DNA from: Candidatus Spongiihabitans sp.
GTDB lineage: Bacteria > Pseudomonadota > Gammaproteobacteria > Arenicellales > Poriferihabitantaceae
Length of the DNA: 64,000 nucleotides
Assembly (NCBI GenBank): GCA_965206355.1
Contig: OZ242212.1
Location: 1,009,540 to 1,073,539, forward strand
Direction: 5' to 3'
This document shows positions 1 to 64,000 of the stretch, piece after piece. The stretch's first letter is position 1, and each line of letters begins with the position of its first letter. A program made the position numbers and the translations under genes. The notes under the pieces were generated by a model. That model made no database searches, was not told where the DNA came from, and was given only the letters and a program-made list of their open reading frames with translations.

Positions 1-790
1 GGATTTACAATGGCTTGGCACGGTGCATCATGAACGCTATATTGACCGCGTTGAACAGGCGTGCAATCTGCAACAACGTCATGTTGACTCGCCCGATGTT
101 ACGATTTGCACTGCCTCTTACGAGGTCGCATTAACCGCGACTGGCAGTGTACTGAAAATCGCCGATCAAGTTATGGCAGGAACTGTCGATAATGGTTTTG
201 CTATGATCAGACCGCCCGGACACCATGCCGAAGCGAATCTCGCCATGGGATTTTGCCTGTTCAACAACATTGCCATTGCTGCCCGATATTTGCAGCAAAA
301 ACATCAACTGCAGCGGATATTGATTCTCGACTGGGACGTGCACCACGGCAATGGTACCCAGCATATTTTCGAGCAAGACAGCTCGGTCTTTTATATCAGC
401 CTGCACCAATTCCCCCACTATCCCGGTAGCGGCGCACTGGCTGAAACCGGCATCGGCGAGGGTGCGGGCACAACGCTGAATTGCCCGATGAGTGCCGGCT
501 TGGGCGATGAGCATTACTATCAGGCGTTCAAGCAAATAATACTGCCCAAAGCAAAAAATTTCGCCGCCGATGCGCTGTTAATCTCTGCCGGATTCGATGC
601 CCATTGTGCTGACCCGCTGGGTAACATCAACCTCAACAGTCAGAGCTATGTCTGGATGACGCAGATGATGATGGAACTGGCAGATCAATGTTGTGAAGGA
701 CGATTGATTTCTGTGCTGGAAGGGGGCTACGATCTCAGCGCATTGGCAGAATCGGTTAGCCTGCATATTAAAACCCTGAGTCAGTCGTAA
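1..790 (+). CDS. Histone deacetylase / acetylpolyamine amidohydrolase family protein (5' end outside window)
   Basis: RPPGHHA, GFCLFNN, DWDVHHGNGTQ, SAGFDAH and LEGGY motifs. The frame is open to the window edge. Confidence 0.9.
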   Translation, partial: DLQWLGTVHHERYIDRVEQACNLQQRHVDSPDVTICTASYEVALTATGSVLKIADQVMAGTVDNGFAMIRPPGHHAEANLAMGFCLFNNIAIAARYLQQKHQLQRILILDWDVHHGNGTQHIFEQDSSVFYISLHQFPHYPGSGALAETGIGEGAGTTLNCPMSAGLGDEHYYQAFKQIILPKAKNFAADALLISAGFDAHCADPLGNINLNSQSYVWMTQMMMELADQCCEGRLISVLEGGYDLSALAESVSLHIKTLSQS

Positions 791-1770
791 CCACCTTTGC
801 TAACAGCCGCGAGTGTCGCTTGAAATGTTGCGAGATTGATGACTGACAGATAGCGCGGTGGCGAATCTGCACCCCGAAAAGTCTGTTTGACGATGCCTTC
901 AAGATTAGGACGCTTTTCTGCCGCGCTTTTACCTTTTCCAAGCCCACCACCGAATTCGATCAGTAATGTCGCACCGGCATTGCCGACAGCAAGCAGATTT
1001 CTGTTCCATAGCACCGGGTTAAATAATTGCAGAAACAAACGCGACTTGATGGCATCGCTATCGGCATCATGCACCTCGCCCGTGAAATTGGACAGCACAT
1101 CAACCTCTGGTGCTTTGAAATCGGCTTGATCAAGCACTTTCCGGAATTGACGTGCTGCTTCAACCATATAATAGGTGTGGAATGCCCCTTCGGTTTTTAA
1201 GCGGGCACTACGCTTACCGGGAAAGCGCTCTGCCATAGTTAAGACCAGTGCATCTAAATCTTCAGCACGCCCACCAACCACATTCTGATCGGGCAAATTG
1301 CAAGCGGCTACCGCGCAATAATGTTGTTCAGCCAGCAACGTGGCGGATTCAACATCCATCATCAACGCCTGCATTTCACCTTCTCCGTATTCGCCCATTA
1401 ACTGCCCGCGCGTTTTTACCAGTTGTAAGGCGAGGGCAAAGCTTAACGAGTTTGCACAGACCAAGGCAGCGTATTCCCCCAGACTGTGGCCGGCAGTCAG
1501 CTTGGGCGAAATCACCTGATCAGTATATTCACAAAACAGACGGTAACAAGCGATAGAATGGGTCAGCAATACCGGTTGGGTAAAGCGTGTCAGGTTGATT
1601 TGATCACTGGCATCATCGAAAGATAAGCCAGCAATATCATAACCAAGCACCTCGCTCGCTTCGTCATAGGTATCCCGCACTATTTGAAATTCTTCGAACA
1701 GATCTTTACCGATACCACGATATTGGGAGCCTTGTCCGGGAAACAGGCAGGCCATGTTTGCTGATGTCAT
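781..1770 (-). CDS. fabD: Malonyl-CoA:ACP transacylase
   Basis: LFPGQGSQ, TQP, GHSLGEY catalytic Ser motif and GAFHT. Confidence 0.88.
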   Translation of the reverse strand: MTSANMACLFPGQGSQYRGIGKDLFEEFQIVRDTYDEASEVLGYDIAGLSFDDASDQINLTRFTQPVLLTHSIACYRLFCEYTDQVISPKLTAGHSLGEYAALVCANSLSFALALQLVKTRGQLMGEYGEGEMQALMMDVESATLLAEQHYCAVAACNLPDQNVVGGRAEDLDALVLTMAERFPGKRSARLKTEGAFHTYYMVEAARQFRKVLDQADFKAPEVDVLSNFTGEVHDADSDAIKSRLFLQLFNPVLWNRNLLAVGNAGATLLIEFGGGLGKGKSAAEKRPNLEGIVKQTFRGADSPPRYLSVINLATFQATLAAVSKGGYD

Positions 1771-1791
1771 ACTGATGTCATGCTGATGTGA
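1760..1791. repeat. 11-bp tandem repeat (about 3 units) over the fabD start
   Basis: gctgatgtcat actgatgtcat gctgatgtga. Confidence 0.8.
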
Positions 1792-2020
1792 AAATCAAGA
1801 CTATTGATCGAAGGCAATAAGGGCAAACTGAACACAATGATAAAGGTATTCATTTTAATGCCCACTTTGGCGATGCCGACGATGTAGCGGATTATATCTT
1901 ACTGCGCATAAGAAATACCGCTGCAATCGCTTTGGTTGATGTATGGTTGAGTCAAAATAGGTACAATACGGCGTTTCTTAACCTCTAACTCCAATCACAA
2001 CCTCATTAAAAATATAGACA

Positions 2021-2914
2021 ATGTCAACAGTAATTGATGGTAAAGCGTTCGCGGCAGGTTTGCGTGAGCGTGTCGCGCAAGCAGTGAAAATAATTAACAC
2101 TCGGAGCGGCATCAAACCGGGGCTGGCTGTTGTTTTGGTTGGCGAAGATCCGGCCAGTCAGGTTTATGTCCGCAACAAGGGCAAGCAAACCATAGCAGCC
2201 GGTATGGATTCTTTTGAACATAAATTGCCTGCGGATACTTCCGAGCAGGACTTATTGAAGCTGGTCGAGCAACTGAATAATGACCCGAAGGTAAACGGGA
2301 TATTGGTACAGTTACCATTGCCAAAACAGATTGATGAATCCAAAGTCATCAACTCCATCAACGTAGATAAGGATGTCGATGGTTTCCATATCGAAAATGT
2401 TGGAAAACTTGCCATCGGCGAAAATTCTCTGCTGCCTTGTACGCCAGCCGGTTGCCTGATGTTGTTAAAAGATCATATTGGCGATCTGAGCGGCAAGAAT
2501 GCGGTCATTGTTGGTCGTTCCAACATTGTCGGCAAGCCTGTTTCTATGCTGTTGTTGCGAGAAAGCTGTACCGTGACGATTGCTCATTCCCGCACCCGCG
2601 ACTTGCCAGCCGTTTGTCGTCAGGCAGATATTGTGGTTGCGGCAGTCGGTGTTGCCGAGCTGGTAAAAGGCGACTGGATTAAGCCGGGTGCGGTTGTTAT
2701 TGATGTCGGCATTAACCGAGTGGAAGACGAAAACGGCAAAGCCAAACTGGTCGGGGATGTCGATTATCAAGCCGCCCTGGCCGTTGCCGATGGCGTAACA
2801 CCCGTACCAGGTGGCGTAGGACCAATGACCATCGCCTGTTTGCTACGCAACACCGCGACTGCCGCATGCCAACAAAACGGCATCGCCATTCCTTCGGTCA
2901 TAGCCCAACAATAA
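2021..2914 (+). CDS. folD: Bifunctional methylene-THF dehydrogenase/cyclohydrolase
   Basis: [25 protein letters not shown] and [11 protein letters not shown]. Confidence 0.97.
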
Positions 2915-2973
2915 GCCGGGCTATAGACATGGCAATAGCCTGATGAGTGTGCTTTTCGTGCTTCCAGCAAATA

Positions 2974-3588
2974 TCACTGCAACGCCGAGATGAACAATGC
3001 CAGTTGTTTGATTTGTTGATCACTGAGCGGAAAGGCGATAGGGTTCATTATCGGGTTGTTTCTCTCACCGCTTTTGAACGCCAGCAATTGCTTTTCAATG
3101 TAATTGGCGTGTTGCCCCGCCAGTCGCGGAAAACTGGGGGGGATACCGCTACCTGACGGACCGTGACATCCTAGACAGGCAGGCACCTTGAATTCGGCAA
3201 TACCGCCACGAAAAATTGCTTCCCCAGCGCGTGCATCGGCTTCCTGATCGGCGCTTATTGACCCGCTGGTCGCTTTTTGCGATGAGTAATAGGCATCCAG
3301 ATCAGCCATATCTTGCTCAGACAATGCGTTGACAATCCCGCCCATAATCGGATCTACCCGCTCTCCAGATTTGAAGCTCATCAGTTGACGGGAAATATAT
3401 CCGCGCACTTGTCCTGCAATTTTAGGAAACTGGGCAACTTGACTATTGCCATCGGCACTGTGGCAGGCGGCACAGGTCAGCGATTTTTGCTTGCCAGCTT
3501 CCGCATCACCAGATTGTGCCATGCTGTTGTTATTAACCGCCAAGGCGAACAGCAGAGAAATCATCAAAAATTTAGACATGCGCATCAT
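2974..3588 (-). CDS. Di-haem cytochrome c4
   Basis: Signal peptide and two CxxCH motifs (CAACH, CLGCH). Divergent from engB, as is typical. Confidence 0.92.
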   Translation of the reverse strand: MMRMSKFLMISLLFALAVNNNSMAQSGDAEAGKQKSLTCAACHSADGNSQVAQFPKIAGQVRGYISRQLMSFKSGERVDPIMGGIVNALSEQDMADLDAYYSSQKATSGSISADQEADARAGEAIFRGGIAEFKVPACLGCHGPSGSGIPPSFPRLAGQHANYIEKQLLAFKSGERNNPIMNPIAFPLSDQQIKQLALFISALQ

Positions 3589-3727
3589 TGTAAAAACCCG
3601 ATTATTGATTTGACCCGAAATGTCGTTCCAGATCTGAAAATAAATTATTTCACCTTGATTTGAGGAGAAAACGTAGAATCAATCGTGCATTATATCAACA
3701 ATTATCGCTAAAAACCGGACTAAAAAA

Positions 3728-4324
3728 TTGGATAGCATTGACTTCACCAAAGCGCAGTACACGTTGGCAGCACACCATCCACAGCAGTGGCCCGCAGACA
3801 AGGGTGCCGAAGTCGCCTTTTCCGGTCGCTCCAATGTCGGAAAATCCAGTGCCATCAATGCCATTACCAATCAAAATCGTCTGGCAAAAACCAGCAAAAC
3901 TCCGGGCAGAACCCAGCAAATTGTGTTTTTTGAATTAGATGAATCGTTGCGATTAGCGGATTTGCCTGGTTATGGTTATGCCAAAGCCCCTAGAAATCTT
4001 CGACAACATTGGCAGGATCTTATTTCTGAATATCTGCTATCTCGCCAGTGCTTACGCGCCTTAGTCATCCCAATGGATATCCGCAGACCACTGACCGAAC
4101 TGGATATCACCATGCTTGAGTATTGCTGGGAGATTGGGTTAGCCGTACATATCCTGCTCACCAAAGCGGACAAATTCAAGCGTGGTAAAGCCTTAAATAT
4201 CTTGCAAGCCATAAACAAGGAGCTAAAATCCCAGCCACAAACCACCATACAGCTATTTTCTGCTCCGCATAAACAAGGCGTAGATGAAGCTAGAAAACAG
4301 TTGACCGACTACTTGAATGCGTAA
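3728..4324 (+). CDS. engB: Ribosome biogenesis GTPase YihA/EngB
   Basis: GRSNVGKSS, SKTPGRT, DLPGYGY and TKADK. Confidence 0.96.
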   Translation: MDSIDFTKAQYTLAAHHPQQWPADKGAEVAFSGRSNVGKSSAINAITNQNRLAKTSKTPGRTQQIVFFELDESLRLADLPGYGYAKAPRNLRQHWQDLISEYLLSRQCLRALVIPMDIRRPLTELDITMLEYCWEIGLAVHILLTKADKFKRGKALNILQAINKELKSQPQTTIQLFSAPHKQGVDEARKQLTDYLNA

Positions 4325-4547
4325 ACTACCAGCAGATTAACAATCAGGGCATATCGGTATTGCGGCCACAGTCCCGCTGTAATCCAAACCATGATACACG
4401 CACAAGCAAAGAAACGTGTTAGGCTGGGTAAAGTGCAAAGTGGGTTTTGCTACTGTGGCTAAAATCATCAGTGTTAAAAAACCTGAGAAAATAAATATGG
4501 CAAATAAAATACATCCAATCGCCGCTTGTATCGCAACATTATGTATT

Positions 4548-4686
4548 GAGACCTTTGCACGAAAGCCATTTCACCTGCATGCTGCGTTAAAAACGTACTC
4601 AATCGGTCATTTATAAGCATAAACTCCCTCATTCCGTGCGTTTTTGCCTGGTCTAAAAGCGAAATCATCTTCCGTGCAAAGGTCTC
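4548..4686 (+). mobile_element. MITE copy 1 (139 bp), flanks not duplicated
   Basis: GAGACCTTTGCACG...CGTGCAAAGGTCTC. Flanks gtatt / aataa differ. Confidence 0.93.
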
Positions 4687-4794
4687 AATAAAAGCGTCTG
4701 CCATAATGTCAAATCAAATCCTGAAAATCCAGCGTTGTTATTTTCTGTCATTGCCGATTTTGGTGTCGTTGATAGCCATATTCGCTATACCCTG

Positions 4795-5871
4795 ATGTCA
4801 CCTCCGCCAAATAATGTTGATGATTTCCATAGCCTGGTCAGGTTGATTAAAATCTGGGGAATGCAGCTGGGCTTCTCGCATACTGCCATCAGTGATGTTG
4901 ATTTGGGTGAGGCAGAGCAGCGTCTTGGCGACTGGCTCAAGCAGGGTTTTCACGGTGAGATGGCTTATATGTCCCGCCATGGCACTAAACGCACCCGCCC
5001 TGACGAATTAGTAGCAGGCACCATCAGCGTCATTACCGTGCGCATGGATTACCTGCCACAAACCATGCAACAGGCACAAATGGCACTGTCAAATCCGAGC
5101 ATCGGCTATATTGCCCGCTACGCGCTGGGACGCGATTATCACAAGGTGATGCGTCGCAAACTACAGCAACTGGCGCATCGAATTAGTGCTAAAGCAGGTA
5201 GCTTTGGTTATCGTGTCTTGTGCGACAGCGCACCAGTTATGGAGAAAGCGCTGGCACAAAAATCCGGTCAAGGCTGGATTGGCAAACATACCAACATTCT
5301 CAATCGCGAAAGTGGTTCTTGGTTTTTTCTCGGTGAAATCTATACCGACATGCCACTACCTGTTGATGTCTCGGCCCGTGCCCATTGCGGCAGTTGTACT
5401 GCCTGCATTGATATTTGTCCGACTGCTGCCATTGTCGCACCTTATCAACTTGATGCGCGGCGATGTATCTCCTATCTCACCATTGAGCTTCAAGGCAGCA
5501 TTCCTGTCGAGTTCAGAAAAGCCATCGGCAACCGGATTTTTGGTTGCGATGACTGCCAACTGGTTTGTCCGTGGAACCGCTATGCCAAAATCAGCACACA
5601 ACCTGATTTCACCATTCGCCACCACCTCGATGCAACTGCGCTGACCGCGCTGTTTGAGTGGGACGAGAAAAGCTTTGCGCGACACACCGAAGGCTCGGCG
5701 ATTCGACGACTCGGGTGTAGCAGATGGTTGCGCAATATCGCCATTGCGTTGGGTAATGCACCCACGAGCGCGGCCGTCATATCTGCCTTACGCAAGCGCC
5801 TCAACCACCCTTCCAGCATGTTGCGTGAACACGTTGCTTGGGCACTGGCACAACATACTGACACGAAATAA
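4795..5871 (+). CDS. queG: Epoxyqueuosine reductase
   Basis: YALGRDYH, DSAPVMEK, CGSCTACIDICPT and GCDDCQLVCPWN Fe-S motifs. Confidence 0.96.
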   Translation: MSPPPNNVDDFHSLVRLIKIWGMQLGFSHTAISDVDLGEAEQRLGDWLKQGFHGEMAYMSRHGTKRTRPDELVAGTISVITVRMDYLPQTMQQAQMALSNPSIGYIARYALGRDYHKVMRRKLQQLAHRISAKAGSFGYRVLCDSAPVMEKALAQKSGQGWIGKHTNILNRESGSWFFLGEIYTDMPLPVDVSARAHCGSCTACIDICPTAAIVAPYQLDARRCISYLTIELQGSIPVEFRKAIGNRIFGCDDCQLVCPWNRYAKISTQPDFTIRHHLDATALTALFEWDEKSFARHTEGSAIRRLGCSRWLRNIAIALGNAPTSAAVISALRKRLNHPSSMLREHVAWALAQHTDTK

Positions 5872-5877
5872 CACAAT

Positions 5878-6016
5878 GAGACCTTTGCACGAAAGCCCTT
5901 TCACCTGCATGCTGCGTTAAAAACGTACTCAATCGGTCATTTATAAGCATAAACTCCCTCATTCCGTGCGTTTTTGCCTTACCTGAAAGCGAAATCATCT
6001 TCCGTGCAAAGGTCTC
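5878..6016 (+). mobile_element. MITE copy 2 (139 bp), TSD ACAAT
   Basis: TIRs present. acaat at 5873-5877 and 6017-6021. Confidence 0.95.
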
Positions 6017-6345
6017 ACAATAACAAAGTAGCCCCGCGTCGCGCTTTAAGACATGTCCTTATCGGCAGAAAGACTAATGTTTTTAGCGGTGATTATTCTG
6101 CCAGCGCAATCATATCTTCGGACTGCCAGCAGACGACAATGTTGCATAGTATTTTCTCTGTTAGTGGTGGATTAGGGATGCCTGTCAAGCACCAGCGTAT
6201 GTTCGGAAAATGTTGCCAGTATCGCGTAGCCGTGTCAATTCATTGTATGAGTCCACCCCATATTGCACTTCATTTACTCAACATTTAGTGCAATATGTTT
6301 CTGAACTTATACATATTTTACGGTGGCTAGAAAATATTCTTAAAT

Positions 6346-6364
6346 GCTATTGCGAATCATTCTC
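6346..6364 (+). promoter_or_regulatory. Putative Fur box upstream of the Fe(III) ABC operon
   Basis: gctattgcgaatcattctc matches 14/19 of GATAATGATAATCATTATC. Confidence 0.7.
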
Positions 6365-6416
6365 ACTTTCATTAAAATACGTTGTCATTTTCAACATTCT
6401 TTATTTATTACCACTT

Positions 6417-6555
6417 GAGACCTTTGCACGGAAGATGATTTCGCTTTTAGGCCAGGCAAAAACGCACGGAATGAGGGAGTTTATGCTTATAAATGACCGA
6501 TTGAGTACGATTTTAACGTAGCATGGAGGTGAAATGGCTTTCGTGCAAAGGTCTC
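6417..6555 (-). mobile_element. MITE copy 3 (139 bp, reverse), TSD CACTT
   Basis: TIRs present. cactt at 6412-6416 and 6556-6560. Confidence 0.95.
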
Positions 6556-6595
6556 CACTTATTACCTTATTACGCTCACTTATTATTCAAGTACT

Positions 6596-7633
6596 ATGCA
6601 AAAATATATTACCCGATTCAAACACGCTATTCTCACTATCACCTTATTGGCAGCGACTGTATCTGCTCACAATCTGGCGCAAGCCGCCGAAGAAGTTAAT
6701 GTTTACTCCTACCGCAAACCTCAGCTCATCCAGCCGATGTTTGATGAATTTACCGCCTCCAGCGGCATAGCGGTCAATGTTGTATTTGCCAAAAAAGGCA
6801 TGCTGGAAAAACTGCAAAGCGAAGGCATTAACAGTCCGGCTGATCTGGTATTTACCGTTGACATCGGGCGGTTATCGGATGTCAAGAATGCCGACTTAAC
6901 ACAGGCGGTGCAATCAACCGTATTGGCGCAGAATATCCCGTCCAATATGCGTGATGATGAAAATCACTGGTTTGGATTAACTTCAAGAGCGCGTATTATC
7001 GTTACCTCAAAAACGCGCGTTGCTGAGGGTATGGTGGCCACATACGAAGATCTCGGTGCGCCAAAGTTGAACGGGCTGATTTGCACACGCTCGGGCAAAC
7101 ACCCCTATATGGTCGCATTAACTGCTGCTATGATTGCCCATCACGGCAGTGCCGATGCACAGCGTTGGCTTGCCGGATTAAAATCCAATCTGGCTCGTCG
7201 GCCTGCAGGCAATGATCGCGCTCAGGTCAAGGCAATCCAGCAAGGCGTATGCGACATTGCGGTAATCAATCACTATTATATGTATAAAATGCTTAATGAT
7301 CCGCAACAAAAAGCCTGGGCAGATGCCGTTAATGTTATCTTTCCCAATCAAAACAATCATGGCACGCACATGAATATCAGCGGTATGGCAATGACCCGAC
7401 ACGCGCCTAATCGGGATAACGCCTTAAAACTCATGGAGTTTCTTGCAGGCGAAAAAGCCCAGAAAATGTATGCCCAATTAAATGGTGAATATGCGGTCAA
7501 GCACGACATCGCACTGGCGGAGCAGGTATCCGCTTGGGGCGATTTTAAGCGTGATGGTGTCAGCCTCACTGATGTCGCTTCCTATCGGCGGGAAGCCTCA
7601 AAGATGGCAGATCGTGTTGGCTACGATGACTAA
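6596..7633 (+). CDS. Fe(III) ABC transporter substrate-binding protein (FutA/FbpA family)
   Basis: Signal peptide, VNVYSYR, EGxNSPAD, GNDRAQVKAI and NHYY tyrosine ligands. Confidence 0.92.
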   Translation: MQKYITRFKHAILTITLLAATVSAHNLAQAAEEVNVYSYRKPQLIQPMFDEFTASSGIAVNVVFAKKGMLEKLQSEGINSPADLVFTVDIGRLSDVKNADLTQAVQSTVLAQNIPSNMRDDENHWFGLTSRARIIVTSKTRVAEGMVATYEDLGAPKLNGLICTRSGKHPYMVALTAAMIAHHGSADAQRWLAGLKSNLARRPAGNDRAQVKAIQQGVCDIAVINHYYMYKMLNDPQQKAWADAVNVIFPNQNNHGTHMNISGMAMTRHAPNRDNALKLMEFLAGEKAQKMYAQLNGEYAVKHDIALAEQVSAWGDFKRDGVSLTDVASYRREASKMADRVGYDD

Positions 7634-7682
7634 CCCGGTAAGCCTCAAGGATGGCGGGTCGTATTGACTACGATGACTAACC
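7593..7682. repeat. Degenerate tandem duplication (47-bp period) of the 3' end of the Fe-binding protein gene
   Basis: 7593-7635 vs 7640-7682: 38/43 identical, including the stop codon. Confidence 0.85.
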
Positions 7683-7694
7683 GATGATTCCTCT

Positions 7695-9416
7695 TTGAGC
7701 GATACCAATTTAAGCCCCTGCAGTCGTGTCAATCCTTGGCGAATTGGCACGACTGTTATCGCCGTTGTGGCGACACTGCCAGTGCTTGCTATTTTTTGGC
7801 TGGCGTTTTCCCCTGCCGAAAATATCTGGCCGCATTTAGCCGATACTGTTTTACCACGCTATCTTTTCAACACTGCCATTTTGATGGTGGGTGTGAGTAT
7901 CTCAGTGTTCCTGATCGGGGTGTCCAGTGCTTATCTGGTCAGCACCTATGCGTTTCCCTTACGCACTTGTTTTGAATGGCTTTTAATCCTGCCACTTGCC
8001 GTTCCTGCCTACGTCATCGCTTATCTTTATACCGACCTGCTGGACTTTTCCGGTCCGCTACAGACGATGCTGCGCAGTTTCTTTGGTTGGCGCACCGGTG
8101 ACTATTGGTTTCCAAATGTCCGTAGTATGGGAGGCGCAATTATGTTGATGGCATTGGTGTTATATCCTTATGTCTATCTGATGGCACGTGCTTCATTTCT
8201 GGAGCAATCACCCCATCTGCTTGATGTCAGTCGGCTGATGGGGCGCTCTCGCTTCAACACCTTTCTGTTTGTGTCATTACCCATTGCCAGACCGGGTATT
8301 GCCATTGGTATCGCTTTGGCACTGATGGAGACGCTTAACGATTTTGGCACCGTAGATTATTTTGCAATACAGACATTAACTGTCGGTATATTTGATGTTT
8401 GGCTAAATATGAATAATCTGGGTGGTGCGGCGCAGATTGCCATTGTCATGCTCAGTTTTGTTTTGTTGCTCATCGCTCTTGAATACATCGGACGCAAACG
8501 CACCGGTTTTTACCAGAGTATGGGCAGATTCACGCACAGCGAAAAAATTCAGCTCAACGGGCTGACAAAATGGTTGGCATTCAGTGTTTGTTTTGTTCCG
8601 GTTCTCGCTGGGTTTTTTATTCCAACCGCTATGCTGGTTAACTATGGGATAAGCTATTTTGAACAATCATGGAGTGATCAGTTTCGGGGATACGCATTAA
8701 ATAGTCTGTCCGTTTCTGGCATTGCAGCGCTGTGTTGTGTCGTTACCGCACTGTTGGTGAGCTATGCAAAACGCATTGAAGGCACGCTCTGGTCTGGTAT
8801 GGCATCCAAACTCGCTGCTATGGGTTATGCCGTGCCCGGGGCAGTCCTTGCGGTTGGTGTTATCATTCCGCTCGCCGCATTTGACAATGCCGTGGATGGT
8901 TTTTTTCGAACGCATTTTGCGTTCTCCAGCGGCTTATTACTCAGTGGCACCACTTTCGCGCTCATATTAACCTATGTGATCCGCTTTCTGGCAATATCAA
9001 TCGGCAGTATCGAATCCAGTTTTTCCAAAATCTCCAACTCCATCGATATGGCAGCTCGTACACTGGGGCATCCCCCGTTCAGAACCTTGCGGCTTTATCA
9101 TTTGCCGCTGATTAAAAGCGGTATTTTCACTGCTACCTTAATCGTTTTTGTTGATTGTATGAAAGAGTTGCCAGCAACGTTGTTGTTGCGCCCGTTTAAT
9201 TTTGAAACGCTGGCGACCCATGTTTACCTGTTTGCCTCTGACGAGATGATTGAGCAAAGTGCTCTCGCCGCCTTATTGATTGTGCTTGCTGGATTGATTC
9301 CAGTGATTGTGTTAAGCCAGACAATTTCGTATTCTCAGACTTTAGCATGCCAGTCTGATTTAGCTGCCGCCACACCCCATCCCACACCGCCACAACGTGC
9401 TGATGAGCCTACTTAA
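7695..9416 (+). CDS. Fe(III) ABC transporter permease
   Basis: Multi-TM protein with two EAA-like loops and MKELPATLLLRPFNFETLA. Confidence 0.92.
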   Translation: MSDTNLSPCSRVNPWRIGTTVIAVVATLPVLAIFWLAFSPAENIWPHLADTVLPRYLFNTAILMVGVSISVFLIGVSSAYLVSTYAFPLRTCFEWLLILPLAVPAYVIAYLYTDLLDFSGPLQTMLRSFFGWRTGDYWFPNVRSMGGAIMLMALVLYPYVYLMARASFLEQSPHLLDVSRLMGRSRFNTFLFVSLPIARPGIAIGIALALMETLNDFGTVDYFAIQTLTVGIFDVWLNMNNLGGAAQIAIVMLSFVLLLIALEYIGRKRTGFYQSMGRFTHSEKIQLNGLTKWLAFSVCFVPVLAGFFIPTAMLVNYGISYFEQSWSDQFRGYALNSLSVSGIAALCCVVTALLVSYAKRIEGTLWSGMASKLAAMGYAVPGAVLAVGVIIPLAAFDNAVDGFFRTHFAFSSGLLLSGTTFALILTYVIRFLAISIGSIESSFSKISNSIDMAARTLGHPPFRTLRLYHLPLIKSGIFTATLIVFVDCMKELPATLLLRPFNFETLATHVYLFASDEMIEQSALAALLIVLAGLIPVIVLSQTISYSQTLACQSDLAAATPHPTPPQRADEPT

Positions 9417-10446
9417 AGTCGATAACATTCGCTGTTACTACGCCTGTCAAAGTGCAGTTGAGTCGGTTTCATTTGCGCTTGACGAGAGCAGCCTCGTCTG
9501 TTTGCTCGGCCCCAGTGGCTGTGGTAAAACCACGGTATTGCGTGCGATTGCTGGTTTTCAAAAGCTGCTTAGCGGTACTATCACACTCAACAACCGCTGC
9601 TTTTCCAGCGCACAAGGCCATATCCCTCCTGAGCGGCGTAATATCAGCATGGTATTTCAGGACTGCGCCTTGTTTCCTCACCTGACTGTGGAAAAAAATA
9701 TTGCTGCCGGATTATATGGTCATACCAAAAACAGCATTGACAACACGGTCGCAGAAATGCTCGGCTATGTGCGGTTAAGCGGATTCGGCAAACGCTATCC
9801 CCACGAACTATCTGGCGGACAGCAACAACGGGTTGCCTTGGCGCGTGCGCTGGCACCGAAACCGCGATTGTTGTTGATGGACGAACCCTTTTCCAGTCTT
9901 GATCTGGAATTACGCGAAAGTCTGGGGCAGGAAGTGCGGGATTTATTAAAAAATATCGGCACGACCTGTATTTTGGTCACCCACGACCAACAGGATGCGT
10001 TTACCTTCAGCGATGAGGTCGGGGTGATGAAAGCGGGCAAAATTGAGCAATGGGATACGCCTTATAACCTATATCACAAACCGGCCACGCGGTTTGTTGC
10101 CGATTTTATCGGTGACGGTGTGTTTCTGGATGCGACTATCCTGGATAAAAACAACATCGAGTCTGAACTGGCGGTACTGAGCGGTGAGCTTGCCGAGAAT
10201 GCCCACCGCGGACAACGTATCCGCTTACTGATTCGACCCGATGACATCATCCATGACGATGACAGTAAAATGACTGCGCGAATCAAGAAAAAAATATTTC
10301 GTGGTGAAAGTTATCTATACACGCTGGTCCTGCCCAGCGGCAATGAAATTTTGTCGTTAGTGCCCTCTCATCACAACCACGCCATCGGCGAAAATCTCGG
10401 TATAAAACTGGAAATAGATCATCTGGTTTATTTCGATGATAATTGA
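9403..10446 (+). CDS. Fe(III) ABC transporter ATP-binding protein
   Basis: GPSGCGKTT, LSGGQQQR, LLLMDEP and a C-terminal TOBE-like region. Confidence 0.93.
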   Translation: MSLLKVDNIRCYYACQSAVESVSFALDESSLVCLLGPSGCGKTTVLRAIAGFQKLLSGTITLNNRCFSSAQGHIPPERRNISMVFQDCALFPHLTVEKNIAAGLYGHTKNSIDNTVAEMLGYVRLSGFGKRYPHELSGGQQQRVALARALAPKPRLLLMDEPFSSLDLELRESLGQEVRDLLKNIGTTCILVTHDQQDAFTFSDEVGVMKAGKIEQWDTPYNLYHKPATRFVADFIGDGVFLDATILDKNNIESELAVLSGELAENAHRGQRIRLLIRPDDIIHDDDSKMTARIKKKIFRGESYLYTLVLPSGNEILSLVPSHHNHAIGENLGIKLEIDHLVYFDDN

Positions 10447-10753
10447 TATATCCTTAAATCAAGGGGGACTTCTTTTTTATTCCCTCCTAAAGCAACCCCT
10501 CTCATATCATTCTTGCTCTTTGTCAGGAGGACTGCTTTTTTTATCCCTTTTTTCAGAAAGGACTTGTTTCAATTTTTCATTAATTCTATACAATAGCGAG
10601 CACAAACAGCAATGATAAAACAGCGTCAAGTGAGGTTTTTGCATAGTCTCTAATGGTGCGCTCTGGCCATTATGTCAATGTCTAAATGAGGCATGTTACA
10701 AGGTATAATTAGTCCTTCAATATATCCGTCAAATAAAGACCTAAATAAAGATT

Positions 10754-11428
10754 ATGTCAAATGTAATGCCGAAAACGCTGATAACGACCACAACGCAGCA
10801 AGTTATTGACTATTTGAAGCAGCACCCGTCCTTCTTTAGAGAAAACGAGGCGTTATTGTGCGATTTGGATTGGGGGGGACTGGGCGATGAACACGCGATA
10901 CCCTTTTACGAAAGACAGATTAAGGCTTTGAAGGAGCGGGAAAATCAACGGAAAACCACGATTGATGCGATTGTTGATAGCGCAAAAAATAATCAGCGAT
11001 TGGAGTCTGATTTGCTGAATATGGCCGTGCATCTTTTGGGCCACCGAGAACATAAAAAAGAAGCGACCGCAACAGTCAGCGCATTGGTAAAGCGACAGTT
11101 TGATATGGACGATGTGGTTGTCCTGTTGGATAACGATGCCCACCGTCATAGCCGATACGATGATGTGCGGCAGCGGGTCGCCCATCACAGCAGTATCTGT
11201 GATGATCGGGTTTCGAGCCATTTGCTTGCAGCCTTGTTTAGCGGTGATGATAAGGCGATTAAGTCCATTCAGTCCTGTGCTTTTGTGCCTTTGATTTTTG
11301 CAGATGAAATCAACGGCGTGATGGTGTTAGGCTCAAGCTCAAAGACACGATTCCAACTGGGGGTTGGGGTTGTTTTTCTTGATCGGTTAGGTCTTTTGCT
11401 AGGTGGATATTTTCAGGACAACAAATAA
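10754..11428 (+). CDS. DUF484 (YigA-like) protein
   Basis: YLKQHPSFF...ERQ motif. Lies directly upstream of xerC. Confidence 0.85.
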   Translation: MSNVMPKTLITTTTQQVIDYLKQHPSFFRENEALLCDLDWGGLGDEHAIPFYERQIKALKERENQRKTTIDAIVDSAKNNQRLESDLLNMAVHLLGHREHKKEATATVSALVKRQFDMDDVVVLLDNDAHRHSRYDDVRQRVAHHSSICDDRVSSHLLAALFSGDDKAIKSIQSCAFVPLIFADEINGVMVLGSSSKTRFQLGVGVVFLDRLGLLLGGYFQDNK

Positions 11429-11469
11429 CCCAATACAATAACCCAGCAAATAGCCCAATAAATAATTCT

Positions 11470-12426
11470 ATGCCTTCCCTGCAAGATCCAATTCGGCAAT
11501 TCCTCAATGCCTTAGAACAGGAAAGAAGGCTATCGACAAACACAATCCATGCCTACCAGCGTGATTTGCAGCAATTACTTGAATTTGCCAATGACAAGCA
11601 CGTTTCGGACTGGTCGTTATTATCAATTCGGCAAGCCCGATCTTTTCCAGCAACACTGCATCAGCGCGGATTGTCGGGACACAGCATACAGCGTATGCTG
11701 TGCGCATGTCGCGCGTTCTATCGGTTTTTATTAAAGCGCGGTGGCGTGGTTATGAATCCATTTGCAGGAATAACGGCACCAAAATCGCCGAAAAAGTTGC
11801 CACAAACTTTAAGCGTTGATGAACTCAGTGGCTTGCTTGCACAACACGATAACCGCATTTTGTCCTTGCGTGATCATGCCATGCTTGAGCTGTTTTATTC
11901 GTCAGGGTTGCGCTTGTCGGAACTGGCTTCTCTTGATGTCAATGCCATCGATTTTCAACAAAGCCAGATTATGGTTGTCGGCAAGGGTAATAAGCAAAGA
12001 CTGCTTCCGTTAGGTCGCAAAGCTGTTGCCGCACTAACGGCATGGTTAGCAAGGCGACACGAGCTGGTTATGTCGCCACATGGACAAGCGACAACAAGGT
12101 TATCGGAGACAGCCCGCTCGGAAGCCGCCTTGTTTGTCAATCAAAAGGGCACAAGGTTGAGTGTTCGAGGCATTCAATATCGACTCAACCAATGGGCCAA
12201 AGAAAAAGGGCTGGGGCGCAGATTGCATCCTCATATATTGCGCCATTCATTCGCCAGCCATGTTCTCGAATCCAGTGGAGACCTGCGCGCCGTGCAGGAA
12301 ATGTTGGGACACTCCGATATCGCAACCACACAGATATACACCCATCTGGATTTTCAACATCTTGCCAAAATCTATGATCAAGCACATCCGCGGGCGCGAA
12401 AGCGCTCAAAACAGACTCCAAAATAA
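11470..12426 (+). CDS. xerC: Tyrosine recombinase XerC
   Basis: SGLRLSEL, GKGNKQR, HPHILRHSFA, LGH, TTQIYTHLDFQHLA and HPRA. DUF484 context. Confidence 0.95.
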   Translation: MPSLQDPIRQFLNALEQERRLSTNTIHAYQRDLQQLLEFANDKHVSDWSLLSIRQARSFPATLHQRGLSGHSIQRMLCACRAFYRFLLKRGGVVMNPFAGITAPKSPKKLPQTLSVDELSGLLAQHDNRILSLRDHAMLELFYSSGLRLSELASLDVNAIDFQQSQIMVVGKGNKQRLLPLGRKAVAALTAWLARRHELVMSPHGQATTRLSETARSEAALFVNQKGTRLSVRGIQYRLNQWAKEKGLGRRLHPHILRHSFASHVLESSGDLRAVQEMLGHSDIATTQIYTHLDFQHLAKIYDQAHPRARKRSKQTPK

Positions 12427-12500
12427 GCCAGCCAGCGAACGCTGTGTTAAAATGATTGACATCGGCAATCAATATCATTCAATAACTCACGAGGGTATCT

Positions 12501-12968
12501 ATGGCAATCGAAGAAGGCAAGTACGCACCAGCGTTTACACTTAAAAATCAAAACGGCGATAGTGTGGCGTTAAGTGATTTCAAGGGCAACAATGTAATCG
12601 TTTATTTTTATCCGAAAGATGATACGCCAGGCTGTACCAAACAGGCTTGTGGGTTCCGTGATCTGTGGGCAGACATTAAAGCAAGCGGCGTAATCGTATT
12701 GGGCGTTTCTCCTGACGATGCACAATCTCATACGCAATTTATTGACAAATATGCGCTACCATTTACCCTGTTGTCCGATCCCGATAAAACGATGATGACT
12801 GAATATGCGGCCTATGGGGAGAAAATGATGTATGGCAAAAAAATGATCGGTATCATTCGTTCAACAGTATGGATTGGTAGCGATGGCAAGGTGAAAAAGC
12901 ATTGGCGCAAGGTCCCGAATGCTGCTGCCCATCCCGCCAAAGTATTGCAGGCTTTGCAGGGTAATTAG
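12501..12968 (+). CDS. bcp: Thioredoxin-dependent peroxiredoxin BCP
   Basis: YFYPKDDTPGCTKQAC. Confidence 0.93.
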   Translation: MAIEEGKYAPAFTLKNQNGDSVALSDFKGNNVIVYFYPKDDTPGCTKQACGFRDLWADIKASGVIVLGVSPDDAQSHTQFIDKYALPFTLLSDPDKTMMTEYAAYGEKMMYGKKMIGIIRSTVWIGSDGKVKKHWRKVPNAAAHPAKVLQALQGN

Positions 12969-13075
12969 CAGCTGTCAATAACATGCGTTTTCTGGCGCGT
13001 TATGACATAGAGTGGACAGGTTGGCAGGATAGATAGGATGATGCAAGAAGCCCAGCATAAATTTCAGTATCAGTC

Positions 13076-16000
13076 TCACCGCTGTCTGAATCGGGTTGCA
13101 TCTGTCGTTTCCACATAACCTTGAGATGGAATGTTGCCGCTGTGTCCATCAATATGTGTGCCCGCGGATTGCACCAACAACTCGGCGGCATGATTGACGA
13201 TGTTGTTTTTGTAGTATTGTCGTAATTCTTGTAGGGTTAATCGACTGACGCTATCGGCAAACTGCTGTTGGCTGTCAAATTGATAGTGCTGATGATCAAT
13301 TTCACGCCAATAGCGTTGTGTTCTTTCGCTTAAATTCTTGTCTTTATTTCGTATTCGGGTTACCAAGCCGGATTGTAATGCGTTGAATTGTTGTTCGCTC
13401 ATTGCCTCCAGCGTATTGCTGAATTCACTGATGAACATATCGTACAACGTATTGATTTCCACAGGCGAATAGCTTGGACTCTGGGCGGTCAGCAGTAGTC
13501 CTGGGGTCTGATCTATGGTGAGCATGTTGGCATAAACGATGTAGCCGACACGATTAACTGTGCGAAGCTGGTTATAAAAGTCAGGTTCGAGCAAGTGGGT
13601 AAGCAATGCCATTTTCGCCCGTTCAATTCGGCTATTGTCGTTCCCTTGAAAATAGGCAACCAATGCCGAGTCGGTATGCGCCACTTCGAGACTACGCAGG
13701 TATCGTTTTGTCCGATCGAGCTTGCGTATTGTCGGCTTCTCGACATGGTCAATAAACTGACTTTTTTTCAGTAATCGCTCAAGCATTTGGCTACGCGCTA
13801 CAGTGTTTTCCAGACTGACATCACCATGCGATAATACCGTAACATTAACGATCTGAAAGAATTTGGGCACGAATTTTGCCAGATCATCAATCGTTAGCGA
13901 ATCAATGACCGCTATTTTTTCTTGCTCAGTCCAATAGGGTTGCAGTAACAGTCGATATATTTCGTGTACCACCTGATCGGCAGGGGAACTTTTTTCCACA
14001 TTATGCAGATTGAGAAGCATTCGCTCTTTTATGATGTTGAAGCGAGTCGCGTCATATTCGGGATCGGCTAATGCATCAATAATTAGTTTTAGCAGTTGTG
14101 ATTGTCGATCCTCAAAGCCACTGATACGCACCGAAATACCACGCGCATGGCGGTATAAGGTATAGTTCAGGTCTGCCAGATAGGCGGGATAAATCGTTTC
14201 GCTTAACTGGCTGTTGAGCAGTTGAACGTACAGTTCGGTCAGTAGCGAATTTTCCACATTGTTATTGGCGAGCGGAGATTGGATATTGAAATAAAAATTA
14301 GCTCTGGGGGTGTTAAATTCATTATCGGGTTGATACCAGATGGTCGCTTCTGGTGCAGTGAAAACCGATGCAGTGGAAGCTGAATTTGCTGAAGTCGTCT
14401 TTGCAAAAGCGGGTACTGAAATTGGCGTTGCTGGAAGTTGTTGCGGTATGTCTTGCTCGGCGGCAATCGCCAGCACCTCCAGTCGCTCAGGGATAAACGG
14501 ATTGGCTACGGGTAATTTCAGACCAGGGTGAATTGTTGGGGTTTTCCAGCGTTGCAAAGTCTCAGCTTTAATCGCTGTCAGCGAATACGGTACATCGTAA
14601 TAGCTGGAAATCTTGTCGGTTTGTAGAGACTGCGAGGTAATGTGTACATTAACCTTGTCGGCATTCAAATAATCTAAAAGTGTTTTGATGCGTTCGGGCG
14701 CAAACTCAGTTACCCGATACGCCCCCTGTAAGACATCTTGTGGCGGATAACGCTGCAGTCTGGATGCCAGCGACCGGGCTAATTGAGCGGGATGATGTTC
14801 CGACTCAAATCGAAAAGCCATGTTTGACAGCTTGCTTTGTTCCTGAAAACGCCATTCATTAATGCCGTGTTGTTTAATCAGGTTAATCGCCTGAAAAACC
14901 AGCTCACCGATGTCCTCAATATGATTGAGTCCCTGTTTTGTCAGATTTATGCGGATGCTGAACTCTCCCTGCACCTGATCCATATAATCTGCTCCAGCAG
15001 TCAAACCTTCAGCCCAACCGCGCTCCTTCAAAAGTGCATACAAGGAGCCACTGCCTTCGTGACCGAGTAAATTGGCAATATAACCGAGCGGTTTTGACCT
15101 GTATTGGGCATAAACCGAGGGAACGAAAAACACAAAACGTAGCACATTCAGTTCTTTTTCGGGTATTGAATGCAGGCGCGCGGGTATTAACCGGCTGTCC
15201 TGATATGGCTGGGTAAATAACTGTGCTGCCACATTCCGATTCGGGATTTGCGAAAACTGTTCAGACACCATTTGTTGCAGTTGCTCAAGCGGTTCCTTAC
15301 CCAGCACGACCAGCGTCATTATATTCGCCGAATAATACCGATTGTAAAATGCGATTAATGTTTCTCTGGCAGCGGCATCATCACGATCACGTAACGACTC
15401 CAGCGAGCCGACAAAGAATCTGGAAAATGGATGTGCCGTATTCAACCATTGTTTTTGCACTGCCCATAATCTGCGGTGCTCGTCTTTTTTCCGCGCCTGA
15501 TACTCCGAATCCACGATTGAGCGCTCTCGATCAACATAGACCTCATCAAAGGTCGGATCAATAAAGAATCGCGAAAACCGATGCAGTGCGGGTTCGAGAT
15601 GATTGGCAGCAATACTAAAATAGTAATTGGTATGAGCAAACGAGGTAAAAGCATTATTACTGCCACCATTGTTTTTTATGAACGCCTGATATTCTCCGGC
15701 ATTTGGATACTTTTTCGTGCCAAGAAACAGCATGTGTTCAAGAAAATGTGCCAACCCCTGCCAACCTTCGGGATCAGAGCCACTACCAACATAAACATCA
15801 AGAGCCGCTGCTGACTGATCGGTTTCGCTATCAGAGATTAGTAATACCTTGAGGCGATTGTCTAACTCTAAATAACGATATTGTTTCTGATCGAGCGGAC
15901 TTTTAGTCACGATATTTTGTGTGATGTCCTGTGCGACTTGTTGTGCGTTGCTGGCACTGATCATACCTGACACAAGAACCAAACTGAAAACCAGACTGAA

Positions 16001-16078
16001 CATCCGTCTGAAAATCAGCTCGCTAACCGGCATCAGTCTGGTGACAAAAATAAGGATTGAGCGGCGTATTTTCGGCAT
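13076..16078 (-). CDS. M16A insulinase/pitrilysin-family peptidase (start uncertain)
   Basis: GLAHFLEHMLFLG (HxxEH), NAFT, signal-like N-terminus and FYNQLRT. Confidence 0.9.
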   Translation of the reverse strand: MPKIRRSILIFVTRLMPVSELIFRRMFSLVFSLVLVSGMISASNAQQVAQDITQNIVTKSPLDQKQYRYLELDNRLKVLLISDSETDQSAAALDVYVGSGSDPEGWQGLAHFLEHMLFLGTKKYPNAGEYQAFIKNNGGSNNAFTSFAHTNYYFSIAANHLEPALHRFSRFFIDPTFDEVYVDRERSIVDSEYQARKKDEHRRLWAVQKQWLNTAHPFSRFFVGSLESLRDRDDAAARETLIAFYNRYYSANIMTLVVLGKEPLEQLQQMVSEQFSQIPNRNVAAQLFTQPYQDSRLIPARLHSIPEKELNVLRFVFFVPSVYAQYRSKPLGYIANLLGHEGSGSLYALLKERGWAEGLTAGADYMDQVQGEFSIRINLTKQGLNHIEDIGELVFQAINLIKQHGINEWRFQEQSKLSNMAFRFESEHHPAQLARSLASRLQRYPPQDVLQGAYRVTEFAPERIKTLLDYLNADKVNVHITSQSLQTDKISSYYDVPYSLTAIKAETLQRWKTPTIHPGLKLPVANPFIPERLEVLAIAAEQDIPQQLPATPISVPAFAKTTSANSASTASVFTAPEATIWYQPDNEFNTPRANFYFNIQSPLANNNVENSLLTELYVQLLNSQLSETIYPAYLADLNYTLYRHARGISVRISGFEDRQSQLLKLIIDALADPEYDATRFNIIKERMLLNLHNVEKSSPADQVVHEIYRLLLQPYWTEQEKIAVIDSLTIDDLAKFVPKFFQIVNVTVLSHGDVSLENTVARSQMLERLLKKSQFIDHVEKPTIRKLDRTKRYLRSLEVAHTDSALVAYFQGNDNSRIERAKMALLTHLLEPDFYNQLRTVNRVGYIVYANMLTIDQTPGLLLTAQSPSYSPVEINTLYDMFISEFSNTLEAMSEQQFNALQSGLVTRIRNKDKNLSERTQRYWREIDHQHYQFDSQQQFADSVSRLTLQELRQYYKNNIVNHAAELLVQSAGTHIDGHSGNIPSQGYVETTDATRFRQR

Positions 16079-16299
16079 ATTCAAATCCAGTCAAGGATTG
16101 TTTTTCTAAACAGCCAATATAGTCCCCGCCGCGAATTTTTCAAGTGTATTTCTCTCTGGGCAGGAGCGGAAAACCGTCAACTGGTGGACTTCACAGGCAT
16201 TCAGGTCCATTGAAAAACACTTCAGAATCTGTCTGAATTTAGCCTCTGAAATATGGGAATGGCGATAATACTTTAGCCTAACATAAATTAGCTAAAGTT

Positions 16300-16462
16300 C
16301 CTCGGACCCTAAACATTATCATTGGCATGACATTATGCCCAGACACTAGGCCGTCTTGATAACATCGTCAATGATGTTTATTCGCGTCTTTCAGCAGCGT
16401 TCCCTGACGATATTTTTAATCTGATTGTTGACGGAATGAAAAAAGTCGCGAAGAAATTTTGA
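16300..16462 (+). pseudogene. Remnant of a HipA toxin C-terminus
   Basis: KHYHWHDIMPRH* then, in a shifted frame, RLDNIVNDVYSRLSAAFPDDIFNLIVDGMKKVAKKF*, resembling the end of HipA. Confidence 0.6.
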
Positions 16463-16579
16463 GAGAATGATATGTTGTGAATTAAAAATGGAGAATTGAG
16501 AATGGAAAACAGGCAACAGCAAAACTCATCCGTTGTTCGGGTAGAAAGGTGAGCCATAAAGATAAAAGTGTAGCCACGG

Positions 16580-16837
16580 CTAGCTGTGCGGATAGACTGT
16601 TATCAGCGTTTCTTTTTGGCGATGGGATAATTTTTTAATTTCGGCTTCCCGTTTGCTGGCACTGCTACGGTTATGTCCATCTTCCCGATACACCACTTTG
16701 ACGGGTGTTCTGCCGTTAAAATACTTGGCACCTTGTTTACCCGAAATATGCGCTGCAAAGCGCCGTTCAACATCGGTGCTGATGCCAGTATAGTATGAAT
16801 TATCATTCGCTTTGATGATATAGACTGACCATTTCAC
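16580..16837 (-). CDS. GIY-YIG nuclease (YhbQ/UPF0213-like)
   Basis: WSVYI...YYTGISTDVERRF..H..G.GAKY and ASKREAEIK. Confidence 0.9.
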   Translation of the reverse strand: MKWSVYIIKANDNSYYTGISTDVERRFAAHISGKQGAKYFNGRTPVKVVYREDGHNRSSASKREAEIKKLSHRQKETLITVYPHS

Positions 16838-16883
16838 TTTTTATTGTTCCTCATTATGATGTGGCGATCACAAAGAACCGAGG

Positions 16884-17672
16884 TTATGGGCAGATTAGAG
16901 TAAAACGCTGCTGGTCAATGACTGCGGCGGCGCGGTTATAGTTGAACTCAATTAGCTGGATATGCTTGCTGGAGTACAGTAAATAAGAGGTCGTGCGTGT
17001 GCCGTAGCTGTCTGCGTAGCCGAGGATGTGGTCGGTGGCGCGAATAAATATGGATGAAAGCTGTTTTTCTATGTGCCGACTGACCCCGGTGTTGGGTAGC
17101 TCATGGTCATTGGCTTGGGTCTCATCGCGCATCACGGCATTGAGTCGGTCTATGTTAATGGTCGAATTTTCAGTAATCAGCGTGCTGAGCTGTTGCACGC
17201 CATGGGACATTTTCGGCCAGTGTTGGTCGGTTTTTCCATTCGACAGACTGTGAAAGCCGTTTTTTAAGTGAAGCAGGGACGAATCTGTGCTACAAAATAC
17301 ACGGACATTTTCGGGTGTGCCGAATACCAGGTTAAACGGGCTGTATTGCTGGCGTGTGTTTTGAAGATAAGCAATAAAATCCTCATCGGTTTTTTCATGG
17401 CTCAAATAGTGTTGCACCAGTTGACCGCGACTTTTTGTATCCTTATTGGCGGGTTTGCCAGTGCGAAAGTTAGTTACCGCACAAAATTGTCCATCCAGAT
17501 TAACGCCGAGCCAGCTCCCTCCTTTCAACGAATCACGTCCTGCCAGAATACGCGGGTTATCCTGCCACTGGTGCATCGGCTGAGACGGGCGGGTAAAACT
17601 CTCATCTCGATTGGCAGCAACAATGAGCGGATAATGCGGATGTTGGTTGATGGCGAGAAAAAGTATACACAT
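16884..17672 (-). CDS. NRDE (TANGO2-like) family protein
   Basis: MC N-terminus, ANRDE, GGSWLG, VTNFR and YGTRT. Confidence 0.92.
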   Translation of the reverse strand: MCILFLAINQHPHYPLIVAANRDESFTRPSQPMHQWQDNPRILAGRDSLKGGSWLGVNLDGQFCAVTNFRTGKPANKDTKSRGQLVQHYLSHEKTDEDFIAYLQNTRQQYSPFNLVFGTPENVRVFCSTDSSLLHLKNGFHSLSNGKTDQHWPKMSHGVQQLSTLITENSTINIDRLNAVMRDETQANDHELPNTGVSRHIEKQLSSIFIRATDHILGYADSYGTRTTSYLLYSSKHIQLIEFNYNRAAAVIDQQRFTLICP

Positions 17673-17750
17673 AAGCAGTAATGGGTCGGGTAAAATAGTG
17701 TACAGTGTCGCTGAACAGGCATGCGATTTAATTTAAGGGTATCCTTAAAG

Positions 17751-18674
17751 ATGACAAACAATCAAATTCAGTGGTATCCGGGGCATATGTATAAAGCCAG
17801 CAAGGAAATAATGGCAATGCTTAGAAAAGTGGATGTCTGTATTGAGTTACTTGATGCGCGGATTCCTTTTAGTAGCGAAAACCCGATGTTAGCATTGTTT
17901 CGCCAGCAGAAACCGTGCCTGAAGGTGCTGTCGAAAAGCGATTTGGCGGATCCGCAACGGACTACCCTGTGGCAGCAGCATTATGAATCTGACCGACAGA
18001 GCAAAGTGCTGGTTGCGGATATGCGAAAATCATCGGCTATTGCCCGAATTCCAGCACTGTGCCGACAACTTTACCATAGAAATGCCGCTTCAAAATCAAC
18101 CCTTACCGTGATGGTGATGGGCATCCCCAATGTCGGCAAGTCAACCCTGATAAACCAGCTTGTTGGCAGGGCCGTCGCCAAAACTGGTGACCAACCGGCA
18201 ATCACAAAAGTCCAGCAGCTTATTGAAATTGAAACGGGGTTTATGCTGCTGGATACGCCGGGTCTAATGTGGCCAAAAGTGGAGAACCGAAATAGTGGTT
18301 ACCGGTTAGCGATAACGGGTGCTATTCGCGATACCGCAATTACTCATGAAGATGTTGCCGTTTTTGCCGCAGATTATTTTATGCAAATGCACCCGCAAAG
18401 GCTGATGGTACGTTATCGTCTGCAGACCTTACCCGAGCAAAGCCAGATACTGCTTGAGCAAGTAGGTAGGAGAAGGGGATGCCTGATTAAAGGGGGCAAG
18501 GTTGATAGCGATTGTGCGGCGAAATTATTTCTGGCAGATGTGCGCGAGGGCAGGTTAGGTAGATTCACGCTGGAAACACCCGAAATGATGCGGCAGGAAC
18601 AAATAGAAGTTGATCAGCTTCGTCAAAAAAGCGCCGAAGTCCGTGGTCGAAAAAGAACAATCCAGACTGGATGA
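17751..18674 (+). CDS. ylqF: Ribosome biogenesis GTPase YlqF/RbgA
   Basis: IQWYPGHM, DARIP, GIPNVGKSTLIN and LLDTPG. Confidence 0.94.
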   Translation: MTNNQIQWYPGHMYKASKEIMAMLRKVDVCIELLDARIPFSSENPMLALFRQQKPCLKVLSKSDLADPQRTTLWQQHYESDRQSKVLVADMRKSSAIARIPALCRQLYHRNAASKSTLTVMVMGIPNVGKSTLINQLVGRAVAKTGDQPAITKVQQLIEIETGFMLLDTPGLMWPKVENRNSGYRLAITGAIRDTAITHEDVAVFAADYFMQMHPQRLMVRYRLQTLPEQSQILLEQVGRRRGCLIKGGKVDSDCAAKLFLADVREGRLGRFTLETPEMMRQEQIEVDQLRQKSAEVRGRKRTIQTG

Positions 18675-18679
18675 TTTAC

Positions 18680-19033
18680 AGGCAAAGCGGGTTAAACTTG
18701 AACAGCAATTGATACACATGAATTCTCGATGACGCTACCGAATCATCTCAATATCGTTTCTACGATGCAAGCGATTCTTATATTTGCGAGGTGCGTTATG
18801 GAAGCGCAACCGCTAATGCCCTCCAGCGAGGGCTTTGGACTCATACAAAAAGCGGTTTAAATTATTTTGATAGCATAACCAATGGATGGGTTGATTATTC
18901 TCACAATCCTATCCTGGTCCAACTATTTTCTCACGCGCTTGTTTCTTCTGATTTCGGCCATAATGAGGCTCTTGCAAAAGTGAAAGATGATATTGTTAGA
19001 CTCAAGCAGGCTTCCCGCTTTAAAGTCACATAA
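18680..19033 (+). pseudogene. 5'-truncated gene remnant coupled to the methyltransferase, possibly a restriction endonuclease
   Basis: Open frame 18722-19033 preceded by in-frame TGA codons. Its TAA stop overlaps the MTase ATG (TAATG). Confidence 0.45.
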
Positions 19034-20316
19034 TGCAAGGGCAAGTTCAAATTTTTCGTGATTGGATTGATGTTCCAAAAACCGAAGGCATCAATTACGC
19101 AGGCTCAAAACTGAAACTGCTTCCACATATTTTTAATCTGTCAAAACAGACCGGAGCAAAAAGCATTTTTGACGGTTTTTCAGGATCCACCAGAGTAAGT
19201 CAATCTTTTGCACAAGCAGGATATCGCGTGGTATCAAATGATATTTCCGAATGGTCAAGAATTTTTGCCACGTGCTATTTGAAAAACTTAAAAAACCCGA
19301 AAATATACCAACCTCTTATTGATCATTTAAATTCGCTTCCTCCGGAAGACGGATGGTTTACTGAGAATTACGGTGGTGATGTTCGCTCTGGAACTTGCCA
19401 CAATGCTATTCAGAAGGATGGAACCAAAAAGCCTTGGCAGAAAAAAAATACAAGGAAACTTGATGCAATCAGGAGAGAGATCGATGCCTTGATGCTTGAT
19501 GACGTTTCCAAAAGTGTGGCATTGACAAGCCTGATTTTAGGGTTGAATGAGATAGACAGTACTCTTGGTCATTTTGTTTCTTATTTAAAAGGAGACCTTT
19601 GCACGAAAGCCATTTCACCTGTATGCTGCGTTAAAAACGTACTCAATCGGTCATTTATAAGCATAAACTCCCTCATTCCGTGCGTTTTTGCCTTGCCTGA
19701 AAGCGAAATCATCTTCCGTGCAAAGGTCTCAAAAGATTGGTCGCCGCGTTCATTCAAAAATTTACAATTGAAAGTGCCGCGGTTGTGGAAAAATGAAATC
19801 GAAAACACGGTGCTGTGTGGTGATGTTTTTAAGGTACTACCCGAAGCCGACGCCGATCTTGCTTATTTTGATCCTCCGTATGGGTCAAACAATGAAAAAA
19901 TGCCACCTTCAAGGGTTCGGTACGCTTCGTATTATCATTTGTGGACGACCATATGTAAAAATGATCATCCCGTGCTATTTGGCAAGTCCCTCCGCAGAAA
20001 AGACACATCCGATAAAGTGGCGGCTTCAGTGTTCGAGGAATTTCGTAGAAGCAAATCAGGACGATTGGTTGTGGTGGAAGCCATAGAGCGTTTGCTGAAG
20101 GAAACTCCTTGCCGATGGATCTTGCTCTCTTACAGTTCCGGTGGACGAGCAACCGCGGAGGAATTAAACGAGGTGATAACGCGTAACGGAGAAATTGTGG
20201 ATAGCGCAAAAATCGAGTATAAAAAAAATGTGATGGCCGCCATGAAATGGACAAATGAGTGGTTGCGGGAATCCAGCGAGCCGAACAAAGAATTCCTGTT
20301 TCTCATCCGAAAATAA
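19033..20316 (+). CDS. DNA adenine methyltransferase (D12 / FokI-NlaIII-like, alpha class) with an in-frame 48-aa MITE insertion
   Basis: NYAGSK, FDGFSGS (motif I) and YFDPPY (motif IV). Insertion at 19592-19735. Confidence 0.88.
   Translation: MQGQVQIFRDWIDVPKTEGINYAGSKLKLLPHIFNLSKQTGAKSIFDGFSGSTRVSQSFAQAGYRVVSNDISEWSRIFATCYLKNLKNPKIYQPLIDHLNSLPPEDGWFTENYGGDVRSGTCHNAIQKDGTKKPWQKKNTRKLDAIRREIDALMLDDVSKSVALTSLILGLNEIDSTLGHFVSYLKGDLCTKAISPVCCVKNVLNRSFISINSLIPCVFALPESEIIFRAKVSKDWSPRSFKNLQLKVPRLWKNEIENTVLCGDVFKVLPEADADLAYFDPPYGSNNEKMPPSRVRYASYYHLWTTICKNDHPVLFGKSLRRKDTSDKVAASVFEEFRRSKSGRLVVVEAIERLLKETPCRWILLSYSSGGRATAEELNEVITRNGEIVDSAKIEYKKNVMAAMKWTNEWLRESSEPNKEFLFLIRK
19592..19730 (+). mobile_element. 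MITE copy 4 (139 bp), TSD AAAAG, in-frame within the MTase
   Basis: TIRs present. aaaag at 19587-19591 and 19731-19735. Confidence 0.96.
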
Positions 20317-20323
20317 AACGAGA

Positions 20324-20545
20324 CTAGACAAGATGGCGAAGCGCGCCGCGCGTATCGAGTAACAGCGCGCTTCTTTTGGCGATTAAATCGTAGTCGAAAG
20401 CATCGTGATCGGTGCAAATAATTACCAAATCTTGCTGCGCCAGCAGTTTGTCCGAAAGCGTCTTGCTATGTAAGTCGAAATGATAGTCTCGCAGGTTGCG
20501 CAGGCGCGCGACATGCGGATTGATGGGTATGGGATGTAAAAGTTG
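20324..20545 (-). pseudogene. C-terminal fragment of a nucleotide-sugar dehydrogenase (WbpA-like)
   Basis: PHV...DLVIICTDHDAFDYDLI...LLDTRG, the end of the UDP-binding domain. Confidence 0.7.
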
Positions 20546-20665
20546 GGTAGCCGTTGTGGAGGTTGGCAGGAGGGGTGCGTGACCGTGTTGCGCTTTACAC
20601 GAATGAGAGAGGTTGTCTGCATCTGGACACAGCGTGTTTGGTTGCCGATGTGGTTGACTCACATA

Positions 20666-20886
20666 CCCGTATTTCTTGATGGAGCTACATCTGTCGTTGG
20701 TGTGTGCTATTCCGAATGCGAAATGGCTGGAATATATTCCTCAACTGGATATAATCACGACCCAAGTGATACGGATTGAATAGGGCTATGCCTACCCATC
20801 AGATGTGCTGGGCATTGGCATTGATCGGGACTGGGATATCATCAATAAGACGGCATGGTTGTCTGAAAAATTAGCGCAGACAGGTG
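20666..20886 (+). pseudogene. C-terminal fragment of a mandelate racemase / acid-sugar dehydratase
   Basis: PYFLMELHLSLVCAIPNAKWLEYIPQLD...IE*GYAYPSDVLGIGID. Confidence 0.7.
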
Positions 20887-21217
20887 ATGCGGCGGATGGC
20901 AATGCTGACAGGTATCAAATCCGAGAAGATAGAACAGTACAAGCGTCTGCATACGGCGATCTGGCCCGAAGTGCTGGTACAAATTGAACGTAGCAACATC
21001 CGTAATTACTCCATCCATCTGTGAGAACCAGAAAACTTGCTGTTCGGCTATCTGGAGTATTATGGTGATGATTTTGCTGCTGATATGGCAACAATGTCCG
21101 AACATCCCGTAACTCAAGAATGTGAGGAACCTCACCGGCCAATGCCAATCTCCTTTAGCCAGTCGAATAGTCGGGGAACAGTAGCCGCCAATGTAGGAAA
21201 TTTTTCATACGGAGTAA
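20887..21217 (+). pseudogene. L-rhamnose/L-fucose mutarotase pseudogene
   Basis: EQYKRLHTAIWPEV...NIRNYSIHL*EPENLLFGYLEY.GDDF, with internal stops and a frameshift. Confidence 0.8.
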
Positions 21218-21221
21218 TAAT

Positions 21222-21969
21222 ATGGCTGATAAAAAAGCACGTCTAATCGGTAAAACCGCACTGATTACTGCCGCCACTCAAGGTATCGGTCGCGCAACTG
21301 CGTATGCCTTTGCCGCTGAAGACGCACAGGTTTTTGCCACGGATATCAATAATGATGAAATGCTAGCGGAACTGGAGGATGAAGGCATGACCGTGTTCAA
21401 GCTGGATGTAACCGGCGACACTGCCATTGTGGCGTTGCTGGCTGAAATTGGTACGCTGGATGTGTTGTTCAACTGTGCTGGCACGGTGCATAATGGGACA
21501 CATTTTGCAATGTGATGAGGCTGATTGGGACTTTTTTAATCTCAATGCCAAACTAATGTATCGGATGACGCTTGCCGTTTTGCCGACGATGCTGGACAAT
21601 GGCGGTGGCTCAATTATCAATATGTCTTCGGCCGCCTCTTCGCTGAAAGGGGTGCCGAACCGCTTTGTCTATTGTGCTTCCAAGTCTGCCGTAATCGGTA
21701 TGAGCAAGGCGGTTGCGGCGGATTATATTACCCAAGGTATCCGTTGTAATGCGATCTGTCCGGGCACCGTGGACAGCCCTTCACTGCATGATCGTCTGCG
21801 GGCTACCGGCGACTACAGGGTTGCGCTGGAGGCATTTATTACCCGTCAGCCCTTGGGGCGTATAGGCAAAGCCGAATAAATTGTTGCGTTGGCAGTGTAT
21901 CTGGCGAGTGATGAAAGTGCTTTTACTACCGGACAAACACATATAATTGATGGCGGCCGGACTGTCTAA
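21222..21969 (+). pseudogene. SDR oxidoreductase (2-keto-3-deoxy-L-fuconate dehydrogenase / BDH2-like) pseudogene
   Basis: TAATQGIG, LFNCAG, YCASK and NAICPGTVDSPSL. Frameshift near 21500 and TAA at 21877. Confidence 0.85.
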
Positions 21970-21990
21970 AACTATCAGGAAATTATAATA

Positions 21991-22836
21991 ATGAAACTTT
22001 TAAGATATGGTGCTTTGGGTGCCGAGAAACCCGCTATTGTTGATGCCGATGGAAATATTCGTGATCTTTCGGCAGAGATTGCCGATGTTGCGGGGGAGGC
22101 ACTGAGCGATCAGGTGCTGGATAGATTGCGGGCAATTGATCTAGCAGATTTGCCGATTGTGAGCGGTAATCCCCGCATTGGTGCTTGTGTCGGCAATGTC
22201 GGGAAATTTATTTGTATCGGTCTCAACTACGCTGACCATGCTGCTGAAAGTGGTCTGAAACTACCCGCAGAACCAGTGGTCTTTTGCAAGGCGACTTCGT
22301 CCATTTGTGGCGCGAATGATAATCTGGAAATTCCGCGTGGTGCGGTGAAAACCGACTGGGAGGTTGAATTGGGGGTGGTTATCGGCAAGCAGACTAAATA
22401 CGTTGCCGAAGCTGATGCGCTACAGCATGTTGCCGGCTACTGTGCGATTAACGATATATCCGAGCGCAATTTTCAGATACATCGTTGTGGTCAATGGATT
22501 AAAGGCAAGTCTGCCGATACCTTTGGGCCGGTTGGTCCGTGGTTGGTAACTCGTGATCAGGTGAGCGATCCGCAAGACCTGTTGATGTATTTGCAAGTGA
22601 ACGGTCATCGTTATCAGCAGGGTTCGACTAAAACCATGCATTTCGGCGTGGCTTATCTGATTGCCTATTTGTCGCAATTTATGAGTCTGCAAGCGGGTGA
22701 TATTATTTCGACCGGCACCCCGCCAGGGGTCGGGCTGGGGCAAAAGCCCGAAGTCTATCTGCAAGCGGGCGATGAGATGGAGCTGGGTATTTCCGGACTG
22801 GGTGTGCAACGTCAAAAGGTTGTGCTTGGTCAATGA
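21991..22836 (+). CDS. Fumarylacetoacetate hydrolase family protein
   Basis: CIGLNYADH, DWEVELG, NDISER, KGKS and TGTPPGVG. Intact. Confidence 0.92.
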   Translation: MKLLRYGALGAEKPAIVDADGNIRDLSAEIADVAGEALSDQVLDRLRAIDLADLPIVSGNPRIGACVGNVGKFICIGLNYADHAAESGLKLPAEPVVFCKATSSICGANDNLEIPRGAVKTDWEVELGVVIGKQTKYVAEADALQHVAGYCAINDISERNFQIHRCGQWIKGKSADTFGPVGPWLVTRDQVSDPQDLLMYLQVNGHRYQQGSTKTMHFGVAYLIAYLSQFMSLQAGDIISTGTPPGVGLGQKPEVYLQAGDEMELGISGLGVQRQKVVLGQ

Positions 22837-22889
22837 GCAGATTTTCCGAAAATGTGTGAAGAAAAAAGAGCGGAAATATTGAAAAGTAT

Positions 22890-23130
22890 TTGCGCTGTAT
22901 CGTTCCAGCGGATTCGTGCAAACCGTTTGATGTGCGCCAGATTATCACCCGCTTGGTGGATGGCAGCGAATTCGATCTGTTCAAAGCCCTCTACGGAGCC
23001 ATGCTGGTATGCGGATTCGCCCGCCTGCACGGCTATCCGGTCGGCATCGTCGCCAACAACGGCATCCTGTTTTCCGAATCCGCCCAGAAGGGCGCGCACT
23101 TCATCCAATTATGCGCCCAGCGGGGCCTGC
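22890..23130 (+). pseudogene. Internal fragment of a methylcrotonyl-CoA carboxylase beta subunit (LiuB-like)
   Basis: [20 protein letters not shown]...[24 protein letters not shown]. Confidence 0.8.
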
Positions 23131-23536
23131 CGGCTTGGTTGTCTATAATCGAAAAGAGGACAGAGCACTGGGTGAAGTGACCAGGTTTCTGGTTTATAAT
23201 CCATGTAAGCGTCAGCGCGGCGGAGATACTGTGGAACATTATTTTGAGCGTACCGAGTGTGTTGCTGGCGTTGAGGATATGCGTTTTCAGGAATTGATGC
23301 CAGATGTGTTAAGCTGGATCGAGCTAACCCGTATTGACCGCTTTATCTCTATGAGCAATATGAAGTATGATGCTATTGTGGGTCAGGGTATTGAAATCGT
23401 GCATAGGATAGCTATTCCCTCAGATGTAAAAGTTGAAATGGATGCAAAGAAAGCGGCAGGTTATTTCACTGATGGCGAGGTGCTTTCAGCAGATGACCTT
23501 AAAGAAACTCACGGCAGAAGCCTGGAAGACTATTGA
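23131..23536 (+). pseudogene. C-terminal fragment of a URC1/Urg1-type GTP cyclohydrolase II family protein
   Basis: RKE.RALGEV..FLVYN, YFERTECVAGVEDMRFQELMPDVL, SMSNMKYDA and VEMDAKKAAGYFT. Confidence 0.8.
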
Positions 23537-23547
23537 GTAGGTAAGCA

Positions 23548-24807
23548 TTGTCCACGCAAGACTTTGGTGTATTTGAATCTTTGCTTTGTGCCGATACCGT
23601 CCGCAAACGCTGTCGGCGAATTGGTGAACTCGCTCTGGTTGGGCAGGCTAATTGGTTTTCTATCAATCAAACCAACTTTCAGCGATGTGTGAAACTGGTC
23701 GAAAATACCTGTTTACAAAACTATCCTGATTTGAATATTCCCTACCACAGCCGATGGCGTCATTTTGATGTCGGAGAAACTAATCTGTGGCAACATTACA
23801 CGCACGCGTTTAAGGGCAAGCGTAGTGAGCTCGCCCGTTCAGCCGTTGATCTTATATTTTTAAGTGTGTTGCTTGATGCGGGTGCGGGAGCGCGCTGGGT
23901 GTTTAAGGATCCGGTAACGGCTAAATCACTATCCCGATCAGAGGGCTTGGCAGCCGCCAGTATTGATTTGTTCTTCAATCATATCGCCAGATTTGAACAT
24001 ATCAAAGGCTGGATTATGGATGTTGATAGTTTGCAATTGGTAACACCACAAAAACTCGCCAGTACCTTTCAGCATTCGTATAAAAATTCGTTGTCCGACA
24101 TTGATGGACGGTCTGCCCTGCTTCAGGGGTTAGCCACCATTTTAGAAAGTTACCGGACTGAACAGCAACTGTACAATCGTCCGAGCAATTTGATTGATGA
24201 ATGTTTGGAGATGTCCAAAAAATCTTTTGGCAGGAAGGCTTCTATTGATGCGGCGGCAGTGCTAGCTATCGTCTTAAAGCGCTTTGGTGCGATGTGGCCG
24301 AAGGGTTATTATGTGCAAGGCAATGATTGCGAAGCTTTGAATTTGGGCGATTGTGGTTATCATTCACAACTGACCACTGACGATGAAACCGAAGGAATTA
24401 TTCCCTTTCATAAATTGTCGCAGTGGCTGACCTATTCTTTAATCGAACCACTACAATGGGCGGGTATCAATGTCGTTAATCTGGATGGGTTGACCGGCTT
24501 GTCAGAATATCGCAATGGTGGATTGTTTATAGATACCGGTTCATTGCAGCCACTGGATCAGGACCTGTTGTCTTCCAAGCTAACCGTAGATTCCGAGGCG
24601 GTCGTGGAATGGCGGGCGTTGACGGTATATCTGCTTGATCAACTGGCTGTTGAGTTACGCACCATGCTGAAACTTTCAGAAAAGCAGCTGCCGTTGTATG
24701 CCGTGTTGCAGGGAGGAACTTGGTTGGCAGGAAGAGATCTGGCTACGCGATTGCGTCCGCAGGCGACAGCGCCGTTAAATCTGGTTGCTGACGGCAGCGT
24801 TTTTTAA
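23548..24807 (+). CDS. URC4/Urg3 (DUF1688) family protein
   Basis: IPYHSRWRHF, SVLLDAGAG, RSEGLA, PFHKLSQWLTYSL, EYRNGGL and VVEWRALTV. Confidence 0.9.
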   Translation: MSTQDFGVFESLLCADTVRKRCRRIGELALVGQANWFSINQTNFQRCVKLVENTCLQNYPDLNIPYHSRWRHFDVGETNLWQHYTHAFKGKRSELARSAVDLIFLSVLLDAGAGARWVFKDPVTAKSLSRSEGLAAASIDLFFNHIARFEHIKGWIMDVDSLQLVTPQKLASTFQHSYKNSLSDIDGRSALLQGLATILESYRTEQQLYNRPSNLIDECLEMSKKSFGRKASIDAAAVLAIVLKRFGAMWPKGYYVQGNDCEALNLGDCGYHSQLTTDDETEGIIPFHKLSQWLTYSLIEPLQWAGINVVNLDGLTGLSEYRNGGLFIDTGSLQPLDQDLLSSKLTVDSEAVVEWRALTVYLLDQLAVELRTMLKLSEKQLPLYAVLQGGTWLAGRDLATRLRPQATAPLNLVADGSVF

Positions 24808-24829
24808 GTTAAGGAGGTAAGGGATAACG

Positions 24830-25762
24830 ATGACAGTGCTTGTTGATATTGCTGATCACTACTGGATGGATCAACAGATGTTTATGCGGTTACTGGATGG
24901 TGGTATTGATGAGAGCCAAATTCGATTTTATCCGGAGATCGGCGCGACTGAAGATATTGTTATGCTGGTTTGCGACAGGTTACGTGCCGGACTGGCGAAG
25001 CAATTATCCAATCTTGCGCTCATTCAGAAGCTGGGTGCAGGGGTCGAAACCATAGTTTATGACCCTGATATATCCGCAAAGGTCAGGATAGCGCGGTTAA
25101 GACCAGCGGTGGTGGCTATGGAAATGGCACAGTTTTGTCTGACCTGTGTGTTGCAGGACGTTTACCATTTCAAGTTTCACAAGATGCATCAATTAAAAAA
25201 CCAATGGATGCCGAAAGAACCAATGCAACCGCCCGATATTTGCATTGCTGTGCTTGGATTGGGGCATATTGGCGGTACAACGGCAAAACTGTTTCAGTCG
25301 CTGGCGTTTCATGTTATCGGCTGGAGCCGAACTGAAAAATCCATCACCGGCGTAGATTGTCGATGGGGTTTGGAAACGATAAACAGCGTTCTCGCAGAAG
25401 CTGATTATGTTATCGGTCTGTTACCTGCAACCGCAGAAACCATAAACCTGTTTGATCGTAGTCGCTTCAATGTCATGAAGTCTGACTCCACACTCATTAA
25501 CGTCGGGCGTGGTAGCTTGATTGTTGAGCAGGATTTGCTGGATGCGCTGGAGCATGATTGTCTGGCGCATGCGATATTGGATGTAGTTCGGCAGGAACCG
25601 TTATCCATAGACAGCCCGCTATGGCAACATCCGAAAATCACGATAACGCCGCATGTTTCCGGTTGGCATCTGGATAATCTGCAGACGCTTGTAGATAACT
25701 ACAATGCGCTCATTGAGGGAACACCGCTGTGCCATGAAATCAGTCGGGAACACGGTTATTGA
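24830..25762 (+). CDS. Glyoxylate/hydroxypyruvate reductase A-like 2-hydroxyacid dehydrogenase
   Basis: GLGHIG, GWSRT, LINVGRG, LDV..QEPL and ITPHV. Confidence 0.85.
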   Translation: MTVLVDIADHYWMDQQMFMRLLDGGIDESQIRFYPEIGATEDIVMLVCDRLRAGLAKQLSNLALIQKLGAGVETIVYDPDISAKVRIARLRPAVVAMEMAQFCLTCVLQDVYHFKFHKMHQLKNQWMPKEPMQPPDICIAVLGLGHIGGTTAKLFQSLAFHVIGWSRTEKSITGVDCRWGLETINSVLAEADYVIGLLPATAETINLFDRSRFNVMKSDSTLINVGRGSLIVEQDLLDALEHDCLAHAILDVVRQEPLSIDSPLWQHPKITITPHVSGWHLDNLQTLVDNYNALIEGTPLCHEISREHGY

Positions 25763-25952
25763 CAATGTTTGCGCTTAATCGCAAATAATCCGCAATGGTG
25801 CACAAGCGTGTACAAAAACAGCCTACACCGAGCAGAGTGATATGGGTGATAACCTTGTGATTTTTAGTGTCAAATTACCCTAATTTATTGAAAAGTACTG
25901 GGCTTGAATTTAGGTTACACTTAATTGAACGAAATGTGAATAATTTGAATAT

Positions 25953-28184
25953 ATGGTTGATTTCTCTGACAAATCCTCTGATGTGGGGGGATTGAAAAAT
26001 ACACGGTTATCTGCAAATTCGGGAGAATGGCGGAGGCGTGCTGAAGCCGAACTGCAAGACAAGTCTGTGCAATCCAAATCGATTGAGGGCACGTCTATTG
26101 AGGGCAAGTCTGTTGAAGATATGCACTGGCAGACAGCAGAAGGTATTGAGGTTAAGCCGTTATACCGTGCTGCCGATCTGGAACAATTAACCTTTGTTGA
26201 TGGTCTGCCCGGTCTGCCGCCTTATACGCGAGGTGCTAGGGCGACCATGTATACCGGTCGCCCGTGGACTATTCGTCAGTATGCTGGATTTTCCACTGCG
26301 CAGGAATCCAATGCGTTTTATCGCGCCAATCTCAAAGGCGGGCAGAGTGGTTTGTCGGTTGCTTTCGACCTTGCCACCCATCGTGGTTATGACTCGGATC
26401 ATCCGCGTGTGCAGGGTGATGTCGGCAAGGCGGGTGTTGCCATTGATTCGGTCGAAGATATGAAAATGTTATTCGATCAGATTCCGCTCGACAAAATATC
26501 GGTGTCGATGACCATGAATGGCGCCGTGCTGCCGATTATGGCGATGTTTATTGTCGCCGCAGAAGAGCAGGGCGTGGCGCAGTCGGCTCTGTCGGGGACT
26601 TTGCAAAATGATATTCTCAAGGAGTTTATGGTGCGTAATACCTACATTTACCCGCCAAAACCGTCAATGAAAATTGTCGCTGATATCATTGCCTATACGG
26701 CGGACAATATGCCGCGCTTTAATCCCATCTCTATTTCGGGCTATCACATGCAAGAAGCCGGTGCTACTATCGTGCAGGAATTGGCATATACCCTGGCTGA
26801 TGGCATCGAATATGTACGCACCGCTATCAATAGCGGTATGGCAGTCGATAAATTTGCCCCGAGACTGTCCTTTTTCTTTGCGATGGGTATGAATTTCTTT
26901 ATGGAAATTGCCAAGTTGCGGGCGGCGAGGACATTGTGGTCGGAATTGATGGAAGCGCATTTTTCACCCCAAGATCCAAGATCAAAAATACTGCGTACCC
27001 ATTGCCAGACATCTGGGGTGAGCCTGACCAGCCGCGATCCCTATAATAATGTTATCCGCACCACCCTTGAAGCGTTGGCTGCTGTTCTCGGCGGCACGCA
27101 GTCCCTGCATACCAATTCCTTCGACGAGGCGCTGGCATTGCCAACGGTAAACTCGGCACGTATCGCCCGTAACACCCAATTGGTGTTGCAACATGAAAGT
27201 GGTGTAACGAAAGTGATTGATCCTCTGGGCGGGTCCTATTATGTTGAAAGCCTGACCCATAGTTTGATGGTTGAGGCGCGTAAATTGATTGACGAAGTCG
27301 AGGAAATGGGGGGGATGACAAAAGCGGTTGAAGCCGGGCTACCAAAATTACGCATTGAAGAAGCATCGGTCAAGAGGCAGGCGCGAATCGATCGGGGTGA
27401 AGAAGTGATTGTCGGGGTCAATAAGTATCAGTTGCACGAAGAAGCAGAGATAGATATTTTGGTGGTTGATAATGATGCGGTGAGAGAGGCGCAGATTCAA
27501 CGACTGCAAACGCTCAGGCAATCTCGCGATGCCGACCGTGTTAATGCTACGCTGGAGGCGTTGCGCAATGTTGCAGAATCCGGGCAGGGCAACCTGCTGA
27601 AAGCGGCCATCAAGGCTGCTGGAGTACGCGCCAGTGTGGGGGAGATTTCTGATACATTGGAGGGCGTATATAATCGCCATCATGCACAAACCCGTGCAGT
27701 AGGCGGTGTCTATAGTGCTGCCTGCGAAGGTGATGAAAAATTTACCATGTTAAAAGATAAAATCGAAGCGTTTGCATTAAAAGAAGGTCGTCGTCCGCGT
27801 ATTTTGGTTGTCAAGCTCGGTCAGGATGGCCATGATCGAGGAGCGAAAACCATTGCCACCGCATTTGCCGATATGGGGTTTGATGTTGACATCGGGCCGT
27901 TATTTCAAACGCCTCAGGAAGCGGTCAATCAGGCGATTGAAAATGATGTGCATATTCTCGGTATTTCTTCTCAGGCCGGCGGACACAGAACACTGGTTCC
28001 AGCCGTGATGGCGGCATTACGGGCGGGGAAATGTGATGACATTATGGTCATTTGTGGTGGTGTCATTCCAGCGGGCGACTATGATATGTTATCGCAATGC
28101 GGTGTTGTTGCCATTTTTGGTCCGGGGACGAATATTCCGGATGCTGCCAGCGAGATACTGGATTTACTCGAAAACAATGGATAA
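25953..28184 (+). CDS. scpA: Methylmalonyl-CoA mutase (B12-dependent)
   Basis: [18 protein letters not shown] and [11 protein letters not shown]12-binding motif. Confidence 0.96.
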
Positions 28185-28273
28185 CGATCTCAACAACACG
28201 TCGAGCTGTGCCGATCTGAACGTGGTTAGCCAATAAACGGCAACAGCTTGCGCTAAAAAATCATTAAATACCG

Positions 28274-29806
28274 ATGTATGAAATAATCGAAGAGTTGGAG
28301 AAAAAGCGCGAACTTGCCAAACTCGGCGGCGGCGAAAAACGCATTCAGGCGCAACACGCCAAAGGCAAACTTACTGCCCGCGAACGCATTGAAGTGTTGC
28401 TTGACCAAGACAGCTTTGAAGAATGGGACATCTTTGTTGAGCATCGCTGCGCTGATTTTGATATGCAGGGTAAAGCGATTCCCGGCGATGGTGTGGTTAT
28501 TGGTTACGGCACCATCAACAGTCGGGTTGTCTTCGTTTACAGTCAGGACTTCACCGTGTTCGGTGGCTCTTTATCCGAAGCCAATGCGGAAAAAATTTGT
28601 AAGGTTATGGATCATGCGATGAATGTCGGTGCGCCGGTTATCGGCATTAGTGATTCAGGGGGTGCGCGTATTCAGGAAGGTGTGGCTTCTCTGGGTGGTT
28701 ACGCGGAGGTATTTCAGCGCAATGTTTGCGCCTCTGGCGTTATCCCGCAAATTTCTTTGATAATGGGCCCTTGTGCAGGAGGGGCAGTCTATTCGCCGGC
28801 GATTACCGATTTTATCTTTATGGTGGAAGACAGTTCATATATGTTTGTGACCGGGCCGGATGTGGTGAAAACGGTGACTCATGAGGAAGTCTCAGCAGAA
28901 GATTTAGGCGGTGCGACAACCCACACTGGTCGCTCGGGCGTTGCCGATCTGGCGTTTGAAAATGATGTGCAAGCGCTGTTAATGACGCGGCAATTTTTCA
29001 ACTTTTTACCCGCAAATAATAAACAAAAACCACCATACCGCCAAACTGCAGACAGTCAAACGCGCCCAGAAATTTCACTGGATAACTTGATACCTGATAA
29101 CCCGGGCCTGGCTTATGATATGAAAGAGTTGCTTGTTAAGGTTGTTGATGAAGGCGATTTCTTTGAGCTACAACCCAGTTACGCCAAAAACATCATTATC
29201 GGTTTTGCCAGAATGCAAGGCAGTACGGTCGGCGTAGTCGCGAATCAACCTATGGTATTGGCAGGATGTCTGGACATCAATGCCTCCATAAAAGCGGCAC
29301 GCTTTGTTCGATTTTGCGATGCTTTTAACATTCCCATTATCACCTTTGTGGACGTACCCGGATTCATGCCCGGAACCGCTCAGGAATATGGTGGCATCAT
29401 CAAACACGGTGCGAAATTACTTTATGCCTACGCCGAATGCACCGTCCCTAAAGTAACGGTGATAACCCGAAAAGCCTATGGTGGAGCCTATGATGTGATG
29501 GCATCCAAGCATTTGCGCGGAGACGTCAATCTTGCCTGGCCGAGTGCCGAAATTGCTGTTATGGGTCCCAAGGGTGCGGTGGAAATTATTTTTCGTGAAG
29601 ATGCCAAAGAGGCAAGCAAGATTGAACAAAAAACCGAACAATACCGCCGCAAATTTGCCAACCCGTTTGTTGCGGGCAGACGCGGTTATATTGACGATGT
29701 CATTTTCCCCCGAGACACCCGAAAACGTATCTGCCGTTCATTAGCGATGTTGCAGGAAAAGTCATTGGAAAACCCTTGGAAGAAACATGGGAATATTCCT
29801 TTATAG
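28274..29806 (+). CDS. pccB: Propionyl-CoA carboxylase beta subunit
   Basis: [28 protein letters not shown] and [10 protein letters not shown]. Confidence 0.94.
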
Positions 29807-30032
29807 CCAGGCAATCGTTGGTCGCGGGGACTCGGCTGGATTGAGGATTTAAAAAACATCAACCCTGACAAGGAAATACCGATGATATTAGAGGAGAAAC
29901 TTCAAAAGGATGGATTTAATGTTTTGAACAATGGTGTTAAAGTGCCCTTCCCCTTGCATTGGCATAAGACAAAGTTTCACGAACTGATTCGTAAGATTCT
30001 ACCAACATCAAAACCCTAGTAAGTATTAAAAA

Positions 30033-30254
30033 ATGAAAACGACATTGACCGCAATTATTGAGAAAGAAACAGATGGCGATGTTGCGCTGTATCCTGAGAT
30101 AGATGTGGCAAGTCAGGGTGATACCGTTGATGAGACGCGCAAGAATCTGAAAGAGGCATTGGCGTTGTTTTTTGAATGTGCCTCCGCAGAGGAAATTAAG
30201 GAACGGTTGAGCGGGGAAATATATGTTTCATCCATTGAAGTGGCGTATGGCTAA
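30033..30254 (+). CDS. Short HicB-family antitoxin
   Basis: PE.DVASQGDTVDE..KNLKEAL.LF. Overlaps a HicA-like remnant. Confidence 0.8.
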   Translation: MKTTLTAIIEKETDGDVALYPEIDVASQGDTVDETRKNLKEALALFFECASAEEIKERLSGEIYVSSIEVAYG

Positions 30255-30360
30255 ACTTCGGATGCTGTCAGATAAAAAGATTTGCGTGATTTTATCTAGG
30301 CATGGGTTTATCGAGATAAGGCGATAGGGTAGCGTATCATTATGCAAAAAAATTGTCGAT
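30247..30360 (+). pseudogene. HicA toxin pseudogene
   Basis: MAKLRMLS...ILSRHGFIEIRR*GS, then a frameshift to IIMQK. Truncated. Confidence 0.7.
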
Positions 30361-30378
30361 TTGAATAGCTGTTCCCTT

Positions 30379-32406
30379 ATGTTCAAAAAAATTCTCATAG
30401 CAAATCGTGCTGAAATCGCCTGTCGTGTGATTCGTTCTGCACGGGCGATGGGTATTGCTACGGTGGCGGTTTATTCAGATGCTGATCGCAATGCCCGCCA
30501 TGTCGTTGAAGCTGATGAGGCGGTGTATATTGGTGATGCGGTGGCGGCGAAAAGTTATTTGGATGGCAATAAAATCATTGACGCTTGCCGACAAACTGCT
30601 GCCGATGCGTTGCATCCGGGATATGGTTTTCTGTCCGAGAATGCTGAATTTGCTGAGGCACTGACAGCGGCTGGGGTGGTATTTATTGGTCCACCAGCCG
30701 CTGCGATTCGGGCCATGGGGGATAAAATTACTTCTAAGTTGCTTGCCGATAAAGCCGGGGTCAATACTATTCCCGGATATACCGAGGTGGTGCTTAACGC
30801 CGAAACTGCGGCACAAATTGCTGGAAAGATGGGTTATCCGGTTATGCTTAAAGCCAGTGCTGGAGGCGGTGGTAAGGGTATGCGTGTTGCCTATGATGAT
30901 CAGGAATGCTTGCAAGGCTTTGAGCGTGCAACCAGCGAGGCTGAATCCAGTTTTGCCGATGGGCGGATTTTCATTGAAAAATATGTCGAACAGGCGCGCC
31001 ATATTGAGATACAGGTTATTGCGGATGCTCATGGTAATGTCGTTGCGCTTAACGAGCGCGAATGCTCGATTCAGCGGCGGCATCAGAAGGTGATTGAAGA
31101 AGCGCCATCTGCTTTTATTGACGCACCAACCCGCAAGGTGATGAGTGAACAGGCCGTTGCGCTGGCTAAAGCTGTCGATTATCAGTCGGCAGGAACGGTT
31201 GAGTTTATTGTTGATGCTAACCGTGATTTTTATTTTCTGGAAATGAACACCCGTCTTCAGGTTGAGCATCCGGTAACGGAATTGATAACCGGATTGGACT
31301 TGGTTGAATTGATGATTCGAGCTGCTTGTGGGGAGGTGCTGCCGATTAAACAACAAGACGTCGGGATCAATGGCTGGTCAATGGAATCACGCATCTATGC
31401 CGAGAACCCGGTACGGGATTTTCTGCCTTCCATTGGACGGTTGTTGAAATATCAGCCACCCACCGAAAGTAAATATCTGCGTGTTGATAGCGGTGTTGAA
31501 GAAGGTTCCGAAATCTCGATGTTTTATGATCCGATGATTGCCAAGTTAATCAGTTGGGGGGAAAGTCGTGAGCAGGCGATTACCAATATGCAAGTCGGCT
31601 TGGATCAATACTATATTCGTGGTGTCGAAACCAACCTGTCGTTTATTTCATCCATTATGGCGCATCCACGATTTCGCTCTGGTGAGCTGACCATCAATTT
31701 TATAGACGAGGAATATGCCGATGGTTTTTCAGCGGTTGCGCCTGATCAACAAAAGTTGGTCGATTTGATATGCGTTATGACATCATTGCATTACCGTTTG
31801 ACCAATCGTGCCGCAACCATTTCCAGTCACATGTTTGGTTATAACCGAAACGTGGAAAGTAATTGGGTGGTTATCATTGGGCAAAATAGTCATCCAGCCC
31901 GTGTTGAGTATGCCGGACAAAATGAAACGAATGCACAAGACGGAGCGGGGAATATAAACTTTAGCCGTATAAATTTTGATGGACGATCTTATTGTGTAGA
32001 AGATGACTGGCAGCCGGTTCAACCCATTTATTCAGGTCGGGTCAACGGACAACATATTTGTCTGCAAATCGAAAAGAGCGGTTATGGGTATGATGTAACT
32101 CAGTCTGGAAATTTGCAAACCATCCATGTTTTTACCCAACGGATTGCCGAGTTAAATAAAATGATGCCATTGAAACAACACGCTGATCAATCGCGTTTTC
32201 TGCTGTCGCCTATGCCGGGTTTGTTGGCATCGCTGGCGGTTAACTCGGGGCAGGTTGTTAAGGTCGGGCAGGAGCTTGCAGTCATAGAGGCGATGAAGAT
32301 GGAAAATTCCCTGTGTGCAGATCATGATGGTGTTGTTGCAAAAGTGTTAGTTGAAGCGGGGGCGACTGTGGAAGTGGATCAGGCTATTCTTGAATTTGAG
32401 CAGTAA
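30379..32406 (+). CDS. pccA: Propionyl-CoA carboxylase alpha subunit (biotin carboxylase + BCCP)
   Basis: KILIANR, HPGYGFLSEN, FLEMNTRLQVEHP and EAMKM biotin motif. Confidence 0.94.
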   Translation: MFKKILIANRAEIACRVIRSARAMGIATVAVYSDADRNARHVVEADEAVYIGDAVAAKSYLDGNKIIDACRQTAADALHPGYGFLSENAEFAEALTAAGVVFIGPPAAAIRAMGDKITSKLLADKAGVNTIPGYTEVVLNAETAAQIAGKMGYPVMLKASAGGGGKGMRVAYDDQECLQGFERATSEAESSFADGRIFIEKYVEQARHIEIQVIADAHGNVVALNERECSIQRRHQKVIEEAPSAFIDAPTRKVMSEQAVALAKAVDYQSAGTVEFIVDANRDFYFLEMNTRLQVEHPVTELITGLDLVELMIRAACGEVLPIKQQDVGINGWSMESRIYAENPVRDFLPSIGRLLKYQPPTESKYLRVDSGVEEGSEISMFYDPMIAKLISWGESREQAITNMQVGLDQYYIRGVETNLSFISSIMAHPRFRSGELTINFIDEEYADGFSAVAPDQQKLVDLICVMTSLHYRLTNRAATISSHMFGYNRNVESNWVVIIGQNSHPARVEYAGQNETNAQDGAGNINFSRINFDGRSYCVEDDWQPVQPIYSGRVNGQHICLQIEKSGYGYDVTQSGNLQTIHVFTQRIAELNKMMPLKQHADQSRFLLSPMPGLLASLAVNSGQVVKVGQELAVIEAMKMENSLCADHDGVVAKVLVEAGATVEVDQAILEFEQ

Positions 32407-33396
32407 TTGAGTCGTGATGTGCGGCAAGTGATAAACATTGAAGACTTGTGTTGCGCTGATCGCCGTACTCTGGCGCGCGGGATTACTCTGTTGGAATCAA
32501 CCCGAGAAGATCATCGGCAACAGGCGGAGGCGTTGATTCAAGCGGTAATGCCTTATAGTGGGAACTCGATTAGAATTGGCTTAACGGGTGTGCCGGGGGT
32601 GGGTAAATCAACCCTGATAGAAACACTGGGCAATTATGTGATTAGCCGAGGACATAAAATTGCAGTGCTTGCAGTCGATCCAAGCTCAACATTAAGCGGT
32701 GGTTCGATACTCGGTGACAAAACTCGTATGCCAACGCTGGCTAATAATGAAAACGCATTTATTCGACCGACTCCCGCGGGAGCGCGCACGGGTGGTGTTG
32801 CACGAAGAACCAGAGAGAGCATTGTGTTATGCGAGGCGGCTGGGTTTGATGTCATTATTGTTGAAACTGTTGGGGTCGGGCAGTCGGAGACACAGGTCAG
32901 CGACATGACCGACATATTCGTATTGATGTTGCTACCCGGTGGTGGTGATGAACTGCAAGGCATTAAGCGCGGTATTATGGAATTGGCAGATATGATTATT
33001 GTCAACAAGGCAGATAGTGAATTGCAATCGAAAGCAACTCGCGCAGTGGCAGATATTCAGCAAGCACTCAGGTTGATTAAAGCACGCCATTCAGGTTGGC
33101 AGGTGCCGGTTATCACCAGCTCGGCATTGGAGAACAAAAACATTGAAACAATCTGGAACGCAATTAGTGATTTCCGCGCGCTATTGGTTGGTGATGACAG
33201 ATTCATGCTACATCGCCAACATCAGGCAAAAAATGGACTATGGGCGGAAACCCACGATCTTCTGCTATCCGCACTCAAAAACAACCAAGAGGTTAGTCAG
33301 TTATTATCCGGTCTTCAAACAAGCGTTGCCAACGGAGAAACCCTTCCGACCATCGCCGCTAGAAGATTGGTTGCGAAGTTTTTGAGTGGGCAGTGA
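32407..33396 (+). CDS. meaB: Methylmalonyl-CoA mutase-associated GTPase
   Basis: GVPGVGKST, GGSILGDKTRM, ETVGVGQSE and GDELQGIKRG. Confidence 0.94.
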   Translation: MSRDVRQVINIEDLCCADRRTLARGITLLESTREDHRQQAEALIQAVMPYSGNSIRIGLTGVPGVGKSTLIETLGNYVISRGHKIAVLAVDPSSTLSGGSILGDKTRMPTLANNENAFIRPTPAGARTGGVARRTRESIVLCEAAGFDVIIVETVGVGQSETQVSDMTDIFVLMLLPGGGDELQGIKRGIMELADMIIVNKADSELQSKATRAVADIQQALRLIKARHSGWQVPVITSSALENKNIETIWNAISDFRALLVGDDRFMLHRQHQAKNGLWAETHDLLLSALKNNQEVSQLLSGLQTSVANGETLPTIAARRLVAKFLSGQ

Positions 33397-33523
33397 TATT
33401 GTATAAACAAAATATTTTATTTTCCACAATGTTTCGCAGAGATTTTAATATGGAACATTGTCCTATGATACACTTTGTTTTGGGGTGCAACTCAGATTTA
33501 TAACGATGAAAGGAAATTTAGAA

Positions 33524-34357
33524 ATGGAGACAATTGAAACAAAAATATTACTTGGAGACAGTAAAGAAGTCTTAAAACAAGAATTAAAAGATAATTCTAT
33601 TGGTTTAATTGTAACCTCACCGCCCTATGCAGACAGAAGAAAACAAACTTACGGTGGTGTGAAACCTGAGGAATATTTAGATTGGTTTTTACCAATAAGT
33701 GCGGAATTGTTGCGCGTCTTAAAACCAACTGGGACTTTTATTTTAAATATAAAAGAAAAAGCAGAAAAAGGAGAGCGACATACTTATGTTATCGAATTAA
33801 TTTTAGCTTTAAGAAAACAAGGGTGGCTTTGGACAGAAGAATTTATATGGCATAAACGCAATTCATATCCCGGAAAATGGCCTAACAGATTTAGAGATAG
33901 TTGGGAACGTTTGCTACAATTCAATAAAGAAAAAAATTTTGATATGTATCAAAACGCGGTAAAAATTCCTGTTGGAGATTGGACTAAAAATAGACTAAAT
34001 AATTTGAGTAATACAGATAAAAAAAGAGATAATGCAAAAAACGGAAGCGGATTTGGAAAAAATGTATCGAATTGGATAGGTAGAGAAACTGTCTATCCGA
34101 CAAATGTTTTACATCTTGCAACAGAGTGTAATAATAAACAGCATAGTGCCACATTTCCGAGTTCTTTGCCCGAGTGGTTTATAAAATTATTTACAAAAGA
34201 AAATGACTGGGTTTTAGACCCTTTTGTAGGCTCTGGAACGACACTTGAAGTTGCGAGCAAAATGCAAAGAAATTCAATTGGAATCGATATTGTTCCTGAA
34301 TATATCGAAATTATAAAATCAAAAGTTCAAGAAAAAGAATATATGCTTTTTGAGTAA
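33524..34357 (+). CDS. Beta-class DNA methyltransferase (N4-cytosine / N6-adenine)
   Basis: VTSPPY (motif IV) precedes VLDPFVGSGTT (motif I). Also H.ATFP. AT-rich. Confidence 0.92.
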   Translation: METIETKILLGDSKEVLKQELKDNSIGLIVTSPPYADRRKQTYGGVKPEEYLDWFLPISAELLRVLKPTGTFILNIKEKAEKGERHTYVIELILALRKQGWLWTEEFIWHKRNSYPGKWPNRFRDSWERLLQFNKEKNFDMYQNAVKIPVGDWTKNRLNNLSNTDKKRDNAKNGSGFGKNVSNWIGRETVYPTNVLHLATECNNKQHSATFPSSLPEWFIKLFTKENDWVLDPFVGSGTTLEVASKMQRNSIGIDIVPEYIEIIKSKVQEKEYMLFE

Positions 34358-34392
34358 AAAATTGAATGCAACACATTGAGCGATAAAAATTA

Positions 34393-35307
34393 ATGGAATA
34401 CACAGAAGAAGGATTGATAAAATATATTTGCGAAAAAGTGGATGGCATTGGTGTAAAAACCGCCGATAGAATTGCTGGCTTTATGGAAGATGTTTTGAGC
34501 TTTTATGAGAATGCAAATAAATTATCAAGTTTCGTGACGGCAAAAGGCACAAGAGTTGTAAAAGACAAGCACATAACGGAAATAAAAGAAAAAACAAATG
34601 AATATATTTTAAATCCAAAAGAGAATATCCATAATATCTGGATTGCTGTTTTAATAAGAGACTTTGTTAAAAATAGTATGAGTGAACTTAAAAACACAAC
34701 ATTAGAAAAGTTATTGATAAACCCGTTTCTTGTCAAATCTTTCGGTTTTGATGACCACAGAGAAGTTGTTTCTTTTTATTTTTATCAAAAAATAACGCGC
34801 TCTGTTGTAACTTCTTGGGGGTTTACTGTTGAAGGTTTATTATTGTGTAGTGGTGCAGAAAAAACAGATTTGTCAGGTTTTGATATGAAAGTTGAAAGAG
34901 GCAATAAAGTATTTCAATTACAAATAAAATCAAGTCCGAACACGATGAGTATAGAACAAGTAAGGCAATTAAATACTCATATGGATAATATCAAAGATAA
35001 AATTAAAAATAGACCTGTTTTAGGAATGACATACGGTACTCGAGAACAAATTAGTGGTCAAATTCAGTCCACTTTAACTGATTATTCGAAATCGACAAAG
35101 GTAGGTAAAGAACTATGGGATTTTGTTGCAAATGAAAAAGGATATTGTGTCAAGATGCTCGATTTAATTGATGAAATTACAAAAAGTTCACGGTTTATAT
35201 TTTCAAAAGAACTTGAAGAAAAAAAGAATCTTTTAATAAAAGATTGGGAAAATAAATTTGGAACAGGGAAAGAAAGTATAGACTTAGTGTTAAGTAAATA
35301 TATTTAA
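34393..35307 (+). CDS. Putative type II restriction endonuclease with N-terminal HhH-like motif
   Basis: Adjacent to the MTase and AT-rich. GFD...QIKS PD-(D/E)xK-like motif. VDGIGVKTA HhH motif. Confidence 0.65.
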   Translation: MEYTEEGLIKYICEKVDGIGVKTADRIAGFMEDVLSFYENANKLSSFVTAKGTRVVKDKHITEIKEKTNEYILNPKENIHNIWIAVLIRDFVKNSMSELKNTTLEKLLINPFLVKSFGFDDHREVVSFYFYQKITRSVVTSWGFTVEGLLLCSGAEKTDLSGFDMKVERGNKVFQLQIKSSPNTMSIEQVRQLNTHMDNIKDKIKNRPVLGMTYGTREQISGQIQSTLTDYSKSTKVGKELWDFVANEKGYCVKMLDLIDEITKSSRFIFSKELEEKKNLLIKDWENKFGTGKESIDLVLSKYI

Positions 35308-35355
35308 TATGTTGCATATAACCCCATGTTTCCGTGTTGACCCGACAAGACACTC

Positions 35356-35760
35356 ATGATCAGCAAATTAAACCATATTGCAATTGTCGTGCCTGACCTT
35401 GATGCTGCCAGTGCGTTGTATCGGCAACAGTTTGGAGCACAGGTTTCGGAGAAGGTGGATTTGCCTGCACATGGAGTGACTAGCGTTTTTGTTGATTTGT
35501 CAAACACGAAAATTGAATTGCTGCACCCGCTGGGGACTGACTCGCCGATAAGTCGCTTCCTTGATAATAATCCAGATGGTGGGATGCATCACCTGTGTTA
35601 TGAAGTTACCAATATAGAGGAGGCGGTGCAAAAGTTACAGGAACAAGGGATGCGAATTTTAGGGAATGGAAAGCCGACAATTGGCGCTCATAATAGACCG
35701 GTGATTTTCCTTCATCCTAAAGATGTTATGGGGACGTTAATCGAACTTGAACAGACATAG
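35356..35760 (+). CDS. mce: Methylmalonyl-CoA epimerase
   Basis: LNHIAIVV, KIELLHP, GGMHHLC, FLHPKD and LIELEQ. Confidence 0.95.
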   Translation: MISKLNHIAIVVPDLDAASALYRQQFGAQVSEKVDLPAHGVTSVFVDLSNTKIELLHPLGTDSPISRFLDNNPDGGMHHLCYEVTNIEEAVQKLQEQGMRILGNGKPTIGAHNRPVIFLHPKDVMGTLIELEQT

Positions 35761-35809
35761 CATGTCGCTATTAAAGGTCGTTATAGTCTGGGTCGTTTGA
35801 TTTTGGGGG

Positions 35810-36544
35810 GTGTGGGTGACAGATAAAGATCAACTGTTTGCACGGGCACTGCCTTATGTTGTTGATTTTAAGTTTGATGAACCAGTGTCTCAAGTTTTCT
35901 CTGATATGATTCGCCGTTCGGTACCCGGTTATGAAAGCATTATTGAACTGACCGCGGTAATCGCAGAAAAACATGCCCAGCCTGCTACCCACATTTATGA
36001 TTTAGGATGCTCGCATGGAGCGTCAATGTTGTCCATGTATTCCAGAATAAATCGACAATCTATACGGTTTATTGGTGTTGATAATTCTGCGGCAATGTTG
36101 GAGAAATGCCGACAGAATTTGCAACCAATTATTCCCCGTCATCAATTCCAATTGATTGAGGGAAAAGTGGAAGATATAGCGATTGACAATGCCTGTGTTG
36201 TGGCGATGAATTTTACCTTGCAATTCATTGAGCCGACAATACGCGACCAACTGGTTGCGCGTATCTACCAAGGGCTACTTCCTGACGGGGTATTTATCGT
36301 TTCCGAAAAAACTACTTTTAGCGACCGCGAGGAATCTGTATTGCAACAACAACTGCATGAGCAATTCAAGATGTCCAACGGTTACAGCGAATTGGAAATT
36401 AGTCAAAAACGTGCTGCGCTGGAGAATGTGATGGTGCTTGATGACCGGGAACAACAGCTGAAGCGTATTAGGCAAGCTGGATTCAACCACGCCGTGCAGT
36501 GGTTTCAAAGTTTTAATTTCGCTTCCTTTATCGGTATTAAATAG
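35810..36544 (+). CDS. cmoA: Carboxy-SAM synthase
   Basis: FDE.V..VF.DMIRRSVPGY, YDLGCS.G, NFTLQF and NGYSELEISQKR. Confidence 0.95.
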   Translation: MWVTDKDQLFARALPYVVDFKFDEPVSQVFSDMIRRSVPGYESIIELTAVIAEKHAQPATHIYDLGCSHGASMLSMYSRINRQSIRFIGVDNSAAMLEKCRQNLQPIIPRHQFQLIEGKVEDIAIDNACVVAMNFTLQFIEPTIRDQLVARIYQGLLPDGVFIVSEKTTFSDREESVLQQQLHEQFKMSNGYSELEISQKRAALENVMVLDDREQQLKRIRQAGFNHAVQWFQSFNFASFIGIK

Positions 36545-36550
36545 GAAAAT

Positions 36551-37540
36551 ATGTTGCAAGAAATACTAAGTGTACAATTACGCAACTCGCCTCTTGAGGC
36601 CGTTACTGATGCATTAATCAAGGCAACCATATCGGCGGTTAAACAGCGTCGCCACGGTGATCATGATAAATGGCTGGATATTATTGATGCGCTACCTGAA
36701 GCCCATCCATCGGTTGTTGAACTCGATCAGGCTATTGTTAAAATTGGTCGGTGCGAAGATATGGATGCGAATGCGCTACTGCGACTCAAACAGTTATTGC
36801 TGGCACTTCATCCCTGGCGTAAAGGACCGTTTAATATGTTTGGTGTCTTCATTGACAGTGAATGGCAATCGAATGTCAAGTGGAGTCGGCTGGAACAGGC
36901 AATCTGTCCACTGCAAGATCGGCTGGTGTTGGATGTCGGTTGTGGCAATGGCTATTATATGTTGCGAATGCTCGGCGCGGGAGCGAAATATGTACTCGGT
37001 GTTGAACCCTCTCAATTATTTATCGCACAATATCATGCCCTGAGAAAATACTTGCCCGAAGTAGCAGGCACAATGTTACCGTTGCGTTGTCAAGAAATTC
37101 CATTTGACGCGCTCGCAGAACAGGGCATCACTTTTGATACGGTGTTTTCTATGGGGATTTTGTCGCACCGTAAACAACCGCGGGCGCATTTAGCAGAATT
37201 GGCACGCTGTTTGAAAGCGGGGGGAGAGTTGGTTATGGAAACCCTGATTATCAGTGGTGGTGTAGAGGATGTGCTGGTGCCGAAAAGCCGTTATGCGAAA
37301 ATGCCTAATGTCTGGCATATTCCTTCGGCATTAAAATTACAGGCGATGTTACACGTAGCAGGGTTTGAGAAAATAACGACTATTGACCTCAGCGCAACCA
37401 ACACAGACGAGCAACGGCAAACCAAATGGATGACTTTTGAATCATTGTCCGATTTTCTCGATTCAGATAATCAATCGAAAACCATTGAAGGCTATCCAGC
37501 ACCACAACGAGGCATTTTTATTTGCAAACGACCTGAATAG
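36551..37540 (+). CDS. cmoB: tRNA U34 carboxymethyltransferase
   Basis: PWRKGPF, ID.EW.S..KW, DVGCGNGY and TIEGYPAP. Confidence 0.95.
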   Translation: MLQEILSVQLRNSPLEAVTDALIKATISAVKQRRHGDHDKWLDIIDALPEAHPSVVELDQAIVKIGRCEDMDANALLRLKQLLLALHPWRKGPFNMFGVFIDSEWQSNVKWSRLEQAICPLQDRLVLDVGCGNGYYMLRMLGAGAKYVLGVEPSQLFIAQYHALRKYLPEVAGTMLPLRCQEIPFDALAEQGITFDTVFSMGILSHRKQPRAHLAELARCLKAGGELVMETLIISGGVEDVLVPKSRYAKMPNVWHIPSALKLQAMLHVAGFEKITTIDLSATNTDEQRQTKWMTFESLSDFLDSDNQSKTIEGYPAPQRGIFICKRPE

Positions 37541-37589
37541 CGATGTATTTTGTCGTATCTCTGGATTATAGCCCTTGAACTGGCTTCAA

Positions 37590-38278
37590 CCACAGATGAG
37601 ATTGGCGGTACCGATTTGAAAGAATACCCGTCCGTACCAAATGTTGCCGTTTCAATGGTCGTGTCATATCGAATCGGAGACCGGCGAATTGCTACATCGG
37701 GAATTTTTCGATACCAGCGGCATCCCGCCTATGCGAGGATTTATTGAATCGTTGTTACAGACAGCTGGTAAAAATAGTCCGATATTCGTTTACAGTGCCT
37801 TTGAGAAAAGTCGTTGATTGATTGTTGATTTATTGCCATTAACAAAACGGTATTATTGAGACCTTTGCACGAAAGCCATTTCATCTGCATGCTGCGTTAA
37901 AATCGTACTCAATCGGTCATTTATAAGCATAAACTCCCTCATTCCGTGCGTTTTTGCCTTGCCTACAAGCGAAATCATCTTCCGTGCAAAGGTCTCTTAT
38001 TATCATTCCGATATGTGTGGATCATGGTCGCTTAAAGCAGTCCTTCCGAGCATTGTCCCTCATTTTGATTATAGTGATCTTGGCGAAATTCAGGATGGCG
38101 GTGCGGCAGAAACCGCTTATCAGGGGTGCATTTATTCCGACACCGTCCACAGCGCAAGCAGTCGCTGACTGCTGACTTACTTGAGTATTGCAAACGTGAT
38201 ACTGAAGCGTTGGTTGTGCTGACGAGATTTCTGTCCACTGCTAAACAAAATAAAGTGCAGGGTTGGAAAACGGAGTGA
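37590..38278 (+). pseudogene. DUF2779-domain protein remnant interrupted by a MITE
   Basis: TRPYQMLPFQWSCH, VYSAFEKS, DLLP, GSWSLKAVLP, IQDGGAA and LLEYCKRDT, with stops and frameshifts. Confidence 0.8.
37858..37996 (+). mobile_element. MITE copy 5 (139 bp), TSD TTATT
   Basis: TIRs present. ttatt at 37853-37857 and 37997-38001. Confidence 0.95.
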
Positions 38279-38282
38279 AAAA

Positions 38283-38465
38283 ATGCGTAAAGCCACTGAT
38301 ACCACGTTCCGTTATTTAGCATTATTGCAAATGCTGCCAGTTGAACCAAATAGCTTGAGTACGGAGGCAATACGCCAAGAGTTGCTTAAACAAGACATTG
38401 AATTTGATGTTGATATTTGCACGATACAACGTGATCTGGAGAAACTATCCGGACCGTTCTCATAG
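38283..38465 (+). pseudogene. N-terminal wHTH fragment of a WYL-domain regulator
   Basis: DTTFRYLALLQMLP...TIQRDLEKLS then a stop. The WYL domain is missing. Confidence 0.7.
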
Positions 38466-38683
38466 CCTACAAAGAATAAGGTGTCAACCCAAAGCTCAAA
38501 TGTCCTCTTTTCTCTTACTGCTGATTACCTTAATTTTCGCACCTTCTGCTATCTGCTCCTGATTTTCCATGAGTGTCATTAGATTGTCCTCCTTGATTGT
38601 CCTTGTGGGTGTTTCCGATTTTCTGCTGTGTTTTATAATGGGAATTGAGGTTACAATCGGATTTTTAATTTTTGAATTTCATC

Positions 38684-39760
38684 GTGTCTGGTAACAGTTT
38701 CGGAAAATTATTTACACTAACGACTTTTGGTGAAAGTCATGGTGCTGCTCTGGGTGGTATTGTTGATGGTTGCCCGCCGGGATTGGCGTTGTCTGAAGCA
38801 TATCTACAGGTTGATCTGGATCGCAGAAAACCGGGTAAATCAAAATATACCAGCCAGCGCAAAGAAGCTGATCAAGTGGAGATTCTTTCCGGGGTTTTCG
38901 ACGGCAAAACGACTGGCACACCGATTGGCTTGCTTATCCGCAATCAGGATCAACGGTCCCGTGATTACGATAAAATCAAGGATAGATTTCGCCCCGGTCA
39001 TGCGGATTTTACCTATACCAAAAAATATGGATTTCGCGACTATCGTGGCGGTGGCCGTTCTTCGGCACGCGAGACCACGATGCGAGTCGCGGCAGGCGGG
39101 ATTGCAAGAAAGTATTTGCATAGCCACTATGGTGTGGAGATTCGTGGTTGTGTTTATCAAATTGGTGATATAAAAATTGATCTTAAAGACTGGAATGAGG
39201 TCAATCAAAACCCGTTTTTCGTCGCCGACAAAGCGGCTGTGGACAAACTGGAGAAGTTAATCACGCAAGTCAGGAAAGCCGGAGATTCTATTGGTGCAGG
39301 CATATTGGTTGAGGCATCAGGATTACCGGTTGGCTGGGGAGAGCCGGTATTTGATCGACTAGATGCCGATATTGCCAAGGCGATGATGAGCATCAATGCC
39401 GCCAAGGGCGTTGAAATTGGGGCTGGATTTGATGCCATCACTCAGCGCGGATCAGAACATCGAGATGAAATAAGCCCAGATGGGTTTAAGTCCAATAATG
39501 CTGGTGGCGTACTTGGTGGCATTTCCAGCGGACAGGATATCCGCGTCAAGGTCGCTTTTAAACCGACATCAAGTATTCAGGTTGTTGCTGATACGGTCAA
39601 TATCGACAATGAAGTGGTTGATGTGGTGACTACCGGGCGGCACGATCCCTGTGTCGGTATTCGTGCTGTACCGATTGCTGAAGCCATGCTAGCATTGCTG
39701 TTGATTGACCACGCTTTGCGGGATCGCGCCCAAAATCCGCACACGATCGCAGCCAGATAG
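38684..39760 (+). CDS. aroC: Chorismate synthase
   Basis: [22 protein letters not shown] and GRHDPCVG. Confidence 0.97.
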
Positions 39761-39779
39761 TAAACCGACCCGCCCGTGA

Positions 39780-41960
39780 TTACTGCTTCAGTGCTTTGAC
39801 CCGTTTTCGGTGGCGGTGCAAAACCGGCTCTGTGTAACCGTTCGCCGCTTCCCGACCAGTAAATACCAGCTCTAATGCTGCCTGAAAGGCAATATTGTTA
39901 TCCAAGTCATCCGTCATTGCCTGATACATTGGGTCGGTCAAATTCTGCCAATCCACCACACCTGCCATCTTTTCAAATACCTTTCGCACTTGTTTTTCGG
40001 TGGTTAATCCGTGATGCAACCAATTGGCAAGATGCTGACTCGATATTCTCAATGTTGCCCGATCTTCCATGAGTGCCACATTGTTTATATCAGCGACTTT
40101 GGAGCAACCGATACCCTGATCAATCCATTTCACCACATAGCCAAGAATACTCTGCGCGTTGTTTTCCAGTTCTTTTACCAGATCACTATGGTGGAGATGA
40201 CGTGAGCCGAGTAGCGGGATGGTCAGAATGTCATTTATATTTGCCCGCAGACAGCTTTTAAGCTCATGCTGGCGCGTGCCAACACTCACCTGATGGTAAT
40301 GCATCGCATGTAATGTCGCTGCTATAGGTGACGGCACCCAAGCGGTATTGGCACCAGCGCGGGGGTGGGCAATTTTTTGTTCCATCATTGCCATCATATC
40401 ATCGGGTGCTGCCCACATACCTTTGCCGATCTGTCCGTGTCCCGGCATTCCGCTTTCCAAGCCCACGTCCACATTCCAGTCCTCATAAGCGAGTAGCCAA
40501 GGCGACATTTTCATGTCATTTTTCAGAATGACCGCGCCGGCTTCCAGACAACTATGAATCTCATCACCCGTTCGATCCAGAAAACCGGTATTGATAAATA
40601 CCACCCGCTCACTGGCGACACGGATACATTCTTTCAAATTGACCGTGGTACGGCGTTCCTCATCCATAATACCGATCTTGATGGTATTTCTCGTAAGTGC
40701 GAGTGCATCCTCTACCAGCGAAAATAATTCTACTGCGGCAGCAGTTTCCTCGACACCGTGCATCTTAGGTTTGACGATATAAACACTACCAGCACGACTA
40801 TTACGGTATCGCCCCTTGCCGCGCAAATCCAGCATAGCAGCAGTGGCAGTAACCATCGCATCTAAAAATGTTTCGGGGATTTCCTTGCCGTTACAGGTAA
40901 CCGCATCGGTGTACATATGGGTACCGACATTACGCATGAACATCACGCTACGACCATGCAAGGTGAAGGGTTTGCCGTCAGGTGCGATATATTCCTGATC
41001 CGGCTCCAATTCCCGCTCCAGCGTCTCTCCGGATTTGCGAATTTTCGCTTTAAGATTGCCTCGCATTAGTCCCGCCCAGTTTCGGTAAGCACGCACCTTA
41101 TCCTCAGCATCAACAACAGCAACCGAATCCTCGCAATCTATGATGGTGGTCAGTGCCGCTTCAATTTTTACATCATAAACATTAGCCAGATCGCCACGCC
41201 CAATAAAAAAGCCTTCGCCAATACAGATATTGATATGCAGGTCATTATGCTTTAACAAAATGTTGGACGGGGATTGCGGATCGCCGCGATAGCCGACAAA
41301 ACGTTCTTTCCAACCCAGCCCAACCTCACTGTTATCCCCCATCACTACAACCAAATTTCCCGACTTCACTTTATACTGCACCGCATAGGCGTGGCTACCC
41401 ATAGCCAGCGGCACAGCACGATCCAGAAATTCTCGAACATAGCGAATGACCTGAGCACCGCGCACCGGATTGTATTTGGTGGTTTTCTTGCAGCCTTGCA
41501 CTTCCAAAATAATATCGGTGCCATACAGTGCATCATATAAACTACCCCATCGCGCATTTGCCGCATTCAAGACATATCTTGCGTTGTCAGCCGGAACCAC
41601 TAACTGTGGTGCGGCGATAGTGGCTATTTCCTCATCAACATTTTCAGTCGCAATGGCAAAAGGCTGCCCGCTCGGCAACAGATAACCTATCTCCTCAAGA
41701 AAAGCCTTGTACTGCCCAATATAGGCTTCACCCCCCGCAGATTGCCGGTTGTTTTTATGCCAGTCATCCAATTTTTTCTGGAAGGTATGACGCTGTTGCA
41801 ACAGCGTCTTGTTCTTGCCAGCAAGCTGTTTAACGATATGTTCAAGCCCACCCCAAAACTGCGCACTATCAACACCCGTTCCCGGCAGGATGTCGGTTTC
41901 GATCAAGTCATACAGTAACGGATCTATACACAGAGCATTTATTTCAATTTGGTTTGTCAT
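39780..41960 (-). CDS. glcB: Malate synthase G
   Basis: PQLVVP, NAANARWGSLYDALYG, INTGFLDRTGDE and LMEDRATLRISSQ. Confidence 0.95.
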   Translation of the reverse strand: MTNQIEINALCIDPLLYDLIETDILPGTGVDSAQFWGGLEHIVKQLAGKNKTLLQQRHTFQKKLDDWHKNNRQSAGGEAYIGQYKAFLEEIGYLLPSGQPFAIATENVDEEIATIAAPQLVVPADNARYVLNAANARWGSLYDALYGTDIILEVQGCKKTTKYNPVRGAQVIRYVREFLDRAVPLAMGSHAYAVQYKVKSGNLVVVMGDNSEVGLGWKERFVGYRGDPQSPSNILLKHNDLHINICIGEGFFIGRGDLANVYDVKIEAALTTIIDCEDSVAVVDAEDKVRAYRNWAGLMRGNLKAKIRKSGETLERELEPDQEYIAPDGKPFTLHGRSVMFMRNVGTHMYTDAVTCNGKEIPETFLDAMVTATAAMLDLRGKGRYRNSRAGSVYIVKPKMHGVEETAAAVELFSLVEDALALTRNTIKIGIMDEERRTTVNLKECIRVASERVVFINTGFLDRTGDEIHSCLEAGAVILKNDMKMSPWLLAYEDWNVDVGLESGMPGHGQIGKGMWAAPDDMMAMMEQKIAHPRAGANTAWVPSPIAATLHAMHYHQVSVGTRQHELKSCLRANINDILTIPLLGSRHLHHSDLVKELENNAQSILGYVVKWIDQGIGCSKVADINNVALMEDRATLRISSQHLANWLHHGLTTEKQVRKVFEKMAGVVDWQNLTDPMYQAMTDDLDNNIAFQAALELVFTGREAANGYTEPVLHRHRKRVKALKQ

Positions 41961-42022
41961 ATTGGTATCTAATATGTTTGGGTTCAGATAGATGTGCCCA
42001 GTCACCCCGTCATAATTACACG

Positions 42023-42634
42023 CTATAGTAAACTCATCGCCAGCGTCAATGCAATGCTCCACATTATTACGCCGATTATAAAATCAAGTATGCGCCAAGT
42101 TGTCGGATTTTGGAAGTAGGGCTGTAACCATTGTCCTCCCAGTGCCAGAATGAAAAACCAGATGGAAGATGCGCTGATTGCGCCTGCCCCGAAAACAATC
42201 CGGTTACTCGGCACTTCCTGAATCGCAATACTTCCCAACAATATCATGGTATCCAGATAAACATGCGGATTAAGTAAACTAAGTGCCAGCATTGAGCAAA
42301 TTGCGGTTTTCAAACTGACCTTGTCCGCCGCCGCGCCGCGTAAATGCCCCGGAGCCAACATCTTCTTGAAAGACAAACCACCATAAACAAACAAAAACAA
42401 TGCGCCGCCGATGGTGGTCGCGGTGAGCAAATTTGGAAATTGTTGAATGAATTTGCCCATGCCCATAATCCCTGCAACAATCAGCACAGCGTCAATCACT
42501 CCCCCGATTAAAGCGATAACCCAATGATGGTTGCGGCATATTCCGCGCGTCAAGACATAAGCATTTTGTGCGCCAATCGCAACTATCAAAGCAAAGCTGA
42601 CGCCGAATCCTTTTGCAAATACGGTGATGCTCAT
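42023..42634 (-). CDS. LysE/ArgO family amino-acid exporter
   Basis: LIVAIGAQNAYVL and LNPHVYLDT. Confidence 0.9.
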   Translation of the reverse strand: MSITVFAKGFGVSFALIVAIGAQNAYVLTRGICRNHHWVIALIGGVIDAVLIVAGIMGMGKFIQQFPNLLTATTIGGALFLFVYGGLSFKKMLAPGHLRGAAADKVSLKTAICSMLALSLLNPHVYLDTMILLGSIAIQEVPSNRIVFGAGAISASSIWFFILALGGQWLQPYFQNPTTWRILDFIIGVIMWSIALTLAMSLL

Positions 42635-42759
42635 ATCGGGAAATAGCGATTGCTAGCGATCCATACCGAGCCAATGAAAATCGTTCGGCGATATAATTGC
42701 CACCAGAACATGATATTTTGCAATCGCCTTATTGCGGTTGTTGACAGCCTTCAAACTGT

Positions 42760-43272
42760 CTAACCATCACCGATCCAGACCTCGCCCTCTACGGCAATTT
42801 CTTCCAGGTTGTTCCCTGCTCCAGCACGGTCGATAACGATAAAATCCTGCGTGTGGTTAAGCACAATCTGAAAATGATGCCAGGTGTTTTTATTGAGGTT
42901 TATGCCCTGACTACCATTGCTTATAAATAACGTCAAATCGTCAAATTGCAATCCATGTCGTTTTCGCTCAACTTCTCGTCCAACCAGAACTAAAAACGGC
43001 TGATCAGTCATCGGCATAAAGCCCTGACTGCCTAAAGGATGCCGCTCCATCACTTCGACTTTATGTGGTAACGGTATCGGCGAGGTGCGAAACAGACTGA
43101 TAATCGGGCGACCGTCATGGACATTCGTATCTATATCGAGCAAGTCATGGAATCGTGTTGTCAGTCCCTGATTGATGGATAGTTGTTTTGCTTTGTCTAA
43201 TTCAATCACCTGCCCGAATGCTTTGAAGCCTTGCGCAGTCAGCGGAATAGGTTTTAGAATCGGTTGCGGCAT
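42760..43272 (-). CDS. allA: Ureidoglycolate lyase
   Basis: F..FG.VIE, INQG.T.RFHDL, MERHPLGSQ.F and WHH. Confidence 0.9.
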   Translation of the reverse strand: MPQPILKPIPLTAQGFKAFGQVIELDKAKQLSINQGLTTRFHDLLDIDTNVHDGRPIISLFRTSPIPLPHKVEVMERHPLGSQGFMPMTDQPFLVLVGREVERKRHGLQFDDLTLFISNGSQGINLNKNTWHHFQIVLNHTQDFIVIDRAGAGNNLEEIAVEGEVWIGDG

Positions 43273-43283
43273 TTATAGTTCAG

Positions 43284-44279
43284 CTATAGTTCAGCCCACA
43301 CGCGCAAGCGGCTGACCCCACCATCTGGATAGATATTAAAACGAATGTGGGTAACCGCACTGGTGTTGATTATCTGCCCAATAAATTCATGTTCTTTATC
43401 GGCTTCCAGTTTTACCTGCGGTAGTAAATCCTGCCAAGTCTGGCTGTCGCAATCAACAGAATCAAGATTGAGACGATCAAGATGAGCGCCCTGAATACTG
43501 CATCGGTCTGGATAATTGCCCTTAAAAAAAGCGGTGTCCACCTCAACGCGTTTGACCGTTCCCGCGCGCGCTAAAGCAATCACCACCCAGTCGCTACCCA
43601 AGTGCCGACGGCGACGTGTTTCCCAGCCATCGCCCATGTTCACACCGCGACCCGGCGCGAGTAAATTGCGCATAGTGCCGAAATGTTCATTGTTACAAGC
43701 GAGTGCCACGCCACCGTTCAATGCCGCGGCAATATCCACCAGCTCACCTTGCGGAATCTTGTTCCAGTTTACCTTAGGTTGTGCATAAACCCGTAATCTG
43801 GCAATACCTCCGTCAGGATAAATGTTGATACGAACATGGGTATAGCTGTCGGCATCGTTGACCTCATATTGATGCTGACTATCGCCCTCAAGCACGCTGT
43901 GCGGGATGAGTTCTTTCCATTCAGTGGTTGCATTCGGGTCAGCATCTTCCAGCATACAGACATCTATGGATGCTGCGGGAGCGTAATTGCCGGTAAAGTG
44001 GGTGGTGTCAATCTCAATGCCGTGAATTATTCCGGGTCTTGCTAATTTGACGATGCACCAATCATGCCCGGTCGCCCGTTTTCTTCTCGATTCCCATCCA
44101 TCCATCCATTTACCATTGTCATCATATTTGTTTTCGACAAAAATCGGTGGCTGCTCTTGCAACATACGCCCCATTGCCGCGAAAAAATCATCGCTACAAG
44201 AGAGCGCAACAGCCCCTAATTTTGCAGATGCCAAATTAACCCAACGTCGGGTAAACCGATTCGGGGTAAAGTTATTCAT
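43284..44279 (-). CDS. alc: Allantoicase
   Basis: Two repeats of DGWE(S/T)RR(K/R)R and NIYPDGG(I/V).RLR. Confidence 0.95.
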   Translation of the reverse strand: MNNFTPNRFTRRWVNLASAKLGAVALSCSDDFFAAMGRMLQEQPPIFVENKYDDNGKWMDGWESRRKRATGHDWCIVKLARPGIIHGIEIDTTHFTGNYAPAASIDVCMLEDADPNATTEWKELIPHSVLEGDSQHQYEVNDADSYTHVRINIYPDGGIARLRVYAQPKVNWNKIPQGELVDIAAALNGGVALACNNEHFGTMRNLLAPGRGVNMGDGWETRRRRHLGSDWVVIALARAGTVKRVEVDTAFFKGNYPDRCSIQGAHLDRLNLDSVDCDSQTWQDLLPQVKLEADKEHEFIGQIINTSAVTHIRFNIYPDGGVSRLRVWAEL

Positions 44280-45174
44280 ACGGGAAGTTTATCCTCCAAT
44301 GGTTAGCAATATCAACTCTGCGTGCCAGCCAAACCTGATCTTTTGCCAGCACATAGTCCAAAAATCGGGCCAAAGCTACCGCTCTGCCTGGGCGACCTGC
44401 CAAACGACAATGCAGTCCGACTGACATCATTTTCGGTGCCTGATCGGCTTCATCGTACAGGCAGTCAAAGGTATCTTTGAGGTAGTTAAAAAATTGCTCA
44501 CCGCAATTAAATCCCTGAGCAGTAGCAAACCGCATATCGTTGGCATCCAGCGTATAAGGCACCATCAACAAAGGCTTTTGGTAGTGGCTAATCCAGTAGG
44601 GTAATTCATCGGCATAGCTATCTGCACTGTAAACGAATCCACCCAAATCAGCGGTAATACGATGCGTTGCAGGGCTGCTCCGACCCAAATAAAACCCCTG
44701 CGGGCGAGTACCGGTTACTTCGCTATGTATTTCGATTGCCTTTTGCAGATGTTCTATTTCAATTTGTTCGGGTACAAATTGATAATCAATCCAGCGGTAT
44801 CCGTGACTGGCAATTTCCCAATTACTTTTCAACATGGCACCAACCGCCAATGGGTTTCTTTGTATCGCCATAGCCACGGCGAATACGGTAAGTGGAATTT
44901 CTCGCTCGGTAAACAACCGATACAATCTCCAGAATCCCGTTCGGGAACCGAATTCATAGATCGACTCCATATTGATATGGCGCATATTTTCATAAGGCTG
45001 GGCACCAACAATCTCTGACAGAAATGCCTCTGAATGGGAATCACCATGAATGATATTGCTTTCTCCACCTTCCTCATAGTTGAGCACAAATTGCAGCGCA
45101 ATTCTGGCACCGTTTTTCCATCTGGGGTTGGGCGGTTGTTGACCATAGCCAATCATATCTCTGGAGTAGCTCAT
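44272..45174 (-). CDS. puuE: Allantoinase PuuE (polysaccharide deacetylase fold)
   Basis: QFVLNYEEGGE, ESIYE.GSR.GFWRL, PYTLDANDMRF and GLHCRLAGRPGR. Confidence 0.93.
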   Translation of the reverse strand: MSYSRDMIGYGQQPPNPRWKNGARIALQFVLNYEEGGESNIIHGDSHSEAFLSEIVGAQPYENMRHINMESIYEFGSRTGFWRLYRLFTEREIPLTVFAVAMAIQRNPLAVGAMLKSNWEIASHGYRWIDYQFVPEQIEIEHLQKAIEIHSEVTGTRPQGFYLGRSSPATHRITADLGGFVYSADSYADELPYWISHYQKPLLMVPYTLDANDMRFATAQGFNCGEQFFNYLKDTFDCLYDEADQAPKMMSVGLHCRLAGRPGRAVALARFLDYVLAKDQVWLARRVDIANHWRINFPYE

Positions 45175-45195
45175 AATCGCTGCACTTATTCAGGT

Positions 45196-46428
45196 TTATT
45201 CAGAAAGCTGCGCGGGCGTGGTTAATGATGAATACCATTGCCCGATTAAATCCCGCTCCTGCTGAGTGATTTTGGTCAGATTTCCGAGTGGCATGGTTTT
45301 AGTCAGCACGGCGGAACGATAAATACGCGCGGCATTTGTGCGCACTTGCTCAGCATCATCCATGGCCAAACCAGCTGGCGGTGCAACAAATCCCGCTTGG
45401 GTCGGTGATGCGGAATGACAACCGCTACAGCGCGCCCGAATAATCTCCTGAACCATTGAATCCGTATCCACTTTTTCCTGAGTCGCTACTGTTGATGGCG
45501 ACACGGCAGTTGCTGTGGGCATGCTCGGAACGCTAAACCACATCACCAACAGCATAGCAAGAAAAGCAACGGGTAGTATCCACCATAGTGATTTTATAAC
45601 ATGGCGGACATTAAAATAATGGCGGACAGCCACAGAGATTAACGAAATAAAAATCAACACCAGCCAATTCCAAGTATGGCCGTAGGTACTCGGAAAATGA
45701 TTACTAATCATCAAAAAAAGCACCGGCAACGTCAGATAATTATTATGGGTTGAGCGTAGCAAACCATTTTTTCCGATTGCAGGGTCAATCGGCCGCTGTT
45801 GCTTTAATGCCGCTACCATTGCTTTTTGGGCAGGAATAATGACAAAGAAAACATTGCCTACCATCATCGTGCCGATGGCCGCACCGATATGAATATAAGC
45901 ACCACGCCCACTAAACACTTCGCTTAAAAGATATGCCAGCAGCGATAGATATAATACCAGCGCGATTGCCAGCAACAGCGGGGTCTTGCGTAATGCTGAA
46001 CGACAAAGACCATCATAAACAAACCACGAACCGATAACCGAAATAATGGCAATGACAATCGCCTTTGCCGGAGTTATCGCCATTACCGTTGCATCAATCA
46101 GGAATAAACGGGCATTAAAATAATAGACAACAATCAACAGCGTCATACCACTTAACCAAGTGGTATAGGCCTCCCACTTAAACCAATGCAACTGCTTCGG
46201 CAATTGTTGCGGACCTGTTTTGAATTTTTTCAGGTGATAAAATCCGCCACCGTGAATTGCCCAGAGATTGCCAGCAATGCCCTTATCCTTATTCTGAGAT
46301 AACCTGCGATCTAAATTATTCTCCAGCCAATTGAAATAAAACGAAGCACCAATCCAGGCTACGCCAACAATGAAGTGAATCCAGCGAATTATCAAATTGG
46401 CCCATTCATGGATGAAACTTTCAATCAT
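45196..46428 (-). CDS. puuD: Membrane urate hydroxylase PuuD with C-terminal cytochrome c
   Basis: RW.H...AWIGASFYF, IHGGGFY, WFKWEAY.TW.SG, HNNYLTLPV and CSGCH. Confidence 0.92.
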   Translation of the reverse strand: MIESFIHEWANLIIRWIHFIVGVAWIGASFYFNWLENNLDRRLSQNKDKGIAGNLWAIHGGGFYHLKKFKTGPQQLPKQLHWFKWEAYTTWLSGMTLLIVVYYFNARLFLIDATVMAITPAKAIVIAIISVIGSWFVYDGLCRSALRKTPLLLAIALVLYLSLLAYLLSEVFSGRGAYIHIGAAIGTMMVGNVFFVIIPAQKAMVAALKQQRPIDPAIGKNGLLRSTHNNYLTLPVLFLMISNHFPSTYGHTWNWLVLIFISLISVAVRHYFNVRHVIKSLWWILPVAFLAMLLVMWFSVPSMPTATAVSPSTVATQEKVDTDSMVQEIIRARCSGCHSASPTQAGFVAPPAGLAMDDAEQVRTNAARIYRSAVLTKTMPLGNLTKITQQERDLIGQWYSSLTTPAQLSE

Positions 46429-46449
46429 TTTGGTTTAACTTCATTACTC

Positions 46450-46945
46450 TAACCCACGTTCTAATCCACATTGGCAAATATTCGAGTTGCTTCGGGGTAG
46501 AGTCGGGCAAACTCAACTTTTTTTGCACAAATTCCGTAAGCACCTGTTTCGGGTCATCATAGGCATTTAATATGAGACCTTTGCACGAAAGCCATTACCT
46601 GCATGCTGCGTTAAAATCGTACTCAATCGGTCATTTATAAGCATAAACTCCCTCATTCCGTGCGTTTTTGCCTGGCCTGAAAGCGAAATCATCTTCCGTG
46701 CAAAGGTCTCAATATGTCAAACGCCCGACTCCGGAGCGTAACCACTTCTTGTAAAACCGCATTGTATAAAATCAGCTTGCTACGGAAGTAGTAATGCACA
46801 TTTGCCTTTGGCATACCCGCCTTATCAGCAATTCTTTGCATCCGTGCCATCATAATCGTATTTTTTAAACTCCTGTTCGGCAGCTTTCAGGATAGCTCGC
46901 TGTTTTTCTACTCTGATTGTTGAAAATTGGCTAGCCTGTTCTATC
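46450..46945 (-). pseudogene. TetR/RutR-like regulator pseudogene with frameshifts and a MITE insertion
   Basis: AILKAAEQEF / MQRIADKAGMPKANVHYYFRSK..LY / DDP..L.EF.. / YPEATRIFAN, read in shifting frames. Confidence 0.8.
46574..46710 (+). mobile_element. MITE copy 6 (137 bp, 2-bp deletion), TSD AATAT
   Basis: TIRs present. aatat at 46569-46573 and 46711-46715. Confidence 0.95.
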
Positions 46946-47012
46946 GCTTTACCCACCCACTTGCATTTCCGGAAATGTCCTTCATTATCAGTCTCCACAC
47001 GGTTATATTTTC

Positions 47013-47040
47013 GGAAAATGCCCCTCATCACTGAGGGGCA
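47013..47040 (-). terminator. Putative rho-independent terminator of the BMP gene
   Basis: TGCCCCTCA-N4-TGAGGGGCA stem followed by TTTT on the minus strand. Confidence 0.6.
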
Positions 47041-47072
47041 ACTATCCTGACTTCAGCAAACATTGGGTAAAA

Positions 47073-48149
47073 TTACTGACCCAATTTACCCTGAACCCCT
47101 TCGACATACCAGTCCATCCCCAGCAAAACACCATCGTCAAGGCGTTGTCCAGAAGCAACAACTTGCTCACCTTTCTGATTATTGATTGGACCTTGGAATG
47201 GGTGAAATGAACCATCAACAATGGATTGTTTTACAGCATCGGCAGCAGCACGTACCTGAGCAGATACCACATCTCCGTAAGGTGCAATACCGACTAGACC
47301 GTCTTTTATGCCGCCCCAAGTATCCGTAGATTGCCACGTTCCGTCCATAACTGCCTTGACGCGGGAAACATAGTAGCCATTCCAGTCATCTATAATCGCA
47401 GTTAATTGCGCTTTCGGCGCAAAAGCACTCATATCGGATGCCTGACCAAACGCATAAACACCACGTTGTTCGGCAACCTGAAGCGGAGCAGGTGAATCGG
47501 TATGCTGCGTAATGATATCGGCACCTTGGTCAATCAATGCTTTTGCCGCATCACCTTCTTTGCCGGGATCGTACCATGAGTTTACCCAAACCACTTTAAC
47601 AATAGCCTCGGGATTTACTTTTCGCATTGCCAAAATAAAAGCGTTGATGCCACGCACCACTTCAGGAATTGGAAACGAAGCAACATAGCCAACAATGCCA
47701 GATTTACTCATGTGCCCTGCAACCGTTCCTAACACCGCCCGACCTTCATAAAATCTCCCCGAATAGGTGCTTACATTATCGGCCCGTTTGTAACCGGTCG
47801 CATGTTCAAATTTAACCTTGGGAAACTGTTTAGCCACTTTGGCGGTGGGATTCATATATCCAAATGAGGTGGTAAATATAATTGAGTGACCACTGCTAGC
47901 CAATTTTCGGATAACCCGCTCTGCATCAGCGCCTTCTGGCACACTTTCAACAAAAGTTGTTTTAACACCAAGCTCATTTTCGACTGCCTGACGACCTATA
48001 TCATGGCGATAAGTCCAACCATGATCGCCAATTGGTCCGACATAAACAAACCCGACCGGCAGGTCTTGTGCGCCGGTCAGTGTGGTAGCGCACAACATGG
48101 TGGCAGTTGCCAGTATGGTCACGACTTTTCTAAAGGTGATTTTTTTCAT
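47073..48149 (-). CDS. BMP-family ABC substrate-binding protein (probably purine/nucleoside)
   Basis: FVYVGPIGDHGW, FTTSFGYM, HATGY, PIPEVVRGINAF and QHTDSPAP. Confidence 0.9.
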   Translation of the reverse strand: MKKITFRKVVTILATATMLCATTLTGAQDLPVGFVYVGPIGDHGWTYRHDIGRQAVENELGVKTTFVESVPEGADAERVIRKLASSGHSIIFTTSFGYMNPTAKVAKQFPKVKFEHATGYKRADNVSTYSGRFYEGRAVLGTVAGHMSKSGIVGYVASFPIPEVVRGINAFILAMRKVNPEAIVKVVWVNSWYDPGKEGDAAKALIDQGADIITQHTDSPAPLQVAEQRGVYAFGQASDMSAFAPKAQLTAIIDDWNGYYVSRVKAVMDGTWQSTDTWGGIKDGLVGIAPYGDVVSAQVRAAADAVKQSIVDGSFHPFQGPINNQKGEQVVASGQRLDDGVLLGMDWYVEGVQGKLGQ

Positions 48150-48422
48150 AATTTGCTACTCCTGATTAAATGTTTTAATGAATGAATTTTACGCCAACAA
48201 CAGCACTTTTATTGATACGCAGAAAAACAAATCCTCATATATTTGATTTACATATCCACGCCCCCGCGGTAATTGTAGCACAAATAAAAAATCACCTTTA
48301 ACTCTCTTTTCAAGGACGGATACGTGCACTGGAAATGAAAATCCTGAAATTGAGAGAATCAGTGATTTTCGGCCAACACTGCTATATTGTGGCGTCAGAC
48401 AACACAAAGCATTACCTATAAT

Positions 48423-48561
48423 GAGACCTTTGCACGAAAGCCATTTCACCTGCATGCTGCGTTAAAAACGTACTCAATCGGTCATTTATAAGCATAAACT
48501 CCCTCATTCCGTGCGTTTTTGCCTTGCCTGAAAGCGAAATCATCTTCCGTGCAAAGGTCTC
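48423..48561 (+). mobile_element. MITE copy 7 (139 bp), TSD ATAAT, supplies the addA stop codon
   Basis: TIRs present. ataat at 48418-48422 and 48562-48566. Confidence 0.95.
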
Positions 48562-51500
48562 ATAATGCTGGCAGTGTCGGTGACCATTCGCACCATCCTT
48601 TTAACAACGGGAAATACAAACCTAGTTTGATTTCCCTGACTTCTGCCATCTCGGCTTCCAGCATATTGACAATGTTGGCATAGTGTTCAAGTTGTTGCTG
48701 GTAGCGGCTTTGCTCATCTGCCACGAACTTGTCGATATTGCCCTTGTGGTGGCTTGATTTGAAATCAATAATCCAGCGGACACCGTGCTGATCAATAAAA
48801 CTGCGGTCGATGATTACGCTTGCAAATGCGTTATTGATTGCTGCGGTTAATGGCCACTCTCGTTTAACCTCGGTGTGGGAAGATGAAAAAATCCAATCCG
48901 CTGTTGCATCTGATTTCAGGTTTTCTATGGCAATACGCATACTTGCCATACCGATTTCAAGTTGCTCACCGTAAAGACCATTATCCATTAACAGGTTTCG
49001 ATTCCTTGACAACAATATCTCAGCATCCCCAGCCTTCCATTGCTGCCAATTTTCTTGATCAATGTGTTGTAGCATTTTATGGATGGCAATACCGGTGATA
49101 CGCACCGTTTCGCCTGCCCATGAAAATTCAATCTGATTGGATTGTGCGGAGGTTGTATCGGTTTGTTTTGGAGACGGCAATCCGGCTGGAACAGTAGGGA
49201 GACCTTGCAACGGTAGCCGCCTGAATTCGTTCAGAGGTAACGCCGACTCCTGTCGGGCATTGTAACCCGCTTGCACCCGCTCTTTCATCTCAGCGTGCAA
49301 GGATGGCCATAACAAATAAAGCAAGGAGTGTTCGGGTGGCACTCGGGGCTGTCCCTCTTGTTCACGCCTCTTATCCGACTTGCCACCCGACTTATCATCC
49401 GACAACTCCATGAATAAATCCATATACAAGTGCAATTTTTTACGCGCTCGGGTACACGCCACATAGAGTAAGCGACACAGCTCATTGTGTTGTCGAAATT
49501 GCTCCAGATGACCCAGATAATCATAGAACTTATCATTATGGCTATCGCTGTGTGGCAGCACGGCGATCAATAATTGATGCGGCAATCGTGTCCATCGTAT
49601 CAGTTCCCGTTCGGCAGCACGCGGCCGACGGTGAAGCTGCGGCAATAAAACCACATCAAATTCCAGCCCTTTCGCCTTATGAATGGTGAGAAGCTGAACT
49701 TGTGCCTCGCTGTCGGCTTGCGACCATAATCCAGCAACCGCATCGGACAATAAATCAGCGGTAATGAAGGTATAGTCGTTTTCCAGTTTGTTTAGCAAAT
49801 CAAAATAGCTTGCGCAGTCAGCATTATCAGACTGCCCACCTAACTGATTGCCTGATTGATTTATGCAAGCGGGTCCGGACAAACTCAACCATGCCGCTTC
49901 TACATTTTGTCGCAGACTGACTCGTCCACGCTGGCACAGGGCTATCGCCAGTGCTTCGCGTAATCGGCTGATGCGTCGGCGACCATCCTGACTGAGACGC
50001 ACCATCATGTTATCGTCTTCGCACAACGCCATAATTGTGCTGTCGTGATTATCCATTGCCAGCAGCGACATATCTTCCAGCGTCATACCACACCACGGTG
50101 CGCGTAATATGGCGAGCCAGGCGATGCGATCACTGAGCCGAATCAATCCACGAGTCAGTGCCATCAGATCCTGAATAGCGGGACGCTGGATCAGCGATTC
50201 CAGTTCTATCGCCTGAAACGGAATGTTATGTTCCCGCAATGCGCGGGTGATGGCGAGCAGATGGTTGCGAGTTCGTCCCAAAACACCAATTCTCGACTGT
50301 GGCTCTTGTTCAAGTTCTAACTGTATCTGGGCACACATACGGGCAGCTTCGCTTTCGCACCCACCCGTAGCCTCGGTTTGCACTTGCGAATGAATAAATA
50401 CCGCATTATTATTTTCAATGCCCACGTCATCAGCTCGGGCAATGCTCGGGGAATAACTAACCGCACTATTGATAATGTCATCCTCTGGTGGAAAAATGGC
50501 GGATAAAACCTCGTTATACCAATCAACTAAGCACGCGCTTGAACGGAAATTAGTTTGTAGCGTCAGCATTTGTGGCTTGATTTCACCGATGCCGTTTTCT
50601 TGAATTTCTAAAAAGTTAGCGACTTCAGCTTCACGGAATCGGTAAATGGATTGCATCGGGTCACCAACAAAGAACAGGGTGCGTCCATCACCCTGTTGCC
50701 AACCACTGCTGAGCCTCGTCAGTAACGCAATCTGCGCGCGCGAGGTATCCTGAACCTCATCCATTAACAGGTGTTTAAGCTGGTAATCAAAGGCAAGGGC
50801 AAGATCGCTGGGCGACTCGGCATTGCCTTGGTCATTACCCTTGTTATCGCTTTGGTCATTGATTAGGGCCATTTCGGCGCGTTGCGTTACTTCGACATAA
50901 TCTGCTTGATTGTTCTCCTTAAAGAGTAAGCGCAACTCTGCGGCGGCTAGCGGCAATAATGCCAGCAAAGACTGCAATGCCTGCCACTGTTTGTCGGTGA
51001 AGACATCATCAGGCAACATCGGGATTGTGTTCAATGCCTGAACCGCACTGTCATTATCCGCCATACTTTCCAGCAACGATGCCATCTGCGCTTTTTCCAA
51101 TTTATAATGAGATGGAAAGCCAAGCCGCACATCAACCGTTTTGCGAACTCGCCTTTTTTGAGTCAAAATCAGTGCGGCAATACCACGCCAATAGCCGATA
51201 TTTTCTGTTAATGGCTCTGGAAAACACGTCATTTGCAAACAACCCCTCAAATCAACATTGGGGTTTTTTTTATAGGGGTTTGTAGCGGCAAATTGTGCTA
51301 GCGCCACAATTTCAGTTTTGATCGGGGTAGGGATACTCCGACTTGCGGCAACAAGCTGTTGCTCAATCAGCTCACGCCACATCCTTTCATACTCTGCCCG
51401 CGTATTGACTTCCAGCCCACGCATCCACCGATCTCGTTTCCTTAACATCAGAGCCAAAACCGATTGTGCTTTGTCAAAATCCGCATCCACCAGCTTAATC

Positions 51501-52027
51501 AGGTTGGCACAATGTATTGACCAGTCATTATCTGCTTCAAGATGATCCAAAGTGCGTTGCGCAGCTTGTCGATAGATAAGCTCGGTATTTTGATCATCCA
51601 GCATATTGGGGGCAACACCAAAGCGCGCAGACCAGGGCATACGTCCCACCAGTTCATAGCAAAATGCGTCAATGGTTTGAATGCGTAGGCGACGCGGATT
51701 AGCGAGGATATTCCAATCCAAACGTCGATCACTCGCCAATGCGTTTGCTGCCAGTTGCTTCATATCGGCATCCATAGCTGCATCTGTCCCTGACAGTGCC
51801 GACAAAATTCTTGCACGCATTTCCGCAGTAGCCTTTCGGGTAAAAGTAATCGCCAGAATTTCCTCTGGATGAGCAACCCGAGCAAGCAGGGTTAAATATC
51901 GTCTGACCAGCAAATCGGTTTTACCCGAACCTGCCGGTGCTTGCACAATGAAGGATCGACTTGGATCCAGTGCGCTAAGGCGTTGTTGATGGTCGATGGG
52001 TTGAGTCGCTGTTTTGGACATTGCCAC
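48560..52027 (-). CDS. AddA-like UvrD helicase-nuclease
   Basis: APAGSGKT, ITFTRKA, MDEVQDTS, VGDPMQSIYRFR, TIHKAKGLEF and C-terminal IDR...IIDFK. Confidence 0.9.
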   Translation of the reverse strand: MAMSKTATQPIDHQQRLSALDPSRSFIVQAPAGSGKTDLLVRRYLTLLARVAHPEEILAITFTRKATAEMRARILSALSGTDAAMDADMKQLAANALASDRRLDWNILANPRRLRIQTIDAFCYELVGRMPWSARFGVAPNMLDDQNTELIYRQAAQRTLDHLEADNDWSIHCANLIKLVDADFDKAQSVLALMLRKRDRWMRGLEVNTRAEYERMWRELIEQQLVAASRSIPTPIKTEIVALAQFAATNPYKKNPNVDLRGCLQMTCFPEPLTENIGYWRGIAALILTQKRRVRKTVDVRLGFPSHYKLEKAQMASLLESMADNDSAVQALNTIPMLPDDVFTDKQWQALQSLLALLPLAAAELRLLFKENNQADYVEVTQRAEMALINDQSDNKGNDQGNAESPSDLALAFDYQLKHLLMDEVQDTSRAQIALLTRLSSGWQQGDGRTLFFVGDPMQSIYRFREAEVANFLEIQENGIGEIKPQMLTLQTNFRSSACLVDWYNEVLSAIFPPEDDIINSAVSYSPSIARADDVGIENNNAVFIHSQVQTEATGGCESEAARMCAQIQLELEQEPQSRIGVLGRTRNHLLAITRALREHNIPFQAIELESLIQRPAIQDLMALTRGLIRLSDRIAWLAILRAPWCGMTLEDMSLLAMDNHDSTIMALCEDDNMMVRLSQDGRRRISRLREALAIALCQRGRVSLRQNVEAAWLSLSGPACINQSGNQLGGQSDNADCASYFDLLNKLENDYTFITADLLSDAVAGLWSQADSEAQVQLLTIHKAKGLEFDVVLLPQLHRRPRAAERELIRWTRLPHQLLIAVLPHSDSHNDKFYDYLGHLEQFRQHNELCRLLYVACTRARKKLHLYMDLFMELSDDKSGGKSDKRREQEGQPRVPPEHSLLYLLWPSLHAEMKERVQAGYNARQESALPLNEFRRLPLQGLPTVPAGLPSPKQTDTTSAQSNQIEFSWAGETVRITGIAIHKMLQHIDQENWQQWKAGDAEILLSRNRNLLMDNGLYGEQLEIGMASMRIAIENLKSDATADWIFSSSHTEVKREWPLTAAINNAFASVIIDRSFIDQHGVRWIIDFKSSHHKGNIDKFVADEQSRYQQQLEHYANIVNMLEAEMAEVREIKLGLYFPLLKGWCEWSPTLPAL

Positions 52028-52030
52028 AAA

Positions 52031-54952
52031 TCATAAATAATCGGTGTCACCAATGCGGCATAGCCCATGTAAATCACAGGAGCGACAGGTTGTTTTATCC
52101 AGCGGATTGACCTCGGCATGACCGGTATAATACTGATCGGCCAGTCTGCTTAATTGTTCATTCCAGTATTTAATAAAAACTGGCCACAAATATTCAACAC
52201 GCGCTTCAACAATATCCTGATAAATTTTCAATGCTTCTAATCGGGTATTTTCTGATTCTGATATTTTTCTGGCAACACGCTGGGCAGTTTTTTCTAGTTC
52301 CTTCTGATCTATACCTTTATAAGTACATTCGCCAGTACGAACCTGCCCGAATAGCAAGGCGGAAAGCATGACCGGGGGATTATTCTCATAGTCGTTGGTA
52401 TTGGTATGTTGCGCTAAAGCATACAGTGGTAATTGGGGCTGCTTGGGGCGATCACCAAACCAATCCATCAGTGACCCGACCTTACCGGTTTTGTAGTCAA
52501 TCAAAAGTCGCGTATTGTCGGCAAGCCGGTCTATGCGATCAATTTTGACCTTCAATATCAGCTTGCCCAGCATCAGTTGCCGCTGTGTTTCACATTCGAC
52601 GACGCGAAATGCCTGTGTCTGCCCCCGATTTTTTTCCGCTTCAAACCATTCTAGTAACAACGCCCTGAGCCATTGCGCTTGTACCCGAAAGAATTGCTTC
52701 CCCCTGCCGCTTTTGTGAAAAAATCGTTGGCCACAAATCGCGATATTGTCGTCAATAATGTGTTTGAGATCATGCTCGGACATCGCCGCCAGTCGCTGTG
52801 ATGATTGCAATGCCTGCCATATCTGCTCCAGCACACGGTGCACCCAACTACCCCGCTCCAGCGCGCTCAGTCCGGGCTTGCGCACATCAATATCGCGCGC
52901 TCCGAGCCGATGTCTGGCATAGGCACGAAAAGGACAGGCTGCCTGATCACGAATAACCGCGGTGCCGCCTCGAGTTTTCGCATCGGCTTTGCCCAGTCCC
53001 TGTGTGCCGACAAAGGTTTCGAGTTTTGTTTGGTTTTCTTGCAACTGCGCAATCAGACCAGAGCGGGCAAATTCGAGCTTAGTCGGTTCCGCCAACAAGG
53101 CACTCGGCAACAGCGCAACATCTTGTTCAAAACAGTAGCGACTCAACACCATTTCATCACACTGATTGATTAAACGGGCTTGTTGCGCTTTGGCATACTG
53201 TTCATTGAGTTTTAGCGAGGCGCGATGATAGCCGGCATCTTCTTGTCGCTTACCGAGAATAAATGGACTCGCTTGCACTGGCGGTGGCCAGTCTCTTTCG
53301 GTTAAATTACCAAACCAGATTGCGTCAAATTCAATGCTGGAAGTTTCCATAATACCGAGCACATCGACACTGACCTGAGGTGATTCCGGCTCGAAGGGTT
53401 GTTCATTTAGGCGTTGGCTCAACACCGCGAGTGCGCTTGCCATTGTGATCATTGTCGCTGACTCTCTGCTCAACTTGTTCGCGACCAGATTCAATGACCC
53501 CAAGCAACAGATCTCTCGCTTAAATGCCTCAACCGTCTGGTATTGCTCGCTGTTTAATGCAGACTCTCCGGGCCAGCCGAGATTGTCTAACCACAGTAAA
53601 AATAATTCCGCCCATTGCGAAAATGAATGTGTTTGTTGGACGGATGTCATCAACGCATTATTGGCATTGATTTTTTCAAGAAAAATAGGCGGAACCGATT
53701 GCCGTTGTTCCTGCCACTGTTTCACTATTTTCAGAAAATCTGCAAAGCGTAATTGATACGGCAAATGTTTCCGACAGTAAAACTCGAATTCATTGCGGGC
53801 ATAGCATTCGCTGTCTGCACCGCCGACAAAGGGACTTAGTATGACTTTGCTGATAGCCAAATGGGTCAACTCTGCCGTTGTCGCCAGCGATAACAACAGT
53901 AAAGCAGCATCAACAACAGGCGCATCAAGCAGTTTTATGCCCAATGAAATATGGAATGGTTTGGCGCGATGGCTACCCGTATCAAGCAGATGATGCGGGC
54001 TAAGTATTTGCTTGAGTGCGTAATCAATGGCCTGTCGTGATTGCTGCATATTCGGTGCCACCACGGCAAGCCTTTGCTTGGGGTTGCGCGCCATCTTCTC
54101 CATAATCCAGTGTGCCATCGCCAACCATTGTTCAGACTCGCTCTGATAGTGCCGAAACTGACAATGCGTAGCCGAATCCGAATCACTGCCCGCACTATCC
54201 GTAACAGCATGCAGGGACAAATCAACATTATGCTGCCGCAGGGTGTCTATAAGACGTTGTTGCTGGGCGTTAACACCATCAAACCCCATCCACAGTAGCG
54301 CCCTGCGCCCTGTCAATCCATCTGTCAGACTATTTTCTAATCGACCCACATGGCTCCACTCATCTATCAGCACGTCAATCAACTGATGCTTATCTATCCA
54401 GTTATTTTTCTGACACTGTTGCCTAAATGACTCCGCCCAGCGCGCAAAACTGCGATGATCGTCAAGATCAGATGCGCTGCATTCGTCTATCGCAATATCC
54501 CATTGACAGCAAATACGCCACGCCTGCATAGCCGCCTTGACGGTCGCTGCAATATTCCATAATGGCTGAGAGTCGCGCTGATGTTTATGGATATCATCCG
54601 CGATAACCTGCGTCCACACCGCTCTGCTTTGCAGGATGTTGAGTACAATAGCGCTGCTCGACACGGCATGCACTTGCGGCTCGGTGTTGGCTTTTCCCAC
54701 CAACCGCTGTTGCCCCTCGCCACTTGCATCTCCCATATCAGCACCATCCTGAAGCACTTGCCACAGGCGAAAAATCCAAGTCTCAAAAGGCAGGATGTCT
54801 GCGGTCTCCCAGACCTGCTTGCCCTGAGCAAGCTGATATTGATTAAATTGTTGATGCGTTTCTCGGGCGAGACGTTTCGTGGCAGTCACCAACGTAGCAG
54901 CATCGCATAATTGCTGTGCCACGTCATCGCTGAAGAGTTTGGATTTATTCAT
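52031..54952 (-). CDS. AddB-like PD-(D/E)xK nuclease subunit
   Basis: ACPFRAYA, KIDRID, IDYKTG, QLPLYA and CxxC-x5-C Fe-S motif. Confidence 0.88.
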   Translation of the reverse strand: MNKSKLFSDDVAQQLCDAATLVTATKRLARETHQQFNQYQLAQGKQVWETADILPFETWIFRLWQVLQDGADMGDASGEGQQRLVGKANTEPQVHAVSSSAIVLNILQSRAVWTQVIADDIHKHQRDSQPLWNIAATVKAAMQAWRICCQWDIAIDECSASDLDDHRSFARWAESFRQQCQKNNWIDKHQLIDVLIDEWSHVGRLENSLTDGLTGRRALLWMGFDGVNAQQQRLIDTLRQHNVDLSLHAVTDSAGSDSDSATHCQFRHYQSESEQWLAMAHWIMEKMARNPKQRLAVVAPNMQQSRQAIDYALKQILSPHHLLDTGSHRAKPFHISLGIKLLDAPVVDAALLLLSLATTAELTHLAISKVILSPFVGGADSECYARNEFEFYCRKHLPYQLRFADFLKIVKQWQEQRQSVPPIFLEKINANNALMTSVQQTHSFSQWAELFLLWLDNLGWPGESALNSEQYQTVEAFKREICCLGSLNLVANKLSRESATMITMASALAVLSQRLNEQPFEPESPQVSVDVLGIMETSSIEFDAIWFGNLTERDWPPPVQASPFILGKRQEDAGYHRASLKLNEQYAKAQQARLINQCDEMVLSRYCFEQDVALLPSALLAEPTKLEFARSGLIAQLQENQTKLETFVGTQGLGKADAKTRGGTAVIRDQAACPFRAYARHRLGARDIDVRKPGLSALERGSWVHRVLEQIWQALQSSQRLAAMSEHDLKHIIDDNIAICGQRFFHKSGRGKQFFRVQAQWLRALLLEWFEAEKNRGQTQAFRVVECETQRQLMLGKLILKVKIDRIDRLADNTRLLIDYKTGKVGSLMDWFGDRPKQPQLPLYALAQHTNTNDYENNPPVMLSALLFGQVRTGECTYKGIDQKELEKTAQRVARKISESENTRLEALKIYQDIVEARVEYLWPVFIKYWNEQLSRLADQYYTGHAEVNPLDKTTCRSCDLHGLCRIGDTDYL

Positions 54953-54979
54953 CCGAAAACCACCGCCAAGATACTACCC

Positions 54980-55291
54980 TCAGGCAAAATCGGCTGAAAG
55001 TTGCTCGATGATTTGTGCAAGCTGGAAATCCAGCATAGTAATACCCCCGCTCTGGTGCGTGGTGAGATTGATTGTTACCGTCTTATAGACATTACACCAC
55101 TCTGGGTGGTGATTCATCTTCTCCGCCGCTATCGCACACTGGGTCATAAACCCAAAAGCCTGAATAAAATGCTTTAACACGAAGGTCTTGTGCAGTTTCT
55201 GCTCCGCAATCTGCCACGGTTGCTCCAGTTCCAAATTGAGATGATGCAATTGCGTAGCGCATTCCGCAGCATCCAAACATATTTGTTTCAT
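54980..55291 (-). CDS. phhB: Pterin-4-alpha-carbinolamine dehydratase
   Basis: AEKMNHHPEW.NVY and LTTH. Confidence 0.92.
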   Translation of the reverse strand: MKQICLDAAECATQLHHLNLELEQPWQIAEQKLHKTFVLKHFIQAFGFMTQCAIAAEKMNHHPEWCNVYKTVTINLTTHQSGGITMLDFQLAQIIEQLSADFA

Positions 55292-55580
55292 GGTTAATAC
55301 CTCGTTAATACTTTGTCAATAAGATGCTCATAAGCGACACCGATCACCTTTGTTTTTATAGGCATCGGCTGGCAATTAGAACATAATTAAACAGTAGCTA
55401 GACATATCGGCAATAATATTTTTTGTGTCCTGCGTTTTTGCCCCTAAACTTTCGTGTTCTGGTATAATGCTCCGTTCTTCCAATATGCCGGCTGAATCGG
55501 CTTTAATCAGATTGAGTAAACCCTATTTAGACCGTATAAGGGCATTTCCAATAAATTTTTCTATTTGTAAGAGGTAGAAC

Positions 55581-56174
55581 ATGACTGACAATCATGTGGA
55601 TCACAAGCGGCGGCGCTTGTTGACCATAGCAACGTCTGGAGTGGGTCTGATGGGGGCTGTGGGTATGGCAGTTCCGTTTGTCGGCAGTCTGAATCCCAGT
55701 GAAAAAGCCAAGGCGGCTGGTGCACCAGTGGAAGTTGACATCAGCAAACTGGAGTCTGGACAACAGCTTATCGTTAAATGGCGCGGCAAACCGGTATGGG
55801 TGATTCGTCGTCCTCAGGAATCGTTGGCAATGCTTGACAGCTTGAATAACGTGTTGCTTGATCCTGATTCCAAAAATCATCAACAACCTGACTATGCACA
55901 AAACCTCTATCGCTCCATCAAGCAAGAGATATTGGTTTTAGTTGGGATATGCACTCACCTCGGTTGCTCACCGAAATACCAGCCACAAGTCGGTTTTGTG
56001 TCGTTTGATGATGACTGGAAAGGGGGCTTTTTGTGCGCCTGTCATGGCTCAAAATTTGATCTGGCAGGGCGCGTGTATAAGGGCGTGCCCGCCCCATCCA
56101 ATTTGGTCGTGCCGCCCCATCAATATCTATCCGATGATGTCTTGCTCATTGGTGAAGATGGAGGAATCAGCTAA
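55581..56174 (+). CDS. petA: Cytochrome bc1 Rieske Fe-S subunit
   Basis: Tat RR motif, CTHLGC and CxCHGS. Confidence 0.96.
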   Translation: MTDNHVDHKRRRLLTIATSGVGLMGAVGMAVPFVGSLNPSEKAKAAGAPVEVDISKLESGQQLIVKWRGKPVWVIRRPQESLAMLDSLNNVLLDPDSKNHQQPDYAQNLYRSIKQEILVLVGICTHLGCSPKYQPQVGFVSFDDDWKGGFLCACHGSKFDLAGRVYKGVPAPSNLVVPPHQYLSDDVLLIGEDGGIS

Positions 56175-57403
56175 TGCGCTTTATGAACTGGTTGGATCAC
56201 AGATTTCCGGCTTCAAAAACGATGCGTGAACATTTAACCGAATACTACGCGCCCAAAAACTTTAATTTCTGGTATTTTTTCGGCAGTCTGGCACTGATGG
56301 TTCTGGTGTTGCAGATTATCACTGGCATATTGCTGGCGATGAACTACAAACCCGATGCCGAACTGGCATTTGCGTCTGTGGAATATATTATGCGGGATGT
56401 CTGGGGAGGCTGGTTTGTGCGTTATATGCACTCAACCGGGGCTTCTCTGTTTTTCGTGGTGATTTATCTACATATGTTTCGCGGCTTGCTATACGGCTCT
56501 TACCGAAACCCCAGGGAGTTAGTCTGGATATTCGGCATGGTTATTTTTTTGGCCATGATGGCAACCGCGTTTTTCGGTTACCTGTTACCTTGGGGACAAA
56601 TGTCGTTTTGGGGTGCGCAGGTCATCGTCAACCTGTTTGAAACCCTGCCTTTCATCGGCGGCGCGTTGTCGGAGTGGATTCGTGGTGACTATGTCATATC
56701 GGATATTACCCTGAACCGATTTTATGCTTTCCATTATTTGATTCCGTTTATTTTGGTCGGGCTGGTTTTTCTGCACATTGTTGCCTTACACAAAGTCGGC
56801 TCAAATAATCCTGATGGCATTGAAATAAAACAAGGTGCCAAAGGCAATAACTGGAGTGCGGATGCGCCTGCGGACGGCATTCCGTTTCATCCTTACTACA
56901 CGGTAAAAGATATTCTGGGGACGGTCGTGTTTATGGCCGTTTTTATGGGGATTGTCTTCTTTTTTCCTGAAATGGGTGGGTATTTTCTTGAGCAGCCCAA
57001 TTATGAACCAGCCAATCCGCTAAAAACACCCGAACATATTGCGCCGGTCTGGTACTTCACGCCGTACTATGCCATCTTGCGTGCCATACCCAGTGCGTTT
57101 GGCACGCAGGTATGGGGCGTTTTAGCGATGTTCGCTTCCATCGCTGTGTTTTTCTTCCTACCCTGGCTCGATCGCAGTCCGGTTAAATCTATTCGCTACA
57201 AAGGCTGGATATTCAAGTCCTGTCTTGCACTATTCGTCATCTCCTTTGTCATACTCGGCTATCTGGGGACACAACCGCCCGGCGGTTCTCGAACTGTAGT
57301 CGCGCAAATTTTCACGCTATTGTATTTTGCCTTTTTCCTGCTGATGCCGATTTACAGCAAAATGGATAAGACCAAGCCAGTGCCTGAGAGGGTTGGAAAA
57401 TGA
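56174..57403 (+). CDS. petB: Cytochrome b
   Basis: RYMHSTGAS, LPWGQMSFWG and HIAPVWYF. Confidence 0.97.
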   Translation: MRFMNWLDHRFPASKTMREHLTEYYAPKNFNFWYFFGSLALMVLVLQIITGILLAMNYKPDAELAFASVEYIMRDVWGGWFVRYMHSTGASLFFVVIYLHMFRGLLYGSYRNPRELVWIFGMVIFLAMMATAFFGYLLPWGQMSFWGAQVIVNLFETLPFIGGALSEWIRGDYVISDITLNRFYAFHYLIPFILVGLVFLHIVALHKVGSNNPDGIEIKQGAKGNNWSADAPADGIPFHPYYTVKDILGTVVFMAVFMGIVFFFPEMGGYFLEQPNYEPANPLKTPEHIAPVWYFTPYYAILRAIPSAFGTQVWGVLAMFASIAVFFFLPWLDRSPVKSIRYKGWIFKSCLALFVISFVILGYLGTQPPGGSRTVVAQIFTLLYFAFFLLMPIYSKMDKTKPVPERVGK

Positions 57404-58164
57404 GGATTACAATGACTCCGCTAATAAAATCGTTGCTTGTTGTGGTGTTAGCTGCCAACTCGATGGTCGTTTTTGCCGCAACCGCAGCCAACGACCGACT
57501 GGCGCATATCGAAATTTCCTTGCAGGATAAACTCTCCTTACAAAATGGTGCCAAGCTGTTTATCAACTATTGTATGTCCTGCCACAGTGCCAAATTTATG
57601 CGTTATAAACGCATGGCGCAGGATCTGGAGATTCCTGAACAATTGGTCGAAGATAATATGATTTTCACTGGCGGAAAGATTGGCGATGCCATGACCACTA
57701 CGATGTCTAAACAAGCGGGTGAGCAGTGGTTTGGTGTTGCACCACCCGATTTGTCGTTGATTGGCAAACTACGTGATCCGGACTGGTTATACGGTTATCT
57801 TCGATCATTCTATATTGATGACAGCACCGAAAGCGGTTGGAACAATCTGATTTTCCCCAATGTCGCTATGCCACATGCGCTGTATGAATTGCAGGGCATC
57901 CAGAAAGCGGTTTTCACTTTCGAGACCGATAGTAACGGCAGACAGCATAAGGTTTTCCAAAAATTTGTGCCGCTGACATCTGGCACGATGAGTGCCAAAG
58001 AATATGATCATGCTATGCGAGACCTAACTAACTTCCTGTTCTATATGGGCGAACCTGCGCGCATGGTACGCATTAAATATGGCTTGTGGACAATGTTGTT
58101 TCTGGCGGTCTTGGGTGCGCTGGCATTTATGCTCAAGAAAGAATACTGGCGAGACGTTCATTGA
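57400..58164 (+). CDS. petC: Cytochrome c1
   Basis: CMSCH, PPDLSL and C-terminal TM followed by KKEYW. Confidence 0.95.
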   Translation: MRITMTPLIKSLLVVVLAANSMVVFAATAANDRLAHIEISLQDKLSLQNGAKLFINYCMSCHSAKFMRYKRMAQDLEIPEQLVEDNMIFTGGKIGDAMTTTMSKQAGEQWFGVAPPDLSLIGKLRDPDWLYGYLRSFYIDDSTESGWNNLIFPNVAMPHALYELQGIQKAVFTFETDSNGRQHKVFQKFVPLTSGTMSAKEYDHAMRDLTNFLFYMGEPARMVRIKYGLWTMLFLAVLGALAFMLKKEYWRDVH

Positions 58165-58207
58165 TGTTGTCAAACCGAACCACCTACCGTTTGTGTCCAG
58201 ACAATAC

Positions 58208-58369
58208 GAGACCTTTGCACGGAAGATGATTTCGCTTTTAGGCCAGGCAAAAACGCACGGAATGAGGGAGTTTATGCTTATAAATGACCGATTGAGTACG
58301 ATTTTACCAACAGTAGGCGCTTTTAGGCGACGCAGCATGCAGGTGAAATGGCTTTCGTGCAAAGGTCTC
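58208..58369 (-). mobile_element. MITE copy 8 (162-bp long variant, reverse), TSD AATAC
   Basis: TIRs present. aatac at 58203-58207 and 58370-58374. Extra 23 bp at 58307-58329. Confidence 0.95.
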
Positions 58370-58402
58370 AATACAGCAATATGATTGAATTTAGCACTCA
58401 GC

Positions 58403-59038
58403 ATGAATAATAACATTCCTTTATCTGACCGCCATCCGATTATGACGTTACTGTCCAGTCCGCTGGATGTGTTTAGTCACTGTTGTCGGATTGTTTTGCT
58501 GGAAAAAGGCGTTGAATCTGAAGTGAAATATATTTCGGTAACCGATGACCCTGCGAAAGTCGGCGAACACAATCCCTACGGTGAAACACCAACACTGGTC
58601 GATCGTGATGTCGCACTGTATGGTATGTGGGTCATCATTGAATATCTTGATGAGCGATTTCCACACCCGCCATTGATGCCAGCAGATCCGATTAGCCGTG
58701 CTAAAACGCGCTTGGTCGTTTCTCGGCTGACGCGGGATTGGTTGCAACCGATATGTGATTTGGGCGAAACCAACACGCCCAAACCGTCTGCGAAATTACA
58801 AAAAAGTTTACATGACGGGCTACTGGCGTTATCGCCTATTTTCGCCACCAAGCCCTATTTTTTTGGTGTCGAATACTCTTTAATTGATGCTTATTTTACG
58901 CCTCTGCTTTGGCGTTTACCGGCATTGGGTATTGAACTGCCAAAACAAGCCGCACACCTCATCGAATACAGTGAGCGTCTGTTCAAACGACCGACATTTC
59001 AGCGTAGCATGAGCGATCAGGAAATTGAGCTACGCTAA
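58403..59038 (+). CDS. sspA: Stringent starvation protein A
   Basis: RIVL.EKG, NPYG..PTLVDR and EYLDERFPHPPLMP. Lies after petC. Confidence 0.93.
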   Translation: MNNNIPLSDRHPIMTLLSSPLDVFSHCCRIVLLEKGVESEVKYISVTDDPAKVGEHNPYGETPTLVDRDVALYGMWVIIEYLDERFPHPPLMPADPISRAKTRLVVSRLTRDWLQPICDLGETNTPKPSAKLQKSLHDGLLALSPIFATKPYFFGVEYSLIDAYFTPLLWRLPALGIELPKQAAHLIEYSERLFKRPTFQRSMSDQEIELR

Positions 59039-59146
59039 AAAAACTGAAATGCTTTTTGTCGCACCTGCTACTATTCTCTGTCTGATCGCTTTTCGGTCGC
59101 TTTACTGCGTCAAGTTGATTGGGGCGATTTATTTGCGGGCAACATA

Positions 59147-59569
59147 ATGGCACAATCAACACAAAACGGCAGTGGCGAACAAGCCTCTTTATCCACCAAG
59201 CCTTACCTGATTCGGGCCATCTATCAGTGGGCACTGGACAACGGCTATACGCCACAGATATTAGTCGCCACCGATCAAGAAGATGTGCTGGTTCCCAGGC
59301 AATATATAAAAGACAGCAAAATCGTTTTGAATATCCACCCGCAATCGGTTACGGGGCTGGACCTCGGTAACGAATATGTATGGCTTTCGGCTCGATTTTC
59401 CGGCAAAGCGATGGAAATTACTGTACCGGTTGCTGCGATATTGGCCATTTATGTGCGGGAAAATGGTCAAGGCATTGTTTTTCAGGATGACCATGAGGAA
59501 ATTGTGCTCCCGCCTGATTCCCCTGCTTCCAAGCCAAGCCCGCCTTCCCACTTGAAACTGGTGGAGTAG
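59147..59569 (+). CDS. sspB: ClpXP adaptor SspB
   Basis: PYLIRAIYQW..DN..TP, IY.RENGQG and C-terminal HLKLV. Confidence 0.93.
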   Translation: MAQSTQNGSGEQASLSTKPYLIRAIYQWALDNGYTPQILVATDQEDVLVPRQYIKDSKIVLNIHPQSVTGLDLGNEYVWLSARFSGKAMEITVPVAAILAIYVRENGQGIVFQDDHEEIVLPPDSPASKPSPPSHLKLVE

Positions 59570-59691
59570 TGAGGACTCTCCGACCTAACCATCAGGCAGG
59601 CTGTGTCTGAACACCCGCTACCCACGCCTTACCCAACTTCGCCAAAAAACTTGCCTGATTTAAACACAGTCGCCCAAACACAGCCGCAGTG

Positions 59692-59719
59692 CTTGAATTT
59701 TAAGAGTTTGACCGCATTG
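59692..59719 (+). promoter_or_regulatory. Putative sigma32 promoter of hslVU
   Basis: CTTGAA-N14-CCGCAT. Confidence 0.65.
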
Positions 59720-59754
59720 CAATATCTCGTTCAGCCACTTTTGATGTCCACAAC

Positions 59755-60294
59755 ATGAAACAATTTAGAGGTACCACAATACTGTCTGTCCGCAAAGATA
59801 ATCAAGTGGTTATCGGTGGTGATGGACAGGTTTCTATTGGTAATACCATGATGAAAGGCAATGCCCGAAAAGTCAGACGCTTATACCATGAACAGGTGAT
59901 TGCCGGCTTTGCTGGCGGGACTGCTGACGCTTTTACCTTGTTTGAACGCTTTGAAGGCAAACTGGAAAAACATCAGGGACAATTAGTGCGTGCGGCGGTG
60001 GAGCTGGCAAAAGACTGGCGTACCGACCGAATACTGCGGCGATTGGAAGCCTTGCTCGCCGTTGCCGACAAGGAAGCCTCTTTGATTATATCTGGTAATG
60101 GTGATGTCATTGAACCGGAACAAGGGGTAATGGCTATCGGTTCTGGTGGTGATTTCGCAAAATCTGCTGCCCTCGCCTTGATGGAAAATACCGAATTATC
60201 GGCAAAGGAAATCGTTGAAAAAAGTTTAGGCATTGCCGGGAAAATATGTATTTATACCAACGATTATCTGACTGTTGACAGTCTTGATTACTAG
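59755..60294 (+). CDS. hslV: ATP-dependent protease subunit HslV
   Basis: [23 protein letters not shown] and IGSGG. Confidence 0.97.
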
Positions 60295-60309
60295 CTTTGA
60301 GGAACATAA

Positions 60310-61632
60310 ATGACTGAAATGACACCACGGGAAATTGTTGAAGAACTCGATAATCATATTATTGGACAAAAAGCGGCTAAACGTGCTGTTGCCATCGCCT
60401 TGCGAAATCGTTGGCGCAGAATGCAGGTTACCCAAGATTTGCGTGTTGAAATAACCCCGAAAAATATTCTAATGATTGGACCGACCGGTGTAGGTAAAAC
60501 TGAAATCGCCCGCCGCCTTGCCCGACTTGCCAAAGCTCCCTTTATCAAGGTCGAAGCCACCAAATTCACCGAGGTTGGCTATGTCGGTCGAGAAGTCGAT
60601 ACCATTATTCGTGATCTGATGGATATATCAGTGAAAATGACCCGAGAAGACGCTGTTGTACAAGTAAAACTTCGTGCCGAAGATGCTGCAGAAGAACGCA
60701 TTCTCAATGTGCTATTGCCGCCTGCACGTAGTGAAGAGAGCGATGGCGACAGTGCGGGTCGCCAACGATTTCGCAAATTGCTCCGCGAAGGCAAGTTAGA
60801 TGACAAGGAAGTTGAAATTGAAGTCAGTAATCCGTCTATTGGTGTGGAAATTATGGCTCCGCCCGGTATGGAGGAGATGACCAACCAGCTACAAGGTATG
60901 TTTCAAAATCTAGGCAATCAAAAGAAGCGTCAACGCAAAGCCCGAGTCAAAGAAGCACTTAAACTGATGACCGAAGAAGAAGCCTCCAAGCTCATCAATG
61001 AAGAAGAAATTAAAATGCAGGCATTGGAAAATGTTGAGCAAAATGGCATCGTGTTTCTCGATGAAATAGACAAAATTGTCGGTCGTTCTGCGCAGGGGCA
61101 TAGTGGCGCAGACATCTCCCGCGAAGGCGTACAACGTGATTTACTGCCGTTGGTTGAAGGTTCTACTATTTCCACCAAATATGGCATGGTAAAAACCGAT
61201 CATATTTTATTCATTGCATCGGGTGCATTTCATCTGGCAAAACCGTCAGATTTGATTCCAGAATTACAAGGTCGCTTACCTATTCGGGTAGAACTAAAAG
61301 CACTGACATCAAACGACTTTGCAAGAATCCTCACTGAGCCCGATGCGTCTCTGACCGATCAATACCACGCCTTGATGAATACCGAAGGCGTACAACTTGA
61401 GTTTAGCGCTGACGGCATAAAGCGCATTGCCGAAGTAGCCTGGCAGGTCAATGAACAAACAGAAAACATTGGAGCCAGACGCTTACATACCGTTATGGAG
61501 CGACTACTGGAAAGCATTTCCTTTGAGGCGGCGGATAAGTCGGGACAGTCGGTTAATGTTGATGTCGATTATGTCAATCTCCATTTACAGGATTTGGCAG
61601 ATAACCAGGATTTATCCCGATATATTTTGTAA
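60310..61632 (+). CDS. hslU: ATP-dependent protease ATPase HslU
   Basis: [23 protein letters not shown] and DLSRYIL. Confidence 0.97.
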
Positions 61633-61779
61633 GCCACCGAAAAACGCCAATTAAAACAAACAAAACTCGGTCAAAATCAGGGAAATAACGATAAATTGAC
61701 ATTAAAATTGCCTAAAACCTAGCAATCATGCTAAACACTAAAAACGTAAAGCAAGCGATAACAGGGTCGCAGCATACGC

Positions 61780-61813
61780 ACACAAACACACACAAACACA
61801 CACACAACAACAA
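61780..61813. repeat. CA-rich microsatellite-like tract
   Basis: cacaaacacacacaaacacacacacaacaacaa. Confidence 0.7.
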
Positions 61814-61838
61814 ATGTGCGCACACCAGACCCCTTGCT

Positions 61839-61866
61839 GGAACTTTCCAAAATAGTAGCACTCTAC
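61839..61866 (+). promoter_or_regulatory. Putative sigmaE promoter of rpoH
   Basis: GGAACTT-N16-TCTA. Confidence 0.6.
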
Positions 61867-61881
61867 TGAAACGAGTGCTAG
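61855..61881. promoter_or_regulatory. CIRCE element (HrcA operator) upstream of rpoH
   Basis: TAGCACTC-N9-GAGTGCTA. Confidence 0.88.
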
Positions 61882-61904
61882 AATTGACAACCAAATTATA
61901 AAGA

Positions 61905-62774
61905 ATGTTGACTATGACCCAAACCTTACCCGTCACCGTTGATTTATCGAGCAGAGACAGTCTGCTAGCCTATATGCGTGCCGTTAATGCCGCGCCCATT
62001 TTATCGGCACAAAGAGAACGTGAACTGACATTGCGATACCACGATAACGGTGATTTAGACGCCGCCCGCGAACTGGTGCTGTCGCATCTTCGTTATGTTG
62101 TCAAAGTGGCAAAAGGATTTATGGGCTATGGATTACCACTGCCTGATTTAATCCAAGAGGGCAGTATCGGGCTGATGAAGGCGGTCAAACGATATGACCC
62201 CAGTCGGGATGTTCGTCTGGTATCGTTTGCAGTACATTGGATTCGTGCCGAAATTTACGATTATGTGCTACGCAACTGGCGTATGGTCAAGGTGGCGACA
62301 ACAAAAGCGCAACGTAAATTGTTCTTTAACCTGAGAAAAAACAAGACCCGATCAGGCTGGATGAACAACGCAGAAATCAACCAGATTGCGAAAAACCTTG
62401 ATGTTAAGACCAAAACCGTGCGGGAAATGGAATCACGGTTAAGCGGTACCGACATTGCATTTGATCCAACCGTTGATCAAGACGATGACGAACCTTATTT
62501 AGCACCCGCACAACATTTAGGCGACAACCGCTATGATCCTGAGATGCTGATAAGCAATAATCAGCAAAACAAAGTACGCGATCAGCAGTTGACCTCGGCA
62601 CTGACCCAGTTAGACGCACGTAGCAAAGATATCGTTAGCAGACGCTGGCTAAGCGATGACAAACCGACCTTGCATGAATTAGCTGATGAGTATGGCATTT
62701 CCGCTGAAAGAATTCGCCAGATTGAAAAACGCGCACTGGAAACAATGAAAAAAAGAATTTCAATGCTGGTGTAG
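61905..62774 (+). CDS. rpoH: Heat-shock sigma factor sigma32
   Basis: RpoH box QRKLFFNLR, DLIQEG and SAERIRQIE. Confidence 0.97.
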   Translation: MLTMTQTLPVTVDLSSRDSLLAYMRAVNAAPILSAQRERELTLRYHDNGDLDAARELVLSHLRYVVKVAKGFMGYGLPLPDLIQEGSIGLMKAVKRYDPSRDVRLVSFAVHWIRAEIYDYVLRNWRMVKVATTKAQRKLFFNLRKNKTRSGWMNNAEINQIAKNLDVKTKTVREMESRLSGTDIAFDPTVDQDDDEPYLAPAQHLGDNRYDPEMLISNNQQNKVRDQQLTSALTQLDARSKDIVSRRWLSDDKPTLHELADEYGISAERIRQIEKRALETMKKRISMLV

Positions 62775-62851
62775 GCCGTTTCGGGTTGTACTCAATGTGC
62801 CCGAAAACCGACTTTGGCTACAAATTTCAAGCAAACTTGGGAAGTTATATA

Positions 62852-62990
62852 GAGACCTTTGCACGAAAGCCATTTCACCTGCATACTGCGTTAAAATCGT
62901 ACTCAATCGGTCATTTATAAGCATAAACTCCCTCATTCCGTGCGTTTTTGCCTTGCCTGAAAGCGAAATCATCTTCCGTGCAAAGGTCTC
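62852..62990 (+). mobile_element. MITE copy 9 (139 bp), TSD ATATA
   Basis: TIRs present. atata at 62847-62851 and 62991-62995. Confidence 0.95.
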
Positions 62991-63125
62991 ATATAATTCC
63001 CTTTTATAAGCACCTCATCATTCAAGTGCATCCGCATACTTGTGCTTTCGGCAATTATCCAAAAATTTATGTTAATGTATGCACAGCATATTCAAAAATG
63101 GCTCCACTCATAACGGGACAACGAT

Positions 63126-63929
63126 ATGGCTAATCTAGTTGCTGATAATGTTAGTATGTTTTTCGGTGCGCCTAATGGTGAGGGTGTTCATGCACTCAAA
63201 GATGTTAGTTTTACCCTAAAAAAAGGTGAACTGCTTTCTGTTCTTGGTCCATCAGGTTGCGGTAAAACCACACTATTAAATATCGTTGCTGGTTTTTTAC
63301 GTCCCACTGCTGGCGAACTCACCCTTGCTGGAAATGAGATTGATGGTCCGGGGGTTGATCGGGGTATGGTATTTCAGCAAGGAGCGTTATTTGAATGGTT
63401 GACGGTTTCCGAAAATGTAAACTTTGGTCTGCGAATGAAGGGTGTATATCCGCTTGAGATCGCTAGAAAAGTTGAGGAGTGGCTTGAAATTGTTGGGCTA
63501 CAAGGATTCGGTGAAACCCCAACCTATCAGATGTCGGGCGGAATGCAACAGCGCATCGCCTTGGCACGATGTTTGATTAACAACCCCGATCTCATTCTGA
63601 TGGATGAGCCGTTGGGGGCACTGGATGCGTTAACTCGGGAAAAAATGCAGGCACTGGTGCTTAAAATCTGGAAAGAGACAGGAAAGACCATTATGTTAAT
63701 AACACACTCGGTAGAGGAAGCTTTGTTGCTCGGTGAGCGACTGTTTGTTATGGCACCGAGACCCGGTCGGCTACATAAGGAATATCACTTGGAATTTGCA
63801 AAACGAGGATTGGTTGAGAATGCCCGCGATATTAAGAACGATAATGATTTCATCAAAACCCGTGAAGAAATTTTAACGATGATATGGAACATGGAAGAAG
63901 AAATCATGGGCAAGACACAAATGGCATAG
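63126..63929 (+). CDS. Taurine/nitrate/sulfonate ABC transporter ATP-binding protein (TauB-like)
   Basis: GPSGCGKTT, RGMVFQ..ALF.W, MSGGMQQR, MDEPLGALDALTRE and ITHSVEEA. Confidence 0.88.
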   Translation: MANLVADNVSMFFGAPNGEGVHALKDVSFTLKKGELLSVLGPSGCGKTTLLNIVAGFLRPTAGELTLAGNEIDGPGVDRGMVFQQGALFEWLTVSENVNFGLRMKGVYPLEIARKVEEWLEIVGLQGFGETPTYQMSGGMQQRIALARCLINNPDLILMDEPLGALDALTREKMQALVLKIWKETGKTIMLITHSVEEALLLGERLFVMAPRPGRLHKEYHLEFAKRGLVENARDIKNDNDFIKTREEILTMIWNMEEEIMGKTQMA

Positions 63930-63959
63930 GATGTTTGTCAACAGAGCAGTGAACTAATA

Positions 63960-64000
63960 ATGATTATCGGAATTTTATTTATAGCCTTAATCGTAGCAGT
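63960..64000 (+). CDS. Probable start of the ABC permease (truncated by window edge)
   Basis: ATG followed by hydrophobic MIIGIFIIALIVA, directly after the ATPase gene. Confidence 0.45.
   Translation, partial: MIIGILFIALIVA

Follow-up and report, generated by a model that had tools for sequence, protein, structure and literature searches.

The 64,000-nt window analysed here, a stretch of Candidatus Spongiihabitans sp. (GCA_965206355.1 OZ242212.1:1009540-1073539), raises the question of what kind of element stands behind a short repeat that recurs along it, what has moved this element, and whether it still moves. The window contains the 14-mer GAGACCTTTGCACG 18 times, compared with an expectation of 0.43 +/- 0.62 from shuffled windows (0/100 shuffles reach 18). 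The occurrences form nine convergent pairs, each bounding one copy of a miniature transposable element with inverted repeats, or MITE (Table 1), and fall exactly on the nine starts given in a preliminary description of this DNA, with the copies at 6417 and 58208 reversed as claimed there. Its picture of near-identical 139-bp copies applies to seven of them, but not to those at 46574-46710 (137 bp) and 58208-58369 (162 bp). As had also been described, the inverted repeat continues imperfectly through ...ATTTC, the center carries a TTTAT-AAGC-ATAAA hairpin, and all eight of the 5-bp target-site duplications (TSDs) that had been listed for the nine copies are exact.

Table 1. MITE copies in the window, the gene hosting one of them, and the partner insertion sequence (IS)
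Feature	Position	Strand	Description
MITE copy	4548..4686	+	139 bp; without TSD (GTATT / AATAA); between GTPase gene 3728-4324 and queG-like gene 4735-5871
MITE copy	5878..6016	+	139 bp; TSD ACAAT; begins 7 nt past queG-like stop
MITE copy	6417..6555	-	139 bp; TSD CACTT; upstream of solute-binding-protein gene 6596-7633
D12-class N6-adenine DNA methyltransferase ORF	19033..20316	+	427 aa; hosts in-frame MITE copy 19592..19730
MITE copy	19592..19730	+	139 bp; TSD AAAAG; in frame within DNA methyltransferase gene, read through
MITE copy	37858..37996	+	139 bp; TSD TTATT; between cmoB-like gene 36551-37540 and chorismate synthase gene 38672-39760
MITE copy	46574..46710	+	137 bp (2-nt deletion); TSD AATAT
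MITE copy	48423..48561	+	139 bp; TSD ATAAT; overlaps end of UvrD-like helicase ORF 48560-52027(-)
MITE copy	58208..58369	-	162-bp variant, 23-nt internal insertion; TSD AATAC; between cytochrome c1 gene and GST-like (sspA-type) gene
MITE copy	62852..62990	+	139 bp; TSD ATATA; between sigma-70-family gene 61905-62774 and ABC ATPase gene 63126-63929
Partner IS5-family element	G000:C1:2037577-2039676 (L001:987-3086)		outside the window; ~1.23-kb IS, interrupted by inserts

Hundreds of copies had been supposed for the whole genome, and BLAST finds 331 loci (138 per Mb) with 47,265 bp in total, or 1.98% of the 2.39-Mb genome; both GAGACC / GGTCTC termini are kept at 263 of these loci. The element is non-coding and almost fully palindromic, with a main size of 139 bp and variants of 157 and 162 bp. 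Within the 139-bp class the median distance of a copy from the consensus is 2 nt out of 139, which bears out the recent burst that had been proposed. Four of the six reading frames contain stops and two are open, the longest stop-free frames being as long as the element itself. An in-frame insertion adds 144 nt (139 nt and 5 nt of TSD), or 48 codons, and such copies are found in the DNA methyltransferase gene, in an IS transposase gene and in an ORF for an AMP-binding enzyme. By rough ORF calls, 237 of the 263 complete copies are intergenic, and the excised site lies inside an ORF (at least 60 codons on each side) in 11/263 cases versus 1209/2000 random positions. For the genes that are hit, the practical consequences include 48 additional residues in the DNA methyltransferase and a stop codon supplied to the UvrD-like helicase ORF, which consists of the last two bases of the MITE at 48423..48561 and the first base of its TSD. 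Pairs of the terminal motif that lie far apart (678-4117 bp) were considered as full-length ISs, and proved to be separate or half copies around ordinary genes (GroEL-like and PurD-like ORFs).

Perfect 5-bp TSDs flank 203 of the 263 complete copies and TSDs with one mismatch another 24, while a control in which the right flank is moved by 5-30 nt yields 0-2 matches among 263; none of the other TSD lengths tried across the same copies fits. The 60 complete copies without a perfect TSD include the window copy at 4548. The reconstructed targets reveal a symmetric preference, Y|ANWNT|R, with Y in 91% at position -1, A/T in 91% at TSD position 1, T/A in 95% at TSD position 5 and R in 91% at +1. Empty sites with a single 5-mer, which had been suggested as a check on mobility, are found in three places. 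Five intact IS copies from other genomes align with both sides of the MITE that lies in the transposase gene of the present genome, in blocks that overlap by 5 nt, so that AGATA is single. In the DNA methyltransferase the MITE adds a clean 48-aa insert: the Pfam match breaks off where the MITE enters (residue 185; profile position 138 of 253), residues 187-233 are absent from homologues, and the two halves abut in 7/8 homologues in the order, the match to the eighth being limited to the C-terminal half. The petC-sspA spacer of sister species measures 62-158 nt and is without the MITE in 6/6, and in one of them (G005) CAATAC is single at the insertion site. The sample comprised one genome per species, and contigs from public runs break at MITE repeats; those over window positions 4300-6800 stop within repeats, with neither a clean empty-site allele nor a bridging piece among them. 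One contig (X3) connects 5877 to 6020 with 11 other letters in between.

The element is thus a prokaryotic MITE: it is short and without a transposase gene, has inverted repeats and a fixed TSD, occurs as dispersed copies with empty sites, and shares its ends with an IS. A repeat other than a derivative of a DDE transposon, such as a REP/BIME moved by RAYT, an integron attC site, a CRISPR-like array or an assembly artefact, could likewise be palindromic and intergenic. It is nevertheless extremely improbable here, in view of the exact direct duplications of varied sequence, inverted repeats equal to those of a DDE-transposase IS, copies that stand singly with unique flanks and not in arrays, and precise insertion into genes with known empty forms.

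Which transposase would have moved this MITE? The window had been described as lacking one and, as far as tested, it does: C1:1009540-1073539 includes neither of the two genomic PF01609 matches and none of the repeated IS copies that self-BLAST detects. A transposase gene flanked by the inverted repeat of the MITE, for which a search had been recommended, is present elsewhere in the genome, in the partner IS of Table 1, whose ends are GAGACCTTTGCACGAAACC... on the left and ...CGTGCAAAGGTTTC on the right. The MITE has exactly 17 nt in common with this IS at the left end and 16 nt at the right end, and nothing else; the same terminal identity is found with intact relatives of the IS. Its ORF is of the DDE_Tnp_1 / IS5 type (PF01609, E 1.7e-22; NF033581, transpos_IS5_4, 249 bits with a cut-off of 140). 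The intact relatives are 1216-1247 bp long, with a single ORF of 324-333 aa and short inverted repeats. Among 16 related IS loci inspected, seven have direct 5-bp flank repeats (L025, L026, L028, L031, L036, L069 and L089), one has a 6-bp repeat (L029), seven have none (L027, L030, L032, L034, L053, L092 and L095), and L033 shows the left end alone; the partner copy itself is without a direct TSD (AAAAT / ATTTT). With TSDs, empty sites and a transposase that has the same inverted repeat, the earlier reading as a non-autonomous element mobilized in trans is upheld, and we infer that the partner IS or a close relative is the mobilizer. As for descent of the MITE from the partner by internal deletion, a comparison of the two sequences gives only the terminal 16-17 nt in common, and the mobilizer could be another IS that has these ends. 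Three further candidates were rejected: an IS1595-like element (ends GGGGCTGTCCTAGATAAC unrelated, TSD of 8 bp), an rve/IS481-like element (ends TGTCCGGGTTCAG... unrelated) and the second PF01609 match (L002), an IS5_3-type fragment that lacks the terminal motif.

The partner IS has itself been struck twice. An IS1595-like element is inserted downstream of the transposase stop codon, and a MITE copy lies within the transposase gene (L001:1841-1979, TSD AGATA), where it adds 144 nt, or 48 codons, in frame and without a stop. When an intact transposase serves as the query, a genome-wide tblastn search finds as cognate transposases only the interrupted copy and a 60-aa remnant (C1:914164-914343), and a PF01609 search of the genome only the interrupted copy and the unrelated IS5_3-type fragment; the assembly searched is 98.96% complete. 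Present activity of the MITE is therefore doubtful, because the only cognate transposase gene in the assembly carries a MITE insertion. An insertion of 48 aa within a DDE catalytic core is usually inactivating, and presumably inactivates the transposase in this case. An AlphaFold model of the 380-aa insert-bearing protein is too poor a guide to its fold (mean pLDDT 58, 24-29 in the insert). Most likely, the family is immobile now unless a transposase arrives from outside, and the burst, recent as it is, is probably over.

The family might still be mobile if the transposase tolerated the 48-residue insert, or if a transposase from outside, on a plasmid or an incoming IS with GAGACCTTTGCA-type ends, cross-mobilized the MITE. 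Within the catalytic triad, the insert separates the second D from the E, and outside it the transposase is 97% identical to intact copies and keeps every invariant residue, among which we take the DDE positions to be; the interrupted ORF is called as a single 380-aa protein (P0004) in a public protein collection. Twenty of the 187 copies in the 139-bp class are identical to the consensus. In addition, an unrelated chromosome, labeled as a different genus, has near-identical copies of the partner IS (95% nt) as well as a single MITE copy that is 99% identical and flanked by a TSD of its own, so that exchange with other hosts is ongoing. These points are set against the position of the insert in the catalytic core, the lack of a second cognate transposase in a nearly complete assembly, and the absence of the terminal motif from the two small contigs, so that continued mobility appears unlikely. 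Beyond that chromosome, diverged MITE copies have a patchy distribution over genomes both related and unrelated, at least 12 others in all. A blastn search of a plasmid collection with the element gave no match, and eight loci on viral contigs from a scan with the 16-nt core were dismissed as chance, since each match covers just 16-19 nt and the terminal motif is missing from all of them. In a literature search, neither the 14-nt inverted repeat nor the 17-nt core had a match in either orientation, and the 12-nt tip appeared in a Porphyromonas gingivalis MITE paper, a Kingella primer and an unrelated chicken paper.

The interior of the MITE raises the further question of a function. In copies from eight other genomes, the best conserved part is the central 50-60 nt (CTCAATCGGTCATTTA...TAAACTCCCTC, bordered by A4 and T4 tracts), above the subterminal arms, and because the core rather than the arms is best conserved, a model of a pure parasite defined by its ends alone is insufficient. 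The hairpin folds at -42.6 and -58.5 kcal/mol (z -6.1 and -8.0). In single-sequence folds of 21 copies from different genomes (60 mononucleotide shuffles each), 17 keep a single symmetric hairpin over the whole length despite differing arm sequences, and in two genomes the loop-closing stem TTTAT/ATAAA is altered on both sides to TTTAC/GTAAA. RNAalifold on the same number of copies gives no more than the terminal stem with two short helices, the MAFFT alignment of the arms being poor. These features would suit an element, or a core, that is kept as a protein-binding site, as an RNA hairpin that ends or stabilizes transcripts, or as a structure for transposition, its abundance being partly selected. 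Palindromy and matching arms are, however, usual in MITEs and can stem from one protein binding both ends. Orientation relative to the flanking genes has no significant bias (80 opposite, 59 same), and the copies in tandem, divergent and convergent spacers (139, 49 and 49) are proportional to the share of spacer DNA. Scans of window positions 4300-6800, with three copies, gave five promoter-like sites versus 4.3 expected, none within a copy, and no terminator-like site; Rfam gave no match at the gathering threshold for the whole window and none at E <= 1 for one copy. That the element or its core is kept for such a function is rather improbable.

Collectively, the element is very probably an abundant IS5-derived MITE, mobilized in trans by an ISAba23-type transposase, which in a recent burst reached about 330 loci and which is most likely immobile now. 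In the proposed course of events, an ISAba23-type IS5 transposase supplied in trans would bind both ends of the MITE and, by chemistry presumably of the DDE type, would integrate it at AT-rich Y|ANWNT|R sites, where repair of a 5-bp staggered cut would leave the target duplication. An evolutionarily recent burst would have filled some 330 loci, nearly all intergenic, until insertion of a MITE into the only full-length cognate IS stalled the family for want of an outside transposase. A wider reading is tentative: one MITE lineage and its ISAba23-type partner may spread horizontally among unrelated bacteria, may have reached here a density among the highest recorded for a single family before the burst ended itself by hitting the sole mobilizer gene, and may carry in its conserved core and compensated hairpin a functional module, such as a site for a host factor or a transposase enhancer site. 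The quoted part of a census of 183,232 genomes gives 123 per Mb and 1.23% as the top densities for all MITEs together (bioRxiv 10.1101/2024.01.18.576219). The 138 loci per Mb and 2.0% of this one family are above these quoted values, in a genome that the supplementary tables of the census may themselves list. With its uniform copies, exact footprints, identified partner IS and documented empty sites, the burst is a clean natural one, suited to testing how IS5-type transposases choose ends and targets, and it presents a parasite that would have curbed its own spread by striking its probable mobilizer. Short-read assemblies are broken at every copy, which matters for the annotation of this genome and its relatives.

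The MITE family itself is new, and its kind, a MITE linked to IS5, is already known. By the ISfinder convention, copies of the same IS share over 95-98% aa identity. The closest named relative of the partner, ISAba23 (Acinetobacter, IS5 family), likewise has a single DDE_Tnp_1 transposase, but the identity is just 54% across its first 250 residues, and by this comparison the partner is a different IS of the ISAba23 clade. The clade has GAGACCTTTGCACGAA-type ends and a 5-bp target duplication, as does ISAba23, whose ends, in the pIP1858 plasmid copy, are GAAACCTTTGCACGAA... and ...TTCGTGCAAAGGTCTC. The accessible part of its description gives 1249 bp, 16-bp inverted repeats and 5-bp duplications, and mentions no MITE partner (PMC4110982). 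In Neisseria, Table 2 of a partly accessible paper lists the inverted repeat GAGACCTTTGCAAAA for ISNme1, also of the IS5 family, which is proposed there as the parent of the ATR (AT-rich repeat) MITE on inverted-repeat identity alone (PMC4596501). The first 12 nt of this repeat are identical to those of the present MITE and positions 13-17 differ. As far as that text goes, ATR and ISNme1 of N. meningitidis stand in the same relation, by their ends only, as the MITE and its partner here, being set beside each other by the inverted repeat alone, whereas ATR has 19 copies and the present family about 330. The likeness to IS1106 noted in the preliminary description holds in kind, through the agreement of the MITE with the ISNme1 repeat and the ISAba23 ends rather than with an IS1106 sequence.

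BrickBuilt/MITEPgRS elements of P. gingivalis, with ISPg1/ISPg4 as IS5-family partners, share the 12-nt motif at the termini (GAGACCTTTGCA, BrickBuilt_4 and _5) in the available part of their description. According to the same text, they contain a minisatellite, keep both inverted repeats in only 4/19 copies and have TSDs of unequal length, unlike the uniform copies and fixed 5-bp TSD found here. The Correia elements of Neisseria duplicate TA on insertion, which differs from the 5 bp of the present MITE. As excerpted, they number more than 120 copies in N. gonorrhoeae and carry promoters and an IHF site, and the Rickettsia palindromic elements (RPEs) are palindromes of ~150 bp that can be in frame within protein genes (PMC10969869). 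In these excerpts, the Correia elements resemble the present MITE in being short, palindromic and mostly intergenic and in taking up a percent-level share of a ~2-Mb genome, but they have different ends, and promoters and an IHF site where a simple scan gives none here. The likeness to RPE-1 drawn earlier stands as an analogy, that of a palindrome of about 140 bp able to sit in frame, and fails for the mainly genic habit: most RPE copies, as described there, are genic, whereas genic sites are 11/263 here against 60% of random positions. In the present MITE, unlike the RPEs in that account, inverted repeats and TSDs are clear and a transposase partner is identified.

The repeat is a non-coding element that ends like an IS, is flanked by exact 5-bp duplications, prefers symmetric targets and has precise empty sites. 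Its 14-mer GAGACCTTTGCACG is found at 18 places in the window (shuffled sequences, 0.43 ± 0.62), arranged as nine convergent pairs, which coincide with the nine copies placed there by the preliminary description. The size of 139 bp proposed for the family holds for seven of the nine and fails for the copies at 46574 and 58208 (see table), while the reversed orientation reported for copies 6417 and 58208 relative to the other window copies was seen again, as were the reported TSDs, with exactly the same bases, at eight of the nine copies. No flanking 5-bp repeat was found in the window sequence at copy 4548. The full length of each copy forms an imperfect palindrome, and the suggested folding of both strands gave one hairpin each way (-42.6 and -58.5 kcal/mol; z -6.1 and -8.0).

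The source genome assembly comprises 2.39 Mb in three contigs with 46.9% G+C, and the window is positions 1009540-1073539 of its large contig, C1. The genome-wide BLAST named in the preliminary description, run with the 139- and 162-bp forms as queries, gave 331 loci, all on C1, which bears out the hundreds of copies extrapolated from the window. They total 47,265 bp, or 1.98% of the genome, at 138 loci per Mb, with length classes of 139 bp (n = 201), 162 bp (n = 58) and 157 bp (n = 18). Both termini are kept at 263 loci, where a perfect 5-bp TSD is present at 203 and a TSD with one mismatch at 24 more; no other TSD length fits these 263 loci, and in a control that moved the right flank by 5-30 nt only 0-2 of them matched. 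Reconstruction of the 203 targets gives a symmetric preference for Y|A-N-W-N-T|R within AT-rich DNA. Of 187 copies in the 139-bp class, 20 are identical to the consensus; distances from it have a median of 2 nt. A GroEL-like ORF outside the window lies between two MITE ends, both of the left type, as might result from two partial copies or from copies having rearranged with each other.

The source genome has a matching IS5-family transposase gene, which the element itself interrupts. The genome has two matches to the Pfam family DDE_Tnp_1. One, L002, is an IS5_3-type fragment without the terminal motif and was rejected as partner. The other lies in an IS outside the window (L001) whose ends are common to the MITE, a transposase with the same terminal repeat being what the preliminary description had proposed to look for. 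Its 380-aa ORF reaches 249 bits against the IS5-family model NF033581 of NCBIfam (cut-off 140). The MITE and the IS are identical over exactly 17 nt at the left end and 16 nt at the right, and nothing beyond. The transposase ORF contains a 139-bp MITE copy, in frame and without a stop codon, with AGATA on both sides, and an IS1595-like element with the TSD AAAATGAA lies directly past the transposase stop codon; without both insertions the IS is ~1230 bp. A tblastn search of the genome with an intact transposase found no second cognate gene, the interrupted copy and a remnant of 60 aa being the sole matches. No direct TSD borders the IS itself; the flanking AAAAT and ATTTT are mutual reverse complements, perhaps by chance in AT-rich DNA or perhaps as a relic of inter-copy recombination. 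The genome also carries an IS1595-like family (17 copies, 8-bp TSD) and an rve/IS481-like family (~9 copies, some truncated), neither with a copy in the window.

Coordinates of MITE copies, the partner IS and other features in the window and on contigs C1 and C2 of the source genome
Feature	Position	Remarks
MITE copy	window 46574-46710	137 bp
MITE copy	window 58208-58369	inverted relative to most others; 162 bp, 23-nt internal insertion
MITE copy, methyltransferase	window 19592-19730	
Methyltransferase ORF	window 19033-20316	D12-class N6-adenine DNA methyltransferase
MITE copy, helicase end	window 48423-48561	
Helicase ORF	window 48560-52027, - strand	UvrD-like, 1155 aa; stop codon 48560-48562
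Tandem units	window 7589-7682	two 47-bp units, 87% alike
Partner IS (L001)	C1:2037577-2039676 (L001:987-3086)	left end GAGACCTTTGCACGAAACC..., right end ...CGTGCAAAGGTTTC
Flanks of partner IS	L001:982-986, 3087-3091	with IS, C1:2037572-2039681
MITE copy, transposase	L001:1841-1979	
IS1595-like element	L001:2235-2952	
Transposase remnant	C1:914164-914343	
IS1595-like family, example	C1:227024-227758	735 bp
rve/IS481-like family, example	C1:832100-833373	~1.27 kb
GroEL-like ORF, MITE ends	C1:394169-396765	
AMP-binding-enzyme ORF, MITE	C1:1245151	
Large internal repeats and Sel1-like array	C1:1681236-1717551; C1:1142277-1143538	outside window
Self-matches of C2	C2:1-8663, 8769-18490, 18598-22331	C2, 22.3 kb

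A scan of species-representative genomes for relatives of the IS gave 77 loci. Transposases 90-96% identical occur in MAGs labelled Alphaproteobacteria, Pseudohongiella and Thermodesulfobacteriota, those 60-80% identical in many gammaproteobacterial MAGs, and intact relatives measure 1216-1247 bp. Against five intact copies, the IS of the source genome aligns in three blocks of 86-98% identity, and in the intact copies the blocks that flank the MITE overlap by 5 nt, an empty site with AGATA once. Without its 48-aa insert, the transposase is 96-97% identical to three intact copies and preserves all columns that are invariant among ten aligned sequences. Direct 5-bp flank repeats were found at seven of 16 related IS loci inspected (L025, L026, L028, L031, L036, L069, L089) and were absent at seven (L027, L030, L032, L034, L053, L092, L095); the repeat at L029 is 6 bp, and L033 has the left end only. 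Related IS from the same taxonomic family (50-60% amino acid identity) have GAGACCTTTGCATAA-type ends, with 5-bp repeats at five of six inspected with both ends found. The transposase protein family is common in metagenomes, with no name more specific than 'IS5 family transposase'.

An empty site at an orthologous position is provided by the petC/sspA-type spacer, which in the source genome measures 220 nt and contains the window's 162-bp MITE copy with its duplication. The two genes are adjacent in all six sister species, with spacers of 62-158 nt and no MITE match in any of the six; where the source genome shows AATAC on either side of the copy, the sister species G005 has CAATAC once. The single-5-mer sites sought by the preliminary description are available from both this spacer and the intact IS copies.

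MITE matches at E <= 0.001 were found in four of seven genomes of the genus, at 72-90% identity (first-look candidate counts 332 in the source genome, 70 in G004, 29 in G005 and one weak partial match in G006), and none at that threshold in G001-G003. Matches occur in eight of 243 genomes of the order at E <= 1e-8, in two families, in six of 400 genomes of an even sample of the class (one further genome left unscored), and in two of five genomes reached via IS loci. One of the latter is G070, a complete chromosome under the label uncultured Pseudohongiella, with a single 139-bp MITE that is 99% identical and has its own TSD AAGAT and unrelated flanks; the other, G072, has nine matches, several being pieces of one copy, with full copies of the 161/162-bp form among them. 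A diverged copy lies in the flanks of two of 88 IS-bearing loci, and perfect 5-bp TSDs border seven of 23 distinct copies from other genomes with both ends found. The expansion in the source genome is by far the largest among the genomes searched. This distribution shows that the MITE lineage is older and wider than the source genome; it is patchy and partly spread horizontally.

IS copies 91-95% identical in DNA to that of the source genome over the first 854 nt (86-98% in the other two blocks) carry labels of distant taxa (L025-L030, L033 and L089). L026 and the MITE locus L102 are on chromosome OZ242251.1, L025, L027-L029 and L089 on CBDBIK01 contigs, and L030 and L033 on OZ242184.1. Near-identical IS and one 99%-identical MITE under such labels point to either recent horizontal spread or mislabelled MAGs.

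When genes are called roughly from ORFs (1824 of >= 110 aa), 237 of the 263 complete copies lie between genes, in tandem (139), divergent (49) and convergent (49) spacers, roughly in proportion to the DNA in each class, with no clear orientation bias relative to flanking genes (80 opposite versus 59 same). After in-silico excision, only 11 of the 263 MITE sites fall inside an ORF that extends at least 60 codons to either side, versus 1209 of 2000 positions taken at random. Since an insertion adds 139 + 5 = 144 nt and the element is open in two of its six frames, a few genic copies are read through. The clearest lies in frame in the methyltransferase ORF, adding 48 residues; the two halves abut without an insert in seven of eight homologues from the order, the eighth being matched over the C-terminal half only, and alignment to the homologue in genome G007 gives a clean gap between ...SYL and KDW... 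The AMP-binding-enzyme ORF is the third in-frame case. The stop codon of the helicase ORF consists of the last two bases of a MITE copy and the first TSD base, and the end of this ORF was therefore reshaped by the insertion.

Other features lie beside these. The cumulative GC skew peaks near 40 kb of the window (~38000-41000), and long ORFs lie on the + strand up to 39760 and on the - strand from 39780, which looks like a replication-terminus-type strand switch. The tandem 47-bp units stand at the junction of a solute-binding-protein ORF and the next ORF. Self-BLAST of C1 shows internal repeats of great size (blocks of 21 kb and 13 kb, many self-matches) and a Sel1-like repeat protein array. 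The small contig C2 matches itself over almost all its length, has no MITE copy, and may be a concatenated or repeated replicon.

Across genomes, conservation beyond the terminal 14 nt is strongest at the centre, where CTCAATCGGTCATTTA and TAAACTCCCTC enclose a variable loop, with an A4 tract before them and a T4 tract behind; the arms adjoining the inverted repeats are less conserved. One symmetric hairpin forms in 17 of 21 copies from different genomes despite differing arm sequences, and the loop-closing stem shows a double change from TTTAT/ATAAA to TTTAC/GTAAA. The conserved centre and hairpin may point to a site for protein binding or to a structure that transposition requires.

By analogy with known IS5 DDE transposases, the enzyme would bind the common 16-17-nt ends in trans and make a 5-bp staggered cut at the target. 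The TSDs, the empty sites, the partner IS and the median distance of 2 nt make the earlier interpretation, a non-autonomous element mobilised in trans in a recent burst, a sound one. Both the burst and the self-insertion appear recent because divergence is low and the interrupted gene is otherwise intact, and on the same two facts the family would now be stranded, unless the insert is tolerated or an outside transposase arrives.

The element is an IS5-derived MITE of an ordinary kind, and the family is undescribed so far as the searches reach; none of the papers in the collection searched contains its 14-nt inverted repeat or core. Added interest comes from its having interrupted its own mobiliser, from its in-frame place in the methyltransferase and from its unusual density; a census of 183,232 genomes quotes, as its top MITE densities, 123 per Mb and a genome share of 1.23% (bioRxiv 10.1101/2024.01.18.576219). 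The named element closest to the partner IS is ISAba23 (54% amino acid identity), described as an IS5-family element of 1249 bp that has 16-bp inverted repeats and duplicates 5 bp of its target (PMC4110982), and the ISAba23 copy carried by pIP1858 shares the ends of the partner IS. In PMC4596501 the 12-nt tip is given for ISNme1 of Neisseria (Table 2), from which the ATR MITE, with 19 copies, is proposed to derive, and also for BrickBuilt copies of P. gingivalis. The nearest analogues in abundance and in-frame genic copies are the Correia elements and RPEs (review PMC10969869).

What the first reader, a model, noticed from the sequence alone, without database searches (positions are those of the whole stretch)
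19587..19735. MITE inserted in-frame inside a DNA methyltransferase, adding a 48-aa peptide
Seen: removing the element and one AAAAG restores ...SYLK-DWSPRS.... With the element the ORF stays open and reads SYLK-GDLCTKAISPVCCVKNVLNRSFISINSLIPCVFALPESEIIFRAKVSK-DWSPRS. The insert lies between motif I (FDGFSGS) and motif IV (DPPY), in the variable target-recognition region of an alpha-class MTase. The rest of the gene has no lesions. Knowledge: in-frame translated palindromic repeats are known from Rickettsia (RPEs) and Wolbachia and are rarely reported elsewhere. Inference: this is a selfish element that creates new protein sequence, and it may alter, abolish or (by excision) switch methylation.
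Basis: partly seen in the sequence, partly recalled or inferred. Interest (0 to 1): 0.85.

Follow-up and report, generated by a model that had tools for sequence, protein, structure and literature searches.

The report
MITE insertion in decaying methylase gene
A small mobile DNA element has very recently jumped into a DNA methylase gene without breaking its reading frame, but the partner restriction enzyme gene next door is already deleted, so this looks like the ordinary decay of a restriction-modification system and not the birth of a new protein.

Summary
Window 19592-19730 is a 139-bp MITE with 18-bp terminal inverted repeats, flanked by a 5-bp duplication (AAAAG). It sits inside a D12-class adenine methyltransferase gene (19033-20316), which stays open and gains 48 residues. 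The genome holds 289 full-length copies, and 229 of 284 have perfect 5-bp duplications.

The open frame has a simple explanation. Element plus duplication is 144 nt (48 codons), and 2 of the element's 6 frames lack stops, so about one intragenic hit in three reads through.

The insertion is strain-specific. 0 of 117 homologues have it. A sister genome encodes the same protein, 100% identical, without it. Contigs from 4 of 4 other runs join 19586 to 19731.

The insert splits an invariant block (GH..YL | W..RS, 118 of 118), not a variable region.

The upstream partner gene, a type II restriction enzyme, survives only as its last 93 codons. The sister genome has all 282.

My reading is a recent, probably inactivating hit in a restriction-modification system that is being dismantled. 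A functional chimera or an excision switch is not excluded, but nothing supports either. In-frame intragenic MITEs are already described. Interest is modest.

The parts
19033..20316 (+). D12-class (alpha-type) N6-adenine DNA methyltransferase gene, 427 codons including the 48-codon insert; the M gene of a type II R-M cassette
   Evidence: ORF. Pfam PF02086 at E 4.5e-19. PADLOC MTase_II PDLC03342 at E 2.9e-157, matched in two stretches. Foldseek best hits are EcoDam, DpnM and T4Dam. No paralogue in the genome.
19592..19730 (+). 139-bp MITE, one of 289 full-length copies in the genome; read in element frame +2 as DLCTKAISP...RAKV
   Evidence: It differs from the 201-copy consensus at 2 positions, 19622 and 19637. 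The RNA folds as a long hairpin, -42.6 kcal/mol, z -6.1, with 0 of 200 shuffles as stable.
19592..19609 (+). Left terminal inverted repeat
   Evidence: The same 17-nt terminus begins the IS5-family element at C1:2037577.
19713..19730 (+). Right terminal inverted repeat
19587..19591 (.). Target-site duplication AAAAG, left copy
   Evidence: 229 of 284 copies have perfect 5-bp duplications. The joints in other runs have 5 ambiguous letters.
19731..19735 (.). Target-site duplication AAAAG, right copy
19168..19188 (+). Motif I (FDGFSGS), AdoMet-binding FxGxG
   Evidence: The motif name is from established MTase nomenclature (recalled).
19870..19881 (+). Motif IV (DPPY), catalytic
   Evidence: D280, P281, P282 and Y283 are invariant in 118 sequences.
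18749..19033 (+). Remnant of the cognate type II restriction endonuclease gene: the last 93 codons plus stop, with the stop overlapping the M start codon
   Evidence: 100% identical (93 of 93) to residues 190-282 of P0241. PADLOC REase_II PDLC03568, profile positions 190-278 of 281. In-frame stops lie upstream.
18750..18751 (.). Deletion junction. Other strains carry about 638 further bases here, consistent with 189 codons of R plus 71 nt upstream (an inference; the bases themselves were not read)
   Evidence: table 8. The X5 contig has 638 letters between its pieces ending and starting at 18751. In all 4 runs the contig's match to the window begins exactly at 18751 while the record continues upstream.

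Best explanation
A 139-bp non-autonomous transposable element (MITE), derived from an IS5-family insertion sequence, transposed very recently into the methyltransferase gene of a two-gene type II restriction-modification cassette. The insertion occurred in this strain only.

The element plus its 5-bp target duplication is 144 nt, so every insertion of this subfamily preserves the downstream frame. It landed in one of the two element frames (of six) that have no stop codon. The gene therefore still reads as one ORF with 48 extra residues.

The insert splits an invariant sequence block that, by a weak alignment to DpnM, corresponds to the end of the Dam-family DNA-recognition hairpin motif. The enzyme is therefore most likely inactive or crippled (inferred).

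This is tolerated because the cognate restriction endonuclease gene directly upstream has lost its first 189 codons and its upstream region in the same strain (shown). With no restriction activity, the methylase is no longer needed for self-protection.

The order of the two lesions is not resolved. Either R was deleted first and M then drifted, or the MITE hit on M made loss of R advantageous. In both orders the locus is an R-M system being dismantled, not a selected new protein.
For: MITE identity:
- TIRs.
- 289 full-length copies, and 229 of 284 with a perfect 5-bp duplication.
- A parent-type IS5-family transposase (NF033581, 248.9 bits against a cut-off of 140) whose left end shares the 17-nt terminus.
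- A relic keeps the right terminus with 2 mismatches.
- A complete 1.27-kb relative in a congeneric genome has matching termini.

Recency and strain specificity:
- P0002 is 100% identical outside the insert.
- 0 of 117 homologues carry the insert.
- Contigs of 4 of 4 runs from 4 studies join 19586 to 19731, skipping 144 nt with 5 ambiguous letters.

Frame arithmetic:
- 2 of 6 frames are open.
- 200 of 201 copies are open in frame +2 and 159 of 201 in frame -0.

Genes are otherwise avoided:
- After in-silico excision, only 3 of 233 copies lie in an ORF with at least 80 codons on each side, against 1458 of 3000 random positions.
- One of the 3 is really intergenic, between xseA and der.
- That leaves the MTase and the element's own parent transposase.

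R is dead:
- The window keeps only 93 codons, 100% identical to residues 190-282 of P0241.
- P0241 is a full-length REase_II (profile 2-278 of 281) and lies on the same 2,468,911-nt contig as the uninterrupted M, P0002.
- Other strains have 638 extra letters at 18751.

Disruptive position:
- G179, H180, Y184, L185 | W236, R239, S240 are invariant in 118 of 118 sequences.
- The AF2 model has pLDDT 22-27 across the insert and 40 for residues 181-190, against 92-98 in much of the core (several other blocks are lower).
- The profile aligns this block to DpnM 131-198 (E 0.014).
Against: - The AF2 model keeps a confident Dam-like core (pTM 0.79) with the insert looped out as a disordered excursion. 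Residual or full activity is therefore not excluded.
- This MTase family often occurs without this R. Of 80 homologous loci with room upstream, 41 have the R gene and 39 do not. An orphan role for M is plausible, and loss of R does not by itself prove M is dispensable.
- All differences between the window's M gene and the contigs of other strains are synonymous: 5 of 5, plus 1 of 1 in the R remnant. M was therefore under purifying selection in the species until recently.
- The alignment to DpnM is weak (domain E 0.7).
- No expression, methylome or proteome data were available.
- Only assembled contigs of other strains were laid, not reads of the window's own population.
Confidence: 0.7

Rival explanations
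1. The chimeric 427-aa methyltransferase is still active. The 48 residues loop out of the fold, and the enzyme persists as an orphan methylase, with the same or an altered specificity or efficiency. The MITE would then have created new protein sequence, as proposed for Rickettsia palindromic elements.
For: - The ORF is intact and both catalytic motifs are present.
- AF2 keeps the Dam-like core at pTM 0.79 with the insert disordered.
- 39 of 80 homologous loci lack the R partner, so orphan forms of this family are common.
- 5 of 5 substitutions between strains are synonymous.
Against: - The insert splits a block that is invariant in 118 of 118 sequences.
- 0 of 117 homologues tolerate any residue there.
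- The insert is hydrophobic, has 5 Cys, and has pLDDT 22-27.
- The insertion is too recent for any signature of retention.
- R was lost in the same strain, as expected if protection failed or became unnecessary.
Confidence: 0.2
2. The insertion is a reversible ON/OFF switch. Precise excision between the two AAAAG copies restores the 379-aa gene, giving phase-variable methylation.
For: - Removing the element and one AAAAG restores the exact sister allele.
- The element forms a long hairpin (-42.6 kcal/mol). From general knowledge (recalled), such hairpins favour slippage between flanking direct repeats.
Against: - The empty alleles seen in 4 of 4 runs carry four substitutions that differ from the window (18853, 19185, 19779, 19839). 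They also carry the undeleted R region, so they are other strains, not revertants.
- The only parent transposase in the genome is itself interrupted by a MITE and has lost its right end.
- The duplication is only 5 bp.
- With R deleted, switching M has no restriction-related consequence.
- There are no simple-sequence repeats or invertible segments, as known phase-variable methylases have (recalled).
Confidence: 0.03
3. Assembly artefact: a MITE copy was placed wrongly into the gene.
For: The element is a 289-copy repeat, and repeats can misassemble. The reads behind the window were not examined.
Against: - A perfect 5-bp duplication of the target, matching the family's rule, flanks the copy.
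- The copy has a nearly private base at 19622: nearly all MITE-containing contig depth in the other runs reads C there and the own-genome consensus is C.
- The genome is in 3 contigs with a 2.36-Mb chromosome.
- The joint in other strains is exact to the base.
Confidence: 0.02

Closest known systems
Rickettsia palindromic elements (RPEs; Ogata et al. 2000, as summarised in PMC10969869 and PMC3184786, passages read)
   Same: A palindromic repeat of about 140-150 bp found inside a protein-coding gene, in frame, adding roughly 45-50 residues without a stop.
   Different: - RPEs lie inside genes often: 44 insertions in R. conorii genes according to the review. Here only 2 of 233 copies are truly intragenic, and one of those is the element's own transposase.
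- This element has clear TIRs, a 5-bp duplication and an identifiable IS5-family parent.
- The insertion is polymorphic between near-identical strains, not ancient and conserved.
- It splits an invariant motif and does not sit in a tolerant surface region.
IS-derived (type I) bacterial MITEs with empty and filled sites between relatives, e.g. Nezha of Anabaena/Nostoc and the MITEs of Anabaena sp. 90 (PMC3184786 and PMC3542288, passages read)
   Same: TIRs shared with an IS, target duplication, high copy number, mostly intergenic location, and occasional hits in genes. In Anabaena sp. 90, 15 of 147 MITEs lie in disrupted ORFs, and R-M genes are often pseudogenes.
   Different: A different sequence family and host lineage, and a different parent IS (NF033581 type, 5-bp AT-rich duplication). 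Here the hit leaves the ORF open because element plus duplication is a multiple of three.
Betaproteobacterial repeat element (BRE) and pneumococcal BOX/RUP elements inside genes (Hot et al. 2011 and Croucher et al. 2011, as cited in PMC3184786, passages read)
   Same: [quoted passage not shown]
   Different: No sequence relation was tested. Those reports concern several genes per genome. Here there is one non-transposon gene, and its system partner is deleted.
Decay of type II R-M systems by loss of the endonuclease, leaving solitary methylases (general knowledge; Oliveira et al. 2014, PMC4176335, seen in a search listing only)
   Same: R is truncated while M remains as an ORF. R and M are adjacent, and R's stop codon overlaps M's start codon by one base.
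   Different: Here M is also hit, by a MITE, within the same short evolutionary interval. Both genes remain 100% identical in protein to an intact sister system.

Membership tests
MITE (IS-derived, type I) | Terminal inverted repeats | tested here: met
   18-nt arms, 94% complementary.
MITE (IS-derived, type I) | Target-site duplication of fixed length | tested here: met
   229 of 284 copies have a perfect 5-bp duplication, against 3 of 284 for 4 bp and 3 of 284 for 6 bp. This copy has AAAAG on both sides.
MITE (IS-derived, type I) | Small, multi-copy, no transposase gene | tested here: met
   139 bp; 289 full-length copies; the longest frames are 45-46 codons with no family match.
MITE (IS-derived, type I) | Termini shared with an autonomous IS | tested here: met
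   - The left end of the IS5-family element at C1:2037577 shares 17 nt with the MITE.
- The transposase matches NF033581 at 248.9 bits.
- A relic keeps the right terminus with 2 mismatches.
- A 1.27-kb relative in G005 has both termini.
- No intact copy exists in this genome.
MITE (IS-derived, type I) | Empty site in relatives | tested here: met
   P0002 and P0003 lack the insert. 4 of 4 runs have a contig that skips exactly 144 nt.
RPE-like translated palindromic elements | Frequent in-frame location inside many unrelated genes | tested here: not met
   3 of 233 copies by the ORF criterion, and 2 after inspection. A further read-through case lies in a degraded AMP-ligase fragment.
RPE-like translated palindromic elements | Insert placed where the host protein's fold tolerates it | tested here: inconclusive
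   The AF2 core is retained and the insert is disordered. However, the site is an invariant block with no indels in 117 homologues.
RPE-like translated palindromic elements | Element-encoded peptide is expressed as part of the protein | not testable with these tools
   No RNA holder is listed among the runs, and no proteome is available.
D12-class (alpha) N6-adenine DNA methyltransferase | Pfam PF02086 match; motif I (FxGxG) before motif IV (DPPY); Dam-like fold | tested here: met
   Foldseek hits: EcoDam 4rtl_A at E 5.1e-5, DpnM 2dpm at 6.0e-5, T4Dam 1yf3_A at 2.1e-3.
Type II restriction-modification system | Adjacent cognate endonuclease gene | tested here: met
   Present only as a remnant: 93 codons matching PADLOC REase_II profile positions 190-278 of 281. 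It is full length in the sister genome. The R family lies next to M in 41 of 80 loci.
Phase-variable methyltransferase (phasevarion-type switch) | Reversible ON and OFF alleles within one strain's population through a dedicated hypermutable mechanism | not tested
   Reads of the window's own population were not available. The empty alleles seen belong to other strains, which differ at four substitutions and in the R region.

The most novel reading that the evidence does not exclude
This MITE subfamily is built to be tolerated inside genes: element plus duplication is 48 codons, and two frames are stop-free in 200 and 159 of 201 copies. On this reading the 427-aa methylase is a working chimera. 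Its recognition region has been remodelled by a mobile element, so DNA specificity changes or methylation can be toggled by excision. That would make it an RPE-like 'protein-writing' repeat in a symbiont-like gammaproteobacterium (that label comes from earlier notes of this scan and was not tested here), acting on an epigenetic enzyme.
Probability: 0.07. Interest if true: 0.7.

Novelty: new member of a known kind. Interest (0 to 1): 0.3.

Why it matters
The locus is a clean, dated snapshot of how a restriction-modification cassette is taken apart. Between strains whose R and M proteins are otherwise 100% identical, one strain has lost the front of R and has taken a MITE into M.

It also shows why an 'in-frame, lesion-free' mobile-element insertion should not be read as evidence of function. 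Here the frame is preserved by the element's length, and the absence of lesions reflects recency.

The MITE family itself may be useful as a strain marker, with about 290 copies, roughly one per 8 kb. It also illustrates a repeat burst whose only parent transposase has been hit by its own derivative.

If the chimeric enzyme were active, it would be a rare documented case outside Rickettsia of a MITE remodelling a working enzyme. Nothing yet supports that.

Tried and rejected
- RNA evidence: the look-up of sequencing runs listed no RNA holder, so nothing can be said on expression.
- Occupied allele in other samples: no listed piece bridges the gene-MITE junction. However, table 8 is cut (2550 rows not shown) and contigs break at repeats, so absence is not shown.
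- Sequence search of the PDB with the family profile: 0 hits at E 0.01 with 12 sequences. With 118 sequences there was only a weak DpnM hit.
- First AF2 run with a 12-sequence alignment: too poor to use (pLDDT 48.7). It was replaced by the 118-sequence run.
- Exact search of JGI metagenome contigs for the 30 nt left of the insertion: 0 matches.
- Rfam: only a chance hit below threshold (ciliate telomerase RNA, 21.1 bits against a gathering score of 52).
- Plasmid collection: no match to the element.
- Pfam and NCBIfam have no model for the R protein. PADLOC does.
- The copy at C1:2178557, flagged as intragenic by the ORF criterion, was rejected after inspection. It lies between the convergent genes xseA and der.
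- Read-through ORFs at L031, L033 and L035 were judged spurious or N-terminal over-extensions: L031 has no family match, and L033 and L035 were judged from their translations only.
- An excess of stop-free frames in the element was considered as a sign of selection. 338 of 5000 shuffles of the consensus have 2 or more open frames, so the evidence is weak and was not pursued.
- Consensus scans: no terminator-like site in 18600-20500, and no + strand promoter-like site upstream of M (the only + strand site lies downstream, at 20394-20422; four lie on the - strand). These scans are not informative.
- Supplementary tables of the papers read could not be consulted.

Full report
**The observation**

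The window has an ORF at 19033..20316 (+) of 427 codons. It matches Pfam PF02086, the D12 class of N6-adenine DNA methyltransferases, at E 4.5e-19, and PADLOC MTase_II PDLC03342. Inside it, 19592-19609 and 19713-19730 are 18-nt inverted repeats, 94% complementary. AAAAG occurs immediately on both sides, at 19587-19591 and 19731-19735.

Aligned to 11 homologues, the protein has one block of 48 extra residues. The closest homologue, P0002 (379 aa), is 100% identical elsewhere, and P0003 is 99% identical. In a 118-sequence alignment, 0 of 117 other sequences have a residue in any of the 48 insert columns. Motif I (FDGFSGS) and motif IV (DPPY) lie on either side of the insert.

**What the element is**

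blastn of the 139-bp element against the window's own genome (2.39 Mb, 3 contigs) gives 340 HSPs, all on the chromosome. Of these, 289 are full length: 201 of exactly 139 bp and 58 of 162 bp, a second subfamily about 80-85% identical.

Of the 284 copies aligned end to end, 229 are flanked by a perfect 5-bp direct repeat. The figures are 3 of 284 for 4 bp and 3 of 284 for 6 bp. The duplicated pentamers are AT-rich. The RNA or DNA strand folds into one long hairpin: -42.6 kcal/mol, z -6.1, with 0 of 200 shuffles as stable. This is a textbook MITE.

A parent-type element can be named. At C1:2037577, a sequence beginning with the same 17 nt as the MITE precedes a transposase ORF. That ORF matches NCBIfam NF033581 (IS5 family) at 248.9 bits against a cut-off of 140, and Pfam DUF772 plus DDE_Tnp_1. 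It is the only full copy of this transposase in the genome. It is itself interrupted in frame by a MITE copy, and its right end is replaced by another repeated element. A relic at C1:914164-914479 keeps the C-terminal coding part and a right terminus with 2 mismatches to the MITE terminus.

Congeneric genomes hold related transposases at 51-57% identity, in 3 of 6 genomes. One complete 1.27-kb copy has both matching termini. Diverged relatives of the MITE, 75-81% identical, occur in 3 of 6 congeneric genomes and in 0 of 24 genomes from other genera searched. Neither Rfam nor the plasmid collection holds the element.

**Why the frame stays open**

Element plus duplication is 139+5 = 144 nt, or 48 codons, so this subfamily never shifts the downstream frame. 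Two of the six element frames have no stop codon. They are open in 200 and 159 of the 201 copies of 139 bp. An insertion into a gene therefore reads through about one time in three, and the open ORF needs no special explanation. Two or more open frames occur in 338 of 5000 shuffles of the consensus, which is not remarkable.

**How unusual an intragenic copy is in this genome**

I removed each copy and one duplication in silico and looked for a stop-free frame with at least 80 codons on each side. This found such a frame for 3 of 233 copies, against 1458 of 3000 random positions. One of the three lies between the convergent genes xseA and der, and its ORF is spurious. The two real cases are this methylase and the element's own parent transposase. 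A further read-through copy sits in a degraded fragment of an AMP-dependent ligase. Insertions in genes are therefore strongly avoided or purged, and those that persist are in dispensable genes.

**The insertion is recent and strain-specific**

Contigs from four public runs, belonging to four studies, were laid on 18700-20700. In 4 of 4 runs a contig joins 19586 to 19731, skipping exactly 144 nt with 5 ambiguous letters, which is the empty site.

These contigs differ from the window at a few positions. All five differences in the M gene, and the one in the R remnant, are synonymous. They therefore come from other strains, and the gene was under purifying selection in the species until recently. 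The element itself is at very high summed depth in those runs, so the family is present there too. Whether any run holds the occupied allele cannot be said, because the piece table is cut and contigs break at repeats.

**Where the insert falls in the protein**

It is not variable. G179, H180, Y184 and L185 before the insert, and W236, R239 and S240 after it, are invariant in 118 of 118 sequences. S183 and S237 are nearly invariant.

With the deep alignment, AF2 gives a usable model (mean pLDDT 75.0, pTM 0.79). The confident core is most like EcoDam, DpnM and T4Dam. Residues 181-231 fall below pLDDT 50 (22-27 in the insert), and the helix just before the insert drops to about 40.

A profile search of PDB sequences aligns profile positions 170-236 to DpnM residues 131-198 at E 0.014. 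This places the split block opposite the motif '...FNVPYGRY...'. From my recollection of the Dam structures, that motif ends the DNA-recognition hairpin. The alignment is weak and that mapping is recalled, not tested. Taken together, an inactivating or strongly perturbing effect is the more likely outcome, but it is not shown.

**The surroundings decide the reading**

Immediately upstream, with its stop codon overlapping the M start codon, is an 80-codon ORF (18791..19033). Read from 18749, it gives 93 residues that are 100% identical to residues 190-282 of P0241. P0241 is a 282-aa protein that matches PADLOC REase_II PDLC03568 over profile positions 2-278 of 281. It is encoded on the same 2,468,911-nt contig as P0002, the uninterrupted methylase. 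Upstream of 18749 the window frame is closed by stops.

In one search, the contigs of all four runs stop matching the window exactly at 18751 while the records continue. In X5, 638 extra letters lie between the two pieces that meet at 18751. That length fits 189 codons plus 71 nt of upstream sequence.

So the sister genome has an intact R-M pair. The window's strain has lost the first two thirds of R and its upstream region, and it also carries the MITE in M. There is no paralogue of M in the genome.

**Interpretation**

The locus is a type II restriction-modification cassette being dismantled. A cell with active R cannot survive loss of M. So either R was deleted first and M then became free to take a hit, or the MITE hit weakened protection and favoured the loss of R. 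I cannot order the two events. Both predict that the interrupted M is no longer needed for protection.

**Evidence on the other side**

- Of 80 homologous loci with enough upstream DNA, 41 have this R gene and 39 do not. The family therefore often lives as a solitary methylase and could have a role without R.
- The predicted core fold survives the insert.
- Past selection on the gene was purifying.

I therefore give 0.7 to a neutral or inactivating hit in a decaying system. I give 0.2 to a still-active chimera, 0.03 to a reversible switch and 0.02 to an assembly error.

**Comparison with what is known**

Two reviews were read in passages. [quoted passage not shown] PMC3184786 lists RPE, BRE and BOX/RUP cases inside genes. 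The Anabaena sp. 90 genome paper (PMC3542288, passages) reports 15 of 147 MITEs in disrupted ORFs and many R-M pseudogenes.

Full-text searches were run for MITEs in sponge symbionts and for MITEs interrupting DNA methyltransferase or R-M genes. In the listings and the passages I read, they returned no description of this element or of a MITE reading through a methylase.

The case is a new member of a known kind. It is a previously undescribed MITE family, as far as these searches show, doing something MITEs are known to do.

**Context from earlier notes of this scan**

Earlier notes call this genome a sponge-symbiont-like gammaproteobacterium, and they report IS1595 copies and presence/absence differences of modules between near-identical strains. 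I did not test those labels. They are consistent with the repeat burst, the neighbouring pseudogenes and the strain-level differences seen here.

Noticed in passing
G000:C1:2037577-2038824 (locus L034, about 1078-2325): The only full copy of the MITE's parent-type IS5-family transposase in the genome is itself interrupted in frame by a MITE copy. It reads through in the same element frame as the methylase. Its right end is replaced by another repeat with about 20 copies. The genome therefore seems to hold no intact mobilising transposase for its roughly 290 MITEs.
   Followed up: partly
window 20518 onward (about 200 nt downstream of the M stop codon): Contigs from all four other runs stop matching the window at 20518, and in X1 and X2 they carry a different continuation (loose ends). 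The window ORF 20324..20662 (-) looks like the C-terminal end of a nucleotide-sugar dehydrogenase with a junk N-terminus, so a third strain-specific rearrangement truncates the neighbouring gene. Low-depth contigs in X2 and X3 do bridge 20518 (28.5 against 1009, and 999.7 against 7081), which suggests a window-like minor strain there.
   Followed up: partly
window 21222-21879: A short-chain dehydrogenase appears split into two overlapping ORFs (21222..21515 and 21427..21879, both +), as if by a frameshift. It is probably a pseudogene.
   Followed up: no
window 4548-4686, 5878-6016, 6417-6555, 37858-37996, 46574-46710, 48423-48561, 58208-58369, 62852-62990: Eight further copies of the same MITE family lie in the window. 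Seven belong to the roughly 139-bp subfamily (95.7-99.3% identical), and one belongs to the 162-bp subfamily (83%).
   Followed up: partly
G000:C1:1244781-1245476 (locus L032 1282-1977): A fragment of an AMP-dependent synthetase/ligase reads through a MITE copy in frame. It has lost about 60 profile positions of the AMP-binding domain and the first 32 of the C-terminal domain, so it is a degraded gene.
   Followed up: partly
loci L048-L127 (homologues of the methylase in many phyla): The M gene and its 282-aa R partner occur in MAGs labelled with many different phyla (Dehalococcoidia, Planctomycetota, Verrucomicrobiota, Poribacteria, Latescibacterota and others) at 54-70% identity. R lies next to M in 41 of 80 loci. 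The cassette looks widely transferred, and the R family has no Pfam or NCBIfam model.
   Followed up: partly
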